Positions 1 to 64,000 of a stretch of 64,000 nt of DNA are shown piece by piece. Source of the DNA: Minisyncoccia bacterium. GTDB lineage: Bacteria > Patescibacteriota > Minisyncoccia > Phycocordibacterales > SBAW01. The stretch lies in NCBI GenBank assembly GCA_049997855.1, contig JBEKSG010000004.1, positions 2,607 to 66,606 of the forward strand. Direction: 5' to 3'. Below the pieces are notes generated by a model. That model was given only the letters and a program-made list of their open reading frames with translations, did not search any database and was not told the DNA's origin. The translations under genes and the position numbers were made by a program. The stretch's first letter is position 1; each line of letters opens with the position of its first letter.

Positions 1-627
1 ATGGAGGTGCTCCTTGTTGCAATACACAACGACACTATCGCCAAGTTCCGCTCCATCGCGAGCGACGCGGCGCTCCAGACGGCATTTTTTGAGATTGAGG
101 TGTTTAGCGCGGTGCGCGCCAGCCTCGACCACGGCATCGCGCCGGTCGCGGTGGTGGACATGGGCGCCGCAACAACCAAGTTTTATGTGGTGGAGCGCGG
201 GTTGATACACGAGAGCCATATCATCAATCACGGCGCACAAGACTTAACGCTTGCCGCGTCGCGCGCGCTTGGGCTAACGGTGGTGCAGGCTGAGGAGCAC
301 AAGCGCAAGTTTGGGCTCAGTGACGCGCTCAAAGAATCGTTGGAGCTTTCGCTCACGCCGCTACTTAGTGAACTTTCGCGCACGGCAATCGCCTACGAGC
401 AGCGGATGAATCAAACCTTAAGCGCCATGGTGTTTACCGGCGGCGGCGCGACGCTTAAAGGCCTCAAAGAGTTTGCGCAGCCAAAAATCCAGACCGAGTT
501 GCGCCTCTCCGACCCGTTTGGCAAAACACAGGCACCCGCGTTTCTCGAAAAAATCCTTAAAGAAGCCGGCCCCGAGTTTAGCGTCGCGGTAGGCTTGGCG
601 CTGCGCCGTCTGCAGGAGCTTGGATAG
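1..627 (+). CDS. pilM: Type IV pilus assembly ATPase-like protein PilM, C-terminal 208 aa (5' end outside window)
   Basis: Actin-like ATPase fold sequence typical of PilM; directly upstream of pilN/O/B/T/C genes; ORF runs into window edge. Confidence 0.6.
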   Translation: MEVLLVAIHNDTIAKFRSIASDAALQTAFFEIEVFSAVRASLDHGIAPVAVVDMGAATTKFYVVERGLIHESHIINHGAQDLTLAASRALGLTVVQAEEHKRKFGLSDALKESLELSLTPLLSELSRTAIAYEQRMNQTLSAMVFTGGGATLKGLKEFAQPKIQTELRLSDPFGKTQAPAFLEKILKEAGPEFSVAVGLALRRLQELG

Positions 628-640
628 ATTGTGTTAAAAT

Positions 641-1264
641 TTGAACATGAAACTGCTTAAAAAAGTTCCTCCAATTGAAGTTAAGCGGGCTTTTGTTATA
701 TCTGACTATGTGAGTCATCAAAAATATTCCCGCCAACAGATAGGTGTTATTTCTCAGGCTCAATATCAAAAGCGTGTTACAAAAGCAAAAGAAATAATCT
801 TGCAACTGCCCGAAACAATGCTCGACATGATTTTAGCGGGTGAGTATCGCAAACGTTTTACTGCTTATAACAATGCTGATTGGCACCTTGCGGTAGCCGA
901 CACAGACGAGCTTGGTGTGTGGAGAGGCGCAGGAGGTTTGCCAACGCAGTGGACACACGGGAACCTGGCGCAAACAGCCGAGCATGTGTCGGAGGCTTTA
1001 GATAAAAATCCCAAAAAACTCAAGCATCGCTCGTTTACTGCAATCCCCGGCATAATCAAAACATCTTTATCTGTCATACAAAAAGAAAAATATCTGCTGC
1101 CCATTGCATTTAAGGGCGGTACCGGCACTAAGGGTAGAAGAGGGCTAAAGATAAAAGTCGCGGGAGACCTCGATGACGGTTGTATGCGCTCGGTTGCTTT
1201 AGCGGTGAGTGGCAAGAAAAAGATAAAGCTCTATTTTGGCATTCCAAAGAAGAAGGGGAAGTAG
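641..1264 (+). CDS. Hypothetical protein (207 aa), AT-rich inserted gene between pilM and pilN
   Basis: Intact ORF; visibly lower GC than neighbours; basic Lys-rich C-terminus; no recognisable motif. Confidence 0.4.
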   Translation: MNMKLLKKVPPIEVKRAFVISDYVSHQKYSRQQIGVISQAQYQKRVTKAKEIILQLPETMLDMILAGEYRKRFTAYNNADWHLAVADTDELGVWRGAGGLPTQWTHGNLAQTAEHVSEALDKNPKKLKHRSFTAIPGIIKTSLSVIQKEKYLLPIAFKGGTGTKGRRGLKIKVAGDLDDGCMRSVALAVSGKKKIKLYFGIPKKKGK

Positions 1265-1266
1265 TA

Positions 1267-1291
1267 CTGAGGTTAGTTAGACTAACCTCAG
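1267..1291 (+). terminator. Stem-loop (11-bp arms, CTGAGGTTAGT..ACTAACCTCAG) immediately after stop of 641..1264 gene
   Basis: Inverted repeat read directly; no T-run, so terminator function uncertain. Confidence 0.35.
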
Positions 1292-1343
1292 GGCACTATG
1301 ATATATCATAGTGCCCGACAAGCTGATAGACACGGCGTGTCTA
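1291..1343 (+). promoter_or_regulatory. Two perfect palindromes (26 bp GGGCACTATGATATATCATAGTGCCC at 1291-1316; 17 bp TAGACACGGCGTGTCTA at 1327-1343): candidate operator sites of the downstream toxin-antitoxin operon
   Basis: Perfect dyad symmetry read from sequence; located just upstream of the -35 of the TA operon; type II TA antitoxins autoregulate via palindromic operators. Confidence 0.5.
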
Positions 1344-1348
1344 CCGGC

Positions 1349-1376
1349 TTGCATTGTGTACATATAGGTGTACAAT
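1349..1376 (+). promoter_or_regulatory. Sigma70-like promoter: -35 TTGCAT (1349-1354), 16-bp spacer, -10 TACAAT (1371-1376)
   Basis: Consensus-like hexamers with 16-bp spacer 7-20 nt upstream of antitoxin start; TGTACA hexamers inside spacer. Confidence 0.4.
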
Positions 1377-1382
1377 AGGAAT

Positions 1383-1661
1383 ATGACTACTTCCATGTTC
1401 CAAAAAGTGCACAAAAGCGTTGATGTAAGCGACTTTAGGGCTGCTATGGCTTCGCATTTGGCCAAGGCAAAACATACCCCGCTGGTTGTTTCGGCGCGCA
1501 GGGGAGGTGAATCCTTCGTCGTGCTCTCGGTAGAGGCGTACAACAAGCTCGTGGAAGCCTGGGAGGATGAAATGGATGCTAAGGAACTTGCCCGTCTTGT
1601 GCGCTTGAATAAAGGTAAAAAGCTTGTACCATGGGAGCGCATAAAGGCGCGCTATGTATAA
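1383..1661 (+). CDS. Phd/YefM-family antitoxin (start ATG 1383; ORF track lists GTG 1368)
   Basis: Small acidic protein with Phd/YefM-like core (PLVVSARRGGESFVVLSVEAYNKL); overlaps downstream RelE-like gene by 8 nt. Confidence 0.7.
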   Translation: MTTSMFQKVHKSVDVSDFRAAMASHLAKAKHTPLVVSARRGGESFVVLSVEAYNKLVEAWEDEMDAKELARLVRLNKGKKLVPWERIKARYV

Positions 1662-1917
1662 TATATTTTTGACTTCTGCGGCAGTAAGAAATTTAGATAA
1701 AATTCCGCGAGACGAACAAAAGAAAATTGCTCGTGTACTTGAGACAAAATTTAAGCCCGACCCTTTTTCGCATACTCTAGATATTAAGAAATTAGAAAAG
1801 CCGGAAATTGGCTATAGGCTCAGAGTAGGTGACTACAGAGTTTCTTATACTATCGACACCGGAAAAAGAATTGTAACGATTTATAGAATCAAGCACCGTA
1901 AAGATGCATACCGATAG
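1654..1917 (+). CDS. RelE/ParE-family toxin (87 aa)
   Basis: Size, basic composition and RelE/StbE-like C-terminal region (YRVSYTID..IVTIYRIKHRKDAYR); 8-nt overlap with antitoxin. Confidence 0.7.
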   Translation: MYNIFLTSAAVRNLDKIPRDEQKKIARVLETKFKPDPFSHTLDIKKLEKPEIGYRLRVGDYRVSYTIDTGKRIVTIYRIKHRKDAYR

Positions 1918-1944
1918 TGTGCATAGCCCTACGCTTGCTTATAT

Positions 1945-2661
1945 TTGTACGATATACTAGAAGCAATGGATCCTCAGGTTCAGTCGTCATTTATACCCAA
2001 AAAGTCGCTCGACATTTCCACTTCGCGGAGTGAGGGCTCTTTTGGACTCCTGTTTCTCATCGCACTGCTGGTGTTTATTGCCTCGCTGGTCGCCGCGGGC
2101 GCCTCGTTTCTTTATACGGGATATTTAAACAATGCCATCGCATCTAAAGCTCAGTCGCTCGCGCTTGCCGAGGGAGCATTTGACCCGGGCACCATACAAG
2201 ACCTCGTGCGTCTCGACAGCAGGCTCAACCAATCAAAAACGCTTCTCGCCAACCACGTTGCCGTATCGGGCGTCTTTGCTCTGCTTGAGGCACAAACGCT
2301 CGCCAATGTGTCGTTTAGCAATTTTGAATTTGACCTCAACTCCGACGGCACCGCAAAAATAACCATGACCGGTACCGCGAACAGCTTTTCGACCGTGGCA
2401 CTGCAATCCGACCAGTTTGGCGGCAGTAAGTTGCTCAAAGATGTTGTCTTTTCAGGCATCACGGTCAATACCAACGGGAGCGTAGGATTTTCGGTAACGG
2501 CGACTGTCGACCCGTCGGTATTCTCATATGCCAACTCGCTTACCGCAAGCAACAGCACAAACGCACCGTCGCTCATGGTCGGCCTGCCTGCGCAGGCAGG
2601 CACGTCGTCTGTGCCTGTCGGTAGCACCACACCTGGCCTGCCTGCGCAGGCAGGACAATAA
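1945..2661 (+). CDS. pilN: PilN-like type IV pilus assembly protein with S/T/P-rich tail carrying two copies of the palindromic repeat
   Basis: N-terminal TM helix then periplasmic domain; position after pilM; C-terminus ..GLPAQAGTSSVPVGSTTPGLPAQAGQ encoded by two palindrome copies. Confidence 0.5.
   Translation: MYDILEAMDPQVQSSFIPKKSLDISTSRSEGSFGLLFLIALLVFIASLVAAGASFLYTGYLNNAIASKAQSLALAEGAFDPGTIQDLVRLDSRLNQSKTLLANHVAVSGVFALLEAQTLANVSFSNFEFDLNSDGTAKITMTGTANSFSTVALQSDQFGGSKLLKDVVFSGITVNTNGSVGFSVTATVDPSVFSYANSLTASNSTNAPSLMVGLPAQAGTSSVPVGSTTPGLPAQAGQ
2582..2601. repeat. Palindromic repeat copy 1 (GCCTGCCTGCGCAGGCAGGC), in frame in pilN-like tail, encodes GLPAQAG
   Basis: Perfect 20-bp palindrome read from sequence. 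Confidence 0.9.
2636..2654. repeat. Palindromic repeat copy 2 (GCCTGCCTGCGCAGGCAGG), 34 bp downstream of copy 1, encodes GLPAQAG, ends 5 nt before stop
   Basis: Read from sequence. Confidence 0.9.
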
Positions 2662-2662
2662 T

Positions 2663-3214
2663 ATGAGACTCTTCATGCCAACCATACTCGTCATTGCCGC
2701 CGTCGGCCTCTTTGTCGTGTACACCAACCCGACCTACCAAGCCACTCATACGCTCCAGGCGCAGGCAAGCGCGTACGACGACGCGCTCACCAAATCGCAA
2801 CAGCTTCGCGCCATCCGCGACCAGCTCTTGAGCAAGCGCAACACCTTTTCGGCCGACGATGTGCAAAAATTGCAAGAGGTGCTCCCCGACAATGTCGATA
2901 ACATCCGCTTTATCATCGACGTTAACAATATTGCCGCGCGGCACAATATCTCGCTCAGCGACGTACAACTCGGCACCATCGGCGGCACGGCACAAACAGA
3001 CCAAAGTGTAGCCGCCGCGTCGAGCGGGGGCGCCGTTGGCTCGGTTGATATTGGATTTACGATAAACGCCTCATACAGCGATATGCTCGCCTTTCTTGGG
3101 GACCTCGAACACAGCGTGCGTCTCATCGACGTCGAGAAGCTTAGTTTTACCGCACCCTCAAGCGGCACCACCACCAACTACACTTTCGTTGTCCGCACGT
3201 ATTGGCTCCATTAA
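2663..3214 (+). CDS. pilO: PilO-like type IV pilus assembly protein (start at ATG 2663; upstream part of listed ORF is read-through of the palindrome)
   Basis: N-terminal TM (MPTILVIAAVGLFVVY) plus coiled-coil/periplasmic domain; operon position. Confidence 0.5.
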   Translation: MRLFMPTILVIAAVGLFVVYTNPTYQATHTLQAQASAYDDALTKSQQLRAIRDQLLSKRNTFSADDVQKLQEVLPDNVDNIRFIIDVNNIAARHNISLSDVQLGTIGGTAQTDQSVAAASSGGAVGSVDIGFTINASYSDMLAFLGDLEHSVRLIDVEKLSFTAPSSGTTTNYTFVVRTYWLH

Positions 3215-3226
3215 CATGCTACCCAT

Positions 3227-3589
3227 ATGAATTTTTTGAAACAAAATAAAATAACCATAGGAGGGATCATCGCAGTTTTGCTCCTGGGATATATTTATAT
3301 TGTTTATTTTTCCGGCTCTTCCACGCCGGCGCTTACGTCGACCGACACCGACACCGCGCTCTCGCAAAACTTGCTCGTGACGCTTCAAAATCTGCAGACG
3401 ATCAAACTCGACAACAGCATCTTTTCGGACCCGGCGTTTATCTCGCTTACCGACTTTGGCGTAACCATCCCGCCGCAGGCGGTAGGCAACCCCGATCCGT
3501 TTTTGCCGCCGAGTGGCGCAGTTTCGGCAGGCAAAGCGGGGAACTCCAACATGCTCCCTGCGATACAATTACCAACTGGCGGGAATTAA
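3227..3589 (+). CDS. Small membrane-anchored pilus-associated protein (PilP-like position)
   Basis: N-terminal TM, Pro-rich C-terminus; between pilO-like and pilB. Confidence 0.3.
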   Translation: MNFLKQNKITIGGIIAVLLLGYIYIVYFSGSSTPALTSTDTDTALSQNLLVTLQNLQTIKLDNSIFSDPAFISLTDFGVTIPPQAVGNPDPFLPPSGAVSAGKAGNSNMLPAIQLPTGGN

Positions 3590-3595
3590 CGTGAT

Positions 3596-5470
3596 ATGAA
3601 TCTGCTTCAATTGCTCAGCGACAGCGGCGTTGTCGATGCAAAGGCTGTGCCGGAGATAGAGGTCGAGCTTCTAAAGCCGGGCGCCGACTTGGAGACGGTG
3701 CTCCAAAAAAACGGCGTCACGCTCGCGCAGATACTCAAAGCAAAAGGCGACTACTACAGCATTCCCACGCGCGAACTAAGTGGCAAAGCGGTTTCGTTTG
3801 ACACCTTGCGCTTCGTGCCCGAGGAGAGCGCGCGGCACTATCGTTTTGCGCCGCTTGGCGTTGTCGATGGCGCGCTCGAGGTGGGCGTCACCGATCCCGA
3901 CAACATGGAAGCGCGCGACGCGCTCACGTTTATATCGGCGAAGGTGGGCATGCCGTACAAAATATTTTTGATTACCGAAACCGATTTTGCAAAACTACTT
4001 TTGCAATATAAAGGCCTCTCCGGTGAAGTGGGCAAAGCGCTCGGCGAGTTTGAGACCGGCGAGGTGGTGGAGAAAAAGGGAGAGAAAGGGAGCCCGCGCC
4101 TGGTGGGCCTGGAAGAAAACGAAGTGACCGAGACCGAGACCTCGGCTATCACCGAGGACGCGCCGGTCACCAAAATTGTGGCGACCATTTTGCGCCATGC
4201 AAGCGAGCAGCGCGCATCCGATATCCACATCGAGCCTCTGGTAGACCAAACGCGCGTGCGTTTTCGCATCGACGGCGTGTTGATTACCAACATCACCTTG
4301 CCCACCAAGGTGCACAACGCCGTGGTGGCGCGCATCAAGGTGCTCTCCAACATGCGCCTCGACGAAAAACGCAAACCGCAAGACGGGCGCTTTAGCGCGC
4401 GTGTGGGCGGCAACAAAGTCGACTTCCGCGTCTCAACCTTCCCAACCTATTACGGCGAGAAGGTGGTGATGCGTATTTTAGGTAGCGCCACAATCGAACT
4501 CAAGCTCAACTCTTTCGGCCTCTCCGCGCGTAACCTCGAGATGATACGCGCCGCGATAAAAAAACCATACGGTCTCGTGCTCATCTCTGGTCCTACCGGA
4601 AGCGGAAAATCAACAACGCTCTACTCGATACTCAACGAGGTTGACAGGGAAAAGCAAAACGTACTTTCGCTCGAAGACCCGGTCGAGTACACCATCCCCG
4701 GCGTTGCGCAAAGCCAGGTGCGGCCCGAAATCGGCTACACCTTTGCCAACGGCTTGCGCACCACGCTCCGCCAAGATCCCAACATCATCATGGTGGGCGA
4801 GATTCGCGACGCCGAAACCGCCAACTTGGCGGTGCAGGCGGCGCTCACCGGCCACCTTGTGCTTTCCACCATCCACACCAACAACGCGATAGGCATCGTG
4901 CCGCGCCTTCTCGACATGGGCGTCGAGCCGTACCTGATACCGCCCGTGCTCATACTTGGCATGGCACAACGCCTCGTGCGCACATTATGCGAGGGCGGCG
5001 GCAAAAAAATGAAGATAGATGAGAGCATGGCGGCCATGTTTAAGGACCAATTTGCCGATTTGCCGCCTGAGTATCAAAAAGAGGTGCCGCCGCTCGACGA
5101 AGTGTATCTTAAGGATCCTTCACCCGATTGTCCGGCAGGCACGCGCGGCCGCATTGCCGTGTTTGAGATGTTCGACATGAACCTCGAGCTCGAGCACGCG
5201 ATACTCGCCGGCAAGCCGGAGGATGATATGTTTGCCGTTGTGCGCAAACACGGCATGCTCACGATGAAAGAGGATGCTATCATTAAAGCGGCAAAGGGCG
5301 TCATACCGTTTGAAGAGGTCAACACGCTCGGCGGTCAGTTTGAGTTGCCCGAAGAAGACGAGGCCGACTACGGCGCGGCAAAGCCGGAAGTGCTCGGCGA
5401 GGATGTTAAAGAAGAGGACACCAAAGAGGAGGTCATCGCCAAAACCAGCGCCAAAGAGATACAAGCATAA
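3596..5470 (+). CDS. pilB: Type IV pilus assembly ATPase PilB (GspE family)
   Basis: N-terminal GspII-like domain, Walker A GPTGSGKSTT, Asp/His boxes, C-terminal zinc-binding region. Confidence 0.9.
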   Translation: MNLLQLLSDSGVVDAKAVPEIEVELLKPGADLETVLQKNGVTLAQILKAKGDYYSIPTRELSGKAVSFDTLRFVPEESARHYRFAPLGVVDGALEVGVTDPDNMEARDALTFISAKVGMPYKIFLITETDFAKLLLQYKGLSGEVGKALGEFETGEVVEKKGEKGSPRLVGLEENEVTETETSAITEDAPVTKIVATILRHASEQRASDIHIEPLVDQTRVRFRIDGVLITNITLPTKVHNAVVARIKVLSNMRLDEKRKPQDGRFSARVGGNKVDFRVSTFPTYYGEKVVMRILGSATIELKLNSFGLSARNLEMIRAAIKKPYGLVLISGPTGSGKSTTLYSILNEVDREKQNVLSLEDPVEYTIPGVAQSQVRPEIGYTFANGLRTTLRQDPNIIMVGEIRDAETANLAVQAALTGHLVLSTIHTNNAIGIVPRLLDMGVEPYLIPPVLILGMAQRLVRTLCEGGGKKMKIDESMAAMFKDQFADLPPEYQKEVPPLDEVYLKDPSPDCPAGTRGRIAVFEMFDMNLELEHAILAGKPEDDMFAVVRKHGMLTMKEDAIIKAAKGVIPFEEVNTLGGQFELPEEDEADYGAAKPEVLGEDVKEEDTKEEVIAKTSAKEIQA

Positions 5471-5476
5471 GTCACT

Positions 5477-6541
5477 ATGCCAAATTACAAACAAAAATTG
5501 CAACAACTTATCGAGGCGCTCATTGCCCAGGGCGGCTCCGATTTGCACCTTTCCTCCGGCATACAGCCGATGATGCGCGTCTCTGGCGTCCTCACCCCAA
5601 TGTTAAGTGAGCCGCTTTTAACGAGCGCCGACATGCTCGGGCTTATCACCGAGCTTCTGCCCCCGGAGCGCAAAGACCTTTTCCTTAAAACGCAAGAGGC
5701 CGACTTTTCATTTGCCTACGGCGAAAAGGTGCGCTTTCGCGGCAACGCCTACTTTGAGCGCGGCTCGATAGGCGTGGCGTTGCGCCTCATACCGCGTACA
5801 ATCCGCACTGTCGCCGAGCTTAATTTGCCCGCCGTGCTCGAAACGTTTGCCGAACGGCAACAGGGATTTTTTTTGGTGGTGGGACCGGTGGGGCAGGGCA
5901 AAACCACGACGCTTGCCGCGCTAATAGAAAAGATCAACCAAGATCGCAGTGAGCACATCATCACTATCGAAGACCCAATCGAGTATTTGTTTGAAAATAA
6001 AAAGTCACTGGTGGAGCAGCGCGAGGTGCACGTTGATACCGCCGATTTCCCGCAGGCACTGCAGTCGGTATTCCGCCAGGATGTCGACGTGCTCATGATA
6101 GGCGAGATGCGTACGCCGGAAACCATCGCGACCGCCGTGACCGCCTCCGAAACGGGGCACCTCGTCTTTTCGACCCTCCACACCAACAACGCCGCGCAAA
6201 CAGTCGACCGCATTATCGACTCCTTCCCGCCTAACCAGCAAGAACAAATCCGCATTCAGCTTGCAGGATCTTTGGCGGGCATATTTAGTCAGCGCTTATT
6301 GCCGCGCATTGCGGGCGGCCTTATCCCGGCCTACGAGCTCCTGCTCAACAACAGCGCCATTGCAAACCTCATCCGCGAAAAACGCACGTACGAGATACAA
6401 ACCATCATCGAAACCGGCGTTGCTGACGGCATGATAGACATGAACCGCTGCCTTGCCGACCTGGTGCGTCAGGGTGAGATAACCATCGAAAGCGCGTACG
6501 CCAGAAGCTGGAATCCCAAGAGCCTCGAGCGCTTGATGTAA
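5477..6541 (+). CDS. pilT: Twitching motility / pilus retraction ATPase PilT
   Basis: Walker A GPVGQGKTTT, AHLVFSTLHT motif, ~350 aa PilT architecture. Confidence 0.9.
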   Translation: MPNYKQKLQQLIEALIAQGGSDLHLSSGIQPMMRVSGVLTPMLSEPLLTSADMLGLITELLPPERKDLFLKTQEADFSFAYGEKVRFRGNAYFERGSIGVALRLIPRTIRTVAELNLPAVLETFAERQQGFFLVVGPVGQGKTTTLAALIEKINQDRSEHIITIEDPIEYLFENKKSLVEQREVHVDTADFPQALQSVFRQDVDVLMIGEMRTPETIATAVTASETGHLVFSTLHTNNAAQTVDRIIDSFPPNQQEQIRIQLAGSLAGIFSQRLLPRIAGGLIPAYELLLNNSAIANLIREKRTYEIQTIIETGVADGMIDMNRCLADLVRQGEITIESAYARSWNPKSLERLM

Positions 6542-6557
6542 CATACAGATATCTCCT

Positions 6558-7775
6558 ATGGAATTTACGTACGAAGGACTCGATAGCCAGGGCAAGCCGC
6601 AAGGCGGCATCGTTAATGCCGCATCGCAAGACGCGGCCATACAGAGTATCCAACGCAATGGCATTACCATTACTGCGCTTAGAGCAAGCGGACAAAAAGG
6701 CGGCCTCGTAAGCTCACTCCAGCACATCACACTGTTTGGCCGTGTGCGAAGCCGCGACCTTGTGCTTCTCTCGCGCCAAATCGCGACACTCTTTGAGGCA
6801 CAAGTGTCTGCCTTGCGCGTCTTTCGTCTGCTTGCCGAGCAGGCCGAGAAGCCGGTCCTTCGCCAAGCCTTAACCGAAATCAGCGACGATCTCCAGGGAG
6901 GCACCAGCATATCCAAAGCGCTCGACAAGCACCCAAAAATCTTTTCCGACTTTTATGTCAACATGGTGCGCGCAGGCGAGGAGTCGGGCAAGCTCGACCA
7001 AACATTCCTTTTTTTGGCCGACTACATCGACCGCAATTACGCCCTCACCTCTAAGGCGCGCAACGCGCTGGTATATCCGGGCTTTATTTTCGTCACTTTT
7101 ATCGGCGTGATGATTCTCATGCTCACGGTCATTATTCCCAACATAGGCTCTATTTTGACCGACTCCGGCGGCACCCTGCCGCTTGAAACGCAAATCGTGC
7201 TCGGGCTCTCCTCCTTTTTGGTTGATTACGGCATATTTTTGCTCATAGCACTCATTATTGGAGGCTATTTTGTCATGCAATACTTTAAAACCCCCAAAGG
7301 CAAACTCACGCTCGGGCAGCTCAAACTCTCGGTTCCGTACATCGGCGACCTGTACAAAAAGCTGTATCTCACGCGCATTGCCGACAACATGCATATTATG
7401 CTCTCCTCGGGCATATCGGCGGTGCGCTCGCTTGAGATAACCGCCGCGGTGGTGGACAACGAGATTTACGAAAAAATCCTTACCGAAGCGGTCGAGGGGG
7501 TCAAGGCAGGCAGTTCGATGTCGCAGACTTTTGCCAAATATCCCAAGGAAATCCCGGCTATTTTGGTGCAAATGCTCCAAATTGGCGAGGAAACGGGCGA
7601 GATGGGCAGTGTATTGGAGCGCCTCGCCAAGTTTTACGAACGGGAGGTCAATAGCGCGGTAGATACGCTAGTGTCCCTTATCGAGCCGGCGCTTATCATC
7701 GCGCTCGCGGTTGGCGTGGGCTTTTTGCTTGCTTCCGTGCTCCTGCCTATCTACAACACCACCGCAAATATGTAA
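6558..7775 (+). CDS. pilC: Type IV pilus inner-membrane platform protein PilC (GspF family)
   Basis: Two GspF repeats with TM segments; 405 aa. Confidence 0.85.
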   Translation: MEFTYEGLDSQGKPQGGIVNAASQDAAIQSIQRNGITITALRASGQKGGLVSSLQHITLFGRVRSRDLVLLSRQIATLFEAQVSALRVFRLLAEQAEKPVLRQALTEISDDLQGGTSISKALDKHPKIFSDFYVNMVRAGEESGKLDQTFLFLADYIDRNYALTSKARNALVYPGFIFVTFIGVMILMLTVIIPNIGSILTDSGGTLPLETQIVLGLSSFLVDYGIFLLIALIIGGYFVMQYFKTPKGKLTLGQLKLSVPYIGDLYKKLYLTRIADNMHIMLSSGISAVRSLEITAAVVDNEIYEKILTEAVEGVKAGSSMSQTFAKYPKEIPAILVQMLQIGEETGEMGSVLERLAKFYEREVNSAVDTLVSLIEPALIIALAVGVGFLLASVLLPIYNTTANM

Positions 7776-7819
7776 TATAGGTTCTATTCCCTTATTTTTA
7801 CTATCCACACAGCCTCCTC

Positions 7820-7846
7820 TTGCATAGTACAAAAGACCAGTATACT
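7820..7846 (+). promoter_or_regulatory. Candidate promoter for pilin gene (-35 TTGCAT, 15-bp spacer, -10 TATACT)
   Basis: Hexamers read from sequence; spacer slightly short. Confidence 0.25.
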
Positions 7847-7908
7847 TGAGGGGCAGGAGACTAAAGTCGTTTTATTTATTAATCAGTTAGTAACCTACAG
7901 ATTAGATT

Positions 7909-8418
7909 ATGTATAAAAAAGGTTTTACCCTCATCGAGCTCTTGGTTGTTATCGCCATCATCGGCATTCTCGCGTCCATTGTGCTCGTCTCTCTTAACAG
8001 CGCCCGCTCCAAAGGTCGCGATGCACAGCGCGTCGCCAACCTCCAGGAGATGGCAAAAGGTATTGCGTTGAACGATAGTGGCGCAAATGTTACCTTTGCT
8101 TCCCCTTGTAACGCCAAAAACGCAAACGTTACAGGGTGTGCCGGTCTTACCGGAGGAGGTACTCTTACCGGGATCACGTTTTCACAGTATACGGATCCTT
8201 CGGGCACCGCTGTGTGTACAAACGCTTCTACAGCGGTATGCCAGTACTCTATTGCGACTGATGCAGGTGCGGCGGGTGCAGGGACCGAGAACTACGAGAT
8301 TTGCTCTTGGCTTGAAAATGGCAACGCTTCGTTTGCAAACCCCAACGGTTCCACAAATACTGGACTGGTCAGTGTTACCGACGCCACCTCGGGTGGCGTA
8401 ATCGCAGGTTGCAAATAG
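7909..8418 (+). CDS. pilA: Type IV pilin (prepilin leader MYKKG|FTLIELL)
   Basis: Class III signal peptide and N-methylation/cleavage motif GFTLIE, hydrophobic alpha1-N. Confidence 0.8.
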
Positions 8419-8445
8419 TCTCTACTCCTTAGTTTTGGTTTTGAG

Positions 8446-8478
8446 AAATCCCCAACTCGAGGTTGGGGATTTTCTTAG
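8446..8478 (+). terminator. Rho-independent terminator after pilin gene (AAATCCCCAAC-tcga-GGTTGGGGATTT then T-run)
   Basis: GC-rich hairpin followed by TTTCTT. Confidence 0.6.
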
Positions 8479-8494
8479 GGGGTATACTAGATAC

Positions 8495-9061
8495 ATGAAA
8501 TTTATTAAGGCAGGGAAGAAAGGCTTTACGCTCATCGAGCTCTTAACCGTTATTGCTATTATCGGCATACTCGCCTCAATTATTATGGTGTCGCTCAAAT
8601 CTGCCCAATCAAAAGGGCGCGACGCAAAGCGCGTTGCCGACATCCGCACCATCCAGCTTGCGCTCGAGGAGTACTACAATGACAACGGTGCCTACCCTAC
8701 CTCAATTTCTAATAGCGCTCTTGCAAACTACCTCCCCTCGGTACCTACCGACCCATCCACTAATGTTTCTTATTTTTACACCGTATACGACCTTACTTCG
8801 GCAGGAAGTTCAAACTGCACAACTCATCCGATAGTCAAATATCATCTAGCGGCAGCAATGGAAAGCACTGCTTCTACTAATTCAGCTCTGAATCAAGATG
8901 CTGATTGGAACGGCGATCCAGGCGCCGCCACATACACCAAATGCAGTACAGGCGGTAGCGGTCCAAGCGGTGGCGCGGTCTTTGACGGTCTCACGTCCAA
9001 CTGTGTGGGCACCACTGAAGTTTCTGCTTCAGCCGACGGCTGTTACGACGAAACCAACTGA
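8495..9061 (+). CDS. Second type IV pilin (leader MKFIKAGKKG|FTLIELL); listed ORF start 8435 is an N-terminal over-extension
   Basis: GFTLIE motif; ATG at 8495 downstream of terminator. Confidence 0.75.
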   Translation: MKFIKAGKKGFTLIELLTVIAIIGILASIIMVSLKSAQSKGRDAKRVADIRTIQLALEEYYNDNGAYPTSISNSALANYLPSVPTDPSTNVSYFYTVYDLTSAGSSNCTTHPIVKYHLAAAMESTASTNSALNQDADWNGDPGAATYTKCSTGGSGPSGGAVFDGLTSNCVGTTEVSASADGCYDETN

Positions 9062-9067
9062 TTTAGC

Positions 9068-9934
9068 TTGACCATTTTTACCATATTTTTAGTGGGTGCG
9101 ACTTTGCTGGGTGTCATCGTCGGCAGTTTTTTAAACGCGCTCTCGTTCCGCTTTAACACGGGTGTGCCTTTTTTTAGCACGCGTGGCATGGGCGGGCGCT
9201 CGCGCTGTATGCAATGCGGGCATGCGCTCGGTGGCCTCGATTTGGTGCCCGTTTTTTCGTATATTTTTTTAGGAGGCAAGTGCCGCTACTGCGGCTCGCG
9301 CATCTCGGCGCAGTATCCGCTTGTGGAGATTGTGGCGGGAATGCTTGGCGCGGGAGTGTTTGTGAGAGTGTGGGATGCGATGCCTCCTCAAGGAGGCATC
9401 GCATCCGCTCTTGCATTTTTGTTTTGGTTTGTAATATGGATGACGCTTTTGTTTGTCGTCATCTATGACCTCAAACACATGATTATCCCGTGGAGCTGTT
9501 CGCTTGTGCTTGTTGCACTTGCGGTTGTTGGTATTATGTTCAACCTCGTAGGTAAGGGCACACTTATGCCGCTCACAGCGGCTCCAACATCAAACCTATG
9601 GGCGTTGCTCGCGGGGCCGCTTTTGGCACTGCCGTTATTTCTACTCTCTCTGGTATCGTGGGGCCGATGGATGGGGTGGGCAGACAGCGCACTTGAGCTA
9701 TCAATAGGAGCGTTGCTCGGTTTAAGCGCCGGTGCGACCGCGCTTAGCTTCGCCTTTTGGAGCGGCGCACTCATAGGCGTCATACTCATTGCACTCTCGC
9801 GTGTTTTTTCTCGGCTGCATTTTTTTAGGTATACAATAAAGAGCGAGATGCCGTTTGCTCCGTTTTTGGTGTTGGGAGCCGCTCTCGCTTATTTTTGTCA
9901 TGTCGACTTCTTTTCGTCGTTCACGCTCTTTTGA
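9068..9934 (+). CDS. pilD: Prepilin peptidase PilD (A24 family); TTG start 9068 or GTG near 9095
   Basis: CxxC..CxxC zinc motif (CMQCGHALGG..CRYCGSRISAQYPLVE), multiple TMs, catalytic Asp region. Confidence 0.85.
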   Translation: MTIFTIFLVGATLLGVIVGSFLNALSFRFNTGVPFFSTRGMGGRSRCMQCGHALGGLDLVPVFSYIFLGGKCRYCGSRISAQYPLVEIVAGMLGAGVFVRVWDAMPPQGGIASALAFLFWFVIWMTLLFVVIYDLKHMIIPWSCSLVLVALAVVGIMFNLVGKGTLMPLTAAPTSNLWALLAGPLLALPLFLLSLVSWGRWMGWADSALELSIGALLGLSAGATALSFAFWSGALIGVILIALSRVFSRLHFFRYTIKSEMPFAPFLVLGAALAYFCHVDFFSSFTLF

Positions 9935-10589
9935 TAAGCGGCCTGCCTGCGCAGGCAGGGGCTTTACCTTGCTCGAGCTTATGGTAACGATGGCTATTAT
10001 GGTCATCGTTACCAGCATCATGCTGTTTAACCAGGCCAAATTCGACAGTTCCACTATTTTGCGCTCGCTCGCGTACAGCGTGGCGCTCTCGGTCCGCCAA
10101 GCGCAGGTGTACGGCACCTCGGTCCTCGGCACCTCGACGCCCCAGGTTGCATGCAGCGGTTTTTATTCGGCGGGGGAGTGTTATGTGTCCGCCTACGGCG
10201 TGTACTTTAACAGCGCAAGTCCCGGGCAATACATCCTCTTTGCCGACCTCAACAACGACGGTCGGTACGAGACGGGAGAGGCTATAAAAGTATTTTCACT
10301 CAACACCGACTATGTAGTATCGGATTTTTGTGCGGCACAATCGGGTAGTCCAGTGCCTAGCAACCCTTTAGCGTGGTGTAAAAGTACTGGCACGATAACC
10401 CAGCTAAGTATTGTATTTAAAAGACCAAACCCAGATGCTTGTTTTTCAACCGATTTGAATTCCAGTGCTTGTGCGCCTGGAAGCACGCCGTTTTACTCAA
10501 GCGCTATGATTTATTTAACCAATCAAGGCGATCCTTCAAGTGTGCGGAGCGTGATGGTTACCTCAACAGGACTTATATCGGCACAATGA
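9900..10589 (+). CDS. Pseudopilin/minor pilin with 21-aa leader MSTSFRRSRSFDKRPACAGRG|FTLLELM; overlaps pilD 3' end
   Basis: GFTLLE cleavage motif; ATG 9900 in frame; palindromic repeat encodes PACAGR at -7..-2. Confidence 0.6.
   Translation: MSTSFRRSRSFDKRPACAGRGFTLLELMVTMAIMVIVTSIMLFNQAKFDSSTILRSLAYSVALSVRQAQVYGTSVLGTSTPQVACSGFYSAGECYVSAYGVYFNSASPGQYILFADLNNDGRYETGEAIKVFSLNTDYVVSDFCAAQSGSPVPSNPLAWCKSTGTITQLSIVFKRPNPDACFSTDLNSSACAPGSTPFYSSAMIYLTNQGDPSSVRSVMVTSTGLISAQ
9941..9959. repeat. Palindromic repeat copy 3 (GCCTGCCTGCGCAGGCAGG), in pseudopilin leader, encodes PACAGR
   Basis: Read from sequence. Confidence 0.9.
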
Positions 10590-11215
10590 AAATCTATTCG
10601 CACATATTTAAAACGCGCCTGCCTGCCGGCAGGCAGGGATTTACCCTTATCGAAATGCTCGTCTCGGTCGCACTGTTTTCGGTCGTGATGGTCATGGCGC
10701 TCGGCGCGTTGCTCTCGCTCTCCACAGCCGACAGGAAGGCGCAGGCGCTCAAGTCGTCGGTAGATAACCTTAACTTTGCGCTCGACTCTATGTCGCGCAC
10801 GATACGCACCGGCTACAACTATCATTGCGGTTCTTCTTCCGGCGGAGATTGTAAAGCCGGCAACAACACGTTTTACTTTACCGCCAACAATGGCGTGGTA
10901 ACCGCCTATCGGCTTGAGAGCCTCACGGTCGACTCCAACGCCGCGGCTATATGCGGGCAAACCATTGCGACACCCGGCTGTCTTGCCATTTCGGTCGGGG
11001 GAGGCGCATGGGCGTCCATCACGAGCCCCGACGTTATCATCAATGACTTGAGCGCCTCAAACAGCTACTCGTTCCATTTGTGGGGAACAACCACCGGGGA
11101 CAATATCCAGCCGATTGTGGTGATTACGCTCAGCGGCTACGCGCAGGTGAGTACCACACAACAGTCGGCCTTCCATTTGCAAACCACCGTGACGCAACGC
11201 ATTTATGATCAATAG
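10586..11215 (+). CDS. Pseudopilin/minor pilin with 18-aa leader MKIYSHIFKTRLPAGRQG|FTLIEM; ATGA overlap with previous gene
   Basis: GFTLIE motif; palindrome variant encodes LPAGRQ at -7..-2. Confidence 0.65.
   Translation: MKIYSHIFKTRLPAGRQGFTLIEMLVSVALFSVVMVMALGALLSLSTADRKAQALKSSVDNLNFALDSMSRTIRTGYNYHCGSSSGGDCKAGNNTFYFTANNGVVTAYRLESLTVDSNAAAICGQTIATPGCLAISVGGGAWASITSPDVIINDLSASNSYSFHLWGTTTGDNIQPIVVITLSGYAQVSTTQQSAFHLQTTVTQRIYDQ
10618..10637. repeat. Palindromic repeat copy 4, CCGG-centred variant (CCTGCCTGCCGGCAGGCAGG), in pseudopilin leader
   Basis: Perfect 20-bp palindrome read from sequence. Confidence 0.9.
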
Positions 11216-11822
11216 TATGCGAATACCATTAACAAATATGCACACTCGCAAAGGTTTTACCCTGGTGGAGACTCTAATAGCCATCAGCGTGCTCGCGATT
11301 GCCATTACCGGTCCGCTCGTGATCGCGCAAGAGGGCTTGCAGGCTGCGCTTATCTCCAAAGACCAAATTACCGCGTTTTATCTGGCGCAAGACGCCATCG
11401 AATACATCCGCTACGCGCGTGATACCAACTGTCTGGTGGCTGGCTCATCATCCAGCGGGTGTCCGGCAGGGCAGTGGCTTGCCGGCAACGGCAGTGCCGC
11501 CCAGGACGTTAACCTCACTCCGTGCGTAAGCGCCAACGGCACCAATGCTTGCACAGTCGATGTGATAGCGCTCACACAACCGGCCGCATGCGCGGGCGGC
11601 GTATGTCCGGCCATTAACTACGACTCGACTAATAATTATTTTACCTACAAGAGCGGTTCGGCAAGTATCTTTACGCGCACGATTAGCATTACCTCTCCGG
11701 TATGTAATAGTGGAAACACGCTTTGCAACGCCAACGAAGCGGCGATTGCGGTGACAGTTTCGTGGAACGATCCGCTTTCTCACTCGATAACAGTCGGAGA
11801 AAATATAACCGATTGGCAATAA
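11205..11822 (+). CDS. Pseudopilin (leader ..MHTRKG|FTLVETL; alternative starts 11217/11238)
   Basis: GFTLVE motif and hydrophobic N-terminal helix. Confidence 0.6.
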   Translation: MINSMRIPLTNMHTRKGFTLVETLIAISVLAIAITGPLVIAQEGLQAALISKDQITAFYLAQDAIEYIRYARDTNCLVAGSSSSGCPAGQWLAGNGSAAQDVNLTPCVSANGTNACTVDVIALTQPAACAGGVCPAINYDSTNNYFTYKSGSASIFTRTISITSPVCNSGNTLCNANEAAIAVTVSWNDPLSHSITVGENITDWQ

Positions 11823-11827
11823 ATAGC

Positions 11828-12334
11828 ATGACTAAAGGATTTACTTTATTTTTTGCGCTGCTGGTATCGAGCCTCGCGCTCGCCATCGGGCTTGCCATTT
11901 ATGACATCACTGTCCGCGAGCTCCAGCTCTCGGAGGCGGCAACACAGTCGCAATATGCCATCTACGCCGCCGACACGGGTGCCGAGTGCGCGCTCTATTG
12001 GGAAAATAAATATGTCGGTAACGGCGGCAGTAACAGCGCGTTTGCCACCTCCTCTTCGGACACATCAGCGCAAGTACCACAAAGTGGCATTATCTGCAGC
12101 GGTCAGGACATCGCCGCAGCTGCGGTTACCGCACACAACTGGCCACAAGCCGCCGATGCAAATGATGCAACCACCACGTTTACGATTAATGGCGCCACCA
12201 CGGCTGCGCCTTGCACCATTGTGTATGTATACAAAAGAGGCAATCCATCGGTTACCACCGTGGTTTCGCATGGGTACAATACCTGCACCACGGGATCGCT
12301 TCAGATTGAGCGTGTGTTCCAGGTTACCTACTAA
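11828..12334 (+). CDS. Pseudopilin-like protein (MTKG|FTLFFALLV, lacks Glu+5)
   Basis: Prepilin-type N-terminus with Phe instead of conserved Glu5; last gene of pilus cluster. Confidence 0.5.
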   Translation: MTKGFTLFFALLVSSLALAIGLAIYDITVRELQLSEAATQSQYAIYAADTGAECALYWENKYVGNGGSNSAFATSSSDTSAQVPQSGIICSGQDIAAAAVTAHNWPQAADANDATTTFTINGATTAAPCTIVYVYKRGNPSVTTVVSHGYNTCTTGSLQIERVFQVTY

Positions 12335-12339
12335 GCTAA

Positions 12340-14370
<2,031 letters not shown>

Positions 14371-14397
14371 GGCTAATTTTTGTTATAGTATCCTTGT

Positions 14398-14718
14398 ATG
14401 ATTTCCAAAGAGGAGGTGGAACAATTGGCCGCTTTGGCACGGCTTGAGGTGACACCCAAAGAGATAGAGAGCTTGCAAAAAGACATCTCAAACATTCTCG
14501 GCTATGTCGGGCAAGTAGCGGCTGTCTCTGTCGACGGCAAAGAGCACGAGATACCTCTCGTGCGCAATGTGCTCCGCAGTGATGTGCCGCGCCTGCCTGC
14601 GCAGGCAGGCGAAGCGGGAGACACGATGGCTGGCAAAGAGGCACAGGTGATAGCGGCGTTCCCTAAACGCGAGGGCACTTTTAACGTCGTGCGCAAGATA
14701 ATCCAAAAAGATGAGTAG
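14398..14718 (+). CDS. gatC: Glutamyl/aspartyl-tRNA amidotransferase subunit C with in-frame palindrome insertion (LPAQAG)
   Basis: GatC-like N-terminus (EEVEQLAALARLEV); 8-nt overlap with gatA. Confidence 0.75.
   Translation: MISKEEVEQLAALARLEVTPKEIESLQKDISNILGYVGQVAAVSVDGKEHEIPLVRNVLRSDVPRLPAQAGEAGDTMAGKEAQVIAAFPKREGTFNVVRKIIQKDE
14590..14611. repeat. Palindromic repeat copy 5 (CGCCTGCCTGCGCAGGCAGGCG, 22-bp perfect palindrome) inside gatC
   Basis: Read from sequence. Confidence 0.9.
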
Positions 14719-16138
14719 CTTAAACGAACTTTCGATAGCAGAAGCGTCCAAAAAATTGCAAGCGGAAGAGATTACCGCGGTAGATTTGGCACGCGCCTGT
14801 TTGGATGAAATAAAAAAAAGAGACACAAGCTTGCATGCGTTTTTGGAAGTGTATGACGATGTCCTCGAGCAAGCACAGGCGGCTGATGAGAGGCGAGTCC
14901 GTTCGACAAGCTCAAGGCAAGAAGTAAGCCCGCTTCTTGGCATCCCGCTTGCGATAAAAGACAATATTTTAATCGAGGGGCGTAAAGTCTCGGCTGCTTC
15001 AAAAATGTTGGAAGGCTACGTTGCCACATTTGATGCGACCATCATTACAAAACTAAAAGAAGCGGGCGCCGTGTTTCTTGGCCGCACCAACATGGACGAG
15101 TTTGCGCACGGCGGCTCGACCGAAAACTCCGCGTTTGGCCCGACCAAAAATCCGCACGACGAGTCGCGCGTGCCCGGCGGTTCATCCGGCGGCTCCGCGA
15201 CTGCGGTTGCCGCACACATGGCGCTCTGTGCACTTGGCACCGACACCGGCGGCTCCATCCGCGAGCCGGCAAGCTTTTGCGGGTTGGTGGGGCTCAAACC
15301 AACCTACGGCGCGGTCTCGCGCTCGGGGCTCATCGCGATGGGCAGCTCGCTCGACCAAGCAGGGCCGCTCACGCACACTGTCGAAGACGCGCAACTTATT
15401 TTTGATACCATCCGCGGCAAGGATGAGCTCGACAGCACCACCATCACGCCCGATTTTTATCCAAAAAAATCTTACGGCAAACGTATTGGCGTACCAAGGC
15501 ATCTCCTTAAAGAGGGAATAGACAAAGATGTTCTGCAAGCGTTTAACAAAACACTCGAGACGTTTAAAGCGAAAGGGTATGAAATTGTCGATGTGGAATT
15601 GCCGCTCGCGGGCCTCGCGCTTGCGGTCTATTACGTCATCATGCCGGCGGAGGTCTCCGCAAATCTCGCGCGCTTTGACGGCGTGCGCTACGGGTTGTCG
15701 CGCAAAGGCAAAACACTGTTTGACGACTACGCGATTTCGCGGGGAGAGGGTTTTGGCCCCGAGGCGCGCCGCCGGATTATGCTCGGCACCTACGTGCTTT
15801 CGGCCGGCTACTATGACGCCTATTTTGGCAAAGCAACCGCCGCGCGCGCACAGTTGCGTGCCGAGGTTGAGCGCGTGCTCAAAGAGGTTGACAGTATTGT
15901 TACGCCAACCGCCACATCGCCCGCCACAAAACTTGGCGAGAAGACCGATGACCCGCTTGCGATGTACTTGATGGACATCTTTACGGTTACCGCAAACTTG
16001 ACCGGCAATCCAGCTCTCTCGGTGCCCATGGGCACCGTCCTGCGCGAAGACAAGCATCTCCCGGTGGGTATCCAATGTATGGCTGCACATGGCGACGAAG
16101 CCACGCTGTTTAGTATGGGGAAAGTAATTGAAGCTTAA
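14711..16138 (+). CDS. gatA: Glutamyl/aspartyl-tRNA amidotransferase subunit A (amidase)
   Basis: Amidase signature GGSSGGSA, catalytic Ser-cisSer-Lys context; 475 aa. Confidence 0.9.
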   Translation: MSSLNELSIAEASKKLQAEEITAVDLARACLDEIKKRDTSLHAFLEVYDDVLEQAQAADERRVRSTSSRQEVSPLLGIPLAIKDNILIEGRKVSAASKMLEGYVATFDATIITKLKEAGAVFLGRTNMDEFAHGGSTENSAFGPTKNPHDESRVPGGSSGGSATAVAAHMALCALGTDTGGSIREPASFCGLVGLKPTYGAVSRSGLIAMGSSLDQAGPLTHTVEDAQLIFDTIRGKDELDSTTITPDFYPKKSYGKRIGVPRHLLKEGIDKDVLQAFNKTLETFKAKGYEIVDVELPLAGLALAVYYVIMPAEVSANLARFDGVRYGLSRKGKTLFDDYAISRGEGFGPEARRRIMLGTYVLSAGYYDAYFGKATAARAQLRAEVERVLKEVDSIVTPTATSPATKLGEKTDDPLAMYLMDIFTVTANLTGNPALSVPMGTVLREDKHLPVGIQCMAAHGDEATLFSMGKVIEA

Positions 16139-16262
16139 CTTCAAAATCTCTTTTTAAAAATCCTTAACCCCACTTTTTATAGTCACTTCGCTCCTTAAAA
16201 AGCGGCACGCCCCCGCCTAGATTTTAAAAAAGAGATTTTGAAATATGCCTTATAATAGATAA

Positions 16263-16847
16263 ATGGACTACGTTCATTTTATAAATCTCGAGTATTTTAT
16301 TTTGCTGGCGTATCGGGTGTTTACCGGCACCAACATTGATATCTCGCAAATCCCCGCGCAGACGCTCCAGCTTACCGAGTATATCGCGTGGGCGGGCATT
16401 ATTTTTACGGTATTATTTGCCGTGCTTTTTATATACACGCAACGGCGCATACATGTCATCGAGCACGAGGGTTGGCACAGACGTGCCTCAGAAGAGGAGC
16501 ATCTTAAGGCACAACATACGGAGGAGATGCCTATTAATCCGCAATGGGAGCATATCATTATGCTCATCAGCACGCCGCAAGAAAGCGACTGGCGTCGCGC
16601 CGTTATGGAAGCCGACATCATGATGGGTAATATGCTCACCGCGCGCGGCTACCGGGGCGAGACCGTTGCCGACCAGTTGCGCGATGCAAACCCGATACAG
16701 TTTACAACGCTTGATTTGGCGTGGAAGGCACATAAAGTACGCAACGAGATAGCGCACAAGGGCGAGAGCTTTAGGCTCGACGAGCGCACCGCAAAAGCAA
16801 CGATAGACCTCTATCGCAGAGTCTTTGAAGAGTTTCAGTATTTGTGA
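16263..16847 (+). CDS. Membrane-anchored HEPN/DUF4145-like protein
   Basis: One TM helix; C-terminal R-x4-H motif (VRNEIAH) typical of HEPN-type domains. Confidence 0.35.
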   Translation: MDYVHFINLEYFILLAYRVFTGTNIDISQIPAQTLQLTEYIAWAGIIFTVLFAVLFIYTQRRIHVIEHEGWHRRASEEEHLKAQHTEEMPINPQWEHIIMLISTPQESDWRRAVMEADIMMGNMLTARGYRGETVADQLRDANPIQFTTLDLAWKAHKVRNEIAHKGESFRLDERTAKATIDLYRRVFEEFQYL

Positions 16848-16882
16848 TATCCTGGGGCCATTAGAGGCTAGGCTCTTATCAT

Positions 16883-16953
16883 CGCGGGGTGGAGGAATGG
16901 TACCTCACGAGGCTCATAACCTCGGGATCTGGGTTCGACTCCCGGCCCCGCAA
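16883..16953 (+). tRNA. tRNA-fMet (anticodon CAT), initiator type
   Basis: Cloverleaf folded by hand: acceptor CGCGGGG/CCCCGCA with C1xA72 mismatch, A11:U24 pair, anticodon loop CTCATAA, T-loop TTCGACT. Confidence 0.75.
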
Positions 16954-16960
16954 CACGTAT

Positions 16961-17572
16961 ATGTCGCATCATTTTTCCATAGGAGAGTCGCTCCATTTTG
17001 GCTGGGAAAAGACCAAAGCACACAGTCGGCTCCTGTTTCAAACGATGCTAACGTTTTTTGCGGTGGAGGTTGCGAGCGCGATAGTGCAGCATGTTCTTAC
17101 ACATAGTGTGCTCGGGTTTGTCGCACAAGTGGCGCTGTTTGTTGTAAGCATTTATATCGGCGTCGGGTTTACGGTGATAGTGCTCAAGATCGCGCGCGGT
17201 GAACATGCATCGTACAGCGCGCTTCTGCCCAACACGGCGCTTGTGTGGCGTTTCTTTTTGGCGGGTCTGCTCTCCGGCGTCCTCATATGCATCGGTCTCA
17301 TACTTTTGATTGTGCCGGGAGTCTATCTATTACTTCGCTACTCTATGGTGCGCTTTGCCGTTATCGACGGCGCAAGCGTTACCGACAGTTTGCGCAAAAG
17401 TGCCGAGCTTACAGTGGGGGTCAAATGGCATTTGCTTTGGTTTATTCTTGCAATTATTGCAATCAACATCGTCGGTGCAATACTCTTTTTGGTGCCGCTT
17501 CTCGTGACCGTGCCGGTGACTATGATAGCCTACGCGCATGTGTACCAAAAGTTGCTCAGCCGCAAAGGCTAA
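16961..17572 (+). CDS. Integral membrane protein (DUF975-like); listed ORF start 16889 overlaps the tRNA and is rejected
   Basis: 4-5 predicted TM helices; ATG 16961 right after tRNA. Confidence 0.35.
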   Translation: MSHHFSIGESLHFGWEKTKAHSRLLFQTMLTFFAVEVASAIVQHVLTHSVLGFVAQVALFVVSIYIGVGFTVIVLKIARGEHASYSALLPNTALVWRFFLAGLLSGVLICIGLILLIVPGVYLLLRYSMVRFAVIDGASVTDSLRKSAELTVGVKWHLLWFILAIIAINIVGAILFLVPLLVTVPVTMIAYAHVYQKLLSRKG

Positions 17573-17653
17573 GAGTAAAAATTGAAGAAATAGCGCAAAA
17601 ATGATACCGTGAGCGCTAGGCGTGCCCTTCGAAACTCGAAGAGTACGGGTCAT

Positions 17654-17727
17654 GTCGGCGTAGCTCAGGCAGTTAGAGCATGGGACTCATAAACCCAAGG
17701 TCGAAGGTGCAAGTCCTTCCGCCGACA
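17654..17727 (+). tRNA. tRNA-Met (anticodon CAT; elongator or Ile2-type)
   Basis: Acceptor GTCGGCG/CGCCGAC, D-arm GCTCAG..GAGC, anticodon loop CTCATAA, perfect T-stem GAAGG/CCTTC. Confidence 0.7.
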
Positions 17728-17821
17728 CACAGTTGTGACGCCAGGAACTCGTTCCGTCAGGCGTCGAAAGTGCGAAATTCCGGTACCATACCGCTGAGGG
17801 TCGAATCCTAGTCTGCCAGCC

Positions 17822-18505
17822 ATGAAAATTATAAACAACCTCAGCATAACCGGTGCATATCGAAACAGAGTGACGCTCGTTGTCTATTATGGTATGCGTG
17901 TGTTAGTCCTCATTGGGGCGGCTCTATTTCTATTGCGGGGAAACTGGGAGTCGGCGGTAAGCACTCTCCTTATTTTCCTTCTGATGTTTGTTCCGTCTAT
18001 CCTTAAAGAGCGCTACCGGCTGTATCTGCCGTTTACTCTCGACCTAGGCATTGTTATTTTTATTTTTTCCACGCTCTTTTTAGGCGAAGTGGGGCGCTTT
18101 TACGATCGGATTCCGCTGTGGGATAAATTTTTACACTTTCAATCGGGACTTTTACTGGGCGCAACCGGCTACGTACTGCTGTATATCTTAAACGAACATA
18201 AGCACTTGAAACTCAACCTGAGCCCGCTGTTTGTATCAATTTTTGCGGTCGCATTTTCTCTCGCAATAGGCGCGGTGTGGGAGATGTTCGAGTTTGCGGG
18301 AGACGCATATTTTTCAGCTCATCTCGTCAATTACTCTCCTTGGCAGGCAAGCAATGCCGATACCATGTGGGACCTTATTGCAGACGGAGGAGGAGCATTG
18401 ATCGTCAGTATGGTGGGATATTTTTGGATGCATCAATATAAGCGCCTCCCTTTTACTCCTTGGATGCTCAAGATAATCAAGATCAAAAATAAGTTCAAGA
18501 AATAG
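17822..18505 (+). CDS. Integral membrane protein (hypothetical)
   Basis: Multiple hydrophobic helices; no catalytic motif recognised. Confidence 0.35.
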   Translation: MKIINNLSITGAYRNRVTLVVYYGMRVLVLIGAALFLLRGNWESAVSTLLIFLLMFVPSILKERYRLYLPFTLDLGIVIFIFSTLFLGEVGRFYDRIPLWDKFLHFQSGLLLGATGYVLLYILNEHKHLKLNLSPLFVSIFAVAFSLAIGAVWEMFEFAGDAYFSAHLVNYSPWQASNADTMWDLIADGGGALIVSMVGYFWMHQYKRLPFTPWMLKIIKIKNKFKK

Positions 18506-18606
18506 CAGTGGAAATGTCATATACATGGTTGGTCTGGCGGCCTTTCTCCGCCACAGCAAAAGTTTAAAAGCCTCTGGAAGTTATCGAGGACTTTTTCTTT
18601 TGCTTC

Positions 18607-19938
18607 CTACATTAGAGTAATTTTCTTATCATTGATTACGAGCTTGCCGCGCAGGTGCTCCAGTAGCTCGCGCTTTTCCTCCATGCTTCCTTCCTCAAGC
18701 AGGTACTTTGCATATTTCTTTATATCCATCGCCACCCCTGTGTCTTTCTCTTTTGAACCAAGCACTGTCTTGCGGAGCTTGTTGTAGCGGGCAATCTCTT
18801 TCTCAATAAGGTGGCGGGCGCCCAACTCGTCAATCTCGACTTGGTCGATGATTCCGCACAGCTGCTCTATGACACTGTCCTCACGGATGTAAGGATTCTT
18901 GCAATTGCGGTCTTTGCCGCCAGTGCAACTGTAGTAGGTGTACCAGCGGGAAGTGCCATCTTTGTTGACCTTCTGCTTGTCCAATCCGGTCACGCCGGAG
19001 CCGCACTTGCCGCATACCATGAGGCGCACAAAGGTAAACTCGCGGTCGCGCTTTCTTGGCTTGCTCTCCTCGATAATCTTTGCACGGACCGCTTGGAATA
19101 GTTCCTGTGAGATGAGAGGCTGATGCTTCCCAACATACCAGTTGCCGCTCTTACGCGGGTACTCATACACGCCGCAGTAAAAGGGATTCTTGAGCATCTC
19201 GTACAGCGTGCTTATGTTAAGCGTCTTGTCGTTGCGTGTCTTGAAGTTCATCTCATCCTTTAGCCAAAAATATACCCGCTTGCCGCTCCAGCGTTCCTTT
19301 GCCACTTTCTCGAATATCATCCTAACTACCGGCGCCCGTAGGGGATCGAGCAGTACTTCGCACTTGTGGTCTGAGCGTTTGTCGTTGAGATATCCAGTCG
19401 GCGCATACCCCGGCAAAAGGCCCATTTCTGCACGCGTTCGCAGCCCGCGCTTCACGTTTACGCTCTTGTTGTCATTCTCCAGCTTTGCCTGAGAGCACAG
19501 TATCATCAGCATGAACTTCTCGTTCGGATTGTTGGTAAACTTCTGCGAGTACGCGCGTATCTCCAAGAGCTTGCCTTGGTCGAATAGGTCCACCACCGCA
19601 CCAAGGTCTCCGGCATTGCGGCTCAGCCTGTCCGGTGCCCACGTCAGGATGCCGTTGAATTTTCCCGTTCGTATATCAGCGAGCAACTGCTGGTACACGG
19701 GTCGTTGCCCGGCCGCTTTTGCAGAATGCTTCTCCTGTCGCACTTCAACAACTTCGAGCCCATCCCGCTCTGCCACCTGCGTCATCTCCTTGATTTGCGA
19801 CCCTATGGAGAGAGCCTGATTCTCATCGTCCTCGGTGCTCTTGCGAGCGTAAAGGCAGTAGCGCACCTTTACTGCCTCCTTAATTTCCGGCCTCGCCCCT
19901 AGAGCTCCTGTTGTACCTTCAAAAACGCTTGTGTTCAT
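18607..19938 (-). CDS. Large serine recombinase (integrase)
   Basis: N-terminal resolvase catalytic domain (YARKSTEDDENQ..), recombinase domain, C-terminal zinc ribbon CGKCG..C..C, coiled-coil; 443 aa. Confidence 0.85.
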   Translation of the reverse strand: MNTSVFEGTTGALGARPEIKEAVKVRYCLYARKSTEDDENQALSIGSQIKEMTQVAERDGLEVVEVRQEKHSAKAAGQRPVYQQLLADIRTGKFNGILTWAPDRLSRNAGDLGAVVDLFDQGKLLEIRAYSQKFTNNPNEKFMLMILCSQAKLENDNKSVNVKRGLRTRAEMGLLPGYAPTGYLNDKRSDHKCEVLLDPLRAPVVRMIFEKVAKERWSGKRVYFWLKDEMNFKTRNDKTLNISTLYEMLKNPFYCGVYEYPRKSGNWYVGKHQPLISQELFQAVRAKIIEESKPRKRDREFTFVRLMVCGKCGSGVTGLDKQKVNKDGTSRWYTYYSCTGGKDRNCKNPYIREDSVIEQLCGIIDQVEIDELGARHLIEKEIARYNKLRKTVLGSKEKDTGVAMDIKKYAKYLLEEGSMEEKRELLEHLRGKLVINDKKITLM

Positions 19939-19947
19939 ATGCCTTGT

Positions 19948-19975
19948 AGTTACTTGCTAATCTGCAAGTACAAGG
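19948..19975. promoter_or_regulatory. Inverted repeat TTACTTGC-n6-GCAAGTAC in divergent promoter region between recombinase and helicase genes
   Basis: Dyad read from sequence, 10 nt upstream of recombinase start codon. Confidence 0.3.
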
Positions 19976-20034
19976 AATGACGCAACCCCTGCTGTGAGTC
20001 TAGACCAGCTCCGGCACCCCTAAGTTGGTAAGAA

Positions 20035-23000
20035 ATGCTTCTAAAAGAGGCTCAAAGTGCTATTATTTGCCTAATAATACGAAATTTCATGAATTCCGAT
20101 CTTACATTCATAACCAACGAGGATGGTCAGAACCTTAAGGAGAGGTTCGAAGTGTTAATTAAAGACACTAAGTTCTTTGACTGTCTGGTCGGGTACTTTT
20201 ATGCCAGCGGCTTCCACGCCGTATATAAGTCTCTAGAAAAGACGGAGAAAATCAGGATTCTTATTGGCATCAGCACTGATCCGCATACCTACGATTTGAT
20301 GCAGCAAGCGCAACCGGTAGCGCAGACTGCCTTGCAGTTCTCGAGTGCAGAGACGAAAGAAAAGCTTGGTGCAGTTGTCGAGCAGGAGATGGAATCTTCC
20401 GAGGACAACGCAATAACCGAGAATGGCGTTTCAAAATTCATTGAGTGGATACAGAGCGGTAAATTGGAGATTCGTGCATATCCATCGGAGAAAATCCATG
20501 CAAAGGTTTACATCATGACGTTTGGCGAGGGCGATCGCGACAAGGGTCGCGTTATCACCGGTTCAAGCAACTTTACGCAAGCGGGTTTCGTGGACAATCT
20601 AGAGTTCAATGTCGAACTCAAAAACAGTGCCGATTATGATTTTGCTTTGAGCAAATTCAACGAACTATGGAAAGATTCAGTGGATGTCAGTCAAAAATAT
20701 GTTGACACCATACAAACGAAAACGTGGCTCAGCGATAGCATTACCCCGTATGAACTGTATCTGAAATTCCTCTATGAATATTTCAAGGATGATCTAGGTA
20801 CCCACGATGAAGTGTTCCTTAAGTATCTTCCGATTGAATTCAAGAAACTTGAGTACCAAGAACAAGCCGTTCTTAATGCGAAGAAGATTCTTGATGAATA
20901 TGGCGGTGTATTTATTTCCGACGTCGTCGGTCTAGGTAAGACGTATATTTCGGCGATGCTCGGCGGCCAACTCGTGAATGAAGGCAGGATTCTCGTCATC
21001 GCTCCGCCGGTCCTGCTGGATAAGACCAATCCGGGGTCATGGCCGAACGTGTTTAGGGATTTCAACGTGCCGGCCACGTTCCGGTCTATTGGCGAACTCG
21101 ACAAGATCATCAAGGACGGTGTCGAACAGTATTCGCATCTGTTTGTTGATGAGGCACACCGCTTCCGTACCGAGAATAATGCGACGTATGAAAAGTTGGC
21201 CGAGATTTGTCGTGGGAAGAAGGTCGTCCTTGTAACCGCGACTCCGTACAACAACTCCCCAAGGGATATTTTGAGTCAGATCAAGCTTTTCCAGAAGGCT
21301 CGAAAGAGTACAGTCCCTAATTTGCCGGATCTCGAGCAATTCTTCGCCGGTCTCGAACGCAAGCTTAAAAATCTCGACCGCCAGAAAGATTATGACGAAT
21401 ACATCGCGGCCGTCAAAGAAAACGCGAAGGAAATCCGAGAGAAAGTACTCAAGTATTTGATGGTGCGTCGTACTCGCACGGAGATCACCAAATATTTTGC
21501 GGAAGATCTGGCCGCTCAGAAGCTGAAGTTCCCGGACATAGAAAAACCGGAAGCGACTTTCTATGAATTGAACGACGATGAGGATGTGATATTTACCAAG
21601 ACCATTGAGCTGCTGGCTAAGAACTTCAAGTACGCGCGGTACACCCCGATTCTTTACTACAAGGGTGAGGTCAGTCAGCCGGAGGAATTGGCCCAAAAGA
21701 ACATGGGCAAGTTTATGAAAATACTGCTCATCAAGCGTCTCGAAAGCAGCTTTCACGCATTCCAAAACTCACTCGGTCGCTTTATACATTCTTACGAGTC
21801 ATTTATATCGGAGATGGATAACGGCAACGTATATGTAAGCAAAAAGTACACGAATAAAATCTTTGAATTTCTTGCGGATGACAATGACGACGCTGTCGAA
21901 GCACTGATTAGCCAGGGTAAGGCTGATAGGTTACCCAGCAAGGATTTCCGAGCAGAGTTTAGAAAGGACTTGCAAAGCGATCTCGATATCTTGAAAGAGA
22001 TTCATCAGATGTGGATGAGCATCAAGCGCGACCCGAAGCTTTTGGCATTTATAGAAAAACTTTCCACCAACCCGATCCTTAAAAAGAGTAAGCTCATCAT
22101 ATTTACTGAATCAAAGGAGACGGCTGAATACCTCGCCAAGAATATCGATGCCAAGTTTCCGAATGAGACGCTCTGCTTTACTGGTGCCTCCAGCATGCTG
22201 GTCCGGGAACAGGTTATTGAGAATTTTGATGCCAAGGCCAGATTCCCGAAAGACGATTACCGAATTCTCGTCTGCACTGAAATATTGGCGGAAGGTGTGA
22301 ACTTACATCGTTCCAATGTCGTTATTAATTACGATATTCCTTGGAATCCGACCCGCATGATGCAACGGGTCGGTCGCGTCAACCGAGTCGATACCAAATT
22401 CGATAAGGTCTATACATTCAATTTCTTTCCTACTAAACAAGCCAACGACCAAATCAAGCTTCGTGAGGCGGCCGAGGCGAAAATCAGCGCATTCTTGTCC
22501 TTGCTTGGCGGCGATGCACATTTGCTCACCGAAAACGAGCCAATTGGATCCCACGAGCTGTTCAACCGCCTCACCTCAAAAGAAATTATTACCGGCGAGA
22601 ATGAGGACGAGGAGAGCGAACTCAAATATCTTCGTGTCATCAAGGATATTCGAGATAAAGACCCGGATACTTTTGAAAAAGTTAAGCGTTTACCCAAGAA
22701 GGCGCGAACAGCGAGAACGAACAAAGAGCATGTCGGGCAACTGATCTCATATTTTCGTCGTGGAAAGATACAAAAGTTCTTCGCAGCCACAGGCACTCGT
22801 TCTCAAGAATTGGATTTCATTTCCGCAGCTAAAATGCTTGAGTCTGCAAAAGACACGAAGCGGCAGAAAGTTGATAAGGATTTCTACTCCCTGCTTGAGG
22901 AAAACAAGAAGGCATTTATCTTTGCGACAACAGAAGAAATGCCGGAAGTAAAAATGCGCGGCGGGCGCGACAGCGCGACGCAAATCTTGAGGATTCTGAA

Positions 23001-23283
23001 GGCGACCATGAACGACCACCGACAATTTACCGAAGAACAGGAGCTTTATCTCAAAAAGGTCGTCACCCAGCTCGAGGAAGGCGGTTTGCCTAAACAAACC
23101 ACGAAGGTAACACTGCAGGCTCTTAATGATGAAATCAAAAAAAACATTAATCCGCTAAAGATTCTCTCGGTCCTGCAGAGTCACATCTCAGTGCGGCTTC
23201 TTGGAGGTCATTTTGCCGAAACTACCACCGACCACTTCGGTAAGCGAGAGGTTATTCTGTCAGAGTATTTGACGAACTTATGA
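20035..23283 (+). CDS. PLD-family nuclease / SNF2-type SF2 helicase fusion protein (probable start ATG 20089)
   Basis: N-terminal HxK..GSxN phospholipase-D motif (HAKVYIM..GSSNFT); Walker A GLGKT, DEAH box (FVDEAH), helicase C-terminal motif VI (QRVGRVNR). Confidence 0.8.
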   Translation: MLLKEAQSAIICLIIRNFMNSDLTFITNEDGQNLKERFEVLIKDTKFFDCLVGYFYASGFHAVYKSLEKTEKIRILIGISTDPHTYDLMQQAQPVAQTALQFSSAETKEKLGAVVEQEMESSEDNAITENGVSKFIEWIQSGKLEIRAYPSEKIHAKVYIMTFGEGDRDKGRVITGSSNFTQAGFVDNLEFNVELKNSADYDFALSKFNELWKDSVDVSQKYVDTIQTKTWLSDSITPYELYLKFLYEYFKDDLGTHDEVFLKYLPIEFKKLEYQEQAVLNAKKILDEYGGVFISDVVGLGKTYISAMLGGQLVNEGRILVIAPPVLLDKTNPGSWPNVFRDFNVPATFRSIGELDKIIKDGVEQYSHLFVDEAHRFRTENNATYEKLAEICRGKKVVLVTATPYNNSPRDILSQIKLFQKARKSTVPNLPDLEQFFAGLERKLKNLDRQKDYDEYIAAVKENAKEIREKVLKYLMVRRTRTEITKYFAEDLAAQKLKFPDIEKPEATFYELNDDEDVIFTKTIELLAKNFKYARYTPILYYKGEVSQPEELAQKNMGKFMKILLIKRLESSFHAFQNSLGRFIHSYESFISEMDNGNVYVSKKYTNKIFEFLADDNDDAVEALISQGKADRLPSKDFRAEFRKDLQSDLDILKEIHQMWMSIKRDPKLLAFIEKLSTNPILKKSKLIIFTESKETAEYLAKNIDAKFPNETLCFTGASSMLVREQVIENFDAKARFPKDDYRILVCTEILAEGVNLHRSNVVINYDIPWNPTRMMQRVGRVNRVDTKFDKVYTFNFFPTKQANDQIKLREAAEAKISAFLSLLGGDAHLLTENEPIGSHELFNRLTSKEIITGENEDEESELKYLRVIKDIRDKDPDTFEKVKRLPKKARTARTNKEHVGQLISYFRRGKIQKFFAATGTRSQELDFISAAKMLESAKDTKRQKVDKDFYSLLEENKKAFIFATTEEMPEVKMRGGRDSATQILRILKATMNDHRQFTEEQELYLKKVVTQLEEGGLPKQTTKVTLQALNDEIKKNINPLKILSVLQSHISVRLLGGHFAETTTDHFGKREVILSEYLTNL

Positions 23284-23284
23284 T

Positions 23285-26200
23285 ATGCAGAAAACACAGG
23301 CACAAAATCTTGTCAGAGACACTCTACAGAATGATTTCAATAAAGAGAAGTTTCTTTATTTTGTAAAAAACCTTCTCAATAGGGTCGATGATTCGAAGGC
23401 TTTTCTGGCACGCGGCTATGTGCCCGAGGCCTATACAAGCTACATTAAGACTTATGAGCGGCTTGCAACTTATACTGACCCTATCGGTAGTAAAGTAGAT
23501 ATCCTTATTGTCTATCTCCAAAAAGAAACGTCGCTTGAACGGGCTCGTACTGCCCAGCGTAATTTTGTTGCTCGGTATCTCAAGGAAAGGAACCAAAAGG
23601 ATGCCGGCCTTGTAGCCTTTGTCTCTCCAAACCTAGCCGATTGGCGCTTCTCGCTGGTGAAGATGGAATATAAGTTCACTGAGGACAAATCTGGCAAGAC
23701 AAAGGTTAAGGAAGAGTTTACTCCGGCAAAACGCTGGTCGTTTCTTGTCGGTAAGAATGAAAATAGTCATACCGCCCAGAGCCGCCTCGCTCCAATCATG
23801 GAAGACGATGAAGCTAACCCCACTCTTAAACAGCTCGAGGATGCTTTCAATATAGAAAAAGTCACCAAAGAATTCTTTGAAAAATATCGAGAAATATTCT
23901 TGCGTGTTCATGAGACTTTGAATGATGTCATCAGTCATCACCCAAATATTAAAGCTGATTTTGCTGAGAAAAATGTTAATACCGTAGATTTTTCAAAAAA
24001 ATTACTCGGCCAGATTGTGTTCCTCTACTTCTTGCAGAAAAAAGGTTGGTTCGGTGTGCCGATGAATAAAGGCTGGGGCGATGGCAACAAGAAATTCCTC
24101 CGGACTTTATTTGAAGAGGCGGCTGGTAAAGACAAAAACTATTTTAATGACTACCTTGAACCACTTTTCTATGAAGCTTTAGCTAAAGAACGAGACGATG
24201 ATTTTTATAGCCGATTTGAATGTAAAATACCGTTCCTAAACGGCGGCCTCTTTGACCCAATCAACAACTACGATTGGGTAAATACTGCCATTGATTTACC
24301 TAACGATATTTTTTCAAATACTCGAAAAACCAAAGACGGCGACATTGGCGACGGCATTCTGGATATATTTGATCGCTATAACTTTACTGTTAAAGAAGAT
24401 GAGCCGCTGGAAAAAGAGGTGGCTGTAGACCCGGAAATGCTCGGTAAAGTGTTTGAGAACCTCTTGGAAGTCAAAGACCGTAAATCCAAAGGCACTTACT
24501 ATACGCCACGCGAGATCGTTCATTATATGTGCGAGCAGAGTTTGGTTAACTATCTATCTACTGAACTCGACGGCAAGGTCGCAAAAGAAGATTTAGAGAT
24601 GCTTGTGAAGATTGGCGAAAATGTAGCAGAGCATGAAGCCATATACGTGGCTAAAAAGAAGGACAACCCGGATTATGAGGGGCCGTACGATCAAATATTG
24701 CCAGAATCCATAGAGAAATTCGCCAAAGACATTGACCAAAAACTGGCCGATATCAAAGTTTGCGATCCGGCCATCGGCTCCGGCGCTTTTCCGGTTGGTA
24801 TGATGAATGTCATTGTTAAGGTCCGTATGGTGCTTTCGAGCTACCTCAAAAACAAAAACCGGAGCCTATACAATTTCAAACGCGATTGCATTCAGAATTC
24901 TCTTTATGGTGTGGATATTGATCCGGGTGCGGTTGAGATTGCTAAGTTACGGCTGTGGCTTTCTTTGATAGTTGACGAAGATGATATCAAGCAGATCAAG
25001 CCATTGCCGAACTTGGATTATAAAATAATGCAAGGAAATAGTCTGCTTGAGGAATTTGAAGGTATCAAGCTCTTTGATGAAAAACTTCTTGAAGCACAAA
25101 TTATTGACTCAAGAATTTTTGATCCCTTTAATCAAAAGATATCATCTCTACAAAGTGAACTCTTAAAACATTATATAAAAAACTCCGAGTGGCTGAAAAA
25201 TAAAGATGCGGATAGGCCACAGGAAGTGCGAGATCTTGAGGGGCAGTTGCGGGAACTTCTGAAAACAAAAAAACTCTTTAAAGATAAGGGCTTTGAGCAA
25301 AAAGACTTATTTGCCAATGCAATAGAATCCAGACAAATCCACGATGAGCTGGAAAGATTGCACAAGAAGTTTTTTGAGGAAACTAATAAAAACCAAAAAG
25401 ATACATTAAAGCAGCAAATCGAAAAGTTGGAATGGGAACTTATTGAAGCAACGCTCAAAGAGCAGGGCAAGATCTCTGCCCTCAAAAAGCTCCAGGAATT
25501 TAAACGTTCAAACACCAAACCATTTTTCCTATGGAAGCTCAATTTTGCCGAAGTGTTCGAGGAGAAAGGCGGCTTCGATGTGGTGATTGCAAATCCACCG
25601 TACGTTGGGGAAAGTGGAAACAAGGAAATATTCAGGCCAATTGCAAAAGGAAATTTAGAAAGATTTTATAAGGGGAAAATGGATCTTTTTTACTTCTTTT
25701 TTCATCTTGCTCTCAATCTTGGTAAACCATCCTCGCTGTGTGCATTTATTTCTACAAATTATTTTATAACCGCATCTGGCGCTAGCAATCTCAGGTCTGA
25801 CTTAAGAGAAAGGGCTGTAATTAATAATCTCGTAAATTTTAATGAACTAAGAATATTTGAATCGGCACTTGGGCAACACAATATGATTACCATCTTCAGT
25901 AAAGATCTAAATAAGGAAACTTCCGCTCATACTTGTATTACACGAAGATCTGGGTTAGCGAACGGAGAAATATTAAATAAAGTATTTTCCGGTGAAGACA
26001 AGGATTCAGATTACTACTCTGTGAAGCAGGAGCAACTTTATGATGGTATAGAAAATTACATACGTCTTAGTGGTATCGGAAATACAGAAAACCCAATAGA
26101 AAAAGTGTTAGAAAAGATGAAAGAACAAGGAACTATTCTAAAGGATGTTTGTGAAATCAATCAAGGGTTGGTAACCGGAGCAAATAAGGTCAGTTTGAAA

Positions 26201-26965
26201 CACATAAAAAAATATAAAATTGAGGCAGGGGTTGGAGATGGGATTTTTGTGTTAAGCAAAGAAGAAATAAAAAACCTTAATTTAACTAAAGATGAGAAAC
26301 GGATTTTAAGGCCGTGGTTTAAAAATAGCGATGTTTATAGATGGAGCACAAATATTGATAGTAGTGAGAGCGTTATGTATCTAGGTAGAAGTGAAAAAAG
26401 CATTGGATCTAACATGGAAGGACATTTGCAAAGATATATTGAACTATTGAATCACCGACGAGAGGTCGAAAATGAAGTTATTAAATGGTGGCAACTTCAA
26501 TGGCCAAGAGAAGAAACTATTTTCGATGAAGCCAAAATAGTGGCACCTTATAGGAGCAAGACTAATACATTTGGTTATAACGAGGTTCCTTGGTATGCAG
26601 CCTCTGACGTATACTTTTTGACGCAGAAAGATAAACAGATTTCATTGAAATATATTTTAGGATTACTAAATTCAAAATTATATCGCCTATGGCTTTACCA
26701 ACGAGGGAAAAGAAAAGGAGAAATATTAGAATTATTTTACCAACCACTCTCTGAAATTCCAGTTAAGAAATGTTTACAAGATGACCAAAAACCATTTATT
26801 GATCTCGCTGAAAAAATTCTCAAAATCACTAAATCGGATGACTACCTAAAGAATGCCGAAAAACGAGCAATAGTCCAAGACCTTGAACATCAAATAGATA
26901 AACTAGTATATAAACTTTACGGCCTCACTGAAAACGAGATTAAGATTGTGGAAAAAGAATTATGA
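23285..26965 (+). CDS. Large gamma-class N6-adenine DNA methyltransferase, PglX/Eco57I/DrmMI-like (1226 aa)
   Basis: Motif X GTYYTP, motif I DPAIGSGAFP, motif IV NPPY (VIANPPYVG), long C-terminal specificity region; 2-nt gap from helicase gene. Confidence 0.85.
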   Translation: MQKTQAQNLVRDTLQNDFNKEKFLYFVKNLLNRVDDSKAFLARGYVPEAYTSYIKTYERLATYTDPIGSKVDILIVYLQKETSLERARTAQRNFVARYLKERNQKDAGLVAFVSPNLADWRFSLVKMEYKFTEDKSGKTKVKEEFTPAKRWSFLVGKNENSHTAQSRLAPIMEDDEANPTLKQLEDAFNIEKVTKEFFEKYREIFLRVHETLNDVISHHPNIKADFAEKNVNTVDFSKKLLGQIVFLYFLQKKGWFGVPMNKGWGDGNKKFLRTLFEEAAGKDKNYFNDYLEPLFYEALAKERDDDFYSRFECKIPFLNGGLFDPINNYDWVNTAIDLPNDIFSNTRKTKDGDIGDGILDIFDRYNFTVKEDEPLEKEVAVDPEMLGKVFENLLEVKDRKSKGTYYTPREIVHYMCEQSLVNYLSTELDGKVAKEDLEMLVKIGENVAEHEAIYVAKKKDNPDYEGPYDQILPESIEKFAKDIDQKLADIKVCDPAIGSGAFPVGMMNVIVKVRMVLSSYLKNKNRSLYNFKRDCIQNSLYGVDIDPGAVEIAKLRLWLSLIVDEDDIKQIKPLPNLDYKIMQGNSLLEEFEGIKLFDEKLLEAQIIDSRIFDPFNQKISSLQSELLKHYIKNSEWLKNKDADRPQEVRDLEGQLRELLKTKKLFKDKGFEQKDLFANAIESRQIHDELERLHKKFFEETNKNQKDTLKQQIEKLEWELIEATLKEQGKISALKKLQEFKRSNTKPFFLWKLNFAEVFEEKGGFDVVIANPPYVGESGNKEIFRPIAKGNLERFYKGKMDLFYFFFHLALNLGKPSSLCAFISTNYFITASGASNLRSDLRERAVINNLVNFNELRIFESALGQHNMITIFSKDLNKETSAHTCITRRSGLANGEILNKVFSGEDKDSDYYSVKQEQLYDGIENYIRLSGIGNTENPIEKVLEKMKEQGTILKDVCEINQGLVTGANKVSLKHIKKYKIEAGVGDGIFVLSKEEIKNLNLTKDEKRILRPWFKNSDVYRWSTNIDSSESVMYLGRSEKSIGSNMEGHLQRYIELLNHRREVENEVIKWWQLQWPREETIFDEAKIVAPYRSKTNTFGYNEVPWYAASDVYFLTQKDKQISLKYILGLLNSKLYRLWLYQRGKRKGEILELFYQPLSEIPVKKCLQDDQKPFIDLAEKILKITKSDDYLKNAEKRAIVQDLEHQIDKLVYKLYGLTENEIKIVEKEL

Positions 26966-27312
26966 AAACCGTATTTATAGGGCATCCGGTCGGCGGCGAT
27001 ATAAAGGGCAATATCGAGAAAGTTTTAAAGATATGCTCGGAGGTGCACACGAAGGATATTATTCCGGTTGCCCCCTATCTTATATCGCTTCAATATCTTA
27101 ACGACGAATTGATCGAAGACCGGGAACTTGGCATGGAGGCCAACCATGAATGTTTTCGCCGCCGATATGTTGATGAGCTTTGGTTGTTTGGCGATACAAT
27201 ATCCCCGGGAATGGAGAAAGAAATTTTACTCGCGAAGGAAATGGGCATCCCAATCGTCCCAAAGACCGAGGGTGCAAAGCGAGATTTGAGCAAGCTCACT
27301 GGTGTAGAATAA
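26962..27312 (+). CDS. DUF4406-like (nucleoside 2-deoxyribosyltransferase-like fold) protein
   Basis: MKTVFIGHPVGGD.. N-terminus typical of DUF4406; ATGA overlap with MTase gene. Confidence 0.4.
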   Translation: MKTVFIGHPVGGDIKGNIEKVLKICSEVHTKDIIPVAPYLISLQYLNDELIEDRELGMEANHECFRRRYVDELWLFGDTISPGMEKEILLAKEMGIPIVPKTEGAKRDLSKLTGVE

Positions 27313-27316
27313 ATTT

Positions 27317-27448
27317 ATGGACGAGGAACTTTTTGAACTGGCAAAAGAGAACGACCTAACGCTTGATGAGGCGCAGGAGGTTCAGGATCTTGCTGATGAG
27401 ACAGGGTTAGATCTAGAAGAAGCCTTAGAGCTCTGGCAGGAGCAGTAG
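27317..27448 (+). CDS. 43-aa highly acidic small protein, copy 1 (MDEELFELAKENDLTLDEAQEVQDLADETGLDLEEALELWQEQ)
   Basis: Not in ORF track (<60 aa); a second copy at 61931 differs mainly at synonymous sites, implying a selected protein. Confidence 0.5.
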   Translation: MDEELFELAKENDLTLDEAQEVQDLADETGLDLEEALELWQEQ

Positions 27449-27495
27449 TCTGCGGTAATAAAGACAATTTCCTCGAAAAGTGTTATAATATACCT

Positions 27496-28281
27496 ATGAA
27501 GTCATTCCGAGTTTTAGCACAGCCACTTTTCGGCGAGGAGGAAAGAAGGGAATATTTCGTGGATGCCGAGGATGAGGAAGACGCAAAAAAGCTCGGTTTC
27601 GAGAAAATGTTTGCGCGTGAAAGCAAGGATGCGCTGCTCGATAGCCCTAGCCAAATGTTCACCGCCGAAGAAATAACCTTCAGGCCTCGTAGGCTTTCCG
27701 ATCTAATCGACAACATCGAATACTACGTTACGAAAATGCGAAAGACGGAGGATATGGATGTCATTCCCGAAATGCTCAGGCAGTACGCTCTAAATTATTT
27801 TAGGGACGTGCCGTTGGACGATGATGCCCTGCAGGCGGTCGCAATCTTCACGATGGATAAGACCTACCGCGTAGCGGCATACCTGGAAATATTTGATAAC
27901 TACACCAGAGCGTATTTTGCAAAAGTGATTCCCCACATTTGGGATTACCTACACCGCAGAGGACTTCCCGTTTTTTATATTGTCGACAATACGTTCCGAA
28001 ACGACGGAAGGTTTGAAGCTATTACTGAGATGTTCAAGCTCACAGGTATAACCGTAGTATCTCCTTATGACGGAGAAGGTACCCTAGAATACGAAGCTGT
28101 GGGTCGACAGATCAAGGAGGCTGTGGCGGCAAAAATGATTGTCATGTATATCGAGAAGGATGCCCGAGTTAATTACCTCGACCGAGTCAAAGAATTGGCG
28201 ACGAAGTCAAACTACCTCTGCATCTTCAGAAGCAAAGCGTCCGCGAACCACTTGATCGAGATATTAAAGAACCATTCTTAG
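27496..28281 (+). CDS. Hypothetical protein (261 aa)
   Basis: Intact ORF in AT-rich island; no motif recognised. Confidence 0.35.
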   Translation: MKSFRVLAQPLFGEEERREYFVDAEDEEDAKKLGFEKMFARESKDALLDSPSQMFTAEEITFRPRRLSDLIDNIEYYVTKMRKTEDMDVIPEMLRQYALNYFRDVPLDDDALQAVAIFTMDKTYRVAAYLEIFDNYTRAYFAKVIPHIWDYLHRRGLPVFYIVDNTFRNDGRFEAITEMFKLTGITVVSPYDGEGTLEYEAVGRQIKEAVAAKMIVMYIEKDARVNYLDRVKELATKSNYLCIFRSKASANHLIEILKNHS

Positions 28282-28350
28282 ACCTCAATTGGTTAATGTT
28301 GATAGCCCCTTCACAACGTGCTAAATCTAAACTAACATCCTCATACTATT

Positions 28351-29640
28351 ATGACTACAATTACATGCACTAAGTGTGGCGCGGAAATTGAGCTCTCGGA
28401 AGCCCTAACAAAAGACATCGAGAAAACAGTTCTCATTGCCGAGCACAAAAAGCACGAGGCTGAACTGGAGACAGTCAGAAAAGAGGCAGCCGCTAGTGCT
28501 CAAAAGAGTGCTGAATCGACGCTGGAAATTGAAAGAAAAAAGCTTGCACATGAGGCTGATGCTGCAAAAAAAGCTGCGGATGCAGAAATTGAAATTGCAA
28601 AAAAGAAGTTTGAGGCTGAGACGCTTGCGGTAAAAAAGAAAGCATCAGCCGAGAATGATCTCATAATAAAGGAATTGAAAGCTGAAGCAGAAGGTGATAA
28701 AAAATCAAATGGAGAACTCCGTGAGAAACTGAGCGAGTTGATGACGGAGTTGAGAGAAGAGCGCAAAGCTAAGGAAAACGCTGAGTTGGAAATGCAGGAG
28801 AGAATGGCGAAAGAAGAAACAAAAATTCGCGAAGAGGCTACAAAAAATGCTGATGAAAAGTATCGTTTTAAATTGGCGGAAAGTGACAAGAAATTATCAG
28901 ATACACAGAAGGCGTTAGACGAAGCTCAAAGAAAAGCGGCCCAAGGGTCTCAACAACTTCAAGGGGAAGTATTAGAGCTTGATATGGAACAGGCCCTAAG
29001 GGACGAATTTCGTGATGATATTATCGATCCTATTGGCAAGGGAGTAAAAGGAAGTGACATCCGGCAAACTGTTCGAAGTCCAAGAGAGTCAGAATGTGGA
29101 ATCATTTTGTGGGAATGCAAAAGTCACAAGAACTGGAAAGAGGAATGGATACAGACTGCCAAAGAGAATTTGCGGTCCGCTAAAGCAAACATTCCTGTCA
29201 TTGTAAGCAATATAATGCCTAAACAAATTTCTGGAGACATTGGAAATACCAATGGTGTTTGGGTTTGCAAGCCAAGTTCCATGGTGATTCTCGCAACATT
29301 GCTCCGTAAGGGATTACTAGACGTCGGTCTTCAAAAAGCCCTCGCTCAAAATCGCGGTACGAAAGCGGATGCGCTTTTTGGTTTCGTGACTAGTCACGAA
29401 TTTGTGCATCAAGTGGAGGCGATGATAGAAACCTATACTGAAATGAGAGCACAGGTGTTGAAAGAGCGCACTGCATACGAGAAATTTTGGGCTCAAAGAG
29501 AAGCACAGGCACAGAGACTTCTCATGGGAACTGCAAACATTATTGGGGGAATGGCGGGGCACATTGGTGCGACGGCAATGCCAAAAATCAAAGGGTTGGA
29601 ACTACTCGAGGGTGGCAATACAGAACCAGAGGCTGAATAA
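28351..29640 (+). CDS. Zinc-ribbon + long coiled-coil protein (DUF2130-like)
   Basis: N-terminal CTKCG zinc-ribbon-like motif, ~200-aa Lys/Glu-rich coiled coil, conserved C-terminal globular region. Confidence 0.35.
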   Translation: MTTITCTKCGAEIELSEALTKDIEKTVLIAEHKKHEAELETVRKEAAASAQKSAESTLEIERKKLAHEADAAKKAADAEIEIAKKKFEAETLAVKKKASAENDLIIKELKAEAEGDKKSNGELREKLSELMTELREERKAKENAELEMQERMAKEETKIREEATKNADEKYRFKLAESDKKLSDTQKALDEAQRKAAQGSQQLQGEVLELDMEQALRDEFRDDIIDPIGKGVKGSDIRQTVRSPRESECGIILWECKSHKNWKEEWIQTAKENLRSAKANIPVIVSNIMPKQISGDIGNTNGVWVCKPSSMVILATLLRKGLLDVGLQKALAQNRGTKADALFGFVTSHEFVHQVEAMIETYTEMRAQVLKERTAYEKFWAQREAQAQRLLMGTANIIGGMAGHIGATAMPKIKGLELLEGGNTEPEAE

Positions 29641-29672
29641 CTCCCGAGCCGCGTCAAGTTAAAAAAAACTCT

Positions 29673-30287
29673 ATGCCACTCAAATTAAGAAAATATAAAA
29701 ATGCTTGCATAAAACTAAACGGGGGTAATCCCGTTTTTATACCTGAGTCAGATCCAAAAAATGGGACGGGCAAGATAAACATAATGTTTATTAATGAAAG
29801 GCCCGGTCCTAAAACTAGAGGAACGGATCTTGTGTGTTTTGATAATCCTGATCCGACAGCAAGACTGTTTAAACATCTTTTTGAAAAAACTTTTGGTCTA
29901 GAATATCGTAGCCATATCTTTATAACAAACGCAGTAATTTGGGTTCCCGACGAAGCAAAACCAAGAAATTACAAACCCACAAACAAGGAATTGCGAGACA
30001 GTCTGCCAATTTTAAAGAATCAAATAGAAACAATTAAACCAAAGCTGATCGTTTCGTTGGGTAATAGTGCTTTATACTCACTGAAGAGATTGTATTCAGA
30101 ATCTCAAAAACTCAAAGGATATAAACTTACTAATGATATAGGGAAAGTAATAACAGACACACCAATTAGTATTTATCCGGCGTTCCATACTTCGTCTTTA
30201 GGACAGGTCACAAGAAATAAGAAACAGCAGGAAAAAGATTGGCTAAAAATGAGAGGCTTAATCACTACCACCCCATCTAACCCCTAA
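29673..30287 (+). CDS. Uracil-DNA glycosylase superfamily-like protein
   Basis: ERPGP..G motif A-like and AFHTSS motif B-like spacing resembling family 4/5 UDGs; weak. Confidence 0.3.
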   Translation: MPLKLRKYKNACIKLNGGNPVFIPESDPKNGTGKINIMFINERPGPKTRGTDLVCFDNPDPTARLFKHLFEKTFGLEYRSHIFITNAVIWVPDEAKPRNYKPTNKELRDSLPILKNQIETIKPKLIVSLGNSALYSLKRLYSESQKLKGYKLTNDIGKVITDTPISIYPAFHTSSLGQVTRNKKQQEKDWLKMRGLITTTPSNP

Positions 30288-30290
30288 CAT

Positions 30291-30482
30291 ATGAAAAAGG
30301 ACAAGGAGATTAAGATCGTGTATCACTATATCGAGCCCAAAACCGAGGAAGAATCACAGGAGGCAGAGCGGCGCTTGGATGCTGCTTTTGACATCCTTTT
30401 TGAAGCCGTTGAGAGGAAAAACAATAAAAAATTAATCGTTCAGGACACGTCGTCTGGTGAATCTGAAAGACCCACTCTATGA
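30291..30482 (+). CDS. Small hypothetical protein (63 aa)
   Basis: ORF only. Confidence 0.2.
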   Translation: MKKDKEIKIVYHYIEPKTEEESQEAERRLDAAFDILFEAVERKNNKKLIVQDTSSGESERPTL

Positions 30483-30664
30483 TAGAACTACTGACCATAA
30501 AGGAGGTTGCGGAGTTGCTGAAGGTTTCTCAAACTTCAGTGCGACGCCTGCAGCAAGGGCGACATCTCCCATTCATCAAGGTTGGGGGTAGTGTCCGTTT
30601 TGATAAAAGCGACATTATTAATTTCCTAAAGGAACAGAGGGTTGAGGCAATCAGTAGATTTTGA
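30479..30664 (+). CDS. Excisionase-family / MerR-like HTH DNA-binding protein (possible recombination directionality factor)
   Basis: LTIKEVAELLKVSQTSVRRL helix-turn-helix typical of excisionase-family proteins; last gene before att-like inverted repeat. Confidence 0.55.
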   Translation: MIELLTIKEVAELLKVSQTSVRRLQQGRHLPFIKVGGSVRFDKSDIINFLKEQRVEAISRF

Positions 30665-30734
30665 GACTTGCCGGTCGTTGGGCTATTTATTAATTAAATA
30701 GCCAAAGAGCAGTACAGGAGCGGTCGGCAAGTCT
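30665..30734. mobile_element. Candidate att site: nested imperfect inverted repeat (outer arms AGACTTGCCGGTCG / CGGTCGGCAAGTCT 12/14; inner palindrome GGCTATTTATTAATTAAATAGCC)
   Basis: Read from sequence; ~50-bp imperfect dyads are typical of serine-integrase att sites; directly follows excisionase-like gene. Confidence 0.35.
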
Positions 30735-30761
30735 TAGAACCTTCTGAGAATGAGGCTCCCA

Positions 30762-30812
30762 AAAAGTGACACGGTTAAATGCCATTCCTGTGTCACTTTT
30801 GTAACTTTTTGG
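30762..30812 (+). terminator. Hairpin AAAAGTGACAC..GTGTCACTTTT followed by T-run
   Basis: Read from sequence. Confidence 0.35.
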
Positions 30813-30942
30813 TGCGCTCAAGTCGCGTCGATCGGGTAATGTAGAATATAGCTAAACCGCCTTGCAGGACTCGGCCGACCACGGTTCTAGCTCAAGTCGG
30901 CCAGCCAATGGATTTGATGGTGCAGTAGAGTAGAATGAATGT

Positions 30943-31251
30943 ATGGCTTGGTATCTGTATATAGCTAGCTTTTTTGCCGGAATTTTTTTAGCCAATGCAA
31001 TCCCGCATTTCATGCAGGGTGTTTCGGGGAATAGATTTCCCTCACCGTTTGCCAAACCACCCGGCAGGGGACTGTCATCTCCGATGGTCAACGTGGTGTG
31101 GGCACTGTTCAATTTCGTAGTCGGTTATCTGCTGTTACAGGTGGGGCAGGTACGCTCCGGCAACATGATGTCACTCGTCATTTTCTTTGTCGGTGCCGCT
31201 GCCATCAGCATCATGTCGAGCATCAACTTTCAAAAGAAAGAAAGAGAATGA
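30943..31251 (+). CDS. Small integral membrane protein (hypothetical)
   Basis: Three hydrophobic helices. Confidence 0.3.
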   Translation: MAWYLYIASFFAGIFLANAIPHFMQGVSGNRFPSPFAKPPGRGLSSPMVNVVWALFNFVVGYLLLQVGQVRSGNMMSLVIFFVGAAAISIMSSINFQKKERE

Positions 31252-31275
31252 TTGAGATAGCGGCTTCTTAAGTCT

Positions 31276-31632
31276 ATGACTGACCAACCACAAGCAACCG
31301 ACTATTTGGGGAAATCTGTTTTAGTTAAAATAGACCGACCTCTTCATTCAAAACATCCGAAGCATGGTTTTATATATGAGTTGAATTACGGATTTATTCC
31401 CGACACATGTTCCCCCGACGGTGAGGAACTCGACGCGTATGTGCTCAGTGTTACAGAGCCACTGGAAACTTTTACGGGCAAATGCATCGCAGTTATTCAT
31501 CGAACGAACGATGACGATGACAAATTGGTTGTCATTCCGGAAGATATAAAAAATATGACCGATGAGGATATCCGCGCCGCAACGAATTTTCAAGAACAGT
31601 TTTTTAAATCTGAAATAATACGACGCGCATAA
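31276..31632 (+). CDS. Inorganic pyrophosphatase-like protein (short)
   Basis: NYGFIPDT..DGEELDAYVL closely resembles family I PPase active-site segment (YGFIPQT..DGDPLDVLV). Confidence 0.45.
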   Translation: MTDQPQATDYLGKSVLVKIDRPLHSKHPKHGFIYELNYGFIPDTCSPDGEELDAYVLSVTEPLETFTGKCIAVIHRTNDDDDKLVVIPEDIKNMTDEDIRAATNFQEQFFKSEIIRRA

Positions 31633-31996
31633 ACTTTTCGTCCCACAGTTTCTCGTTGGCTCGATTCATCTCCTTAAAACTTCCCAAAACTCCAAAAGAG
31701 CGTCCTGTAGACAACCCCCTTCGCAAGCCTCTATATCTAAGCTAAGGTGTTGGACGGTACCAAATTAGGCGGTATCATGGTTCTGTACAACTGAATAGGG
31801 CTAAGGACCTACCCCGGCGAGTTTTTCTCTCCGGCAAGGTCGAAAATCGTAAGTCACAGAAAACCCGTTATCAGGGCGTGACTTACGTTATCAGGGGAAA
31901 CTCTGATAGGGCCGCAAGGCCTCCTGGTAGCGGGCTTTGTGTTTTCCAAAGTCCATACTACCGGAGGCGATTATTAGTTTTTAGTAACCGCACTAT

Positions 31997-32899
31997 ATGG
32001 ACATACAAGAGGTCGCGAAGAAAAAGATGTTCTATAAACGCTGGTGGTTTTGGGTCGGTATTGTTATCGTCCTGCTCTTAATAATAAGTATCGCCGCAAG
32101 CTCCGGCTCTCCAACCGCCAGCAGCTCTGACATAACGAGCGCGTGCAATGGGTTCTCTCCCGACGCCACCCAGCCGATTGATTACAAGGAACTCAGCAAG
32201 AATCCCGACTCTTTCAAATCCGACCGATCTACGTTTACCGGCCAGATTCTGCAAATTCAAGAATCAGGCGGCGTTGGGTATATGCGCCTCGCGGTCGACA
32301 GAGACCAGTTCGGCTGGAATTTCAGCGACATCATCTTGGTTGATTACCAAGGTCACACCGACGCCGTCCAGAACGACGTCATGACTGTCGGCGGCACTAT
32401 GGAGGGCAGCCAAACTTACACCTCACAAGCGAACTTTCAAATCACTCTGCCTCTCATGTACGCTTGCTCAATTACAGAAGCCTCTTCTACTGCAAACGCA
32501 GCATCGACCCAAACCAAAACTGCCGCCGCCCCCACTCCGTCTGCTCCCCAGCAGACTCACAGCACCCAAAGCAGCGCGACGGTAAACAATAGCGGCACCG
32601 TCACTTCGCCACCCGCGCCGCCGGCCTCGTGGCACACAGTTACAACCTTCAGCGGCCAGACGCAGAAGAATACACCTCCATTTACCATCAAGGGATCGCA
32701 GTGGCGCATCACCTGGCAAGAGACGGGCGACGGCTACTTTGGCGCGGATACCCAAAGCCCTGATGGCAGCAACTATTGTTCCATCGCAAATCTCGCCGGT
32801 CCAGGTTCCGACTCTACTTACTGCTACACGCCGGGCACGTATTACATTTCGGTCAACACGGCTAATTCTTGGACGATGACCGTGGAGGACTACTACTAA
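31997..32899 (+). CDS. Membrane-anchored/secreted protein with Ser/Thr/Ala-rich linker (hypothetical)
   Basis: N-terminal TM helix, low-complexity linker, C-terminal beta-rich domain. Confidence 0.35.
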   Translation: MDIQEVAKKKMFYKRWWFWVGIVIVLLLIISIAASSGSPTASSSDITSACNGFSPDATQPIDYKELSKNPDSFKSDRSTFTGQILQIQESGGVGYMRLAVDRDQFGWNFSDIILVDYQGHTDAVQNDVMTVGGTMEGSQTYTSQANFQITLPLMYACSITEASSTANAASTQTKTAAAPTPSAPQQTHSTQSSATVNNSGTVTSPPAPPASWHTVTTFSGQTQKNTPPFTIKGSQWRITWQETGDGYFGADTQSPDGSNYCSIANLAGPGSDSTYCYTPGTYYISVNTANSWTMTVEDYY

Positions 32900-34743
32900 T
32901 ACCTCCGCATCATTTTGTTGAAGACATCCCGCTCCTCGTTTTTGATCCGTTCCCTCGCTATCCTATCCGCCTCCCGGTGCCGCTCGAGCAATGCGCGTGC
33001 GGGATCCCAGCCGCTGCGCGGCACTTCTTGTTTGCCGATGATCTCGAGGTCGGCTTCGTGCTCATTCATGGGGCCCTCCGGCGGCGGAGTATACGTTCCC
33101 GACGGCACCACGAATTTAGTCCTCGTGTATTCCCGCATCTCCGAATAGGCAAACCACAGCGCCATCAGCGAGTCGCCGGAGTGCCCGTCGGGGAAGGCCC
33201 GCATCTCGTTTACTAACTGGGTAACAAGTCGAAGCGTCCGCGCGTCCTTTGTATTGTATGGAAGAATAAACTTGCCCTGCGCCAAGGCGATCGCCAAACT
33301 GTTCACTCCGATGTCCGGGTCGTGTTTCTCCGCGCCCGTTTTGTAGCCTCGTACGGGAATGTTGTAATCGCCGAGGTCGAGCACCAGCGATTCTTGAAAC
33401 GCGACCGATTCGACCCGTATGCCCACAGGCTCCACTGCGGCGTCGTGTTTCAACACTATGTCTATGGTTTCCTTGGGAGCGAACTTTCCGCGCACGATAT
33501 TGCGTAAGACGAGGTCTCCTCTCTTGAATTCACCTCCGTCATATTTGATCCGGTCGATGCTGAGCAAGACGGTATCGTCGGAGGAATCTTTGAGAGAGAT
33601 AGCCAAGTCGAGTCCCGATGCCGTACACTCGGTCTCGTACTCCGTGCGGAGAGCGTCCTGCAACGTTAAATCTCTACCTTTGTGGAGAGCCTTCTCGATA
33701 TCCGCCTCGGAAAACTTTTGATTCGGCCGCGATGAGGGGTCGCACTGGAACATGCGCGCGAATGAGTAGGGGTTGGCAATCCGTCTGAGATACAGGTCGG
33801 CATAAGGGAACCGCTCAGGCCACAGCACCTCCACCCCCTTCTCCATCTCAACTTTATGTTCGGCATAGAAGGCGTTCGACCTGGACCGCTTTTCCTCCGG
33901 CGGCAAGCTTTCGTCGAGGTGAATGTTCGCCCACTGCTCCCACAGGTCCTGCCGCGTCGCCTCATGGAGAATGGCGGCCGTGCGCCTGCGGACATCGAAT
34001 TGAGGATCTTTGAGCAAGTTGTTCATAAGGTCGTCCATATGCCACACGTTGCCCATGTAGATGAACCGCCCGCCTGGTACAAGAATCGGCATAAGCGTGG
34101 TGTATACCCAGTCCTTTATTTTCTTGCGCTGTTCTTCGGTTGCGCTGTTTTCCTGATTAACTATGTCGTCGCAGATGATGATGTCGGCGCGTTTGGAGAT
34201 GAGCGGCCCAAAGAGGCCGGTCGCGACAATGGTCGCATCCTTGAGCCGGTAATCGTCGCGTTCAATGACAATTGAGTCGGTGCCCCAGCGTTCCTCTCGC
34301 TTCTGCCGCATCTTGAGCTTAGGTGTTACCCCTTTCTTCGTCGGGTCGATGGTCTGTCCCCACAGCCGGTACTTCGTATTGCGCTCGATGTGCCCGGTGA
34401 TTTCTCTCATGAACATGCGCGTCACGTCGGCGGTGCTCGACACCAAAAGAATCCGCACATTGTGGTTGCGGGCTATCTCCCACAATGCATACGCCACCGA
34501 GAGGTGTGTCGACTTGCCGAACCCACGCGGCAGGGCGATGGCGAGCTTGCGATTGAGCTGGTTAGAGAGCGTATCGTCAAGCTCATTGTGAAAGGGCGCA
34601 TTATCGAGCCCTATTATCTCCGCGATAAACATGCGGAAGTTGTCTGCCGACAAGGCACACATGACCGCCAGCTCACTGAGCCGCCCATTGTTTTCCTTAC
34701 TTTCCTTATTCTTTTTCATGGTTGTCAGACTTAGGTTGATCAT
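32896..34743 (-). CDS. Phage terminase large subunit
   Basis: Walker A-like LPRGFGKST, Walker B ADIIICDDI, C-terminal RNaseH-like nuclease region; 615 aa. Confidence 0.7.
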   Translation of the reverse strand: MINLSLTTMKKNKESKENNGRLSELAVMCALSADNFRMFIAEIIGLDNAPFHNELDDTLSNQLNRKLAIALPRGFGKSTHLSVAYALWEIARNHNVRILLVSSTADVTRMFMREITGHIERNTKYRLWGQTIDPTKKGVTPKLKMRQKREERWGTDSIVIERDDYRLKDATIVATGLFGPLISKRADIIICDDIVNQENSATEEQRKKIKDWVYTTLMPILVPGGRFIYMGNVWHMDDLMNNLLKDPQFDVRRRTAAILHEATRQDLWEQWANIHLDESLPPEEKRSRSNAFYAEHKVEMEKGVEVLWPERFPYADLYLRRIANPYSFARMFQCDPSSRPNQKFSEADIEKALHKGRDLTLQDALRTEYETECTASGLDLAISLKDSSDDTVLLSIDRIKYDGGEFKRGDLVLRNIVRGKFAPKETIDIVLKHDAAVEPVGIRVESVAFQESLVLDLGDYNIPVRGYKTGAEKHDPDIGVNSLAIALAQGKFILPYNTKDARTLRLVTQLVNEMRAFPDGHSGDSLMALWFAYSEMREYTRTKFVVPSGTYTPPPEGPMNEHEADLEIIGKQEVPRSGWDPARALLERHREADRIARERIKNEERDVFNKMMRRY

Positions 34744-35137
34744 TGTTCAAGAAAGGTTCGATGAGTTTCTTGGTCTCGGGCTTGAGTTCGCCGAACACTT
34801 CAAGAAAAAGGTTCTCATCACTATCCTGCGCTATGGCAAAGCCCGAATCGAACATGCGCTGGCGGTAATTGGTGTGATTGTTTTTGAGCCAGAAGATGAC
34901 CGCCGTGTAATTCGCGTTCTTGATGCCCGCGAGCAGCTGCGACTCGGCGGCGTCGTTTACGACGGCGATTCCTTCTGTCAGCGCTTTGTTTACTGCCTTG
35001 GCAAACTCGGGGTCATCTTCCTTCCAGCGGTAGAGCGAGGCGCGGCTGACGCCGACTTTTTCGCAGGCAATCTGGATGATGGGCGTTCTCTGCAGCTGCT
35101 CCAGCAACAGCTCTTTCATGCGCTTATTTCGCTTCAT
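34706..35137 (-). CDS. Phage terminase small subunit-like HTH protein
   Basis: HTH (IACEKVGVSRASLYRW), immediately upstream of and overlapping terminase large subunit. Confidence 0.45.
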   Translation of the reverse strand: MKRNKRMKELLLEQLQRTPIIQIACEKVGVSRASLYRWKEDDPEFAKAVNKALTEGIAVVNDAAESQLLAGIKNANYTAVIFWLKNNHTNYRQRMFDSGFAIAQDSDENLFLEVFGELKPETKKLIEPFLNNDQPKSDNHEKE

Positions 35138-35912
35138 ATATGATTTTCGCTTGCTTGCCGGTTAATTTCTCCCACCGTTCGACTGCGATGAGAACGTACT
35201 CCAAGTCCAGCTCGACTCCGAAGCACCGCCGTTTCGTCTGCTCCGCCGCCAGCAGGGTCGTGCCGCTGCCGAGGAAGCCGTCGTAGACCGTGTCGCCGAT
35301 GTCGGTTGAGTTGAGGATGAGGCGGCGGATGAGACCGATAGGTTTGGTCGTCGGATGCATCTTGCTTTTGGTCGGGCGGGGATAGAACAGCACCGACTTG
35401 TCCTTCGACCGGCGAAACTTATGGACTCCGTGCCAGCCGTAAAGGATGAGTTCATGCGCGGGCGCGTAATCGAGCCGCCCGACCACCGCCTGCGACTTCA
35501 CCCATACCAGCAACTGTGCGACTTTGAAATCTGCTTCCAGCATTCCTTCCCGCAACGCCCACACCATCTTGTCGGCGTTGAAGATGTAGGCGGCGTTGCG
35601 CCGGGCAAGAAAGGGAGTGACCGCCTCAAGCCACTCGCGTGTGAACTTTCGATACTCCGCGTCCGACTGCAAGTGGTCGTTGGCAACCGCCTTGTCTTTA
35701 GAGAGCGTCTTGAAGCCGCGCTTGGATTCGGCTACCGCCACGCCGTACGGCACGTCACAACACAGCAGATTGACGTGGGTATCTCCAATGAGCCTCTCAA
35801 GCAGCTTTTTGTCCCGTGCGTCGCCATATGCGAGGCGATGCTCGTCGAGTTGCCAGATGGTCCCGGGCTTAATTAAGTTTTTTTGCTTTGATTCCGGTTG
35901 CTTGTTCATATC
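35124..35912 (-). CDS. DNA N6/N4 methyltransferase (start at MNKQPESK..; listed longer ORF is over-extended)
   Basis: Motif IV DVPY (LLCCDVPYG), C-terminal FxGSGTT AdoMet motif typical of pfam N6_N4_Mtase. Confidence 0.65.
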   Translation of the reverse strand, partial: DMNKQPESKQKNLIKPGTIWQLDEHRLAYGDARDKKLLERLIGDTHVNLLCCDVPYGVAVAESKRGFKTLSKDKAVANDHLQSDAEYRKFTREWLEAVTPFLARRNAAYIFNADKMVWALREGMLEADFKVAQLLVWVKSQAVVGRLDYAPAHELILYGWHGVHKFRRSKDKSVLFYPRPTKSKMHPTTKPIGLIRRLILNSTDIGDTVYDGFLGSGTTLLAAEQTKRRCFGVELDLEYVLIAVERWEKLTGKQAKIIYEAK

Positions 35913-37149
35913 GTTTGATGATGAGATCCGCGAAGATAAGATTAAATTCCAAGGTGAAGCACACGCGTTTGAGCGCGTCGCAGGCAAGCAGCGTCGACCC
36001 GCTGCCGCCGAATAAATCAAGGACTGTACCTCCCGGCCGCGTGCACCGCTTGAGCGGCCGCTCGTGGAGGGTGAGGGGTTTTTGCGTAGGATGTTCGTAC
36101 TCAACTCCCGCAACGCGCTTGGCGAGCCATATGTCCATCGAGTCTTTGATATCGTCCATCAATTTATTACCCGAAGGTCCCAACTCCTTGTTGAGCACTT
36201 CGGCAAAGTTAAGGCCGACCGGGAAGATGTACGGACCCCCGCGCGTCGCATACACGCACGGCTCGTAACATTTATTAAACGCGACGTTGGGAGTCGGATT
36301 CGCCGCACCTTTTATCCACAGACACACCCGCCTGTTTTGCAGGCCAAGCTCGGCGAACAACCCCTGCACCATGCCGATGTATTTTTGGTCGGCCCAATAG
36401 AAGGTATGGCAGTCGGGTTTCGTTACCGCGAGAGCGTTCTCCATCGAGGTATGCAGAAACGCGCGGTATTCCTCGTCCGACTGCGTGTCGTCAACTACGC
36501 CGCCATAGTGCGCTTTGCCGCTGACTCCCTTGTCGTAATCGAGCGAGATATTGTACGGCGGGTCGCAGTAAATCATGTCGATTTGCGTCTTGCCGACCAG
36601 CCGCTTCACCGCCGCCGAATCGAGAGCGTCTCCCACCAATAGTCGGTGCGGTCCGAGCGCGTAGAGGTCCCCGAGTTTTGATTTCGGTTCTACACTTTTG
36701 GCGAGTTCCGCCTCGACATCAAACTCATCGTCACTTACCTCAAGCGCGTCGGCAAAAATGACCGACAAATCGTTGTCGTCAAACCCCGAGGCGAGCATGG
36801 TGTCGAGATCGAAGTACTGCCCGAGCACTCCATAGTCCCAATCGCCATGGATGCGATTACTTGAGAGGAGGTATTGCTCGTACTCTTGTTTGGTTAATTT
36901 TCTGCTGGGCACACGCACGGGGATTTCTTCTTCGCCGCGCCCAAGCAGTTGGAGCGCGAGCAGGCGTTGATGCCCGGCGATTATTTTGTCGTCCGCATCG
37001 ATGACCGGCAGCTCGACGATGTCGAACTTGCGGAGACTCTTTTTGAGGTCCTCCATTTGTTTGGGGGACATAACACGGGGATTCTTGGGGTTGGGGACGA
37101 GCACGGAGACTTTGCGGGTCTCGGTGCGCCATTGGAGCTTTTGAGCCAT
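35869..37149 (-). CDS. ParB-like nuclease domain / DNA N6-N4 methyltransferase fusion
   Basis: N-terminal ParB-like motif, motif IV DPPY (IYCDPPYN), C-terminal FGGSGST. Confidence 0.75.
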   Translation of the reverse strand: MAQKLQWRTETRKVSVLVPNPKNPRVMSPKQMEDLKKSLRKFDIVELPVIDADDKIIAGHQRLLALQLLGRGEEEIPVRVPSRKLTKQEYEQYLLSSNRIHGDWDYGVLGQYFDLDTMLASGFDDNDLSVIFADALEVSDDEFDVEAELAKSVEPKSKLGDLYALGPHRLLVGDALDSAAVKRLVGKTQIDMIYCDPPYNISLDYDKGVSGKAHYGGVVDDTQSDEEYRAFLHTSMENALAVTKPDCHTFYWADQKYIGMVQGLFAELGLQNRRVCLWIKGAANPTPNVAFNKCYEPCVYATRGGPYIFPVGLNFAEVLNKELGPSGNKLMDDIKDSMDIWLAKRVAGVEYEHPTQKPLTLHERPLKRCTRPGGTVLDLFGGSGSTLLACDALKRVCFTLEFNLIFADLIIKRYEQATGIKAKKLN

Positions 37150-37279
37150 ATATGTAATAGGTTAACGAATAATGGAGGCTACTATCGGCCTCTATATACA
37201 CTGCCCATAGGAAAAGGAGATTTTGTGACATATATGAAAAACCGCCCTTTTAGGACGGTCGTGTCAGGCGCACACGCTG

Positions 37280-38257
37280 CTATTTCTCGAGCAATTTCTT
37301 CAATTTCTTCAAGGCGCGGCTTTTCGCTTGGCGTGCGGCCACACCCAGTTTCTTTCCTTGTCCCGCATTCTCGATAGCGGCCCGTTCTGCGGGCGGCAAT
37401 TCTGCCAAAGCTTTATACAAAAGCTCTTGCCGCTCGTCGCGCAGCAGCGCTTCGGGAAGTGTGGAATAGTCAGCGAGATATTTCTCCGCGCTCAATGCTT
37501 CTTCCGTGCTCATGTCGTCCAGCGAAATATTTCCCCCTTTATTCTCAAGCGTAGGCCTCGAGCCATTTATGCGTTTGCCGTAGCGGTAGTCATCATTGCG
37601 TTTATATAACCGCTTCGGGGCTTCCGTCGCAAGCAAGGGCTTGCCGTCGCGGGGGCGCATCTTTCGCGTTTCTTCGACAGCCAACTTTAGATCTCCGAAC
37701 GCGCCAATGTACGCCAGCTTGTTGAACTGTAGTTTGAACCGCGAGCGGAGCGTAAGGAACAAATGCATGAGATCCAATGTCACAGCATCGCTGGCGTCAG
37801 TCTGCTTTGCGAGTAGCGCTCCGGTCGCGATAATCTTCGAGCGTGTTTTTTCAAGTTCGCGCATCCTGGACTGGCAGTCCTCAAGCATCCCCTTGGTTAT
37901 CGGAGGCGTATGCGCCGCCAAATCGGCCATGGCCGCATCGTCCAGCTCTTCATCCGTTTCCTCCCACAGATAACTGCGCTGCACACCGTTGCGGCTGGGC
38001 GTGTAAAATACCTTCGCCAGCATGGAGAAGCCTACTAGCATATCGGGATCGAGGCGTTTGTCTTCTATCGATGATAGGAAGTACTGTAGGCCGAGGTAGT
38101 GGGCATAGACTCCGTCTAGGTAAGTCAGCCCCGGGTGTTCGACACACCTTCGCCCGTATTCTTCAAGCTCGCGCTGGGCGGATGGGCTATTGGTTTCTGC
38201 CTCATAGCGCTCGAGCGCTTGCTCAAGAGAGGTACTTGCTGGCTTAGTACTTGGCAT
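37280..38257 (-). CDS. Sigma-70 region-4-containing protein (phage/ECF-like sigma factor candidate)
   Basis: C-terminal LAELPPAERAAIEN..KLGVAARQAKSRALKKLK matches sigma-70 region 4 HTH. Confidence 0.4.
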   Translation of the reverse strand: MPSTKPASTSLEQALERYEAETNSPSAQRELEEYGRRCVEHPGLTYLDGVYAHYLGLQYFLSSIEDKRLDPDMLVGFSMLAKVFYTPSRNGVQRSYLWEETDEELDDAAMADLAAHTPPITKGMLEDCQSRMRELEKTRSKIIATGALLAKQTDASDAVTLDLMHLFLTLRSRFKLQFNKLAYIGAFGDLKLAVEETRKMRPRDGKPLLATEAPKRLYKRNDDYRYGKRINGSRPTLENKGGNISLDDMSTEEALSAEKYLADYSTLPEALLRDERQELLYKALAELPPAERAAIENAGQGKKLGVAARQAKSRALKKLKKLLEK

Positions 38258-38891
38258 ATATTTAATTATATCAAAAAACCTTAGTTTCTTTGCGCTTTCC
38301 GCCGATTGTGAGACAGCCGAGAAAAAACCGCCGCTCCCTTTTTATAGCGTCTTTATTTTCTCACTTTACGCAGCAGAGCCGTATTTTAGTCAAAAGTGCG
38401 ACAGAAAGTTCGCCAGTTTGGAAAATTAGTCCGCGACTCCGGTGCCTTCGCGCGGCAGCAAAGTATGTTTTTGTTCAGTACCATACCGCCACTCCTCTTA
38501 ACCACCCAACATTTGTCGAAAAGCGCCAAAGTGGCTTGCAACCGACCCATTCCGACAGGCATCAGTCAGGCATACCATATATAGGTACAAGAACCCTTAT
38601 GGTGCTTGCGGGGTAGGGTACGGTACCGCCCAGGGACACAGCGTTGTGAGAGGGTGTTTTCAGACCGTCAGGCCTCAAAACCCGCACAAAAGTAGTACCA
38701 TACCGCCGCCCCTATTCGGCCAATAAATCTCTTAAATCCAGGAAAGGTTTTTTTGGTCTGTAATGTTTAGAACGTACTTTGGAGCGCAAGTCCTGTTCTC
38801 GATTAAATAGATATTTGGTGTCCTTGTCGTGAAATAACGAGTAAAAGTCTGGGAACAGACACAAATCATTAAAGGGTTATACTCATAAGGT

Positions 38892-39677
38892 ATGATCCAG
38901 GTGACTAACCTTAGCAAAAGATATGGCGATCAAGTGGCCGTGGATGATATTACTTTTACGGTAAATGATGGGGAGGTGTTTGCGTTTCTTGGTCCCAACG
39001 GCGCAGGCAAGACCACCACTGTCAAAATGCTCACAACCCTTCTTCGTCCAACTACGGGGAAGGTTAGGCTCGACAATATTGATCCTGTGCGCGAACCGGA
39101 ACTGGCGCGTCGACAGTTTGGCATCGTGTTTCAGGATCCAAGCGTTGATGACGACTTAACCGCCTGGGAAAACATGGAGTTGCACGGGGTGCTGTATGAC
39201 GTTCCGGATGCGGTACGGCGGGAGCGAAGCGAGGAGCTTTTAAAAGCTGTCGATCTGTGGGACCGGAGAGACAGCGTGGTTAAATCATTTTCCGGAGGGA
39301 TGAAACGCCGGCTCGAAATAGCCCGGGGACTTTTGCACGATCCCAAGATACTTTTTCTTGACGAGCCGACGACAGGGCTCGATCCCCAGACGAGAAATCT
39401 TTTATGGGAACGTCTCCAGAAGCTCAATCAAAGCGAGGGTATGACTATTTTTCTCACCACTCACTATATGGAAGAAGCCGAAAAGATGGCAACCCGCATT
39501 GCCATCATCGACCACGGTAAAATAATTGCCACGGGATCATCGAGCGACCTCAAGGCTCAAACGGGAACCGCTTCTCTCGAGGAAGCGTTTCTTGCGCTGA
39601 CGGGCAAGAATATCCGCGACGAAGACGCCGACTCCGCTGGCCGCATGAGAGCGATGGGGCGTCTGCACGGAAGATAA
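38892..39677 (+). CDS. ABC transporter ATP-binding protein
   Basis: Walker A GPNGAGKTT, ABC signature SGGMKRRL, Walker B LFLDEPT. Confidence 0.9.
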   Translation: MIQVTNLSKRYGDQVAVDDITFTVNDGEVFAFLGPNGAGKTTTVKMLTTLLRPTTGKVRLDNIDPVREPELARRQFGIVFQDPSVDDDLTAWENMELHGVLYDVPDAVRRERSEELLKAVDLWDRRDSVVKSFSGGMKRRLEIARGLLHDPKILFLDEPTTGLDPQTRNLLWERLQKLNQSEGMTIFLTTHYMEEAEKMATRIAIIDHGKIIATGSSSDLKAQTGTASLEEAFLALTGKNIRDEDADSAGRMRAMGRLHGR

Positions 39678-39687
39678 TCCACATCAC

Positions 39688-40434
39688 ATGAAAAAAATCT
39701 ATTATCTTTGGCTCCGGCAAATTAAAAAATACCTGCGTTCTACGCCGCGCATGATTGGTTCTCTCGCACAACCTATTATCTTTCTCGTCATGTTTGGATA
39801 TGGCTTCGGCAACGCATTCGGCAGCGGAGGCAACTACCTTGATTATCTTGCGCCCGGCATCGTCGGCATGAGCATCATATTTACTTCCATTTTTGCCGGG
39901 CTCGAAGTTATTTGGGACCGCCAGTTTGGATTTTTAAAGGAAACACTGGTGGCACCCATGTCTCGCACCGATGTCATGATTGGCAGGACCGTGGGCGCTG
40001 CTACCGTTGCTACCATACAGGGTGTCATCGTGATGCTCATGTCACTCTTGTTCGGTTTCCAACCAGTGAGTTGGATGGCGGTATTCCCGGCAGTGGGGAT
40101 CATGTTTTTGATTGCGCTCATATTTTCGTCGATTGGCACTATTATCGGTTCGCTTCTCGACGATATGCAGGCTTTTTCACTCATCATAAACTTCCTCGTC
40201 CAACCGCTTTTCTTCCTTTCGGGTGCGCTGTTTACGTTGCAAGGATTGCCTGCATGGCTTGCATTTATCTCCCGCATTGATCCGCTTACGTACGGCATCG
40301 ACGCTCTGCGCGTTCTCCTGGCTGATATCGGCCATCACGACTTAGGATTGGGAACTGACACGTTTGTTCTATTGGGAATGGCGGTGTTGTTTGTATGGAT
40401 GGGTGGTTATTTCTTCGAAAAAATCCAAATTTGA
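39688..40434 (+). CDS. ABC-2 family transporter permease
   Basis: Six TM helices; adjacent to ABC ATPase. Confidence 0.8.
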   Translation: MKKIYYLWLRQIKKYLRSTPRMIGSLAQPIIFLVMFGYGFGNAFGSGGNYLDYLAPGIVGMSIIFTSIFAGLEVIWDRQFGFLKETLVAPMSRTDVMIGRTVGAATVATIQGVIVMLMSLLFGFQPVSWMAVFPAVGIMFLIALIFSSIGTIIGSLLDDMQAFSLIINFLVQPLFFLSGALFTLQGLPAWLAFISRIDPLTYGIDALRVLLADIGHHDLGLGTDTFVLLGMAVLFVWMGGYFFEKIQI

Positions 40435-40456
40435 CTAAAAATATGCTATATAATGC

Positions 40457-42016
40457 ATGGGGGTGTGTGATGTCATGAAAAAACTTTTTATTTCTCATAT
40501 AACATATATCGTCGCGGCCGCTGTTTTTCTTACTATTGCAGTTGCGGCATGGTACATTATTTCAAATGCAGCGCCCACGCTCGGCTCTTATACCGTTTCA
40601 AATGGAACTATCACGGAGGCACTTGATGAGCCGGGGACGGTAGTTTCGGAATCTCAGGCGGATCTTGCTTTTCAAGAATCCGGCCGGATAGTGCATGTGT
40701 ATGCAACAGAAGGGGAGGTGGTACAGACTGGAGCGGTATTGGCAGAGTTAGACACTGCATCCTTAAACACAACTGTCGATCAGGCAAACGCGGCTCTCGC
40801 GTCGGCGGAGGCGAAACTTACCGCTCTGCAAATAGGCGCCACGTCGCAGTCAATTGCAGTGTCGGAGGCTGCAGTTGCAACCGCAGAGCAGTCTCTGCAA
40901 AACTCGTATGCCACTGTCCAAAACACGCTTGCTGATGCGTATGCTAAAGGAAATGATGCTGTTACAAGCCAGCTGGCGCTGTTCTTCTCGAACGCGGAGA
41001 CCAATAGTCCACAATTGACGTTTACACTCACCGATTCGCAAGTGGCGGGCGACATTGTTTCGCAACGCATTCAAGCGGGCAATGAACTCGCGGCCTGGCA
41101 GGCGGAGAACGCAAGCATTGCAGGGTCATCGGATACGTCGCAACTGGATCAGGCGCTTTCACAGGCCGACGGCCATCTTGCGGCAATGCAGACGCTCCTT
41201 AATACAGCAGTAACCGCAGTTGCCGGAAACATTAATCTATCGTCGACGGAAGCTTCTACCTATCGTAGCGCCGCGTCGACCGGACTTTCTGAAACCAATG
41301 CGGCGATTACCGAAGTGCGTGCGCTCGAACAGATAATCGCTTCGGAAAAAACTGCCGTGGCGCAAGCGCAGGCAGGACTCAATCTTACGACGGCAAGTTC
41401 GACGCCGCAGGATATTGAGCAACAGCAGGCGGCCGTAGCACAAGCACAAGCTAATGTAGCTGCGGCACAGGTCGCCTTGAATAATGCCTCGCTCACGGCG
41501 CTGTTCCCCGGCACTGTGCAAAATCTTACCGCGCAGGTCGGGCAGGTAGTTTCGCCAGGCACTCCCGTGCTTTCGCTTATCAATAGCAATGGCCTCAAAA
41601 TCCAAACGTACGTTTCCGAAGCCGATGTCGCAAAAATTAAAGTCGGCGACACGGCAGATATCACCTTGGACGCGTTCGGCATTGGCACGGTGTTTCCGGC
41701 GACCGTAACGACGATCGATAGCGCAGAAACGCAGGTAAACGGCACGCCGTCGTACCTTATCACGCTTCATTTTACGAACGTTGAGCCGCAAGTAAAAGAC
41801 GGTATGACCGGTAATGTCCATCTTATGCTCGCCCAAGATACCGGCGTGTCCGTGCCGAGCTGGCTCGTTCTTAATGATGGCAATCGTTATATTGTGCTGA
41901 TAAAAACTGCGGCTGGAATCGAGAAACAACCAGTCGACATCGGTCTGGTTGGCGATAATGGTATGACGGAAATTACGTCGGGAATTGCTGCGGGCGACAC
42001 TCTTGTAAATTACTAA
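40457..42016 (+). CDS. HlyD-family membrane fusion protein / periplasmic adaptor
   Basis: N-terminal TM, long Ala/Gln-rich coiled coil, C-terminal beta-barrel/lipoyl-like segments. Confidence 0.55.
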   Translation: MGVCDVMKKLFISHITYIVAAAVFLTIAVAAWYIISNAAPTLGSYTVSNGTITEALDEPGTVVSESQADLAFQESGRIVHVYATEGEVVQTGAVLAELDTASLNTTVDQANAALASAEAKLTALQIGATSQSIAVSEAAVATAEQSLQNSYATVQNTLADAYAKGNDAVTSQLALFFSNAETNSPQLTFTLTDSQVAGDIVSQRIQAGNELAAWQAENASIAGSSDTSQLDQALSQADGHLAAMQTLLNTAVTAVAGNINLSSTEASTYRSAASTGLSETNAAITEVRALEQIIASEKTAVAQAQAGLNLTTASSTPQDIEQQQAAVAQAQANVAAAQVALNNASLTALFPGTVQNLTAQVGQVVSPGTPVLSLINSNGLKIQTYVSEADVAKIKVGDTADITLDAFGIGTVFPATVTTIDSAETQVNGTPSYLITLHFTNVEPQVKDGMTGNVHLMLAQDTGVSVPSWLVLNDGNRYIVLIKTAAGIEKQPVDIGLVGDNGMTEITSGIAAGDTLVNY

Positions 42017-42028
42017 TTTAGTTTTTAT

Positions 42029-42688
42029 ATGGCCGAAGAAGAATTAAAAACTGGACAAGAAGAAATGACGATTGACCCCCAAAGGCTCAGGTACATTGGC
42101 GTCGGCACTTTTCTCGTGTGCACTGCAATTGCCGGCGGTGCGTATTGGTATGTATCGTCAAAAACGGTCTATATTGATTTGTCTGTCGTCCAGGCGCCGA
42201 TCATTGAGTTATCTCCGACCGCTTCCGGTCCATTGCAAGCGGTGTTTGTACATGTGGGCGATACGGTGACAGCCAACCAGCCCATTGCGCGCGTCGGAGA
42301 TGATGTGGTTGAATCAAAAACGAGTGGCGAGATAATTTCAATCGATCAAAATATTGGCGAGTACGAAAATGCTCTGACCGGACAATCGATTGTGGCGACG
42401 ATGATAGACCCCACGGAGCTTCGGGTGGTCGGTCATTTGGATGAGGACAAAGGGCTCGCATACGTACAAGTAGGCGATGTGGCGGAATTTACCGTGGATG
42501 CATTCGGTTCCAAGCAGTATTACGGGGTAGTCGATGAAATAGGCCAAACGGCAGAAGGAGATACGACGTCCAATATTTTTAATCAACGCCCGACTTATCA
42601 ATTTAATGTATATGTCCGTTTCGATCCGACGCGGTATCCCGAGCTCAAAAACGGCATGTCGGCGCGCATTTGGGTCTACGTGAAATAA
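42029..42688 (+). CDS. Short membrane-fusion/biotin-lipoyl-like protein
   Basis: N-terminal TM plus lipoyl-like hairpin (VHVGDTVTANQPIARV). Confidence 0.45.
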   Translation: MAEEELKTGQEEMTIDPQRLRYIGVGTFLVCTAIAGGAYWYVSSKTVYIDLSVVQAPIIELSPTASGPLQAVFVHVGDTVTANQPIARVGDDVVESKTSGEIISIDQNIGEYENALTGQSIVATMIDPTELRVVGHLDEDKGLAYVQVGDVAEFTVDAFGSKQYYGVVDEIGQTAEGDTTSNIFNQRPTYQFNVYVRFDPTRYPELKNGMSARIWVYVK

Positions 42689-42800
42689 ACCTAGCCAAAG
42701 GACTTTTTCATTGCCCTAAATTATGTTAGAGGAAACCAATATTATTCCTCTCAAAACCGGTAGGGTACACAAGCGAAGCAGTTTGTTTGCCGCTCTCGTC

Positions 42801-42832
42801 GCAAAATTAAAACCCCTTTCGGGGTTAATTTT
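42801..42832 (-). terminator. Terminator hairpin (AACCCC-gaaa-GGGGTT + T-run on minus strand) after tRNA-Asp
   Basis: Read from sequence. Confidence 0.55.
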
Positions 42833-42833
42833 G

Positions 42834-42907
42834 CGCGAGAGACGGGACTTGAACCCGCAACCTCTGCCGTGACAGGGCAGCGCTCTAACCAGTTGAGCTA
42901 CTCCCGC
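42834..42907 (-). tRNA. tRNA-Asp (anticodon GTC)
   Basis: Acceptor GCGGGAG/CTCTCGC, anticodon loop CTGTCAC, T-loop TTCAAGT. Confidence 0.8.
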
Positions 42908-43058
42908 GTGTGATGCCTCATCGTGCCGTCGGGTATGATGCGGGACCAGTGCGATTGTAGCGTAAAAACGCCTTTTTTCCAACCGGCAGTTCATAAAGAA
43001 TGGTTGAAAAAAACTTGCAAATACGTTACTCTGCGGGAGTTATTGTAGCGCATCAAAC

Positions 43059-43131
43059 GCCGAAGTAGCTCAGATGGTAGAGCAACTCCATGGTAAGGAG
43101 TAGGTCGCCGGTCCGATCCCGGCCTTCGGCT
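43059..43131 (+). tRNA. tRNA-Thr (anticodon GGT)
   Basis: Acceptor GCCGAAG/CTTCGGC, anticodon loop ATGGTAA, T-arm GCCGG/CCGGC. Confidence 0.75.
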
Positions 43132-43150
43132 CCCGATTTTATCGGAAGCA

Positions 43151-43223
43151 GCCAGCGTAGCTCAGTTGGTAGAGCACTTCATTCGTAACGAAGAGGTCGT
43201 CGGTTCAATCCCGACCGCTGGCT
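43151..43223 (+). tRNA. tRNA-Thr (anticodon CGT)
   Basis: Acceptor GCCAGCG/CGCTGGC, anticodon loop TTCGTAA, T-loop TTCAATC. Confidence 0.8.
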
Positions 43224-43246
43224 CAAGCAGTTAATAAAGAAAAAGA

Positions 43247-43290
43247 CCGCGGAACCCCTTGGGGGTTCCGCGGCTTTGTTTTGCTTTTTT
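43247..43290. terminator. Bidirectional rho-independent terminator (12-bp GC stem CCGCGGAACCCC/GGGGTTCCGCGG, T-runs both sides)
   Basis: Between convergent tRNA-Thr genes and NUDIX gene. Confidence 0.7.
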
Positions 43291-43918
43291 AGGCGCTGGC
43301 TTTTAAATGTCGAGTGCCAGGCAGTATAAGCCCAGTTTCCACAAGCCAATCAAAGTGCTTTTGGAGAAACTTACCCTCCCGGACGCACTGGTAGAACTCC
43401 TCAACCTTGAAAAATTTTGGCTCCTCGCCTTCGTTTTCTGGATGACGAGTATTCATCCAAGCAATATCATCCAAAGACAAAATGGCGTGGAAAAGGCATC
43501 TCCAGTGGTCTCCACGCCAACCGAGTTGTTTGCCGACGTACGTTAATGCGCTCGCAGAAAGAGTAATGCCGGTTTCACCCGCAAATTCTCGCACGGCGGT
43601 GTCGATGGGTGTAATATCGACAATTTCGTCTTCACGTTTTCTATGTCCTCCAGAAAGCTTCCACTTGGGGTCGCGTTTTTTGGGTTCGATGATAAAGACG
43701 AAACCGACAGATATGTGCCCAGTGGTGTCTTTCTCACCTTCGGCAAGGATTTTTGGCGCGGGGAGCACTCGCGCAAACACGAGTGATGCCCAATCCTTAA
43801 TCTCCCCAAGACCATATTCTTCCAATCGCATCGCGCACCTCCGCGTATATGAGTTGTATTTTGAACATCCTAGGGATTCTTCCGGAAACAACTTTACATA
43901 ATTTGTGGTAAAAGTCAA
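43289..43918 (-). CDS. NUDIX hydrolase
   Basis: Nudix box [28 protein letters not shown] (Gx5Ex7REuxEExGu). Confidence 0.7.
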
Positions 43919-44845
43919 GTGCTTGTATACTCCTTATATATGAGCGCGCGCAACGAGACAGGCAAGGGAGATAAAGCCGAACGGATTAAAGAAATCGAGA
44001 AGGCTATGCTCCTGCCCGATTTTTGGAATAATTCTGCCGAGGCACAGGCGCTTATCAAAGAACTCCAGGATTTAAAGATGGAGGTCGAAGGTGGCAGTAC
44101 CTACGACCGTGGCAGTGCGATTATCACCTTCGTGGCGGGCGCGGGCGGCGACGATGCCGAGGATTTTGCGCGCATGCTATATGACATGTATCGCGCCTAT
44201 GTAGAGAAACGCGCCCGCTTGCCGGACGGGCAGGGCTGGAACGTACGTGTGTTGCATGCCAACGAAAACGACCACGGCGGCTACCGCAATCTCTCGGTTG
44301 AAATAGAAGGTAAAAATGTTTATGGGACCTTGAAAGGTGAATACGGTGTGCATCGGCTCGTGCGCATCTCGCCGTTTAACGCCAACCAAAAGCGCCAAAC
44401 CTCTTTTGTACTGGTCGAGGTACTGCCGGTATTGGAAAAAGTTGCCGACATCGCACTCGACGAAAAAGATTTGGAGATTACTATGGCGCGCTCCGGCGGC
44501 CCCGGCGGGCAAAATGTTAACAAGCGCGAGACCGCCGTGCGCATTGTACATAAACCCACCGGCATAAGCGCGCATGTCGAAGGCGAGCGCACGCAAAGCG
44601 CCAATAAAGAAAAAGCGTTGACAATTATCAAAGCAAAACTCCTGCACCAGCTTGAAGCCGAGCGTAAAGAAAAGGTGGCTGACCTCTCCACCAATTCCTC
44701 CAAAATTGAGTGGGGGAGCCAGATCCGCTCCTATGTATTGCATCCGTACCAGTTGGTTAAAGATCATCGCACGGGCGTGGAGGTGCGCGACGCAGCAGGT
44801 GTACTTGCAGGCAACCTTGAGCCGTTTTTGGAAAAAGAAAAATAA
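43919..44845 (+). CDS. prfB: Peptide chain release factor 2
   Basis: GGQ motif ([11 protein letters not shown]), SPF tripeptide specifying UGA/UAA recognition; continuous ORF, no frameshift site seen. Confidence 0.8.
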
Positions 44846-44910
44846 AAGAAGTTGGAAAAGGAAAATAAATAAGGTATAGTGCCTACAGAAGATGTATAGG
44901 GGAGCTCAAT

Positions 44911-45387
44911 ATGAAAGCTCAGAAGCGCGTGTGCGGCTCTTGCACGGCTTGTTGCAAGACGCATGAAATAATTGAGATAGGCAAACAAGCGGGTGTATGG
45001 TGCCATCACTGCAACCCAGGAGTAGGTTGCTCCATTTATCCAGAGCGTTCATTTAGTTGCAGGGTATTTAAATGCGAATGGCTCAAAGGACGGGGGAGTG
45101 ATGCACAGCGGCCCGACCGTACAAACATAATCTTTGATTATGTAAAAACTAGAAATTGGCTTTCCGATGGGATATTACAAATTGTGGAGGTTGAGGACGG
45201 CGCTTTATCGCTCATGCAGCTTGATGAGTTAATACTCGAGGCTTTAGCAAAAAATTTTTTCTTGCTTAAAGCTTATATCTCGGGGCGCAAAGTGCTTTTT
45301 GTACCTCCGCTCAAGCATCTGACCAAAGAGTGGCGTCTCTTTGCCGCTGAAAATGGGTTTGAAGTGCAAGTCCTCACTGGGCCCTGA
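44911..45387 (+). CDS. Cys-rich YkgJ/UPF0153-like putative metal-binding protein
   Basis: CGSCTACC and CHHCNPGVGC motifs. Confidence 0.35.
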   Translation: MKAQKRVCGSCTACCKTHEIIEIGKQAGVWCHHCNPGVGCSIYPERSFSCRVFKCEWLKGRGSDAQRPDRTNIIFDYVKTRNWLSDGILQIVEVEDGALSLMQLDELILEALAKNFFLLKAYISGRKVLFVPPLKHLTKEWRLFAAENGFEVQVLTGP

Positions 45388-45466
45388 TTTCTTTGCGAAA
45401 CAAGGGTCTATTTTATATAGCAAGCGATTTTGCACATCGAGCATATAGGAGTAGAATAAAAAAGTT

Positions 45467-46147
45467 GTGATCTACTACGATCGCGTATCAAAGATATACG
45501 CCGACAATTCTGTCGCGCTCGATGAAGTGAGCTTTTCGGTCGAGCCCGGCGAGTTTATCTCATTTGTCGGGCACTCAGGCGCCGGCAAAACCACGCTCAT
45601 CAAAATGCTCCTTGCCGAAGAAAAACCAACCTCCGGCTCGGTTTTTTTTGAGTCTATCAACGTGCACGAAGTGCCGCTCAACCGCATCAACAGCTTGCGT
45701 CGCAAAATCGGCACGGTGTTCCAGGATTTTAAACTGCTTCCCGCCAAGACCGCCTACGAAAATATTGCGTTTGCCATGGAAGCCGCCGGCAGGGATGAAG
45801 AGGAAATACGCTCCGACGTGCCACACGTGCTCGGGCTGGTTGACCTGGGCGATAAAATGAACAACTTTCCGAGCGAGCTCTCGGGCGGCGAGCAACAGCG
45901 CGTTGCAATCGCGCGTGCCATTGTTAACCAGCCCGACGTTATTGTTGCCGACGAGCCGACCGGCAACCTCGACCCGGTCAACACGTTTGAGATTGTGCAA
46001 ATTTTAAAAAAGATAAATGATTTGGGTACTACGGTCATCCTCACCACGCACAACAAAGGCGTCATCGACTCTCTTCGGAAGCGCGTCATCACGATGGATA
46101 GAGGTAAAGTCATTAGGGACGACAGGGAAGGAAAGTATATCTTATAA
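45467..46147 (+). CDS. ftsE: Cell division ABC ATPase FtsE
   Basis: Walker [10 protein letters not shown], signature SGGEQQRV; followed by ftsX. Confidence 0.85.
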
Positions 46148-46230
46148 ATTAGGGGGCTTTGCGACCATAATTTATTAGCTCCCGAGGCACCCAAGGGATA
46201 ACATCAAATAAATAAGTTACAATAAACATT

Positions 46231-47163
46231 ATGAACTGGGTTACGACAAAACGAATATTCCGCGCAGGGTTCTTAAGCTTTTGGCGCAACGGCTTTGTGT
46301 CGTTTGCGTCGGTCCTCATGATGACCTTTACGCTCTTTACCATCCTGCTCGCCATTTTTACCGGCGTGATTTTAGACACGACGCTTCAGCAATTTAGAGA
46401 TAAGGCCGACATGAACGTCTATTTTGTAACCGACGCGCCCGAGGATCAGATTTTGGCGCTGCAAAAATCGGTCAACGCATTACCCGAGGTCGCTTCTACC
46501 CAATATATCTCGCAAGACGACGCGCTCGCAAACTTTCGTGAACTGCACCAAAACGACCAGCTCACACTGCAGGCACTCGACGAGCTTGGCACCAATCCGC
46601 TTGGCGCGGTTCTCAACATAAAAGCCAAAGACATCAACTCCTACGGCGCCATTGCCGATTTTTTGCAACAGCAAGAAGCGCTCGGCCAAGGCCAGCCGCA
46701 AATTATCGACAAAATAAACTACTTTGACCAACAGCACCAGGATGCCGTCAACCGCCTCGCCCAAATAACCAGCTCGGCAAAGCTCATCGGCCTCGCTATC
46801 ATTATTATTTTTGTGCTCATTACGATTGCAATCACGTTTAACACGCTCCGGCTTACCATCTACGGCTCGCGCGAGGAGATACAGGTAATGCGCCTCGTTG
46901 GCGCCGCGCAGGGCTATATCCGCGCGCCGTTTATTGTGGAGGGCATCCTCTACGGCATCATCGCGGGTATGGCAACGCTCATCATCTTTTATCCGCTCAC
47001 CTGGTGGCTCGGCAATGCCACCGAGGGCTTTTTTGGCGGCATCAATATTTTTGACTACTACATTGCCCACTTCCCGGAGCTCTTTCTTATTATCGTCGGC
47101 TCGGGTGTTGTGCTCGGAGCTGTGGCTAGCTACCTTGCGGTCCGCAGGCATTTGAGGATATAG
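46231..47163 (+). CDS. ftsX: Cell division permease FtsX
   Basis: N-terminal TM, periplasmic domain, three C-terminal TMs; downstream of ftsE. Confidence 0.8.
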   Translation: MNWVTTKRIFRAGFLSFWRNGFVSFASVLMMTFTLFTILLAIFTGVILDTTLQQFRDKADMNVYFVTDAPEDQILALQKSVNALPEVASTQYISQDDALANFRELHQNDQLTLQALDELGTNPLGAVLNIKAKDINSYGAIADFLQQQEALGQGQPQIIDKINYFDQQHQDAVNRLAQITSSAKLIGLAIIIIFVLITIAITFNTLRLTIYGSREEIQVMRLVGAAQGYIRAPFIVEGILYGIIAGMATLIIFYPLTWWLGNATEGFFGGINIFDYYIAHFPELFLIIVGSGVVLGAVASYLAVRRHLRI

Positions 47164-47179
47164 TAGTACCTGATAAAAC

Positions 47180-48901
47180 ATGGCTGTACGACCCAAACGA
47201 TCACCTGCAAAAAAAACATCTCCTAAATACATTTTTGTCGTCGGCGGGGTCATGAGCGGCATCGGCAAGGGCATCGCCTCGTCCTCCATCGGGCGCATTC
47301 TCAAATCGAAAGGTTTTAAGGTAACGGCGATAAAAATCGACCCGTATATCAACGTGGATGCCGGCACGATGAATCCCACCGAGCATGGCGAGGTGTTTGT
47401 GCTCAACGACGGCTACGAGACCGACCAGGACATGGGCAACTACGAACGCTTTTTGGACGACACATTGCCCTCTATCAACTACATGACGACCGGCCGCGTG
47501 TATCAGGAGATTATCCGCCGCGAGCGCAACTTGGAGTTTGGCGGCAAAAACGTCGAGGTGGTGCCGCACGTGCCGCTCGAGGTATTGCGCCGCATCAGCG
47601 AGGCGCAAAAAAACGCCAAAGCCGAGGTAACACTGGTTGAGGTGGGCGGCACCATCGGCGAATATCAAAACATTATTTTTTTGGAAGCGGCTCGCATGCA
47701 GAAGCAAAAATGCCCCGGCGATGTGGCTGTGGTCATGCTCTCGTATGTGCCGATACCGCACAACATCGGTGAGATGAAGACCAAGCCCACGCAGTATGCC
47801 AGCCGCGAGCTCAACTCCACCGGCCTCCAAGCCGATATTATTTTGGCGCGGGCAACTGTGCCTCTCGATGCCAAGCGCAAAGAAAAGATTGCAACCTTTT
47901 GCAACATAAGCCCCGAGCGTGTTATTTCGGCGCCAGATGTTGAGAGTATTTATGATGTCCCGGCCAATTACGAAAAAGACGGCCTCGGCGATATGTTGAC
48001 CGAGGTGCTCGGTCTGCGGAAGCGCAAAACCGATCTCTCGGAGTGGAACACGTTTGCGCGCAAAGTAAAAAACGGCAACAAAGAGCTCTCCATCGCGATT
48101 GTCGGCAAATATTTTAACTCGGGCGATTATGTGCTCTCCGATGTATACATCTCGGTCATTGAGGCGCTCAAGACTGCCGGGTATCACCACAATTCAAAAA
48201 TCAAACTCGACTACATCGACTCTGAAGATTTTGAAAACCTGCCTGCCGGCAGGCAAGTGGCAAAGCGTTCCCTCGAGGAGCTCGGTGCGTTTGACGGCAT
48301 CGTGGTGCCGGGCGGCTTTGGTTCGCGCGGCGTCGAGGGCATCGTAGCGGCTATTACATACGCGCGCGAGCATAAGATACCGTACCTCGGCCTCTGCTAC
48401 GGCATGCAATGGCTCACGATAGAGTATGCACGCAATAAAGCGGGGCTCGCGGGCGCCAACACCTCCGAGGTCGACAAAAAAACGCCGCATCCGGTCATCG
48501 ACATCATCCCCGACCAAAAAGAAAAGATGCTCAACAAAAACTACGGCGGCACGATGCGCTTGGGCAGCTATCCGTGTGTGCTCAAAGAGGGGAGCGTTGC
48601 ATGCGAAGCCTACGTGTCCTTTGGAGCCTTGGCGAAGAAGGATGGCGTTAAAAAGATAAGCGAGCGGCATCGCCATCGCTATGAAGTAAACCCCGAGTAT
48701 ATCAAGCGGCTTGAGGAGGCGGGGCTCGTGTTTTCGGGCCGTTCTCCCGACGGTGTCTTGATGGAGATAGCCGAGTTGCCAAAAGATGTGCACCCGTTTT
48801 TTGTCGGCACGCAGTTTCATCCCGAGTTTCTCTCCAGGCCGCTCTCGCCGCACCCTCTATTTTCGGCGTTCGTTAAAGCCGCTCGCGAAAAGTCAAAATA
48901 A
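47180..48901 (+). CDS. pyrG: CTP synthase PyrG (with in-frame palindrome insertion ENLPAGRQVAK)
   Basis: N-terminal synthetase domain and C-terminal glutamine amidotransferase (GLCYGMQ, catalytic Cys/His). Confidence 0.95.
   Translation: MAVRPKRSPAKKTSPKYIFVVGGVMSGIGKGIASSSIGRILKSKGFKVTAIKIDPYINVDAGTMNPTEHGEVFVLNDGYETDQDMGNYERFLDDTLPSINYMTTGRVYQEIIRRERNLEFGGKNVEVVPHVPLEVLRRISEAQKNAKAEVTLVEVGGTIGEYQNIIFLEAARMQKQKCPGDVAVVMLSYVPIPHNIGEMKTKPTQYASRELNSTGLQADIILARATVPLDAKRKEKIATFCNISPERVISAPDVESIYDVPANYEKDGLGDMLTEVLGLRKRKTDLSEWNTFARKVKNGNKELSIAIVGKYFNSGDYVLSDVYISVIEALKTAGYHHNSKIKLDYIDSEDFENLPAGRQVAKRSLEELGAFDGIVVPGGFGSRGVEGIVAAITYAREHKIPYLGLCYGMQWLTIEYARNKAGLAGANTSEVDKKTPHPVIDIIPDQKEKMLNKNYGGTMRLGSYPCVLKEGSVACEAYVSFGALAKKDGVKKISERHRHRYEVNPEYIKRLEEAGLVFSGRSPDGVLMEIAELPKDVHPFFVGTQFHPEFLSRPLSPHPLFSAFVKAAREKSK
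48238..48257. repeat. Palindromic repeat copy 6, CCGG-centred variant with one mismatch (CCTGCCTGCCGGCAGGCAAG) inside pyrG
   Basis: Read from sequence. Confidence 0.85.
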
Positions 48902-48948
48902 AAAAACATCTCGCTCTTCTGCGGGGTGTTTTTTTATTTTGACTTTTC
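48887..48948 (+). terminator. Long hairpin (22-bp AT-rich arms GAAAAGTCAAAATAAAAAAACA / TGTTTTTTTATTTTGACTTTTC, 18-nt loop) enclosing pyrG stop codon, followed by T-run
   Basis: Perfect 22-bp inverted repeat read from sequence. Confidence 0.5.
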
Positions 48949-49063
48949 TTTTTTAGGCTTCTTTTTGTCTCTTTTGTAAGCGTTGTTTCCCTTACCCATA
49001 AGCAAAATATTAGCTTGCTAATGCACTATATAATACCACGACCAATGGGCGTTTTTTAATCAG

Positions 49064-49134
49064 CTGCCAGACTTGGGGTCGAACCAAGATAAACGGATTC
49101 AGAGTCCGTTGTCCTACCATTAGACGATCTGGCA
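49064..49134 (-). tRNA. tRNA-Gln (anticodon CTG)
   Basis: Acceptor TGCCAGA/TCTGGCA (U1:A72), anticodon loop CTCTGAA, T-loop TTCGACC. Confidence 0.75.
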
Positions 49135-49276
49135 ATGTATCGCTCATGCCTCACAAGAGGGAGCAATGTTCATACAAAATACAACATTATTTGGCATAAT
49201 TCAATGAAACCTCGGCTTGTTTTAGGGCGTATGTATATATAGATATATAGGTATACATAAAAGAACAAATCCAACT

Positions 49277-49651
49277 ATGAAACACAAACTCATTTATATC
49301 ATTGGAGGTTCCCTCGTGGCAGGCTCGCTCATGTTTGGCGGCAGTGCCTTTGCCGCCGACGCCAACCGCGTGACGCCGGCGGTGTTTGGCTCGGTTATTG
49401 CGGTAACCAGCGGGGGCATCACCGTTTCCGGCAAGAGCGGCAAGCGGCGCACGACCACCACCTACACGGTCGACGTGAGCAAAGCAAAAATAACTACAGG
49501 ATTGGGGCAGGGCGCAAGCGTCGTAACTCCCTCAAATGTTGAAGTGGGCGACAAAGTGGCCGTGCTCGGAGTCATCACCGGCGACGCCATGTTTGCTAGT
49601 TCGGTATTTGACCGAAGAGCGGCAGCAACATCAAAACAAAAGCGCATGTGA
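49277..49651 (+). CDS. Secreted protein with signal peptide (hypothetical)
   Basis: Signal peptide ..GGSAFAADA; Thr/Gly-rich beta-type domain. Confidence 0.35.
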   Translation: MKHKLIYIIGGSLVAGSLMFGGSAFAADANRVTPAVFGSVIAVTSGGITVSGKSGKRRTTTTYTVDVSKAKITTGLGQGASVVTPSNVEVGDKVAVLGVITGDAMFASSVFDRRAAATSKQKRM

Positions 49652-49663
49652 TAGTATAAAAAT

Positions 49664-51139
49664 ATGAGGCGTGCGCATTTATTTTTTGCATTAGTTGTTG
49701 CAGTGTCTTTTGTAGTGCCACACGCAAGTTTTGCGGCGGTTCGCTCGCTCTCGCTCGGCCTCTCGGGGAACGATGTTACCACCTTGCAACAAGAGCTCAT
49801 CTCGCAAGGCTATTTAACCACAGGCAGTGACACCGGTTACTACGGAGCGCTCACACAAACGGCTGTTGAAAAATTCCAATGCGCGCAACATATTATTTGT
49901 GCCGGCGCGAGCGTTTCCGGCTACGGTATCGCCGGTCCCAAAACGCAGGCGGCGCTCGCAACTATTGCCGCCGCTCCCGTACAGCCGAGTTCGGTTAATA
50001 CTGCCGCACTCACGCCAGCCGCCACCGGCAAATTTGAAGTCTCTGGATGGGTGCCCGACTGGCGCGCCGCATCGGGCACGCTCGATGTTGCGCCGCACCT
50101 CGGCCAAATGACCAGCGTAATGCCATTTGGCTACTCGATAACAAACCAGGGAGTGCTCTTTGACAGCGCCAATATATCGCAAGCGCCATGGCCCGCGTTT
50201 ATTGCACAGGCAAAAGCGCAAAAAGTGCGCGTGATACCAACGGTAATGTGGGGCAATGGCGCTGCCGAGCAAGCAATATTGAGCAACACCACCACGCGCA
50301 TCGCGCTTGAGGACCAGATAGCAAATATAGTTAAACAAAACGGCTTCGACGGCATCGATATCGACTTTGAGGCAAAAGAGGCCGACACGATAAATTATTT
50401 TTCCACTTTTCTTAAAGGTCTGTACGCGCGCATGGGCAACAAATGGGTGTACTGCACGGTCGAGGCTAGGGAGCCGCTTGAGGATAGGTACAGCCCCGGC
50501 GCAACTATCCCTCCCGATGCCACCGACTACGCCAACAATTACGCGGCGATGAACCAATACTGCGACCGTGTCGAGATTATGGCCTACGACCAAGGCACCA
50601 TCGATGTGCGGCTCGACGCCGCACGTTCGGCGCCCTATGCGCCGGTCGCCGACCCGGGTTGGGTGTCCGACATCGTCACCTTGGCGGCGCAATCAATCTC
50701 ACGAAATAAATTAATTGTCGGCATTCCCGACTATGGCTACGAGTACACCGTGACGCCGATCAACGGCTCCTTCCAATACGACGTGCAGTGGGCGTTTAAT
50801 CCGGCGTATGCCATGCAAATTGCGGCTGAGCTTGGCATTACGCCGCATCGCACCAGCGCCGATGAACTCGGATTTATTTATAGTCCGAACGTTTTGGCGG
50901 CTATAGCCCCCGCCGATGGCAACAGCACACAAACGCAGCAGTCGGCGCCCGCCAATGCCACCGTGCAAAATCAGGGAAGCCAAGTAAACACTTCGCAACC
51001 GTTTAACTACGTCACCTGGAGCGACGCGCAAGCCATCGCCGACAAAGTAGAGCTCGCGCATCAGCTTGGCGTGAGGGGAGTAGCAATCTTCAGCCTTGGA
51101 GGAGCCGAAGACCAAAATATGTGGAGCGTGTTGAAATAG
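49664..51139 (+). CDS. Secreted peptidoglycan-binding domain + glycoside hydrolase family 18 protein
   Basis: Signal peptide, PG_binding_1 repeat (LSLGLSGNDVTTLQQEL..YYGALTQTAVEKFQ), GH18 catalytic DGIDIDFE. Confidence 0.75.
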   Translation: MRRAHLFFALVVAVSFVVPHASFAAVRSLSLGLSGNDVTTLQQELISQGYLTTGSDTGYYGALTQTAVEKFQCAQHIICAGASVSGYGIAGPKTQAALATIAAAPVQPSSVNTAALTPAATGKFEVSGWVPDWRAASGTLDVAPHLGQMTSVMPFGYSITNQGVLFDSANISQAPWPAFIAQAKAQKVRVIPTVMWGNGAAEQAILSNTTTRIALEDQIANIVKQNGFDGIDIDFEAKEADTINYFSTFLKGLYARMGNKWVYCTVEAREPLEDRYSPGATIPPDATDYANNYAAMNQYCDRVEIMAYDQGTIDVRLDAARSAPYAPVADPGWVSDIVTLAAQSISRNKLIVGIPDYGYEYTVTPINGSFQYDVQWAFNPAYAMQIAAELGITPHRTSADELGFIYSPNVLAAIAPADGNSTQTQQSAPANATVQNQGSQVNTSQPFNYVTWSDAQAIADKVELAHQLGVRGVAIFSLGGAEDQNMWSVLK

Positions 51140-51205
51140 CATAGTAAATAGCAAAAATTTGTGTTACAATAAAAACCAGTTAAATAGTACAAACGAGGTT
51201 AAGTC

Positions 51206-51493
51206 ATGGAAGACATCAACTTGTCTGAGCTAAATTTATCCAAATTTAGCTTATATGGGATGACCCCGGACGAGCTCTTGGCGTTTGCTATTACCAGAAA
51301 GAAGTGCTACGACCTCTTGATGGCAAAACGTGCTGAGTTTGTTAGTTGTCCTATCAATACATGGATAATCGTATCGGAGAGTGGCAACTACACCCTCGGT
51401 AACGATGTCTTTGAAGCGAATGACAAATTCGAAGAACTATACCCTGATGATAGAGGCAAGCGCAGGAGTTTTTCTGTCGGTGACATTCAATGA
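51206..51493 (+). CDS. Hypothetical protein (95 aa)
   Basis: ORF with ATGA overlap to next gene. Confidence 0.3.
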   Translation: MEDINLSELNLSKFSLYGMTPDELLAFAITRKKCYDLLMAKRAEFVSCPINTWIIVSESGNYTLGNDVFEANDKFEELYPDDRGKRRSFSVGDIQ

Positions 51494-51891
51494 TTACCGG
51501 CTCGGTAGACGACTTGGGGCGCCCCTATGTACGAGTGGATGCCCCAGGTGGTTACTCCGTTCTCCTTCAAATAGATACTGGAGTAAACAGAAAACTCGTC
51601 ATCAATCGTAATGCAATCTATCTTCTGGAGCCTAATAATTCTACTGTATATGAAAGATCTTTTTCAGAAGTAGAATTGGCGGACTTTTCAAAAACGCAAA
51701 CTTTACGAGGCGCAGTAGAGTTGATCTGGTTTGGAAAGGTCGAAGTAATCGAAACGCTTATAACGGTACAAGTGCCTCGACACCCGCCTCATCCGGACCA
51801 ACCGGTAGGGCTCATTGGGACAGAATTGCTCAAGGATTGTCGACTTATAATCGATTTTCCACAGAGACTGGTTGAGATATACAGGAATTAA
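51490..51891 (+). CDS. Retropepsin-like aspartic protease (clan AA)
   Basis: Catalytic D-T-G (LQIDTGVNRKLV) with flanking hydrophobic-hydrophobic pattern. Confidence 0.5.
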   Translation: MITGSVDDLGRPYVRVDAPGGYSVLLQIDTGVNRKLVINRNAIYLLEPNNSTVYERSFSEVELADFSKTQTLRGAVELIWFGKVEVIETLITVQVPRHPPHPDQPVGLIGTELLKDCRLIIDFPQRLVEIYRN

Positions 51892-51902
51892 ATATCTCGT
51901 TG

Positions 51903-51932
51903 GCCCCGCGGAAACGCGGGGCTTTTTTATCC
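51903..51932 (+). terminator. Rho-independent terminator GCCCCGCG-gaaa-CGCGGGGC TTTTTT
   Basis: Read from sequence. Confidence 0.65.
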
Positions 51933-51974
51933 TGATATTGCAAAAAGGCGGAGTTTGTGTTAATATTTTAACAC

Positions 51975-53240
51975 ATGCCTACTAGCCACAATTCGAGCCA
52001 CAAGCCCTCAACTGGAGCCAAATTTGCCCGTAAACCTTTTAAGCGCTTTGGCGTATCCAAAGGCGGCCGCCCGTATAGCCGTTTTAACGGCGTCAAAACC
52101 GGCGGATATAAAAAAAGCAGCAAGTTTAAGCAGGCTGTTTTTAGCGACATTTCGCGCTTTGTAAACAAAGCGGTCATCACCGAGGCGGTTGAGCATTTTG
52201 TGCCCGAGCATCAGTTTGTCGATTTTGCCATCGAAGATTCGCTTAAAAAAAATATCGCAGGCAAGGGTTATGCAACACCAACGCCGATACAAGACCGCTC
52301 GATACCGCACATCCTCCGCGGCCAGGATGTAGTGGGCATCGCCAACACCGGCACCGGCAAAACAGCCGCATTTCTTATCCCGCTCATCAACAAAGTGCTC
52401 AAAGACCGCAATCAACGGATTTTAATCATGGTGCCCACGCGCGAGCTCGCCACGCAAATCGGCGATGAGCTCCGCGGCTTTACGCCGGGCTTGGCGCTAC
52501 GCGCGGCTATTTGCGTCGGCGGCGCATCCATTTTTAATCAAATGCAGGATTTGCGCCGCAAGCCCAACTTTGTCATCGGCACGCCGGGGCGTCTTAAAGA
52601 TTTGCTCGAACGCAAAACATTGGTGCTCTCAAGTTTTGCCACCGTGGTGCTCGACGAAGCCGACCGGATGCTCGATATGGGCTTTATCAACGACATGCGC
52701 ATCATTTTGGCGCAGCTCACCACGCCACGCCACACGCTCTTTTTTTGCGCGACGCTCTCAAACGAGATAGAGGTACTCATCAAAAACTTTCTCACCGAGC
52801 CGGTGCGCATCTCGGTTAAGACGGGCGACACTGCTAAAAATGTCGATCAAGATATTATCCGTGTGCCTGCACACGGTAATAAAATAGACGTACTGGTTGA
52901 TTTGCTTAAGAAATCTGAATTTAATAAAGTATTAGTCTTTGGGCGCACTAAGCACGGCGTCGAGAAGCTCGCCAAAACGCTCGATGCAAAAGGTTTCAAG
53001 GCCGACTCCATCCACGGCAACAAAACACAAAGCCGCCGCCAAAAAGCGCTCGACCTCTTTAAAAAAGGGTACACCAAGGTGCTGGTAGCCACCGACGTTG
53101 CCGCGCGCGGCCTCGACATCAGCGATGTCTCTCACGTCATCAACTATGAGCTGCCCGCGACGCACGATGACTACGTGCATCGCATCGGCCGTACCGGCCG
53201 CGCGGGCAAAAAGGGCATCGCGCTCACGTTTGTCGAATAA
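51975..53240 (+). CDS. DEAD-box ATP-dependent RNA helicase
   Basis: Q-motif, Walker A TGTGKT, DEAD, SAT, HRIGRTGR motifs. Confidence 0.9.
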   Translation: MPTSHNSSHKPSTGAKFARKPFKRFGVSKGGRPYSRFNGVKTGGYKKSSKFKQAVFSDISRFVNKAVITEAVEHFVPEHQFVDFAIEDSLKKNIAGKGYATPTPIQDRSIPHILRGQDVVGIANTGTGKTAAFLIPLINKVLKDRNQRILIMVPTRELATQIGDELRGFTPGLALRAAICVGGASIFNQMQDLRRKPNFVIGTPGRLKDLLERKTLVLSSFATVVLDEADRMLDMGFINDMRIILAQLTTPRHTLFFCATLSNEIEVLIKNFLTEPVRISVKTGDTAKNVDQDIIRVPAHGNKIDVLVDLLKKSEFNKVLVFGRTKHGVEKLAKTLDAKGFKADSIHGNKTQSRRQKALDLFKKGYTKVLVATDVAARGLDISDVSHVINYELPATHDDYVHRIGRTGRAGKKGIALTFVE

Positions 53241-53244
53241 CACT

Positions 53245-53445
53245 ATGGCAAAAAAAGATTCAAAAGAAGATTTGCAGCACAAATATGTGCAAACCCAAGG
53301 CCCAACCAAGACCTTCCAAAAAAACGGCCACTGGGTAGAGAAAAAGAGTGTCACGCCTATTGTGGTGTGCGAGTGCGGCAACCGCTATCTCAAAACGCGC
53401 CCCAACCAAAAAGTGTGCCTGCGCTGTTTAAGCGCAATTAAATAG
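53245..53445 (+). CDS. Small zinc-ribbon protein (67 aa)
   Basis: CECG..CLRC pair; ATG 53245 just after helicase stop. Confidence 0.35.
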   Translation: MAKKDSKEDLQHKYVQTQGPTKTFQKNGHWVEKKSVTPIVVCECGNRYLKTRPNQKVCLRCLSAIK

Positions 53446-53468
53446 CAAATCTGCTACACTGGTGTGAT

Positions 53469-54086
53469 ATGGACTATCACACGCTTGCAAACAAAGAGTC
53501 TATTGCAAAAACAGCCCCGGCTCTTACGGCAAACGGCATCGAGACCGTGGTGGTAGGCACCAAAGAGGCAGCACTCGAAGAAATTAAAAAATTGATACCG
53601 CAAGGCGCCAGTGTCATGAACGGCTCCTCGCGCACGCTCGAAGAGATAGGCTACATCAGTCTACTGCAAAGTGGCGCGCATGGATGGAACAATCTGCACG
53701 CTGCTATTTTGGCCGAAACTGACAAGACAAAACAAGCCGCGCTCCGCCGGCAGGCGGTATTTTCCGACTTTTACCTCGGCAGTGTGCACGCCATTACCGA
53801 AGGCGGCGAGTTGCTTGTTGCCTCCGGCTCGGGCAGCCAATTGCCCGCGCTCGCCTTTACCGCAAAAAATATTATTATCGTTGCCGGCGCGCAAAAAATC
53901 GTGCCGACGCTCGCGGACGCGTTTAGCCGCCTCAACACCTACGTGTATCCGCTTGAGGACAAACGCATGAAGGACGCGGGGCAGGGAGGCAGTACTATTG
54001 CCAAAATACTTATTGTTGCCAAAGAACCTGCATGGATGGGCCGCACCGTGCGCCTCATCTTGGTTAACGAGCCGCTCGGCTTCTAA
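53469..54086 (+). CDS. LUD-domain (LutC/YkgG-like) protein
   Basis: AITEGGELLVASGSGSQ..IIIVAGAQKIVP pattern typical of LUD domain. Confidence 0.5.
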   Translation: MDYHTLANKESIAKTAPALTANGIETVVVGTKEAALEEIKKLIPQGASVMNGSSRTLEEIGYISLLQSGAHGWNNLHAAILAETDKTKQAALRRQAVFSDFYLGSVHAITEGGELLVASGSGSQLPALAFTAKNIIIVAGAQKIVPTLADAFSRLNTYVYPLEDKRMKDAGQGGSTIAKILIVAKEPAWMGRTVRLILVNEPLGF

Positions 54087-54176
54087 CGGTTATTTTCTGG
54101 CGATAACACAGGTGGATAACTCCACTTGCTTTATTTTCTACAGTACCTTAGTATAGCAAGGTAGCTATATAATAAT

Positions 54177-54512
54177 ATGACGTCACAACACACCGGAGAG
54201 GATAAACTTGCTCCTTTGCGCAAAGGACTCCTTGAACTCGCCGTGCTCAAGGTTATTTCGGGTCGTGCGGTATACGCGGCCGACATTTTAGAGCGTCTCC
54301 ATGACACGCCGCTTAAAACCCAGGAGGGGACACTGTACCCGCTCCTCTCCAAGTTGCGCCGCGAGGGGCTGGTCACCTACGAGTGGGAAGAGTCGGCAGC
54401 GGGGCCGCCGCGCAAGTATTACTCGCTCACCAAAGGTGGCGAGGACACACTCAAAGAACTCTCTCATTATTTAAAAACATTACAAGCAAGCATTAACAAT
54501 TTAGCCAAATAA
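54177..54512 (+). CDS. PadR-family transcriptional regulator
   Basis: Winged-HTH motif LLELAVLKVIS..Y..DILERL..GTLYPLLSKLRREGLV. Confidence 0.8.
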   Translation: MTSQHTGEDKLAPLRKGLLELAVLKVISGRAVYAADILERLHDTPLKTQEGTLYPLLSKLRREGLVTYEWEESAAGPPRKYYSLTKGGEDTLKELSHYLKTLQASINNLAK

Positions 54513-54513
54513 C

Positions 54514-55398
54514 ATGAACAAGGTAGTGACAATACATTTAGATGGGATAGCGTACAGCCTCGAAGAGGGTGCTTACGATGCGCTTCGCGCGTACCTCGAT
54601 GCCGCCGAGGTCACACTCTCGCAAAATCCCGACAAGGACGAAATAATTAGAGACCTAGAGCAAGCTATCGGGACAAAACTGAGCGCGTATTTAAACGCAC
54701 ACAAAAATGTCGTAATCCAGTCTGATATAGACGCCGTGCTTGCCGAGATGGGCCCTGTCGCGGCCGAAGGAGATACGTATCCCGAAGGCGATGCTGAAAA
54801 AACAGCCAACGCAGCGCCCGCGCCCAAACAGCTCTACCGCCTTAAACAAAATGGCGTGCTATTTGGCGTGTGCGCCGGCCTCGCCGCATACTTCGGCGTC
54901 GATGTTGCGCTCGTGCGTTTTATTTTTATTATCCTCACCTTTATTACCGGCGGCGGCTTTGCGATTGTATATGTGCTTGCGGTGATATTTATCCCCGAAG
55001 CACACACGTCGGCAGAGCAGGCCGAAGCCTATGGTACGGCGCCGCTTACCGCGCAAGATTTAGTCAATCGCGCCAAAGAGGGCTTTAATCAATTTGCAAA
55101 TTCCGAGCAATGGCACACATGGAAACAGCAGATGCGCCAACAACGAAAGCAGTGGAGACAGGAGCGCCGGGCATACCGGCATATGCATCGCGGCTATACA
55201 TGGCACGACCATCCGCGGGGTTTTTTAACCGAACTCAATGAGTTTATCTGGAGCATGTTTAGCCTCGTTGTTTTGGTGTTCTTTATTTGGATTCTCTACC
55301 ATCATATATCCTTGGTACATCAATTTTTAGACAACCTTAAAACGTTGTGGGATCGCTTTATTTACGCGCTTGCGCAAGTCATAAGCAATCACCGTTAA
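54514..55398 (+). CDS. PspC-domain membrane protein
   Basis: PspC motif LYRLKQNGVLFGVCAGLAAYFGVDVALVRFIFII; directly downstream of PadR (common pairing). Confidence 0.7.
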   Translation: MNKVVTIHLDGIAYSLEEGAYDALRAYLDAAEVTLSQNPDKDEIIRDLEQAIGTKLSAYLNAHKNVVIQSDIDAVLAEMGPVAAEGDTYPEGDAEKTANAAPAPKQLYRLKQNGVLFGVCAGLAAYFGVDVALVRFIFIILTFITGGGFAIVYVLAVIFIPEAHTSAEQAEAYGTAPLTAQDLVNRAKEGFNQFANSEQWHTWKQQMRQQRKQWRQERRAYRHMHRGYTWHDHPRGFLTELNEFIWSMFSLVVLVFFIWILYHHISLVHQFLDNLKTLWDRFIYALAQVISNHR

Positions 55399-55438
55399 CA
55401 ATACTTGTTTCTTCGTGAAGATGCGTTAGTATCAAGCC

Positions 55439-56410
55439 ATGCAAAAAGGCAAAGTTACCGGCGTGTTATTGATTGTCGTTATCGTCCTTATCGGTGTGTT
55501 TTTGTGGTACAACCGCAGTGCCTCGTGGTTTGTGCCGTTTCTCGGTTCAAATAAGACATCAACCGAGCAGCAAGAGACCGCAAAAGTAACCTACGCGTGC
55601 GATGCGAACAAAACGATAGTTGCCACGTATTATTCCGGCCCATCGCTCCCCGTGCCTGTCGGCTCCACCATGCCGCCCGCGCCAAACGGCAGCGTGGCGC
55701 TCACGCTCGGCGATGGCCGCGCGATGACCTTGCCGCAAACAATATCCGGCTCGGGCATCCGCTATGCCAATGCCGACGAATCACTGGTGTTTTGGAGCAA
55801 AGGCAACACCGCGTTTATCACCGAAGGCCTGCCTGCGCAGGCAGGTGTCGCCACCAGCTCGGTACAGACGTTTGCCAACTGTGTTGTGTTGAGCGACATA
55901 AGCGGCCAGGATAGTTGGAACTTTTTTGCCTCCTCGACGCTCGGCTACTCGATTAAATATCCGCAAGGGTACACCATGACCGCGCCCTACGACTATCAAG
56001 AGCTCGGTCCCGGCAAAGATATTGCGGGTGTTAAATTTACTATCGACCCTGCTATTGCCACAGGCACCAATCTTTCGCGCGACAGCTATGTGAGCGTCGA
56101 GCAATTGCCAAACGACGCAGCCGACTGCACAGCCGGTCTCTTTTTAGACGATCAACACATAAGCACCAGCACGCTTACCGACAACGGCGTCACCTACTCG
56201 GTGGCGGTGAGCAACGGCGCGGGCGCAGGCAATCTCTACAGCGAAACAGTGTATGCCATACCGGGCTCAAGCGCGTGTACCGCGGTGCGGTACTTTATTC
56301 ACTCGTCAGAGATAGGCAACTATCCGCCGGGCATGGTGGTGGCGTTCGATAAACAAACACTGCTCAATCAGTTTGACGCCATCCGCCGCTCGCTCGTACT
56401 TGCAAGGTAA
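55439..56410 (+). CDS. Membrane-anchored MliC-domain protein with C-terminal extra domain; palindrome-encoded LPAQAG linker
   Basis: YACDANKTIVATYY..LTLGDGRAMTLPQTISGSGIRYANADESLVFWSKGNTAFI matches MliC lysozyme-inhibitor fold. Confidence 0.5.
   Translation: MQKGKVTGVLLIVVIVLIGVFLWYNRSASWFVPFLGSNKTSTEQQETAKVTYACDANKTIVATYYSGPSLPVPVGSTMPPAPNGSVALTLGDGRAMTLPQTISGSGIRYANADESLVFWSKGNTAFITEGLPAQAGVATSSVQTFANCVVLSDISGQDSWNFFASSTLGYSIKYPQGYTMTAPYDYQELGPGKDIAGVKFTIDPAIATGTNLSRDSYVSVEQLPNDAADCTAGLFLDDQHISTSTLTDNGVTYSVAVSNGAGAGNLYSETVYAIPGSSACTAVRYFIHSSEIGNYPPGMVVAFDKQTLLNQFDAIRRSLVLAR
55828..55845. repeat. Palindromic repeat copy 7 (CCTGCCTGCGCAGGCAGG) in MliC-domain protein, encodes GLPAQAG
   Basis: Read from sequence. 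Confidence 0.9.
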
Positions 56411-56523
56411 AAAGCAAAAACGAAAACGTTCTTTCTTCCGGAGAGATGAACGGGACCCCAACTCCTCCAGAAAGAAGTTTCCGTTTTTGCTTCCGGCTAC
56501 TTGATAAGGTAGCATGAGTCTCT

Positions 56524-58149
56524 ATGACTCAGACGCAGGCTTTAGCGATACTCAAAACGGGCGCAAATGTTTTTTTAACCGGCGAGCCGGGCTCGGGCAA
56601 GTCGCACACCGTCAACGAGTTTACAGGGTGGCTCCGTTCGCGGGGCATCGAGCCCGCCATCACCGCATCCACCGGCATTGCCGCCACGCACATCGGCGGC
56701 CTTACCATCCACTCGTGGGCGGGCATCGGCATCAAGCGGCGCCTAAGCCAATATGACTTGGACCGCATTGCCTCGACCGAGCACGTGGTCAAGCGCATGC
56801 GCCGCACCAAAATTTTAATTATCGACGAAGTTTCGATGCTCTCACCGGATACGCTCTCGATGGTTGATGCCGTATGCCGCGAGGTGTTGGGCAGCGCCCA
56901 AGCGTTTGGCGGCTTGCAGGTGGTGTTTGTCGGCGACTTTTTCCAACTGCCGCCTATCATCGCGCGCGACGCCGAGCCCGAGGTTGATGAGGATGGCATG
57001 TTTCAAGTCGGCGCTGAAGTGCCGCGCTTTGCCTACTCCTCGCAGGCATGGAAGCGCGCCAACCCGGTCGCGTGTTACTTAACCGAGCAACATCGTCAGG
57101 AGAGCGGCGCGTTTCTCGGCGTGCTTTCGGCAATCCGCCGCAATCAGTTTGGTGAGAAACACATGGAGCATATCGCGTCGCGCAAAATCGGGAGAGACAA
57201 GGCACCTGCCCAGGCACCCAAACTCTACTCGCACAACGCCGACGTCGACAAAATCAACGACGACACGCTCGGCAGTCTCGAGGGCTCGCCAAAAAGTTTT
57301 GTGATGGAAGGGCGCGGCACGCCGGCGATTGTCAAAGCGCTCAAAAAATCGTGCCTCTCGCCCGAAGCATTGTTTTTAAAACTCAATGCTTCGGTCATGT
57401 TTACCAAAAATAATCCCAAAGAGGGTTTTGTAAATGGCACGCTTGGATTAGTTACCGGTTTTAGTTCATACAACAATTATCCGATGGTAAAAACGCGCGA
57501 AGGCCGCACTATTTTGGTAGAGCCGATGGAATGGAGCATCGAGGAGGGCGGCGTCGTGCGCGGGAGCATCAGCCAGTTGCCATTGCGTCTCGCGTGGGCA
57601 ATCACCGTGCACAAAAGCCAGGGGCTATCGCTCGACGAAGCCGTGATGGACCTAAGCCGGGTATTTGAGTACGGCCAGGGCTACGTGGCGCTCTCGCGCG
57701 TGCGCAGCCTGGAGGGGCTCTACCTCTTGGGATGGAATCGCCGCACGTTTGAGGTGCACCCGGAGGTGCTTGCCAAAGACGAGCAGTTTAGAGAGGCGAG
57801 CGAGGAAGCCTCGATTGCGTTTGATAAAATCCCGCGCGGCGATCTGCAAAAAATGCACAACAACTTTTTGATTGCGTGCGGTGGTACATTAGAAACAGCA
57901 ACGCCCGCCAAGGCTGCCTTGGCGGGCAATAAAATCCAAGAGCGCACTCAGCAAGTGGGGCGGCTTGCGGAGATTAGAGAAAAGCATCCTAATGCCTATC
58001 GGCCGTGGAGCGAGGATGACGACGACAAATTAAAAGATATGTACGAGAGCGGCAGCACACCGGCACAACTCCAAAAAACCTTCGGTCGCCAGCGCGGCTC
58101 CATCCACGCCCGCCTCATCAAGCTTGGATTAATCGAGGATACGCAGTAA
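56524..58149 (+). CDS. PIF1/RecD-like SF1 DNA helicase with C-terminal HTH
   Basis: Walker A GEPGSGKSH, AAA_30-type motifs, SF1 motif VI region, C-terminal HTH (STPAQLQKTFGRQRGSIHARLIKLGL). Confidence 0.8.
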   Translation: MTQTQALAILKTGANVFLTGEPGSGKSHTVNEFTGWLRSRGIEPAITASTGIAATHIGGLTIHSWAGIGIKRRLSQYDLDRIASTEHVVKRMRRTKILIIDEVSMLSPDTLSMVDAVCREVLGSAQAFGGLQVVFVGDFFQLPPIIARDAEPEVDEDGMFQVGAEVPRFAYSSQAWKRANPVACYLTEQHRQESGAFLGVLSAIRRNQFGEKHMEHIASRKIGRDKAPAQAPKLYSHNADVDKINDDTLGSLEGSPKSFVMEGRGTPAIVKALKKSCLSPEALFLKLNASVMFTKNNPKEGFVNGTLGLVTGFSSYNNYPMVKTREGRTILVEPMEWSIEEGGVVRGSISQLPLRLAWAITVHKSQGLSLDEAVMDLSRVFEYGQGYVALSRVRSLEGLYLLGWNRRTFEVHPEVLAKDEQFREASEEASIAFDKIPRGDLQKMHNNFLIACGGTLETATPAKAALAGNKIQERTQQVGRLAEIREKHPNAYRPWSEDDDDKLKDMYESGSTPAQLQKTFGRQRGSIHARLIKLGLIEDTQ

Positions 58150-58175
58150 AATTATAAAGCTACACTATATTACAG

Positions 58176-58320
58176 ATGATTAAAAAGATAAAAAGCAAAT
58201 ACGTGGTGCTGTCCGAAAAAGGCGACCGCTCCTTTGGTACCTACAAAACTCTTGCCGAAGCCAAAAAGCGCCTGGGGCAAGTTGAGTTTTTTAAACATAG
58301 AGCAGCCAAAAAGGGAAGAT
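58176..58320 (+). CDS. Small basic protein (48 aa, MIKKIKSKYVVLSEKGDRSFGTYKTLAEAKKRLGQVEFFKHRAAKKGR)
   Basis: ORF below track threshold; speculative. Confidence 0.2.
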
Positions 58321-58353
58321 AGTAATATTCCTCATATTTGGTAGGCTTGGGCC

Positions 58354-58965
58354 GTGAATCCGGATGAAATAAAGACATTTTTGGAATCTTTTAAGGACAG
58401 GGCAGCACGAACAATTGTTGTGGTGGATTTCGGAAATGTAGATAAGTGGGAAAAGAATCTTGGCTGGCGGATAGGCCTTCAAGAGCTCGGACGATTAGTT
58501 AAGCATTTTGCACAAGGAAATAAATCATTGCGACGCTTTTATTACGGTTCAGATTATGGTCCTAAAGAGTATTCAACATCGCTTTCACTCTGGTCAGGAA
58601 GTATTCTAAATCGTGCGGAAATGAATCGGTTTGAAGTAATAACTAAGCCTGTAAAATATATCCACGACACGTCAAAGTCCGGCGGGTATGAAAAGAAGTG
58701 CGACTTTGATGTTGAAATGGCGGTTGATCTAGTTCGTATGAGAAATGATTACGACGATATTGTTTTGTTTTCTGGTGATGGAGATTTAGTATATGCGCTT
58801 CGCTATTTAAAAGATGCTTTTGGAAAGACTTCACACGTATTTAGTGCTCGTGGTCACGTAGGTCGGGAAGTGGTTGATGCTGCCAAAGACGGTGTGATTA
58901 AGCGACTTTTATATGCTGACGATTTTCGTTACCGATTAGATATGACTCGCTTCCATAAACACTAA
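58354..58965 (+). CDS. NYN/LabA-like (PIN-fold RNase) domain protein, GTG start
   Basis: VVVDFGNV, DFDVEMAVDL, VLFSGDGDL acidic motifs of NYN domain. Confidence 0.65.
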   Translation: MNPDEIKTFLESFKDRAARTIVVVDFGNVDKWEKNLGWRIGLQELGRLVKHFAQGNKSLRRFYYGSDYGPKEYSTSLSLWSGSILNRAEMNRFEVITKPVKYIHDTSKSGGYEKKCDFDVEMAVDLVRMRNDYDDIVLFSGDGDLVYALRYLKDAFGKTSHVFSARGHVGREVVDAAKDGVIKRLLYADDFRYRLDMTRFHKH

Positions 58966-59118
58966 AATTTCAAAGGCCCGCCCCTTTCGAGGCAGGCCTT
59001 GATCAAAGTCCGGTAGGGGTTACCTACAAGGCCCACTATACCCATATTCAGATTAAAAATCAATGAGGTGTTGAGAACTCTAAAAAGATAAGCAGTATAT
59101 GGCTAAAATCCCTCATAT

Positions 59119-59484
59119 TTGATAAGCTTGAATCATATGGCTGATCTTCAAGATTTGATAAAACTAGTTAGAGAATTTAGAGACGCACGTGATTGGAAGC
59201 AATTTCATAATCCTAAAGATTCGGCAATTTCTCTTACTCTCGAAGCTACAGAAGTTTTGGAACATTTCCAGTGGAAAAATAAGGAGGAAATGGAGAAATA
59301 TATTAAGTCTAATAAAGCAGACATAGCTGAAGAATTGGCGGACGTGCTCTATTGGGTTTTTCTTATGGGTAATGATTTAGATATTGATCTTTCTGAAGCG
59401 TTTATTAAAAAGTTAAAAAAGAACGGAGAAAAATACCCTATAGATAAGGCAAAAGGGAACCATACGAAGTACAATAAACTATGA
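59119..59484 (+). CDS. MazG-like nucleoside triphosphate pyrophosphohydrolase (start TTG 59128 or ATG 59137)
   Basis: All-alpha NTP-PPase motif (LQDLIKLVREFRDARDWKQFHNPKDSAISLTLEATEVLEHFQW, EELADVLYW); ATGA overlap with downstream gene. Confidence 0.65.
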   Translation: MISLNHMADLQDLIKLVREFRDARDWKQFHNPKDSAISLTLEATEVLEHFQWKNKEEMEKYIKSNKADIAEELADVLYWVFLMGNDLDIDLSEAFIKKLKKNGEKYPIDKAKGNHTKYNKL

Positions 59485-61793
59485 GACTTTACTCAGGCTC
59501 ATCCACTCAGTTTTTGGATGATACCGTGCATAATCAAATAGGGGACAAACTCAAGGAATCTTTTTTCCAATATTTTCGCTACTACCCTTCCCCAAATGAA
59601 GTGCAATCATGGAGAAATTCACTCCGTGCTGTTTCTCAAGTATTCGATTATTCAAAATTACATGATCATGGAGTAATTCTTGAATATCAACTCCCTCAGA
59701 CATCCAAGCGCCTCGATTGCATGATAACCGGCAAAGATCAACCCGGGAGCGATAGAGCGGTTGTCATTGAGCTCAAACAATGGGAGAAATGTGAAGCCTC
59801 AGATGGAGAAAACGAAGTGACTACATGGGTCGGGGGAGCAAAAAGGGAGGTTCTTCATCCATCTGTTCAAGTTGGCCAATATAAAATGTATTTACAAGAT
59901 CTTCATCCAGCATTTGATGGTGAGAATTCTATTAAACTTGATGCAGTTTCTTACCTTCACAATTATTCTCCTGTAGAAAATGACGAGCTTCTAACGGCAA
60001 AATTTACAGAAAAAATAAAAAGCAATCCGGTCTTTTGTGCAAATGATGTGAATATTTTTAGTGTATATCTTAAAAACAGACTCTCAGCCGGAAGTGGTTT
60101 ACCAATACTCGAACGTGTGGAAAAGACAGAATACAAAGTGAGCAAGAAGTTAATGGACCACGTCAGTAAGATAATAAAAGAGAAAAGCGAATATATACTT
60201 CTTGATGAACAACTTATCGTATATGACAAAGTATTTTCTCTTGTTAAACAAGAACTTAAAAAAGACGAGAAATCAGTAGTTATTATTAGTGGTGGTCCCG
60301 GCACTGGAAAATCTGTAATTGCTATTAATCTTATGGCAGATTTGTTGCGAGCAGGATATGACACTAACTACGCTACTGGATCGAAAGCATTTACTGAAAC
60401 CCTGAGGAAAAAAATTGGGGTGCGCGGCGCTGTTCAATTCAAATATTTTAATAGTTATATGAATTCGAATAAAAATATTCTAGATGTCCTTATTGCAGAC
60501 GAAGCCCATCGTATTAGAGAGACGAGCAATAATCGGTTTACGAAGAAGGAAATGCGATCAGATACCCCGCAAATTGAAGAGCTTATCAAAGCATCAAAAA
60601 TTGGAGTGTTTTTCATTGACGACAATCAAAATGTTCGTCCTAATGAAACTGGGTCTGCAGAATTCATTAAAGATACTGCTATTAAGATGGGATGCGAGGT
60701 GTACGAATATGAATTAGAAGCGCAATTTCGGTGCAGTGGGTCAGATGCATTCGTAAGCTGGATAAATAATACACTTGGAGTTAGACGTACTGCGAATGTC
60801 ATTTGGGATCAGAAAGAAGAGTTTGATTTTCAAATTATGGATTCGCCACAAGAATTATATGAAAAAATAAAACAAAAGAATAACGAAAAACATAGTTCCG
60901 CACGACTTGTTGCGGGTTTTTGTTGGCCATGGAGTAACCCGAACTTAGATGGAACACTGGTAAACGACGTCAAAATTGGCGACTTTGAAATGCCATGGGA
61001 AGGTAAAGACGGTTACAAATTAGCTCCAGGGATACCGCCCGCTTCACTCTGGCCAAATGATCCAAATGGGGTGAATCAAATAGGCAGTATTTATACAATT
61101 CAAGGATTTGAATTTGATTATGTAGGAGTAATCATTGGCTCGGATCTTGTCTATAACTTTGAAAACCAAACTTGGATTGCATTAAGAGAAAAATCTGCAG
61201 ATAGTGTGGTAAAGCGCTCTGGAGAAAAACTTGTTGATCTCCTTAAAAATACTTACCGCGTCCTTCTTACTCGAGGCATGAAAGGATGTTATGTATATTT
61301 TGTAGACAAGGAGACAGAAAAGTTTTTTAAGAGTAGAATCGAAGCAAAAAAGAGCTATCAAAAATCTTCGGTACTTATTTTGTCTCCAATTACTGTAGAT
61401 ATGGTCCGTATTCCACTTGTCGGATCTGCTCCATGTGGTGCTCCACTGCTTGGTGAGGAAAATATAGAGGAGTATATAAACGTAGAAAAATCAAAAATTA
61501 AACCCGGTTTTAAGTATTTTATTCTTCGGGCTGAGGGCGACTCCATGAATCTTGCTGGCATAAATAACGATGATCTCGTCTTATGTCGTCAGCAATTAAA
61601 GGCCGATACAGGCAATAGAGTTGTTTCTTTGCTTGGTGATAACGTGACTATCAAGGTTTATGGTGAACGAATCGGAGGTGTGAGAAAATTATTACCAAAA
61701 AGTACAAACAAAAAACATCAACCAATAATCCCAGGAGAGGGAGATACTGTGCAGGGAGTCGTACAAGAAGTACTTGCACCGAACAACAAATAA
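59481..61793 (+). CDS. PD-(D/E)xK nuclease / DUF2075 AAA ATPase / LexA-UmuD-like S24 peptidase fusion (770 aa)
   Basis: N-terminal LDCMI..VVIELKQWEK nuclease-like motif; Walker A GGPGTGKS, Walker B LIADEAHRI; C-terminal PLVGSAPCGAPLLGE (UmuD-like Cys-Gly cleavage site), GDSM Ser and Lys exactly 37 residues later as in LexA. Confidence 0.75.
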   Translation: MRLYSGSSTQFLDDTVHNQIGDKLKESFFQYFRYYPSPNEVQSWRNSLRAVSQVFDYSKLHDHGVILEYQLPQTSKRLDCMITGKDQPGSDRAVVIELKQWEKCEASDGENEVTTWVGGAKREVLHPSVQVGQYKMYLQDLHPAFDGENSIKLDAVSYLHNYSPVENDELLTAKFTEKIKSNPVFCANDVNIFSVYLKNRLSAGSGLPILERVEKTEYKVSKKLMDHVSKIIKEKSEYILLDEQLIVYDKVFSLVKQELKKDEKSVVIISGGPGTGKSVIAINLMADLLRAGYDTNYATGSKAFTETLRKKIGVRGAVQFKYFNSYMNSNKNILDVLIADEAHRIRETSNNRFTKKEMRSDTPQIEELIKASKIGVFFIDDNQNVRPNETGSAEFIKDTAIKMGCEVYEYELEAQFRCSGSDAFVSWINNTLGVRRTANVIWDQKEEFDFQIMDSPQELYEKIKQKNNEKHSSARLVAGFCWPWSNPNLDGTLVNDVKIGDFEMPWEGKDGYKLAPGIPPASLWPNDPNGVNQIGSIYTIQGFEFDYVGVIIGSDLVYNFENQTWIALREKSADSVVKRSGEKLVDLLKNTYRVLLTRGMKGCYVYFVDKETEKFFKSRIEAKKSYQKSSVLILSPITVDMVRIPLVGSAPCGAPLLGEENIEEYINVEKSKIKPGFKYFILRAEGDSMNLAGINNDDLVLCRQQLKADTGNRVVSLLGDNVTIKVYGERIGGVRKLLPKSTNKKHQPIIPGEGDTVQGVVQEVLAPNNK

Positions 61794-61847
61794 AATAACT
61801 GGATTCTCTACATTTTTATCCCGGCCTTTCCTTCTCTCTCTTATACT

Positions 61848-61865
61848 AGTGTTTTGCAAAACACT
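61848..61865. promoter_or_regulatory. Perfect 18-bp palindrome AGTGTTTTGCAAAACACT between DUF2075-S24 gene and small acidic ORF copy 2
   Basis: Read from sequence; possible operator or terminator stem. Confidence 0.3.
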
Positions 61866-61930
61866 ACAATAACGAGCCCACAACTCTACTCCGGGCTTTA
61901 CTTTACTTACCAAATCTCTACACTTTAGAC

Positions 61931-62062
61931 ATGGACGAAGAACTTTTTGAACTGGCAAAAGAGAACGACCTCACGCTCGACGAGGCAGAAGAGGTGCAGG
62001 ACTTAGCCGATGAGCTAGGGGTTGATCTAGACGAGGCCCTGGAAATTTGGCAGGAGCAATAA
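61931..62062 (+). CDS. 43-aa highly acidic small protein, copy 2 (MDEELFELAKENDLTLDEAEEVQDLADELGVDLDEALEIWQEQ)
   Basis: About 80% nt identity to 27317..27448 with mostly synonymous differences; not in ORF track. Confidence 0.5.
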   Translation: MDEELFELAKENDLTLDEAEEVQDLADELGVDLDEALEIWQEQ

Positions 62063-62096
62063 TATTTTAGCCCTATATAATAGTGGATATCACGGT

Positions 62097-62903
62097 ATGT
62101 ATTCAGAATATAATCACAAAAAGGCATATATCATCGGCGCCGTAGCCCTTGCGGTTATCTTGCTGCTTTGGTTTGTTGTCCCTCGCACGCACTCTTGCAA
62201 CGTGGCGTACATTCCGCTCCACGGCGACCTTGTAACGTATGTGCCCGCATCCGAGGCCACCAGCACCGGCAACGCATACGACCAAACCTCGTCCGAGGAC
62301 GTAACAGCCGCCATACGGCAAGCGGCAGCCGACCCGAGCATCAAAGCCATCGTGCTTGAGATTGACTCTCCCGGCGGTTCGCCGGTTGGGGGGCAAGAGA
62401 TTGAGTTGGCACTCAAACAAATACACAAGCCCACCGTTGCACTCATACGCGGCGAGGGAGACTCTGCTGCATACCTGGCTGCCACCGGCGCCGATACTAT
62501 CTTTGCCTCTGTCTTTTCAGGTGTTGGCGACATCGGCATTACAGAGTCCTACGTAGACAACGCACAGCAGGATATTACTAACGGGCTCACGTTCAATCAG
62601 CTTTCAATTGGCAAATACAAAGATATGTTTGATACCGATAAGCCGCTGACCGCGGACGAGCAAGCGCTCGCCATGAAAGAGCTGCAAATCAACTATCAAG
62701 ACTTTGTGCAGATTGTTGCCCAAAATCGCCACATGAGCATCGGCACCGCCACAACGCTGGCTAACGGCGCAGAGGTAACCGGGGAAGAAGCGCTGCAGGA
62801 TGGCTTGATTGATAAGCTCGGCAACATCGATGATGTGCGGAACTATCTGTCGGGCGAACTAAAACAAAACGCGGTTATTTGCGGTGTCGACATCAATCCC
62901 TAG
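62097..62903 (+). CDS. sppA: Signal peptide peptidase SppA (S49 family, 36K type)
   Basis: N-terminal TM, IVLEIDSPGGS catalytic Ser region, ClpP/crotonase fold. Confidence 0.8.
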   Translation: MYSEYNHKKAYIIGAVALAVILLLWFVVPRTHSCNVAYIPLHGDLVTYVPASEATSTGNAYDQTSSEDVTAAIRQAAADPSIKAIVLEIDSPGGSPVGGQEIELALKQIHKPTVALIRGEGDSAAYLAATGADTIFASVFSGVGDIGITESYVDNAQQDITNGLTFNQLSIGKYKDMFDTDKPLTADEQALAMKELQINYQDFVQIVAQNRHMSIGTATTLANGAEVTGEEALQDGLIDKLGNIDDVRNYLSGELKQNAVICGVDINP

Positions 62904-62939
62904 GGCTCTACGGAGGTTTAACCTCCGTATTGTTGCTGG

Positions 62940-63227
62940 GTGTATACTTACGATATGTATATGCATCATTGGGGCGAACAGGGTTGGTTTATCAATGTGC
63001 CTTTTTGGTCTGCGCCGCTTTTTAGTTTGATATTGTTGGCAGCGCTTTGGTCTTTGGTTTGGAAGGGGTTGGCTTTGTGGCACTCCGGGCGTCGGGGCGA
63101 CGCGTGGTGGTTTGTCATACTCCTTGTCATTAACACGCTCGGCATTTTGGAAATTATTTATCTGTTTGCCGTTGCAAAGCTCAAGTTCCACGAACTCTTC
63201 ACCAAACACGAGCATCATCACGGCTAG
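62940..63227 (+). CDS. Small integral membrane protein (hypothetical)
   Basis: Two TM helices, Trp-rich. Confidence 0.3.
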   Translation: MYTYDMYMHHWGEQGWFINVPFWSAPLFSLILLAALWSLVWKGLALWHSGRRGDAWWFVILLVINTLGILEIIYLFAVAKLKFHELFTKHEHHHG

Positions 63228-63233
63228 CGCGCG

Positions 63234-63623
63234 ATGCCGTGGTTTAGGATAGTGCGTCGCCGCGCAGTTGTGCGGCGGTCAACTCGCAAAAGCCGCGCCG
63301 AGCACCTTGTGCTCGGCGCGGCCGCGCGCATACTCGTGCGTGAGCGCCTCGCGCACTTTAATCGTCACTACGGCTTTGCATACAAAAAAGTTTTTATCCG
63401 CAACACGCGCACGCGGTGGGGGAGTTGCTCCAGCCGCGGCAACTTAGGATTTAATTACCGCATTGTAAAATTGCCGCCGCACCTCATTGATTACGTTGTC
63501 GTGCACGAACTCTGTCATCTTAAAGAGTTTAACCACTCGTCAAAGTTTTGGGCGCTGGTGGCCGAGACTATCCCGAGGTGGAAGCTTTGCCGGACAATAT
63601 TGCGCAAAACTCGCATCGGTTAA
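63234..63623 (+). CDS. DUF45/YgjP-like zinc metallopeptidase (HExxH)
   Basis: RWGSCS..GNL.FN and [14 protein letters not shown] motifs. Confidence 0.55.
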
Positions 63624-63677
63624 TTTCATATACATGCAAAAAGAGACCACCCCCCTCAGGTGGCCTGTTTTAGTTTT

Positions 63678-63899
63678 CTAAAAAAAGCAAAGTTTGCCAT
63701 TATCTAGCGACGCAATAACAATGGAACATGCTTGTTCAATGTCAAGCGTTTCGTTTCCATCTGGTATTCTCTCCCAGACCGAAATCTCTCTGCACGATAT
63801 TATTTCCCCATCATTATCGTCGCAAAAATACTGGCCGTCTTGAAAGCGCTTCGCGCTCCAATTAAGAACGCGTCCACACCCTGCACATACCGCTATCAT
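63678..63899 (-). CDS. Small Cys-containing hypothetical protein (73 aa)
   Basis: ORF only; CAGCG..C..C pattern. Confidence 0.2.
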   Translation of the reverse strand: MIAVCAGCGRVLNWSAKRFQDGQYFCDDNDGEIISCREISVWERIPDGNETLDIEQACSIVIASLDNGKLCFF

Positions 63900-64000
63900 A
63901 TCAGTACGCCTGTTTCATCGTTCATGATCTCCTCCCGCTTGTTGCGGTAGACACCAAACTATCCGCCTTAATCATGTGCTCATGTGTATAAAACGCAATG

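Follow-up and report, generated by a model that had tools for sequence, protein, structure and literature searches.

A short in-frame palindrome in a Minisyncoccia genome and its association with tRNA-lodged GIY-YIG nuclease genes

Several described families of short repeats and small selfish genes share features with the palindrome reported here. REP/REPIN-RAYT systems of Proteobacteria consist, as here, of short GC-rich palindromic repeats with many dispersed solo copies and a single-copy nuclease/transposase gene that the repeat also flanks; the hairpins far outnumber the gene, and there is no target-site duplication. IS200/IS605 elements also make no target duplication and have minimal non-autonomous derivatives, and they recognize DNA hairpins, as we propose below for our system. 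Rickettsia palindromic elements (RPEs) similarly lie in frame in protein genes, including housekeeping genes, where the extra peptide is tolerated. The SDR elements and HIP1 of cyanobacteria are reportedly mobile-looking and about 8-30 bp long with hairpin potential, and are said to occur inside other repeats, RNA genes and occasionally coding sequence, a description that also fits our palindrome; we know of no protein associated with them. The GC clusters and double-hairpin elements of fungal mitochondria are likewise short GC-rich palindromic insertions that can be in frame in protein genes and also occur within RNA genes; to our knowledge, no nuclease gene has been linked to either kind. 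Free-standing GIY-YIG homing endonuclease genes, such as the Seg genes of phage T4 (SegB is located among tRNA genes), resemble the nuclease genes discussed here in being small and selfish, and in their GIY-YIG catalytic domain, tRNA-gene location and evident horizontal spread.

Palindrome copies in the window

The window is the whole stretch of 64,000 nucleotides that was analyzed. A preliminary description of it reported seven copies of a palindrome embedded in genes, and we confirm these: five exact copies of the 18-mer CCTGCCTGCGCAGGCAGG, one exact 20-mer, CCTGCCTGCCGGCAGGCAGG, and a further 20-mer that has one mismatch (..GGCAAG). All are solo copies within open frames and are translated as LPAQAG (four), LPAGRQ (two) or PACAGR (one). 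The expectation for CCTGCCTGCGCAGGCAGG from 100 shuffles is 0. The 9-nt arm occurs 14 times (0.46 expected), and a single arm that is not part of a full palindrome is found at 41368. Based on Pfam, the hosts are a PilN-like protein, two N_methyl prepilins, GatC, CTP synthase and an MliC-domain protein. The copies, none with an assigned strand, are:

2583-2600: copy 1, solo 18-bp palindrome in the C-terminal tail of the PilN-like ORF (1945-2661), LPAQAG
2637-2654: copy 2, solo 18-bp palindrome one codon ahead of the PilN-like stop, LPAQAG
9942-9959: copy 3, solo 18-bp palindrome in the leader peptide of prepilin A (gene 9900-10589), PACAGR
10618-10637: copy 4, solo 20-bp palindrome with a CCGG centre in the leader peptide of prepilin B (gene 10586-11215), LPAGRQ
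14592-14609: copy 5, solo 18-bp palindrome in gatC (14398-14718), LPAQAG
48238-48257: copy 6, solo 20-bp palindrome with one mismatch in pyrG (47180-48901), LPAGRQV
55828-55845: copy 7, solo 18-bp palindrome in the MliC-domain gene (55439-56410), LPAQAG

Copies 1 and 2 are separated by 36 nt, not the 34 bp first given. The reported lack of intergenic copies holds as a count (7/7 in coding sequence) but is uninformative, because the window is about 92.5% coding and the probability of this outcome is about 0.58. The five palindromes at 2583, 2637, 9942, 10618 and 14592 were recovered in independent Logan contigs from run SRR12951267 (copy 1 in L307 and copy 3 in L128). Genes of the window also contain 38 other, unrelated perfect palindromes, compared to about 6 in shuffles, for example at 9373-9406 within PilD.

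Orthologue alignments show that the window copies are insertions absent from close relatives. They support the earlier suggestion of a short selfish repeat that inserts into genes and persists only where translation can continue through it, and the inserts are of exactly 6-7 residues. Inserts in gatC, the MliC gene and the PilN tail measure exactly 18 bp; those in pyrG and one pilin leader amount to 20 bp plus a frame-restoring change. The PilN-like protein of relative L124 stops short by about 24 residues and lacks the palindrome; without the 18 bp of copy 2, the window tail ends in ..STTPGQ before the stop and can be aligned with the C-terminus of the relative. GatC without copy 5 reads DVPREAGDTM, the same length as DKPYGEGGTM of L124, and the MliC-domain orthologue in L121 (317 aa, versus 323 aa) lacks exactly the 18 bp of copy 7. 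Prepilin A has no palindrome in L124 and L125. In the window, its PACAGR immediately precedes the G/FTLLEL processing motif; the JGI gene call places the start 3′ of the palindrome and the Logan call places it 5′. Prepilin B begins MKK(R)GFTLIEM in relatives; in the window, ATT stands in place of the ancestral ATG, and the frame is recovered through a new ATG that overlaps the stop codon upstream, with 39 nt gained in all (19+20). The pyrG insert totals 21 extra nt (GAAAAC[CTGCCTGCCGGCAGGCAAGTG]GCAAAGCGT versus GAAAACGGCAAGCGG without the insert), and its 7 residues are absent from 39 of the 40 closest homologues. Its position corresponds to a variable loop of solved CTP synthases, and the same codon in another lineage holds a decayed copy. 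No copy is present in relatives that share these pilus genes and have 85-89% identical proteins, nor was one found anywhere in the pilus locus of relatives with 85% PilC identity.

Distribution and the GIY-YIG nuclease partner

The palindrome is not restricted to one lineage. A minimum of 120 genome loci across phyla have it, in Patescibacteria, Bacteroidota (cultured isolates among them), Omnitrophota, Planctomycetota and others, and it is also present in viral contigs and phages. The cultured isolates with the palindrome include Winogradskyella, Flagellimonas, Robertkochia, Longitalea, Flavivirga and Algoriphagus. It is present in 76 viral stretches, versus 2, 3 and 11 for matched control palindromes; the controls fold equally well or better, so hairpin stability does not explain the viral excess. 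The arms are invariant and the centre varies (0-2 nt), with CG in 116 of 119 two-nucleotide centres. In the flanks there is only a preference for a purine before and a pyrimidine after the palindrome. The 18-mers are mostly within genes (8/11) and the 20-mers mostly intergenic (19/69 within genes), a distribution that matches the prediction of frame selection.

When neighboring ORFs were clustered, GIY-YIG ORFs adjoined the palindrome at six loci, which came from five phyla and a virus, and the GIY-YIG gene was the sole recurrent neighbor among 196 palindrome loci. The same arrangement was seen at three further loci. An independent set of 80 metagenome loci was picked by GIY-YIG protein similarity alone; allowing up to 2 mismatches within 120 bp upstream and 150 bp downstream, 56 of these (70%) have the palindrome near the gene (47 upstream, 14 downstream), and they span protein clades only 40-55% identical. 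The palindrome and this nuclease family are tightly and specifically linked, a pairing for which we found no description in the literature. The range of the element is far wider than the source genome and it has a protein partner, neither of which was visible in the preliminary description.

The nuclease is a stand-alone GIY-YIG domain of about 80 aa, UPF0213/Slx1-like, with UPF0213 proteins and SLX1 as the nearest solved structures. Among its close homologues, the named ones belong to Patescibacteria, Bacteroidota (Algoriphagus among them) and Thermodesulfovibrionia/Nitrospirae, all inside the wider range of the palindrome. The gene is lodged at tRNA genes in the order tRNA fragment, palindrome, ORF, intact tRNA: the mini-element duplicates part of the tRNA, and the displaced, redundant fragment bears the palindrome. 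Insertion of the palindrome was precise in 34 of 34 testable cases (paralogous empty sites, shift 0), with no target-site duplication. An old decayed palindrome beside a perfect one in L231, L270, L290, L240, L276, L308 and L115 shows that pseudo-tRNA fragments next to the nuclease gene gain repeated insertions. Most cassettes have a single palindrome inside the tRNA fragment, not at the cassette boundary; L233, L273, L270, L239, L276, L277 and L015 have one at both sides, and in one subfamily (L243, L256, L298) the ORF lies between inverted repeats of about 20 bp.

About 97% of copies are solo and far from any GIY-YIG gene. We found no gene of this family in the window plus about 18 kb of readable flanking contig (82 kb in total), and the 18-mer was never seen immediately next to a GIY-YIG gene (the closest pair, in L082, is 422 bp apart). 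No distant solo copy was found in about 45 kb around three more GIY-YIG genes, so presence of the gene alone does not imply many solo copies. Copies do not build up in neutral DNA elsewhere in the GIY-YIG loci.

Proposed mobility and alternative explanations

We slightly favor the explanation that the window copies are young solo representatives of a mobile-repeat family of very short palindromes, with the tRNA-lodged GIY-YIG mini-element as its home locus. The canonical form would be the 20-mer, and the 18-mer a frame-preserving variant. The nuclease, predicted to be a structure-specific enzyme without a DNA-binding domain, would act on the hairpin or cruciform of the palindrome and mobilize it in trans. 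Conceivably, a 20-nt hairpin is excised from one strand and then ligated into a nick elsewhere; such peel-and-paste would parallel REP/RAYT and IS200/IS605 but differ in its chemistry. In a 92%-coding genome, only frame-keeping insertions at tolerant positions (cleaved pilin leaders, C-terminal tails and surface loops) would survive, either as 18 bp or as 20 bp with a compensating change. The palindrome next to the nuclease gene could serve a purpose unrelated to mobility, for example target immunity or protection from deletion.

It is possible, if unlikely, that another trans-acting enzyme or a host replication or repair process moves the palindrome, and that the mini-elements only supply neutral, structured pseudo-tRNA DNA where copies land and persist. 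The large share of copies distant from any GIY-YIG gene and the lack of such a gene in the 82 kb are consistent with this, and the excess of unrelated palindromes in window genes suggests a general palindrome-generating process in the source genome. Against it are precisely this sequence within about 150 bp of most GIY-YIG genes, the absence of any other recurrent neighbor and the failure of copies to gather in neutral DNA of the same loci. We consider it improbable that each solo copy is the footprint of a palindrome-bounded GIY-YIG cassette lost by flanking-palindrome recombination or excision, comparable to a solo LTR or transposon excision scar with the 0-2 nt centre as rejoining point. 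The cassettes with palindromes on both sides, the inverted-repeat subfamily, the invariant arms with variable centre and the absence of target-site duplication agree with such a history. The usual single palindrome off the cassette boundary does not, a cassette intermediate of about 300 bp in essential single-copy pyrG or gatC would be lethal, and the five identical window 18-mers argue for a copied 18-mer rather than five independent imprecise rejoinings.

A host-functional site, either a DNA uptake sequence used by the adjacent type IV pilus/competence machinery or a binding site for a dimeric regulator, nucleoid or partition protein, is very improbable and largely refuted. Five of the seven copies fall inside 12 kb that include the pilus locus (P about 0.03), and perfect dyad symmetry fits a dimeric protein. 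Known uptake sequences are far denser than the roughly 1 copy per 12 kb seen here, the pilus-bearing relatives have no copy, the identical 20-mer occurs in unrelated phyla, phages and pseudo-tRNA fragments, and the leader-peptide and enzyme-loop positions resemble tolerated insertions, not conserved sites. The alternatives first offered, including uptake and regulator or nucleoid sites, are not supported; of these, a homing or target site is nearest to the evidence. Adapter or chimera junctions can yield perfect short palindromes, and the data are mostly metagenome assemblies, but we give a sequencing or assembly artefact almost no weight given the agreement of two independent assemblies, the reading frame kept by all seven copies, the decayed copy at the same pyrG codon and the presence of the palindrome in the cultured isolates.

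Comparison with known systems

IS200/IS605 transposition depends on a Y1 HUH transposase, on hairpins located sub-terminally at each end and on a specific target tetranucleotide; we found none of these here. RPEs, at about 100-150 bp, are restricted to Rickettsia, and no enzyme dedicated to them is known, whereas this palindrome is 18-20 bp long, occurs in many phyla and has a nuclease as its candidate partner. Cyanobacterial SDR and HIP1 sequences are unrelated to it and lineage-restricted, and do not share its precise duplication-free insertion and tRNA-fragment link. The fungal elements are organellar, about 30-60 bp and variable in sequence. Homing enzymes have a C-terminal DNA-binding domain and long asymmetric sites, in contrast to the bare catalytic domain, the tRNA-fragment duplication and the fixed 20-bp palindrome that also spreads alone. 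REP repeats are species-specific and have a GTAG head, and their partner is a Y1 HUH transposase; here a perfect 18-20 bp palindrome without that head is identical across phyla, is paired with a GIY-YIG (Slx1-like) domain, has a home locus nested in a tRNA gene and has copies inside coding sequences. On our analysis, the system may best be read as REP/RAYT-like with a GIY-YIG partner and a putative insertion mechanism.

In-frame palindromes in the window

The window holds seven copies of a short palindrome, five as the frame-neutral 18-mer and two as a 20-mer accompanied by a compensating change:

2583, 2637, 9942, 14592 and 55828: 18-mer CCTGCCTGCGCAGGCAGG, exact
10618: 20-mer CCTGCCTGCCGGCAGGCAGG, exact
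48238: 20-mer, single mismatch

Here and in the wider family the palindrome has the arms CCTGCCTGC/GCAGGCAGG and a centre of 0-2 nt, and is inserted precisely without target duplication. Shuffled windows contained none. The 9-nt arm occurs 14 times in the window against 0.46 expected, the sole arm that is not part of a full palindrome being at 41368, and no excess of decayed copies was found in the window. Five of the seven copies fall inside 12 kb, which is mildly non-random (P ~0.03). All are read without interruption, within genes for a PilN-like protein, two prepilins, GatC, CTP synthase and an MliC-domain protein, and they encode the peptides LPAQAG (four copies), LPAGRQ (two) and PACAGR (one). 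Frames and hosts agree with the preliminary description, which had reported seven read-through palindromes in unrelated genes, six in the LPAQAG or LPAGRQ phase and one in the PACAGR phase. It had also pointed out that no copy is intergenic; this holds for all seven, but chance suffices to account for it, since the window is ~92.5% coding (P ~0.58).

Alignment with orthologues, a check proposed in that description, showed that the 6-7-residue segments of PyrG, GatC, the MliC protein, pilin and PilN are absent from relatives and hence inserted. Among the 40 closest PyrG homologues (73-87% identity), 39 are without the segment LPAGRQV (seven residues), which maps to a loop that varies among solved CTP synthases. 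The DNA reads GAAAAC[CTGCCTGCCGGCAGGCAAGTG]GCAAAGCGT in the window versus GAAAACGGCAAGCGG; the 21 extra nucleotides are consistent with a 20-bp insert and one compensating base. The inserts in MliC, GatC and the second PilN copy are each exactly 18 bp. In prepilin B, where relatives have MKK(R)GFTLIEM, the window carries the 20-mer, the ancestral ATG is destroyed and a new ATG overlaps the upstream stop codon. Surviving copies sit where added residues cost little: leaders removed by prepilin peptidase, a C-terminal tail, and loops of GatC, PyrG and MliC.

The pyrG gene of a more distant lineage (protein P0004; locus L123, 4560-4600) has a decayed 21-nt insert, CCGGCCGGCGGCGGGCAGGCG, at exactly the codon of the window copy; it matches at 14 of 21 nt without gaps and, with one gap, at ~16 of 20 nt of the canonical 20-mer. 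This lineage is not the sister of the window's, and lineages branching between the two lack the insert, so the codon is either a hotspot or the site of an old insertion later precisely lost. Relatives with an 85% identical PilC have no palindrome anywhere in the pilus locus; L124 and L125 have none in their syntenic pilus loci, and L121-L123 have none either. As the window copies are near-perfect and missing from relatives, they point to a recent burst.

The start of prepilin A (9900-10589) differs between assemblies: the JGI call (L127, 13424-14032) begins past the palindrome and loses the N_methyl leader, whereas the Logan call (L128, 5208-5897) begins at 9900, before the palindrome. The insert appears to mislead gene-start prediction.

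Features of the window outside the palindrome family are:

1395-1917: PhdYeFM/ParE toxin-antitoxin pair, between PilM/PilN-like genes of the pilus operon
9373-9406 (within the prepilin peptidase gene, 9068-9934), 14119-14141, 57903-57927 and 63292-63322: unrelated perfect palindromes
about 17654-32000: low-GC (40-45%) island adjoining tRNA-Met
18607-19938, minus strand: large serine recombinase, in the island
20035-23283: SNF2/PLD-nuclease helicase, in the island
23285-26965: Eco57I/MmeI-type methyltransferase, in the island
31806-31922, plus strand: LOOT RNA (Rfam RF03000), full-length match with 68.9 bits against a gathering threshold of 46.4, bordering the island

DUF7768, DUF2130 and a UDG-family protein are encoded in the low-GC island too, which in character resembles an integrated defence/restriction island. 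A relative of the window has PemK toxins elsewhere in its pilus locus. The window has 38 perfect palindromes whose arms reach 8 nt or more, many of them genic, against ~6 in shuffles. The 34-bp palindrome in PilD coincides with ~8 residues that are extra compared with relatives; it has no sequence relation to the main family and resembles a local inverted duplication.

Distribution across genomes and viruses

At least 120 palindrome loci came from a scan with a single genome for each species. Taxa among the matches listed include Patescibacteria (about a third), Bacteroidota (cultured isolates among them), Omnitrophota, Planctomycetota, Acidobacteriota, delta- and gammaproteobacterial MAGs, and others. 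Viral contigs contain 76 palindrome stretches, against 2 for a control with swapped arms, 3 for (CCGT)2C and 11 for a permuted arm. The matched control palindromes fold equally well or better, so the viral enrichment is sequence-specific, and hairpin stability is rejected as its cause. No Rfam family covers the palindrome in the window or in 18 palindrome loci at gathering thresholds.

The centre is CG at 116 of 193 non-redundant sites, absent at 34, a single base at 40 and another dinucleotide at 3. A search of the flanks found no target motif beyond a preference for purine|palindrome|pyrimidine. Outside the window, 50 of 69 20-mers lie between genes and 8 of 11 18-mers within ORFs, a placement that matches the prediction from frame selection. 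Solo copies, those away from any GIY-YIG gene, are enriched 4-5 times close to tRNA genes.

Some loci show further changes around the palindrome. In a tRNA-Met of a phage contig (L176, 2239-2330) the 20-mer occupies the variable loop, and ARAGORN still calls the tRNA with a long extra arm; in a related contig (L133, 8560-8640) 11 nt beside the palindrome are deleted and the T-arm is destroyed. In many genomes the flanks are degenerate, low-complexity short direct repeats (L005, L008, L051, L076, L088, L099, L129, L148, L161 and L175), often with an identical 8-14-mer on both sides (e.g., TCTCGTCTCTCGCT in L148). These repeats could be the product of hairpin-induced slippage.

A stand-alone GIY-YIG gene nested in tRNA genes

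Clustering of neighbours across whole palindrome loci with ORFs of at least 90 aa found no shared gene. Lowering the ORF cut-off to 45 aa and limiting the distance to 900 bp gave a single recurrent neighbour, a protein of ~80 aa that matches a GIY-YIG catalytic domain alone. The proteins have 77-90 aa and PF01541 as their sole domain match, and the closest solved structures are the UPF0213 proteins 1zg2 and 1ywl, and SLX1.

The palindrome is tightly linked to this Slx1-like nuclease gene. Among 80 metagenome loci picked by GIY-YIG protein similarity alone (with a three-sequence alignment, a six-sequence one being too divergent), 56 have a palindrome with at most two mismatches near the ORF, 47 within 120 bp upstream, mostly with a gap of 10-46 nt, and 14 within 150 bp downstream. 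Away from the ORF there are next to no copies in the 299 kb of these loci. Three more loci reached through database proteins have the same arrangement. Conversely, the gene is present in only 7 of 196 loci selected by palindrome, no more than 160 bp away in 5 of these, so ~97% of copies are solo, a large excess.

The canonical 20-mer extends over nearly the whole tree of the GIY-YIG protein (40-55% identity), and a few clades have other palindromes or inverted repeats flanking the ORF. Other types at equivalent sites are ACCTACCTCAGGTAGGT (L115, 3150-3650, an Algoriphagus isolate that has the canonical palindrome next to it), CCCGCCCG...CGGGCGGG and GCCCGCCTGC..GGCGGGC (L253, L272, L275; L265, L276); in the subfamily of L243, L256 and L298, ~20-bp inverted repeats enclose the ORF. 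Named close homologues (65-77% identity) come from Patescibacteria, Bacteroidota and Nitrospirota, all inside the wider range of the palindrome, a pattern that implies horizontal spread. Distant homologues (~40% identity) in cultured phages lack the palindrome, which confines the link to one GIY-YIG subfamily.

The architecture of the mini-element is constant and takes one of two forms. One consists of the native leader and a tRNA 5' fragment with the palindrome, usually in the D-loop, then the ORF, then an intact tRNA; the other of an intact tRNA, the ORF, and a tRNA 3' fragment with the palindrome in the T-loop or variable region. In the first form the ORF often stops at U8-A9-G10 of the tRNA, so the acceptor stem encodes the final residues of the nuclease. 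ORFs that enter the downstream intact tRNA and use its conserved U8-A9-G10 (TAG) as stop are seen in L223, L229, L232, L234, L237, L251, L266, L291 and others.

The intact tRNA copy was used as a built-in empty site for the fragment. All 34 cases that have a paralogous empty site show zero shift at the palindrome, hence neither target duplication nor deletion; a fixed 18-20-nt self-complementary unit is inserted precisely. The neutral tRNA fragment next to the GIY-YIG gene has been hit repeatedly. Several pseudo-fragments have a decayed palindrome beside a perfect one, a sign of repeated insertion.

In a Bdellovibrionales MAG (L015, 2940-3460) the GIY-YIG gene is split by a segment of ~170 bp bounded by the inverted repeats GGGGACTGTTTTCAA...TTGAAAACAGTCCC; there is half a palindrome upstream and a 28-bp extended palindrome downstream. 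In three Patescibacteria-like loci (L308, 4093-6306; L309, 8042-10240; L310, 192-2390) a GIY-YIG/tRNA-Leu mini-element directly adjoins divergent parA-parB, a site probably near the replication origin.

Possible mechanism and known systems

The nuclease probably has no DNA-binding domain and falls in a structure-specific clade; it may recognise the palindrome as a hairpin or cruciform and may mobilise it in trans. In one possible route a hairpin strand would be released and then ligated into a nick, which would give exactly the scar-free insertions observed. A stronger and less probable proposal is an unrecognised class of minimal mobile DNA, in which a 20-nt self-complementary hairpin would be moved or copied by a bare ~80-residue Slx1-like GIY-YIG nuclease. 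On this proposal the nuclease would nick at hairpin or stem-loop junctions and the host would ligate. Its gene would spread as a mini-element that splits and rebuilds tRNA genes, and the hairpin and nuclease would pass as a pair between bacterial phyla and phages. Occasional bursts of solo hairpins would put 6-7 residues into essential proteins, as in this Parcubacteria genome.

That the palindrome moves without dependence on the GIY-YIG nuclease is, in our view, unlikely. It would suit the window and its contig flanks of ~18 kb, in which tblastn and a profile search found no gene of the palindrome-linked family (~82 kb of the 175-kb contig Ga0427918_0000167, JGI 3300037843); on the other side stands the linkage at the GIY-YIG loci. 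The relatives searched have only a divergent copy (L122) inside a serine-recombinase island, without palindrome. We give still less credence to solo copies being footprints of lost cassettes. Artefacts are effectively excluded, and five window copies are reproduced by independent Logan contigs from run SRR12951267. A host functional site, whether for uptake or for a regulator, is effectively excluded as well. The DNA uptake sequence suggested in the preliminary description would occur at very high density and be conserved in competence-sharing relatives; there are 7 copies in ~82 kb and none in the relatives' syntenic pilus loci. A parS-like partition site, a recombinase core site, a CRISPR repeat and a terminator were also considered and rejected, as was a spliced intervening sequence, since the strictly kept frame speaks against excision from the RNA.

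If the link with the nuclease is causal, this would be the smallest repeat-plus-enzyme mobile system described, and the first to give a stand-alone GIY-YIG (Slx1-like) domain the role that RAYT has for REPs. It would explain a function of the widespread, uncharacterised UPF0213 proteins, a source of small protein indels in gene-dense Patescibacteria, and a class of pseudo-tRNA fragments and wrongly annotated gene starts. The identical 20-mer across phyla and phages can serve to mark horizontal exchange. If true, a nuclease this small, with a defined 20-bp hairpin as substrate and insertion that leaves no scar, would also interest tool builders.

Literature searches, those with the literal sequences and peptides among them, turned up no account of this palindrome or of a GIY-YIG/palindrome/tRNA-fragment element. 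Prokaryotic Slx1-like GIY-YIG proteins have been described as minimal stand-alone domains (Dunin-Horkawicz 2006, PMC1564403). The family falls outside REP/RAYT, Rickettsia palindromic elements, MITEs, uptake sequences, classical GIY-YIG homing endonucleases and IS200/IS605 by the features that define them. MITEs have terminal inverted repeats and target-site duplications made by a DDE transposase, whereas the 34 tRNA cases show neither duplication nor deletion and the gatC and MliC inserts are exactly 18 bp. IS200/IS605 elements resemble the family in lacking target duplication and having hairpin-forming ends, but they use a Y1 HUH TnpA and a fixed 4-5 nt 5' target; no such neighbour gene and no fixed flanking motif were found here. 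Free-standing GIY-YIG homing endonucleases have an ORF at the locus, as at the home loci but not in the window and flanks, and they combine GIY-YIG and DNA-binding domains and cut a long asymmetric site in gene-free alleles, whereas the proteins here match PF01541 only.

Rickettsia palindromic elements are the nearest likeness in coding-sequence behaviour, being inserted in frame and read through, but they are ~100-150 bp long with homology to the RPE consensus, and the element here is 18-20 bp. REP/RAYT is the closest system by logic, with many hairpins and one flanked enzyme gene. Its repeats are extragenic, imperfect palindromes of 20-40 bp with a 5' GTAG head and a Y1 (HUH) transposase as neighbour. 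Here the palindrome is perfect and every window copy is coding, GTAG is in the 5' flank of only a handful of ~200 sites, and all-against-all ORF clustering of 196 loci returns the GIY-YIG gene alone. As in REP/RAYT, there are many solo repeats per nuclease gene (~97% of copies) and the gene adjoins the repeats (56 of 80 genes, within ~150 bp).

Follow-up and report, generated by a model that had tools for sequence, protein, structure and literature searches.

Why do two neighbouring pseudopilin genes carry a perfect DNA palindrome just before the codon at which their leader peptides are cut, and does the palindrome serve a purpose there? The window (the whole 64-kb stretch of DNA analysed) contains the following features around this position, a slash marking the prepilin cleavage site.

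7909..8418, plus strand: major-pilin-type comparison gene, with a short leader MYKKG/F of 5 aa
8495..9061, plus strand: second pilin comparison gene, with a short leader MKFIKAGKKG/F of 10 aa
9068..9934, plus strand: prepilin peptidase gene pilD (Pfam A24_N_bact and Peptidase_A24), stop codon TGA at 9932-9934
9900..10589, plus strand: pseudopilin (minor pilin) gene 1 (Pfam N_methyl, E = 4e-6; 460 homologues)
9900..9934, plus strand: pilD/pseudopilin 1 overlap, 35 nt dual-coded as HVDFFSSFTLF-stop and MSTSFRRSRSF
9942..9959, no strand assigned: 18-bp perfect palindrome CCTGCCTGCGCAGGCAGG, coding PACAGR (-7 to -2) in the leader of pseudopilin 1
10586..11215, plus strand: pseudopilin gene 2 (Pfam N_methyl, E = 2e-8), its ATG overlapping the stop codon of gene 1 (ATGA)
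10618..10637, no strand assigned: 20-bp perfect palindrome CCTGCCTGCCGGCAGGCAGG, coding LPAGRQ in the leader of pseudopilin 2

Both pseudopilins showed the features of a substrate of the A24 peptidase, namely Gly(-1), a hydrophobic residue at +1, Glu(+5) and an N-terminal hydrophobic helix, and pilD is adjacent. The N-terminus of pseudopilin 1 is MSTSFRRSRSFDKRPACAGRG/FTLLE, with a leader of 21 aa counting Gly(-1), and that of pseudopilin 2 is MKIYSHIFKTRLPAGRQG/FTLIE, with a leader of 18 aa. The sequence and its open reading frames confirmed the initial annotation in that the hexapeptides preceding Gly(-1) in these two long leaders are encoded by the palindromes; the 20-bp palindrome additionally reaches into both neighbouring codons, taking in the final base of Arg(-8) and the first G of Gly(-1). 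The leaders of the two major pilins, given there as 4-9 aa, are indeed short, but they measure 5 and 10 aa when counted in the same way, and the second of these genes starts at 8495, not 8496. No in-frame ATG, GTG or TTG was present between the pilD stop codon and the Gly(-1) codon of gene 1, so that the ATG at 9900, inside the 3' end of pilD, is the only usable start, as had been proposed. Because Gly(-1) directly follows the palindrome, gene 1 has no downstream start from which a short leader could be made; in gene 2 the only alternative start is a CTG inside the palindrome itself.

The leader of gene 1 is not exceptional. Leaders of 13-37 aa were found across approximately 80 orthologous loci and 120 database homologues, which makes 21 aa ordinary for the family. 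Nearly all these orthologues start with M[SLW]I[FS]... (MSIFS...), from an ATG located 38-41 nt inside the 3' end of pilD. The start codon column is invariant in the alignment, and the overlap with pilD is conserved in the related loci L122, L124 and L206-L208. The long leader of gene 1 and the overlap are therefore ancestral, and the view that this leader is unusually long was contradicted by relatives whose leaders are as long without any palindrome, the very observation named beforehand as counting against it. In the nearest relatives the leader is 15 aa long, to which the palindrome adds 6. A third of the genes of this family had been truncated by gene callers. The situation of gene 2 is different: its relatives usually possess leaders of 3-10 aa, with a median of 6.5-9 aa, so the 18-aa leader is unusual, as first described, and 7 of its residues come from the insert. 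The ATGA-type overlap at its start is kept in L122 and L124. The suggestion that insertion of the repeat created the long leaders thus holds in part, as both were lengthened (gaps of 18 and 21 nt in relatives) but that of gene 1 existed before.

The two palindromes belong to a family of perfect palindromes of 18-20 bp with the form (CCTG)2C - 0 to 2 nt - G(CAGG)2. The pattern CCTGCCTGC-N0-6-GCAGGCAGG matched six times in the 64-kb window, versus 0.00 in 100 shuffles, and a seventh copy with one mismatch was present at 48238-48257. The window therefore holds seven copies against 0 by chance, approximately one per 9 kb, and all seven are intragenic and in frame. Their host genes, open reading frames with Pfam-supported identities, encode PilN (two copies), the two pseudopilins (in the leaders), GatC, PyrG and an MliC-like protein. 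The five copies outside the pseudopilin leaders are as follows.

2583..2600, no strand assigned: 18-bp copy in the C-terminal tail of the PilN-like protein (GLPAQAG), at a site too variable in relatives for an empty counterpart to be defined
2637..2654, no strand assigned: 18-bp copy in the penultimate residues of the PilN-like protein (GLPAQAGQ-stop); L122 and L125 lack exactly 18 nt
14592..14609, no strand assigned: 18-bp copy in a linker of gatC (RLPAQAGEAG); the same site is filled in L122/L128, and L124 lacks exactly 18 nt
48238..48257, no strand assigned: 20-bp copy, one mismatch, in a surface loop of CTP synthase, pyrG (NLPAGRQV)
55828..55845, no strand assigned: 18-bp copy in the MliC-domain protein (GLPAQAG); L293 lacks exactly 18 nt

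The palindrome contains no stop codon in any frame. In the window, four copies of the 18-mer give LPAQAG and one gives PACAGR, and both copies of the 20-mer give LPAGRQ, a reading also seen in L171 and L147; the frame giving Cys-Leu-Arg-Arg-Gln was used nowhere in the window or in the relatives. The boundary of the unit is sharp, with no extension at 88 of 124 sites among the matches listed, and no GTAG or CGTC tags were found in the flanks. Other long palindromes of the window (in pilD, ligA, PIF1 and elsewhere) were not repeated in related loci, apart from chance half-site matches. Library artefacts such as a chimeric fold-back read can yield perfect palindromes, and an assembly or sequencing error had to be considered. 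The independent assembly L121 (Logan SRR12951267) aligned without gaps over 11.5 kb at 99.9% identity and contained the same three palindromes of the locus, which argues against an assembly artefact. Moreover, the reading frame is always preserved, the gatC copy is also present in a different species-level relative from another metagenome, and among the matches listed the palindrome occurs in genomes of cultured isolates (Winogradskyella, Flagellimonas and Robertkochia). An artefact is thus extremely improbable.

Comparison with syntenic relatives of approximately 84% nucleotide identity showed that exactly 18 or 21 nt are missing at six of the seven sites, which identifies the copies as recent and clean insertions. 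Clean gaps were observed at both leaders and in PilN, gatC (L124), pyrG and the MliC gene. At position 9942..9959, an 18-nt gap is visible in L122, L123, L124, L125 and L128; the gene 1 leaders are MSIFSHRSRSFGNRG/F in L122/L128 and MSIFSHRSHSFGKQG/F in L124/L125, and the window has those leaders plus exactly 18 nt. The gene 2 leader is MKRG/F in L122 and MSSHISKNG/F in L124; relative to L124, the window holds 21 additional nt. Of 112 close homologues of CTP synthase, 107 are without the seven-residue insert; exactly 21 nt are absent at this site in L293, and L292 shows a decayed copy there. As only the gatC copy is common to L122/L128, the insertions correspond to a lineage-specific burst of about six events. 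Copy number accordingly differs among close relatives, with seven per 64 kb in the window versus one in approximately 32 kb of orthologous sequence from an 84%-identity relative. Related loci totalling 715 kb contained only five distinct exact-match sites (L122/L128, L145 and L171/L172), or seven with two one-mismatch copies in L147. No target-site duplication was seen at any clean empty/filled pair, the ambiguity at the junctions being 0-2 nt (G or GG). Local dyads were visible at empty sites: GGTAAAC-AG^GG-GTTTACC in L124, GGTAA-CAGA^GGTT-TTACC in L122, GCG^CGC in gatC and CC^GG in PilN.

We propose, with a probability of roughly 0.7, that the two leader hexapeptides are a side effect of a dispersed family of very short perfect palindromes that has been proliferating recently, a tolerated selfish DNA of the REP or RPE kind. 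In this model, whole units would be copied to new sites without target duplication by a putative copying mechanism. In this tiny, gene-dense genome of the Parcubacteria type, the survivors would be those that keep the reading frame (18 nt, or 20 + 1 nt) and fall where six or seven added residues are harmless, the palindrome being read mostly as the bland peptides LPAQAG or LPAGRQ. The prepilin leader would be one such segment, the others being a C-terminal tail, linkers and a surface loop. The leader is predicted to tolerate the insert because PilD cuts after Gly(-1) and the leader is discarded, and the leader insertions are probably neutral. Cleavage of type IV pilins by the prepilin peptidase depends critically on Gly(-1) alone, and type IVb prepilins naturally possess leaders of 15-30 aa; lengthened leaders would accordingly be accepted by PilD.

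It was alternatively conceivable that the palindromes arise de novo and independently in many genomes, at CAGG or GG sites, by slippage of CAGG followed by fold-back (template-switch) synthesis. The arms are tetranucleotide repeats, the shorter forms differ by whole CCTG units (16 bp in L206, 10 bp in L207), CAGG or GG is often found at the junctions of empty sites (AAACAGGGG in L124), and the occurrence of the palindrome in several phyla is hard to explain otherwise. Yet the difference between filled and empty sites is the entire 18 or 21 nt and not one arm, and several empty sites (gatC, pyrG, MliC) have no CAGG nearby. The mismatch common to the two L147 copies points to descent from a copy, and the arm-swapped control GCAGGCAGG..CCTGCCTGC, which the same process should also produce, is approximately 40 times rarer in viral contigs. 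Such an origin is improbable.

The initial annotation also raised the possibility that the repeat is selected at this position as a DNA or RNA structure that regulates minor-pilin translation where pilD and the pseudopilin gene overlap. Terminating ribosomes might, for example, be stalled or sent back to re-initiate at the ATG upstream, or the mRNA might be stabilised. The suggested mRNA hairpin at the pilD-pseudopilin junction was indeed computed, at 9942..9959, with a stability of about -13 to -16 kcal/mol. It starts 8 nt past the pilD stop codon, gene 1 relies on an overlapped start codon, and palindromes of the family turn up repeatedly just before Gly(-1), in several lineages as well as in different paralogues of the pilins. 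The hairpin is however missing from the nearest relatives, in which the overlap and start codon are identical, and from most of the approximately 80 orthologous loci. The identical unit lies within the coding sequences of gatC, pyrG, PilN and the MliC-like gene, where such a role is inapplicable. It is located 42 nt downstream of the gene 1 ATG, beyond the footprint of an initiating ribosome, and the geometry differs in gene 2, where the ATGA overlap is 32 nt upstream of the palindrome. Selection of the hairpin as a regulator has, on this evidence, a low probability. Occlusion of a Shine-Dalgarno sequence by the hairpin was ruled out, the organism being essentially without such motifs. A TATAAT-like box was seen 6-10 nt before the ATG of many genes of the organism. 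A role as transcription terminator was likewise ruled out, as the sense strand has no T-run after either leader palindrome; the frequency of terminator-like sites did not exceed that in shuffled sequences, and the only one located at a palindrome was antisense. In the window, Rfam 15 at the gathering score returned six tRNAs and a LOOT RNA, and nothing at 9900-10640 or at the palindromes.

The locus, a type IV pilus or competence-type cluster, suggested another possible function, that of a DNA signal of pilus or competence biology, either a DNA-uptake sequence or the crossover site of a pilin-shuffling recombinase. Several pilin genes contain copies, the perfect dyad, centred on CG, looks like a site for dimer binding or one of the serine-recombinase type, and the window has a gene for a large serine recombinase (18607-19938), which lies in a low-GC restriction-modification (R-M) island. 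Known uptake sequences are nevertheless not perfect palindromes, occur approximately once per kilobase and are common to a recombining group, whereas the density here is about 1 per 9 kb and falls approximately sixfold in the 84%-identity relatives, where the orthologous sites are empty. Among the matches listed, the palindrome is also present, mostly between genes, in phyla and phages without such a pilus context, and no rearranged pilin alleles were found among the loci examined. A signalling role is therefore very improbable. The uptake sequences DUS (Neisseria) and USS (Pasteurellaceae) are similar in being short, over-represented motifs of competence-pilus organisms, often intragenic with a frame bias, but they are non-palindromic, about 10 times denser and conserved among close relatives, which the palindrome of the window is not.

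The insertions, which we consider selfish and tolerated, are nonetheless not placed at random, since the spot 5' of the Gly(-1) codon was hit repeatedly in other lineages. In a data set of T4P loci, a member of the palindrome family abuts the Gly codon in 9 of 311 distinct prepilin N-termini: two in the window, two in L147, and one each in L171/172, L206, L207, L140 and L141. Related palindromes abutting Gly(-1) were thus present in at least four other lineages, and in the leaders of further lineages this place is occupied by other palindromes or by repeat peptides. This concentration exceeds what tolerance alone obviously predicts, though the data set was centred on pilin loci; among the matches listed from unbiased scans, none of approximately 214 sites was in a prepilin leader. 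The pattern suggests that the leader, discarded after cleavage, is a permissive hotspot, and the placement of the palindrome probably has no function. The position right next to the GGN codon that specifies Gly(-1) is probably a mutational hotspot as well. The element ends in GG, which provides 1-2 nt of junction homology at this codon, and the Lys/Pro...Gly/Phe codons (AAACC...GGTTT) would form a small local hairpin in whose loop the unit lands; a preference for hairpin loops or for GG could account for the recurrence. In L147 the identical one-mismatch variant is found in two different pilin leaders, which indicates that one copy was made from another.

The closest known kind of sequence is that of intragenic palindromic repeats like REPs or the Rickettsia RPEs. 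Like REPs and REPINs, the units are short, GC-rich and palindromic (REPs measure 20-40 bp), with many copies per genome and an abundance that depends on the lineage. REPs too are sometimes intragenic, adding residues, and insert into pre-existing small palindromes; such intragenic REPs and their nesting in small palindromes were catalogued by Di Nocera et al. 2013 (PMC3733652). In contrast with REPs, the unit of the window has no GTAG or CGTC tag and is a perfect palindrome without loop or bulge. All seven copies are intragenic, when REPs are extragenic and usually downstream of open reading frames; no RAYT (IS200-like Y1 transposase) was found among the Pfam-scanned open reading frames of the 64-kb window; and the sequence is identical across phyla, when those of REPs are normally species-specific. 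The Rickettsia palindromic elements, 100-150 bp long, are inserted in frame and proliferated in a lineage-specific manner (PMC1779305). They resemble the present units as selfish palindromic DNA in frame in protein-coding genes, including those of housekeeping enzymes, absent from orthologues and located in surface or variable segments. They differ in adding 30-50 residues, the 18-21 bp of the window units adding 6-7, and in forming HMM-defined families of Rickettsiales, another phylum than that of the present host, and no relationship in sequence would be expected. MITEs are comparable as non-autonomous elements, essentially inverted termini, with presence/absence polymorphism between relatives, but they produce a target-site duplication and measure tens to hundreds of base pairs, versus 18-20 bp here, in a unit made up solely of two inverted arms and with no duplication. 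We know of no IS element matching the palindrome. HIP1 of cyanobacteria (GCGATCGC) is also a short perfect palindrome, abundant in coding sequence with a codon-frame bias; it has only 8 bp and presumably spreads through substitution or conversion with gene length kept, unlike the length-changing insertions described here. The leaders themselves may be compared with those of type IVb and other long-leader prepilins, which have 15-30 aa, end with Gly(-1) and are cut by a prepilin peptidase of the A24 kind, which shows that length in itself does not prevent processing. The mature N-terminus is however of the type IVa or pseudopilin kind (G/FTLIE), and it is the conserved 35-41-nt overlap with pilD, not an architecture of the IVb type, that fixes how long the gene 1 leader is.

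Among the matches listed, the palindrome was found in Patescibacteria, Bacteroidota, Omnitrophota, Planctomycetota, Proteobacteria and phage contigs, and across these phyla and contigs it was 15-40 times commoner than composition-matched control palindromes. In the other phyla approximately 76% of the listed matches are intergenic, and one gammaproteobacterial chromosome among them has several copies of its own 19-bp variant. The palindrome repeatedly interrupts tRNA gene fragments; in tRNA genes and such fragments, some of which adjoin small GIY-YIG nuclease genes, it occupies the D, T or variable arm. This presence across phyla and in phages is not easily explained by a purely lineage-specific selfish repeat, and it hints at a conserved protein or process recognising or producing the sequence. 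The open reading frames within 2 kb of approximately 214 palindromes were clustered all against all, and only phage structural genes and the small GIY-YIG family (4-5 loci) recurred; the latter are a lead, not an answer. In the 64-kb window, Pfam scans of approximately 45 open reading frames detected no transposase, RAYT, HUH or other plausible mobilising gene, the large serine recombinase of the R-M island being the sole find of this sort. Literature searches for the palindrome strings, for the peptides LPAGRQ, LPAQAG and PACAGR, and for in-frame palindromic insertions in Patescibacteria returned nothing relevant or specific. A further, tentative and rather unlikely reading is that the unit is itself an ultra-short genetic element of 18-20 bp, copied by a widely distributed putative trans-acting enzyme into small DNA hairpins, at their loops or centres and with no duplication of the target, such as the hairpins at Gly(-1) codons and tRNA arms. 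To our knowledge, an 18-20-bp unit inserted without target duplication is below the size of any characterised mobile element, which, like the lack of a mobilising gene in the 64-kb window, counts against the selfish-repeat model.

The implications for pilus biology are mostly deflationary. Gene 1 owes its long leader to the conserved pilD/pseudopilin overlap that it inherited, and the palindrome peptides would be passengers in a segment that is cut off, neither a new type of signal peptide nor a regulatory device. Those for genome biology are modest but positive: even a gene-dense genome of the approximately 1-Mb class from the candidate phyla radiation would allow a selfish palindrome to spread, in frame, into disposable or flexible protein segments, with about six new insertions since the split from the 84%-identity relative. 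Prepilin leaders are a recurrent landing pad, which accounts for part of their hypervariability, and the palindromes that they carry are a warning for gene callers. If a dedicated mechanism underlies the conservation across phyla and the association with tRNA fragments, the element would be of wider interest. If it is truly an ultra-short element, it would be the smallest mobile DNA unit described, and one from which proteins of gene-dense genomes would generally acquire insertions of 6-7 residues.

The region 9900–10640 sits within a type IV pilus cluster whose closest homologues are labelled Candidatus Paceibacterota or Patescibacteria in their source records, with Kaiserbacteria and Adlerbacteria nearby. 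The cluster is organized as follows:

1–627, PilM-like gene
1945–2661, PilN-like gene
2663–3214, PilO-like gene
3596–5470, pilB
5477–6541, pilT
6558–7775, pilC
7909–8418, pilin 1
8495–9061, pilin 2
9068–9934, pilD
starts at 9900, 10586, about 11238 and about 11828, four pseudopilin genes
downstream of the pseudopilin genes, ligA, gatC and gatA

The leaders of the first two pseudopilins (genes 1 and 2) are MSTSFRRSRSFDKRPACAGRG|FTLLE and MKIYSHIFKTRLPAGRQG|FTLIE, respectively. The 18-bp perfect palindrome CCTGCCTGCGCAGGCAGG (9942–9959) encodes PACAGR in gene 1, and the 20-bp perfect palindrome CCTGCCTGCCGGCAGGCAGG (10618–10637) encodes LPAGRQ in gene 2. These hexapeptides before the last leader residue, Gly(-1), were described in the initial annotation and are confirmed here, and the sequence at the leaders is unchanged in L121, assembled independently from the same organism (99.9% identical). 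Also as described there, no start codon was found between the pilD stop (9932–9934) and Gly(-1) of gene 1, so the start is the ATG at 9900, inside pilD.

Six exact copies of the palindrome were present in the window, compared to 0.00 expected from shuffles, and a seventh had one mismatch. All seven were intragenic and in frame:

PilN-like C-terminal tail, two copies, GLPAQAG
leaders of genes 1 and 2, one copy each
gatC linker, RLPAQAGEAG
CTP synthase loop, NLPAGRQV
MliC-domain protein, GLPAQAG

The palindrome contains no stop codon in any frame; in the window four copies of the 18-mer yield LPAQAG and one yields PACAGR, and the 20-mer yields LPAGRQ. It is a dispersed repeat, not particular to the pilD/pseudopilin locus.

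The copies were compared with syntenic loci of relatives at about 84% nucleotide identity (L122/L128, L123, L124/L125 and L293).

Palindrome sites in the window and in relatives
Gene 1 leader: ...TCT TTT GGT AAC AGA|GGT TTT ACC (MSIFSHRSRSFGNRG|F) in L122 and MSIFSHRSHSFGKQG|F in L124; the window has the same plus exactly 18 nt
Gene 2 leader: MKRG|F in L122 and MSSHISKNG|F in L124; the window has 21 extra nt compared to L124
gatC: exactly the 18 nt absent from L124; copy common to L122/L128 and the window
PilN-like, copy at 2637: the 18 nt absent from L122 and L125, present in the window
pyrG: 21 nt absent from L293; 30-residue segment in the window
MliC-like: 18 nt absent from L293; copy present in the window

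The pyrG segment has 23 residues in 107 of 112 close homologues, and L292 carries a degraded copy in that position. Alignments with solved structures place the pyrG insert in a variable loop and the gatC insert in a linker. About 32 kb of orthologous sequence in the 84%-identity relative contained a single copy, against seven in the window, which indicates a recent lineage-specific burst. No target-site duplication was visible at the insertions (junction ambiguity was only 0–2 nt, G or GG), and the palindrome is therefore not a MITE. No mobilising enzyme was found in the window.

The proposal that insertion of the repeat had created both long leaders thus stands as regards the insertion itself, and fails for the length of the gene 1 leader, which already has 15 aa in the nearest relatives, where the palindrome is absent, and reaches 21 aa with the insertion. 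The outcome named at the outset as refuting that proposal, long leaders in relatives free of the palindrome, was therefore found for gene 1. Gene 1-type leaders measured 13–37 aa across 120 homologues from databases and about 80 loci from metagenomes, nearly all opening with M[SLW]I[FS]. The start codon occupies an invariant alignment column, and the ATG lies 35–41 nt inside the pilD 3' end at every locus checked, including L122, L124 and L206–L208. Across this overlap the DNA codes for both the PilD C-terminus HVDFFSSxTLFW* and the pseudopilin leader (MSIFSxRSRS), also in homologues with as little as about 40% identity. For gene 1 a long leader is ancestral; one third of its homologues, including the JGI call for gene 1 (P0001), were cut to an internal Met by gene callers. 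The 18-aa leader of gene 2 is unusual, since those of its orthologues have 3–10 aa (median 6.5–9), and the palindrome supplies seven of its residues.

As RNA, the palindrome would fold into a hairpin of 7–8 bp capped by a tetraloop, at about -13 to -16 kcal/mol; in gene 1 it begins 8 nt downstream of the pilD stop codon and 42 nt downstream of the ATG. Selection of the repeat as a regulatory DNA or RNA structure, the other possibility raised initially, is rejected as the main explanation: the nearest relatives keep the pilD/gene 1 overlap without the hairpin, Shine-Dalgarno motifs are almost absent in this organism, a sense-strand terminator signature was not found, and the palindrome also lies inside unrelated genes. 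A role as a DNA-uptake signal or recombination site is disfavoured by its low density and its lack of conservation between relatives. Regions upstream of most start codons in the window showed almost no Shine-Dalgarno motifs, and in many genes a TATAAT-like box ends 6–10 nt before the ATG (e.g., 14398, 16263, 27496, 38257, 40457 and 49664). These features suggest that mRNAs with little or no leader are widespread.

Members of the palindrome family abut the Gly(-1) codon in 9 of 311 distinct prepilin-type N-termini of the type IV pilus (T4P)-locus data set. In addition to genes 1 and 2 of the window, these are gene 1 of L171/L172 (...SLPAGRQG|F, a 43% identical protein), gene 2 and another pilin of L147 (MKNYTRLPAGRQG|F and MKIKKSLPAGRQG|F), 16-bp (one CCTG unit short) and 10-bp versions in L206 and L207, respectively, and variants in L140 and L141. 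Both L147 copies carry the same C>T mismatch, indicating descent from an existing copy. With only about six full-length copies elsewhere, the leader segment (about 1% of bases) is strongly over-represented in this data set, which is itself centred on pilin loci; in the unbiased genome and viral scans, 0 of about 214 sites among the matches listed fell in a prepilin leader. In leaders of other lineages this position is taken by other palindromes or by recurring repeat peptides (GPASTRRLRRGG, SLVRSRG and GLAPRARSAFSG). GC-rich repeats encode these three peptides and RPFDSAQGRG/RPFGLAQGKG in the variable part of prepilin leaders of relatives (L131, L132, L159, L147, L182; L137, L166, L185, L193; L161, L167; P0034, P0054), and GGCCCTTCGACAAGGCCCAGGGCAAGCC encodes ...DGPSTRPRAS... 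in the L123 pilD; all of these probably represent further families of short repeats.

The leader segment would tolerate insertions because it is discarded after cleavage. A mild target preference, via a hairpin loop or the GG junction, may be a second factor. Empty sites tend to be small local dyad centres (GGTAAAC-AG^GG-GTTTACC, GGTAA-CAGA^GGTT-TTACC, GCG^CGC, CC^GG), and K-P-x-G|F leaders are hairpin-prone because the Lys-Pro and Gly-Phe codons are reverse-complementary (AAACC/GGTTT). REPs nest in small palindromes (PMC3733652). Placement at Gly(-1) may thus combine a permissive segment with, as we infer, some such preference.

Other palindromes were observed in coding sequences of the window. 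The unique 34-bp near-perfect palindrome GGATGCGATGCCTCCTCAAGGAGGCATCGCATCC (9373–9406, inside pilD), encoding WDAMPPQGGIAS, adds 30 nt (10 aa) in frame between two transmembrane segments when compared with the pilD of L123 and L124; its RNA hairpin has -34.7 kcal/mol (z = -6.7), and it recurs in none of the loci compared. Other long palindromes, perfect or nearly so and each unique in sequence, lie at 14119–14141 (ligA), 16020–16037 (gatA, conserved in L122/L128), 57903–57927 (PIF1-like helicase) and 63292–63322. In-frame insertion of palindromes may therefore be a general trait of this lineage, beyond the CCTG family.

The window also contains a low-GC island (18607–31000; 0.40–0.45 compared to about 0.52), probably an integrated defence island, which also carries DUF2130 and UDG-family proteins:

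18607–19938, minus strand, large serine recombinase bounding the island
20035–23283, SNF2/PLD-nuclease protein
23285–26965, Eco57I/MmeI-type methyltransferase fusion

An Rfam LOOT RNA match (31806–31922; 68.9 bits, gathering score 46.4) closely precedes an unannotated ORF of 300 aa. At 58354–61793, a NYN-domain protein precedes a 770-aa protein with an unusual fusion of a Schlafen-group-3-type helicase domain to a C-terminal S24 (LexA-like) peptidase domain, possibly defence-related.

A one-genome-per-species scan located the palindrome at 120 loci or more (at least 120), the matches listed covering Patescibacteria, Omnitrophota, Bacteroidota (with cultured isolates, Flavobacteriia among them), Planctomycetota, Proteobacteria, Acidobacteriota and others. 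Among these matches the centre was CG at 79 sites, one nucleotide at 31, empty at 14 and any other dinucleotide at 2; this distribution indicates that exact palindromy is favoured. Viral contigs, scanned in full, yielded 76 stretches, compared to 2 for the arm-swapped and 5 for the mirror-image control. Over the genome matches listed and the viral contigs, the palindrome was 15–40 times commoner than composition-matched control palindromes. Outside the window's clade about three quarters of the sites listed were intergenic. The unit ends sharply; short heptamer-type tandem repeats (e.g., L209, L076, L051) or A/T runs often adjoin it, and some genomes (OZ251218.1) have several copies of their own centre variant.

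At about 10 of 205 sites among the matches listed, compared to about 0.3% of control positions, the palindrome interrupts the D arm, T arm or variable loop of a tRNA gene or of a duplicated tRNA fragment. At L056 (2103–2480), L275 (~490–900) and L115 (~3170–3620), a duplicated tRNA fragment whose D or T arm is interrupted by the palindrome is followed by a small GIY-YIG nuclease ORF (~78–88 aa) and an intact tRNA; this looks like a tRNA-targeting GIY-YIG element, the redundant fragment carrying the palindrome. D-arm copies interrupt 5' fragments of tRNA-Leu, tRNA-Val and others in L001 (2446), L007 (4462), L025 (4041) and L045 (3628), 17–64 nt upstream of an intact tRNA gene with no intervening ORF. 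In the viral contig L256 (2239–2330), ARAGORN predicts a tRNA-Met whose long variable arm, placed between the anticodon and T arms, consists of the 20-bp palindrome; this tRNA is possibly still functional despite the insertion.

In behaviour the palindrome resembles REP elements, among them the intragenic ones described in PMC3733652, and Rickettsia palindromic elements, selfish DNA that is inserted in frame and has proliferated in particular lineages (PMC1779305). It fails the defining features of both: unlike REPs it has no GTAG or CGTC tag and its copies here are not extragenic, and its unit is 18–21 bp, compared to 100–150 bp in the Rickettsia elements. The literature search gave no match to its sequence. 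The finding in the leaders is explained and largely ordinary; the recurrent hotspot at Gly(-1), and a cross-phylum, tRNA-associated perfect palindrome of 18–20 bp, may merit a dedicated study.

What the first reader, a model, noticed from the sequence alone, without database searches (positions are those of the whole stretch)
17654..30812. tRNA-Met-adjacent integrative island bounded by a large serine recombinase and an excisionase-like gene with an att-like nested inverted repeat
Seen: a tRNA-Met gene is followed by a membrane-protein gene and a minus-strand large serine recombinase. About 10 kb of AT-richer cargo follows (the PLD-helicase/MTase module, DUF4406, the acidic ORF, three hypotheticals including a UDG-like gene), ending with an excisionase-family HTH gene. 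Directly after that gene lies a ~70-bp nested imperfect inverted repeat (30665-30734). Established: large serine integrases use ~40-50 bp imperfect dyad att sites and small recombination directionality factors. Inference: an integrated or integrative element of about 12 kb delivering a defence module. The exact att crossover cannot be determined from one genome.
Basis: partly seen in the sequence, partly recalled or inferred. Interest (0 to 1): 0.55.

Follow-up and report, generated by a model that had tools for sequence, protein, structure and literature searches.

The report
tRNA-Met island integrated by serine recombinase

Summary
The island is real, but its right boundary and att candidate are wrong.

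In close relatives, one 11.8-kb LSR element occupies two different positions in a tRNA-fMet array. It is flanked by a perfect 17-bp repeat covering the tRNA 3' end, with characteristic arms containing GTACNNTACCG.

An HMM built only from those relatives' sites hits the window twice: 17727-17802 (E 5.5e-16) and 38638-38715 (E 8e-6). Nothing lies between. The element therefore spans about 17723-38651 (20.9 kb).

This ParB-MTase/TerS/TerL module recurs beside LSRs in relatives, always without capsid or tail genes.

The hairpin at 30651-30747 is internal, not conserved and lacks att motifs. It is most simply an end-of-operon stem-loop.

The LSR family is abundant in Patescibacteria and sits convergent to many different tRNAs. 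I read this as a tRNA-3'-end-targeting, satellite-like integrative element: a new variant of a known kind.

The parts
17654..17728 (+). tRNA-Met (CAT), the integration target; its last nucleotides are part of the att core
   Evidence: ARAGORN; Rfam tRNA 63.1 bits
17723..17794 (+). attL: core CGACACACAGTTGTGACGC (17723-17741) plus element-side arm ending in GTACCATACCGC (17783-17794)
   Evidence: nhmmer with an HMM built from relatives only hits 17727-17802, E 5.5e-16. Motif statistics. 25/31 identity to the experimentally-polymorphic junction of relatives.
17822..18505 (+). small membrane protein (DUF2238-like), a passenger gene between attL and the LSR
   Evidence: Pfam PF09997 E 1.7e-4, below cutoff. 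Relatives carry other small membrane genes in the same slot: Bflower and DUF1189.
18607..19938 (-). large serine recombinase (443 aa), the integrase of the element
   Evidence: Pfam Resolvase+Recombinase+Zn_ribbon_recom. YARKS motif. Best PDB match is SPbeta SprA 9dxh, E 2e-14. More than 8000 homologues exist, the top 120 at >=59% identity, named Patescibacteria lineages.
19968..20034 (.). conserved LSR 5' leader with weak att-like sequence (possible operator or secondary site)
   Evidence: Conserved in L002/L006/L009/L012/L021/L027/L047. The att HMM scores 5-9 bits in the same register, against a maximum of 1.8 in 420 shuffles.
20035..23283 (+). HKD(PLD)-SNF2 helicase-nuclease, defence cargo
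   Evidence: Pfam PLDc_2, SNF2-rel_dom, Helicase_C; PADLOC C3a139 HKD+Snf2 3e-46
23285..26965 (+). Type IIG restriction-methyltransferase-like protein (1226 aa)
   Evidence: Pfam Eco57I 4e-33, TaqI_C, MmeI_Mtase; PADLOC REase_MTase_IIG 1e-246
26962..27312 (+). DUF7768 / nucleoside 2-deoxyribosyltransferase-like
   Evidence: Pfam PF24963 1e-22; phrog_355 5e-12
27317..27448 (+). 43-aa acidic ORF, duplicated at 61931-62061
   Evidence: 82% identity over 131 nt; gene call in L045
27496..30482 (+). 261-aa unknown, DUF2130 (28351-29640), UDG-family (29673-30287), 63-aa unknown
   Evidence: Pfam; no PHROG/PADLOC hits
30479..30664 (+). HTH_17 (excisionase/MerR-like) 61-aa DNA-binding protein; candidate regulator or directionality factor, untested
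   Evidence: Pfam PF12728 2.7e-14; no homologue in related loci
   Evidence: Inverted repeat; fold z -6.1; no att HMM hit; not conserved in relatives
30943..31632 (+). 102-aa hydrophobic protein and 118-aa pyrophosphatase-like protein
   Evidence: Pfam Pyrophosphatase 2.6e-10
31806..31922 (+). LOOT RNA (RF03000) inside the element
   Evidence: Rfam 68.9 bits vs gathering 46.4
31997..32899 (+). 300-aa membrane protein, convergent with TerL; conserved next to TerL in a relative
   Evidence: PHROG hits to unknown and superinfection-exclusion-like families; L062 homologue 75% identical over 113 aa in the same position
32896..34743 (-). terminase large subunit (615 aa)
   Evidence: phrog_38 2e-71. 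PDB terminase matches 2.5e-8. Homologues lie on the LSR 5' side in L027 (62%), L014, L015 and L031.
34706..35137 (-). terminase small subunit (143 aa)
   Evidence: phrog_309 3e-13; Pfam HTH_Tnp_1_2
35124..37149 (-). two N4/N6 DNA methyltransferases (35124-35909/36113 and 35869-37149; the second has a weak ParB_N match)
   Evidence: Pfam N6_N4_Mtase 7e-28 and 9e-26; PADLOC MTase_II 3e-56; the same module in L027, L047, L060, L061
37280..38257 (-). 325-aa protein of unknown function, last gene of the element
   Evidence: No Pfam/PHROG/PADLOC hit
38454..38503 (+). degenerate extra arm remnant with GTACCATACCGC (38478-38489)
   Evidence: E 0.24, partial
38616..38706 (+). attR: element-side arm GGGTACGGTACCGCCCA (38616-38632), core GGGACACAGCGTTGTGAGA (38633-38651), host-side arm ending in GTACCATACCGC (38695-38706)
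   Evidence: nhmmer 38638-38715, E 8.2e-6. Best non-self Smith-Waterman hit of attL in the whole window: score 38 vs mean 15.7, sd 2.5. Motif GTACNNTACCGC occurs 4 times vs 0.1 expected, all at the two ends. Architecture is identical to junctions J1-J3 of relatives.

Best explanation
Window 17723-38651 is one integrated mobile element of about 20.9 kb. It sits in a Patescibacteria chromosome, inserted at the 3' end of tRNA-Met by its own large serine recombinase (18607-19938).

The recombinase recognises a site that straddles the tRNA 3' end. The left half is the tRNA T-arm and acceptor end. The right half is a downstream arm (inferred).

The circular element carries an attP whose core mimics the last nucleotides of the tRNA plus about 11 nt downstream. 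The tRNA therefore stays intact, and the occupied site can be used again, which produces tandem arrays. This is shown in relatives and inferred for the window.

Reading away from the tRNA, the element is built as:
- attL
- a small membrane gene
- the LSR
- a conserved att-like leader
- a low-GC variable cargo: HKD-SNF2 helicase-nuclease, Type IIG RM-like enzyme, and nucleotide/uracil-related genes, ending with an HTH_17 gene and a double hairpin
- a few small genes and a LOOT RNA
- a conserved module at native GC: 300-aa membrane protein, TerL, TerS, two DNA methyltransferases and a 325-aa gene
- attR

The element has terminase genes but no capsid, portal or tail genes. I infer that it spreads like a phage satellite, packaging itself into a helper phage's capsids. 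That step is inference only.
For: 1. Mobility and att definition in relatives. An identical LSR (P0010, 72% identical to the window's) lies on long contigs with two arrangements.
   - In L047/L053 the order is tRNA-fMet | E1 | E2 | host. In L048/L054 it is tRNA-fMet | E2 | E1.
   - E2 (11,821 bp) is 100% identical in both. It is bounded by a perfect 17-bp repeat, GCAACACGGTTGTGACG, made of the last 6 nt of the tRNA plus 11 nt.

2. The same architecture in the window. An HMM trained only on the relatives' core+arm sequences hits the window at 17727-17802 (E 5.5e-16) and 38638-38715 (E 8.2e-6). There are no other significant hits.
   - It also finds an untrained site in L002.
   - attL's best non-self match in the whole window is attR, about 9 sd above background.
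   - GTACNNTACCGC occurs 4 times against 0.1 expected, only at these ends.
   - The core pattern occurs at 17728 and 38639.

3. The genes between 30.8 and 38.3 kb belong with the LSR. TerL, TerS and MTase homologues lie on the LSR 5' side in L027, L014, L015, L031 and L047. In L031, TerL abuts the LSR.

4. tRNA targeting is a family trait. In 24 of 31 genome loci the first tRNA downstream of the LSR is convergent, and in none is it co-directional. The targets span many tRNA identities.

5. The LSR looks functional.

6. No structural genes were found. None appear in the window's element, in the fully delimited 14.2-kb E1, or after TerL in L069/L062.
Against: - No empty site or circular form of the window's own element was found. 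Exact-protein look-ups returned only island-bearing contigs.
- The window's two cores are not identical: 13 of 17 positions match, with identity blocks of 6 and 7 nt. The element may be old or immobilised, and the crossover dinucleotide is not mapped.
- The attR HMM hit is much weaker than the attL hit.
- The relatives' evidence comes from metagenome assemblies. A third arrangement (L055) could be an assembly chimera.
- The satellite-like packaging role of TerS/TerL is pure inference.
- No replication module was detected in the window's element.
- An att-like sequence in the LSR leader leaves open that the 21 kb is a composite of sub-units.
Confidence: 0.78

Rival explanations
1. One reading: a 12-13 kb island from tRNA-Met to the HTH_17 gene, with the nested inverted repeat at 30665-30734 as the second att site.
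For: The GC drop ends near 31-32 kb. The hairpin is real and strong. HTH_17 proteins can act as excisionases (Pfam family).
Against: - The att HMM from relatives gives no hit there.
- The core and GTACNNTACC motifs are absent there.
- The hairpin is not conserved in any related locus.
- A U-tract hairpin follows it, as at an operon end.
- The genes beyond it (TerL, TerS, MTases, 300-aa) recur with this LSR family.
- A well-formed att junction lies at 38.6 kb.
Confidence: 0.04
2. A composite array rather than one element. A minimal LSR unit (attL, membrane gene, LSR, att-like leader) is followed by one or more LSR-less units. These hold the low-GC defence cargo and the TerL/TerS/MTase block. 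They were captured at the leader site or by homologous exchange, and the whole is closed by attR at 38.6 kb.
For: - The LSR leader is conserved and weakly att-like.
- In L021 a 5.7-kb block is flanked by two leader copies.
- LSR-less units flanked by att repeats exist: Fic + AEP-TOTE helicase in L009, L002 and L038.
- E2 contains an internal att copy.
- The cargo next to the leader differs in every relative.
- The GC differs between the cargo and the TerL block.
Against: - No significant att hit lies between 17.8 and 38.6 kb apart from the weak leader match.
- In L031 TerL abuts the LSR, with only about 60 bp between them.
- E2 moved as a whole despite its internal sites.
Confidence: 0.15
3. 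A decayed prophage. The LSR, TerS, TerL and methyltransferases are the remains of a temperate phage that lost its structural and lysis genes. The island would no longer be mobile.
For: TerL and TerS are phage hallmark genes. The att cores in the window are imperfect. The L002 contig is listed in IMG/VR as a viral contig.
Against: - The same structure-less architecture recurs in distant relatives with intact ORFs.
- The fully delimited E1 is only 14.2 kb.
- A sister element (E2) has moved recently.
- Independent decay to the same gene set is unlikely.
Confidence: 0.1
4. A vertically inherited chromosomal locus. The recombinase would be a domesticated host gene next to tRNA genes, and the cargo would be ordinary strain-variable genes.
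For: The LSR family is unusually conserved, at 59-82% identity across many Patescibacteria. GatCA-tRNA-fMet-LSR synteny recurs.
Against: - Some genomes carry multiple copies.
- The copies sit at many different tRNAs.
- Position polymorphism has exact 17-bp junctions.
- att-like repeats bound the island.
Confidence: 0.03

Closest known systems
Tycheposons of Prochlorococcus (Hackl et al., bioRxiv 10.1101/2020.12.28.424599)
   Same: - Cargo-carrying integrative elements in streamlined genomes.
- They target the 3' side of tRNA genes and pile up in tandem, separated by partial tRNA copies.
- Some are satellite-like and carry a packaging gene.
- A minority use a large serine recombinase.
   Different: - 910 of 937 tycheposons use tyrosine recombinases, whereas this whole family uses an LSR.
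- Tycheposons carry replication modules and either terS or MCP.
- The window's element has TerS plus TerL and no detected replication gene.
- The host phylum is different, and homology of hallmark genes was not tested.
SCCmec / SCC elements with Ccr large serine recombinases
   Same: From my own knowledge, not tested here. LSR-mediated insertion occurs at the 3' end of a conserved housekeeping gene without destroying it. Short direct repeats containing the integration core sit at both ends. The site can be reused, giving composite tandem arrays that include recombinase-less units.
   Different: The SCC target is rlmH (orfX), not tRNA genes. Ccr proteins are larger and only distantly related. 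SCC carries no terminase genes.
Phage satellites (PICI, cfPICI, P4-like) with defence hotspots next to the integrase
   Same: The size is 10-20 kb. An integrase sits at one end, variable anti-phage cargo lies beside it, and phage packaging genes occur without a full virion module.
   Different: Known PICIs and P4-like satellites use tyrosine integrases and carry primase/replication and regulatory modules. From my own knowledge, cfPICIs that encode TerL also encode capsid and portal genes. Here only TerS and TerL are seen. Helper dependence is untested.
Serine-integrase prophages (SPbeta SprA, phiC31, Bxb1, TP901-1)
   Same: The domain architecture is the same, and the closest solved structure is SprA. 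The reconstructed attP of relatives shows an imperfect dyad around the core.
   Different: From my own knowledge, classical serine integrases target protein-coding genes and share only a 2-bp core between attP and attB. Here the target is a tRNA 3' end, and attP and attB share up to 17 bp. The element is not a complete phage.

Membership tests
Large serine recombinase (serine integrase) | N-terminal resolvase catalytic domain with serine nucleophile | tested here: met
   PF00239 E 3.7e-23; YARKS motif at residues 29-33
Large serine recombinase (serine integrase) | Recombinase domain plus zinc-ribbon domain C-terminal to the catalytic domain | tested here: met
   PF07508 1.4e-15 and PF13408 7.5e-8; aligns to SprA residues 18-371
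Large serine recombinase (serine integrase) | About 40-50 bp att sites with imperfect dyad symmetry around a 2-bp crossover | tested here: inconclusive
   The reconstructed attP of E2 shows GTTG...CAGTACC in both half-sites. The crossover dinucleotide is not mapped, and the shared core (17 bp) is longer than is typical.
Large serine recombinase (serine integrase) | Separate recombination directionality factor for excision | not testable with these tools
   HTH_17 (30479-30664) is a candidate only. No conserved partner gene was seen in relatives.
tRNA-associated integrative genomic island | Inserted at the 3' end of a tRNA gene with the integrase near that end | tested here: met
   tRNA-Met 17654-17728, LSR 18607-19938; convergent tRNA in 24 of 31 related loci
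tRNA-associated integrative genomic island | Flanking direct repeats that include the tRNA 3' end | tested here: met
   17723-17794 vs 38633-38706; the repeat is imperfect, with 13/17 matches in the core
tRNA-associated integrative genomic island | Presence/absence or position polymorphism between strains | tested here: inconclusive
   Not found for the window's own element. Shown for sister element E2 in relatives.
Complete prophage | Portal, capsid, tail and lysis genes | tested here: not met
   PHROG and Pfam scans find only TerL and TerS. About 2.5 kb of unknown ORFs is too little for a virion module.
Phage satellite (PICI/cfPICI-like) | Integrase plus packaging gene(s), small size, no full virion module | tested here: met
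   LSR, TerS and TerL in 20.9 kb
Phage satellite (PICI/cfPICI-like) | Own replication module (primase/replicase and origin) | tested here: not met
   No primase or Rep domain in the window's element. AEP-TOTE primase-helicase units exist as separate neighbours in relatives.
Phage satellite (PICI/cfPICI-like) | Induction by and packaging into a helper phage | not testable with these tools
   Needs experiments or viral-fraction reads
Tycheposon | Tandem elements at tRNA genes separated by partial tRNA copies | tested here: met
   Partial tRNA-fMet ends in L002, L009, L048 and L053. This holds for relatives; in the window only the last few tRNA-like nucleotides are repeated.
Tycheposon | Shared hallmark gene set (integrase and replication gene families) with Prochlorococcus elements | not tested
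   No tycheposon sequences were available for comparison
Integron-like cassette platform | Resident recombinase with an adjacent primary site where cassettes accumulate, each ending in its own site | tested here: inconclusive
   The leader upstream of the LSR is weakly att-like, and variable cargo starts there. No repeated cassette sites lie inside the window's cargo.

The most novel reading that the evidence does not exclude
Patescibacteria harbour a very large, previously undescribed family of satellite-like integrative elements. A compact (about 440 aa), unusually conserved large serine recombinase inserts them at the 3' end of almost any tRNA gene, using an attP that mimics the tRNA end. 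The occupied site stays usable, so arrays build up. LSR-less units such as the Fic + AEP-TOTE primase-helicase blocks are moved in trans, and an att-like site in the LSR leader captures defence cargo. An orphan ParB-MTase/TerS/TerL module lets the elements hijack capsids of unknown CPR phages.
Probability: 0.35. Interest if true: 0.75.

Novelty: new variant of a known kind. Interest (0 to 1): 0.58.

Why it matters
For this window, the result corrects the map. The mobile element is 21 kb, and it explains the defence genes, the orphan terminase genes and the methyltransferases as one unit.

More broadly, Patescibacteria have tiny genomes and few recognised mobile elements. Little is known about how they exchange defence genes or about their phages. 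Three points would interest specialists:
- The recombinase family has thousands of close homologues and always sits beside tRNA genes. That would make it a major route of gene flow in the phylum.
- Serine integrases that target tRNA 3' ends with a 17-bp shared core are unusual. Their compact size could interest genome engineers.
- Terminase pairs without virion genes point to satellite-helper relationships in a phylum where phage biology is almost unexplored.

All of this is testable with reads from the source samples and with simple in vitro recombination.

Tried and rejected
Direct and inverted repeats within 16.8-32.5 kb gave only chance-level matches. A short-word search for a second copy of the tRNA 3' end found nothing significant. 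It did reveal the 12-mer at 38.5-38.7 kb.
- **Empty-site search.** Exact-protein look-ups of the LSR, the 102-aa gene and the HTH_17 gene returned only the same island-bearing contigs.
- **L006 versus L007.** This looked like an occupied/empty pair. The breakpoint lies inside the Type IIL gene, so it is a deletion or strain branch, not an att junction.
- **Distal repeats in other loci.** Scanning 29 tRNA-proximal flanks in related loci gave clear repeats only in L038 and L013. L024 and L032 were weaker. Most islands exceed the 10-kb flanks.
- **Structural genes downstream of the LSR in L031.** PHROGs found none.
- **Structural genes after TerL in the IMG/VR contig L069.** The genes there are glycosyltransferases.
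- **Literature.** Searches for Patescibacteria with serine recombinase and terminase found nothing relevant. A search for the LOOT RNA gave no functional information.
- **GTACCCTACC downstream of tRNA-Asp (42759).** It has no core and follows a terminator, so I treat it as chance.
- **Arrangement C (L055: E1 end | E2 | E1 start).** It could be a circular composite, but it could equally be an assembly chimera across the identical E2. I did not use it as evidence.

Full report
**1.

ARAGORN finds two tRNA-Met genes. One at 16883-16954 is initiator-like, starting CGCGGGG and ending CCCCGCAACA.

The ORF at 17822-18505 is a hydrophobic 227-aa protein with a sub-threshold DUF2238 match. The ORF at 18607-19938 (-) is a 443-aa large serine recombinase (LSR) with all three Pfam domains. 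It has a YARKS active-site motif, and SPbeta SprA is its closest solved relative.

The plus-strand operon 20035-30664 encodes:
- an HKD(PLD)-SNF2 helicase
- a 1226-aa Type IIG-like restriction-methylase
- DUF7768
- a 43-aa acidic peptide
- a 261-aa unknown protein
- DUF2130
- a UDG-family protein
- a 63-aa unknown protein
- an HTH_17 protein

GC falls to 0.35-0.47 across 20-31 kb, against about 0.52 in the flanks.

The nested inverted repeat is real, with outer arms 30651-30673 and 30725-30747 and an inner perfect 9-bp stem. It folds far better than shuffles, at z -6.1. A second hairpin with a U-tract follows it directly.

**2. The source and the recombinase family**

The LSR is identical to a protein NCBI names from a Minisyncoccia (Patescibacteria) MAG, on a 174,926-bp contig. 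The homology search saturated at 8000 hits. The top 120 are 59-82% identical over the full length, and all that carry names come from Patescibacteria lineages. Some MAGs carry two or three copies, sometimes in tandem.

In 24 of 31 genome loci, the first tRNA gene downstream of the LSR is convergent with it. In none is it co-directional. In 20 LSR copies that tRNA lies within 5 kb, often only 100-180 bp away. Its identity varies: Arg (several anticodons), Gly, Ser, Val, Phe, Glu, Gln, Leu and Met. Association with tRNA 3' ends is therefore a property of the family, not a coincidence in this window.

**3. Defining the att sites in relatives**

P0010 is an LSR 72% identical to the window's. Look-ups of P0010 and of its neighbour P0024 returned long contigs from different samples with different arrangements.
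- In L047/L053 (one 123.7-kb contig) the order is tRNA-fMet | E1 | E2 | host genes.
- In L048/L054 (a 65.9-kb contig) the order is tRNA-fMet | E2 | E1.

E2 is 11,821 bp and carries ParB-MTase, a Type III RM, LSR2, a CBASS gene and DUF1189. It is 100% identical in both contigs. The flanks switch exactly at a 17-bp sequence present at both ends of E2 and once in the unoccupied site. In tRNA orientation this core is GCAACACGGTTGTGACG: the last 6 nt of tRNA-fMet plus 11 nt downstream.

The tRNA in these contigs carries a group I intron (RF00028, 79.6 bits), which is why ARAGORN missed it.

Every junction has the same anatomy:
- On the tRNA-distal side, an arm ending in GGGTACTGTACCGACACGG.
- Then the core.
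- Then an arm of about 60 nt, starting TCAGGAAC and ending in GGTACNGTACCG.

The reconstructed attP shows an imperfect dyad, with GTTG (12-13 nt) CAGTACC on both sides. That fits a serine-integrase site, but the exact crossover is not mapped.

Because the incoming element inserts between the tRNA body and the older element, arrays grow outward from the tRNA. Partial tRNA ends remain between units, as also seen in L002 and L009.

**4. Applying that definition to the window**

The sequence after tRNA-Met at 17729-17794 is conserved in relatives. It matches the relatives' junction at 25 of 31 positions around the core.

A direct, imperfect copy lies at 38633-38706. It is preceded by GGGTACGGTACCGCCCA, which has the same P-arm form as in the relatives. 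Four independent measures agree:
- The attL segment's best non-self local alignment anywhere in the 64-kb window is at 38.6 kb. The score is 38, against a background of 15.7 +/- 2.5 and a next-best score of 25.
- GTACNNTACCGC occurs four times against 0.1 expected, at 17783, 38478, 38618 and 38695.
- The core pattern occurs at 17728 and 38639, plus one unrelated hit inside a gene at 62.7 kb.
- An nhmmer profile built only from nine sites of relatives hits the window at 17727-17802 (E 5.5e-16) and 38638-38715 (E 8.2e-6). Nothing else falls below E 0.2, and there is no hit at all near 30.7 kb. The same profile recovers an untrained site in L002.

I therefore place attL at 17723-17794 and attR at 38616-38706, giving an element of about 20.9 kb. 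The two cores match at 13 of 17 positions. Either the arms differ naturally on each side of a crossover inside GTTGTGA, or the element is old. I cannot tell which.

**5. The extra 8 kb belongs to the element**

- ORF 32896-34743 (-) is a terminase large subunit (phrog_38, 2e-71; weak PDB terminase matches). ORF 34706-35137 (-) is a terminase small subunit.
- Upstream of these are two N4/N6 methyltransferases, one with a weak ParB_N match, and a 325-aa unknown protein.
- From 38892 onward the genes look like host genes: an ABC-2 transporter, HlyD proteins, tRNAs and RF-2.
- TerL homologues lie on the 5' side of the LSR in L027 (62% identity). There the order is MTase-TerS-TerL, then IS-disrupted HerA/SIR2 and HsdM, then the LSR.
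- They also lie there in L014, L015 and L031, where TerL ends about 60 bp before the LSR, and partially in L019 and L026.
- E1 of the polymorphic relatives carries ParB-MTase, a 121-aa gene and a Terminase_6C protein beside LSR1, followed by metal-resistance cargo. It totals 14.2 kb between att cores.
- Closer TerL relatives from metagenomes and IMG/VR show the same ParB-MTase/MTase/TerS/TerL block. One has a homologue of the window's 300-aa gene convergent on TerL. One has a different 623-aa serine recombinase upstream.
- In none of these loci do structural genes follow TerL. In L069 the next genes are glycosyltransferases and an epimerase.

The GC step near 31-32 kb is therefore the border between recently acquired cargo and the element's conserved backbone. 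It is not the end of the island.

**6. What the hairpin is**

It starts within the last codons of the HTH_17 gene, at the end of a 10.6-kb co-directional gene run. A U-tract hairpin follows it. It carries no att core or arm motif and has no counterpart in about 40 related loci. The simplest reading is a transcript-end stem-loop, possibly also a binding site for the adjacent HTH protein. I give the att reading about 4%.

**7. Mechanism, and which steps are shown or inferred**

Shown:
- The LSR gene is intact.
- att-like repeats sit at both ends of the element.
- A sister element relocated with base-pair-exact junctions at the tRNA 3' end.
- The tRNA association holds across the family.
- The terminase module recurs without virion genes.

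Inferred:
- The window's LSR made this insertion.
- The crossover lies in or next to GTTGTGA, so the tRNA is never broken.
- The occupied site can be reused.
- TerS and TerL package the excised circle into a helper phage's capsids, in a satellite-like life style.
- The HKD-SNF2 and Type IIG pair acts in defence.

No replication module was found in the window's element. In relatives, separate att-flanked units without an LSR carry Fic plus an AEP-TOTE primase-helicase (L009, L002, L038). That suggests mobilisation in trans.

**8. A loose end that matters**

The roughly 75 nt upstream of the LSR start is more conserved than the coding sequence across relatives. The consensus runs TTACCAAC...GGTCTGGACTCACAGCAGGGGTTGCGTCAT...CCTTGT.

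It scores 5-9 bits with the att profile in a constant register, against a maximum of 1.8 in 420 shuffled controls. Variable cargo begins exactly there in every relative, and in L021 two leader copies flank a 5.7-kb block. It could be an autoregulatory operator or a secondary capture site. The second reading would make the 21 kb a composite, and I list it as a rival at 0.15.

**9. Comparison with known systems**

The closest described systems are tycheposons. They also target tRNA genes, form tandem arrays with partial tRNAs, carry cargo or look PICI-like, and a minority use an LSR.

From my own knowledge, SCC elements are also close: an LSR inserts at the 3' end of a housekeeping gene, the core repeats are reusable, and composite arrays form.

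This system differs in several ways. It uses an LSR throughout, it targets tRNA 3' ends with up to 17 bp shared between attP and attB, and it carries TerS plus TerL without capsid genes. Its host is Patescibacteria. I found no paper describing it, although the library is incomplete.

**Verdict.** It is a new variant of a known kind. Interest is 0.58.

Noticed in passing
window 19968-20034; L002, L006, L009, L012, L021, L027 and L047 just upstream of the LSR start: A leader of about 75 nt upstream of the LSR gene is conserved across relatives and weakly resembles the att core and arm. Variable cargo always begins at its outer edge. In L021 two copies (4204-4250 and 9899-9945) flank a 5.7-kb block.
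   Followed up: partly
window 27317-27448 and 61931-62061: A 43-aa very acidic ORF (MDEELFELAKENDLTLDEAQEVQDLADETGLDLEEALELWQEQ) occurs twice at 82% nucleotide identity. Each copy lies in a low-GC region downstream of a DNA methyltransferase gene. It may be an anti-restriction or regulatory peptide.
   Followed up: partly
window 31806-31922 (+): A LOOT RNA (Rfam RF03000, 68.9 bits) lies inside the element, between the pyrophosphatase-like gene and the 300-aa membrane gene. Its function is unknown.
   Followed up: no
window 31713-31759; L006 121-192 and 1170-1241: An intergenic sequence of about 50-70 nt just upstream of the LOOT RNA matches a repeat that flanks a GIY-YIG + DUF3276 gene pair in L006 (85-89% identity). 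It may be a small RNA or a cassette boundary.
   Followed up: no
L047 12165-12510 (-), also L048/L054: The tRNA-fMet that serves as the integration target in these relatives is interrupted by a group I intron (RF00028, 79.6 bits, 12213-12486). ARAGORN therefore reports no tRNA.
   Followed up: yes
L009 11455-17713; L002 11477-17778; L038 6206-9751: Units of 3.4-6.3 kb encode Fic plus an AEP-TOTE primase-helicase, with or without Bles03 and PIF1/RecQ. They are flanked by att-type direct repeats but have no recombinase of their own. They may be non-autonomous elements moved in trans by the neighbouring LSR.
   Followed up: partly
L013 7823-16447; L018 8180-11272: Two or three LSR paralogues lie in tandem within a few kb, each followed by a convergent tRNA or an att-like remnant. 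This suggests accretion of minimal elements in tRNA-rich regions.
   Followed up: partly
window 58000-62100: A second low-GC region (0.37-0.43) holds a 770-aa N4/N6 methyltransferase (59481-61793). A PIF1-like helicase lies upstream (56524-58149). It may be another island and was not analysed.
   Followed up: no
L006 9049 / L007 4369: Two contigs with an identical LSR diverge inside the Type IIL RM gene, about 800 bp from its start. In L007 the remainder is replaced by an ABC transporter. This is either a deletion variant or a strain-level assembly branch (L008 ends at the same point).
   Followed up: partly
L027 2581-3741, 4811-5973, 6809-7972, 11910-13070: Four copies of rve-type IS elements disrupt a HerA/SIR2 defence pair inside the LSR element of a Kaiserbacteria chromosome. 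One 1161-bp pair is inverted and brackets the LSR.
   Followed up: no
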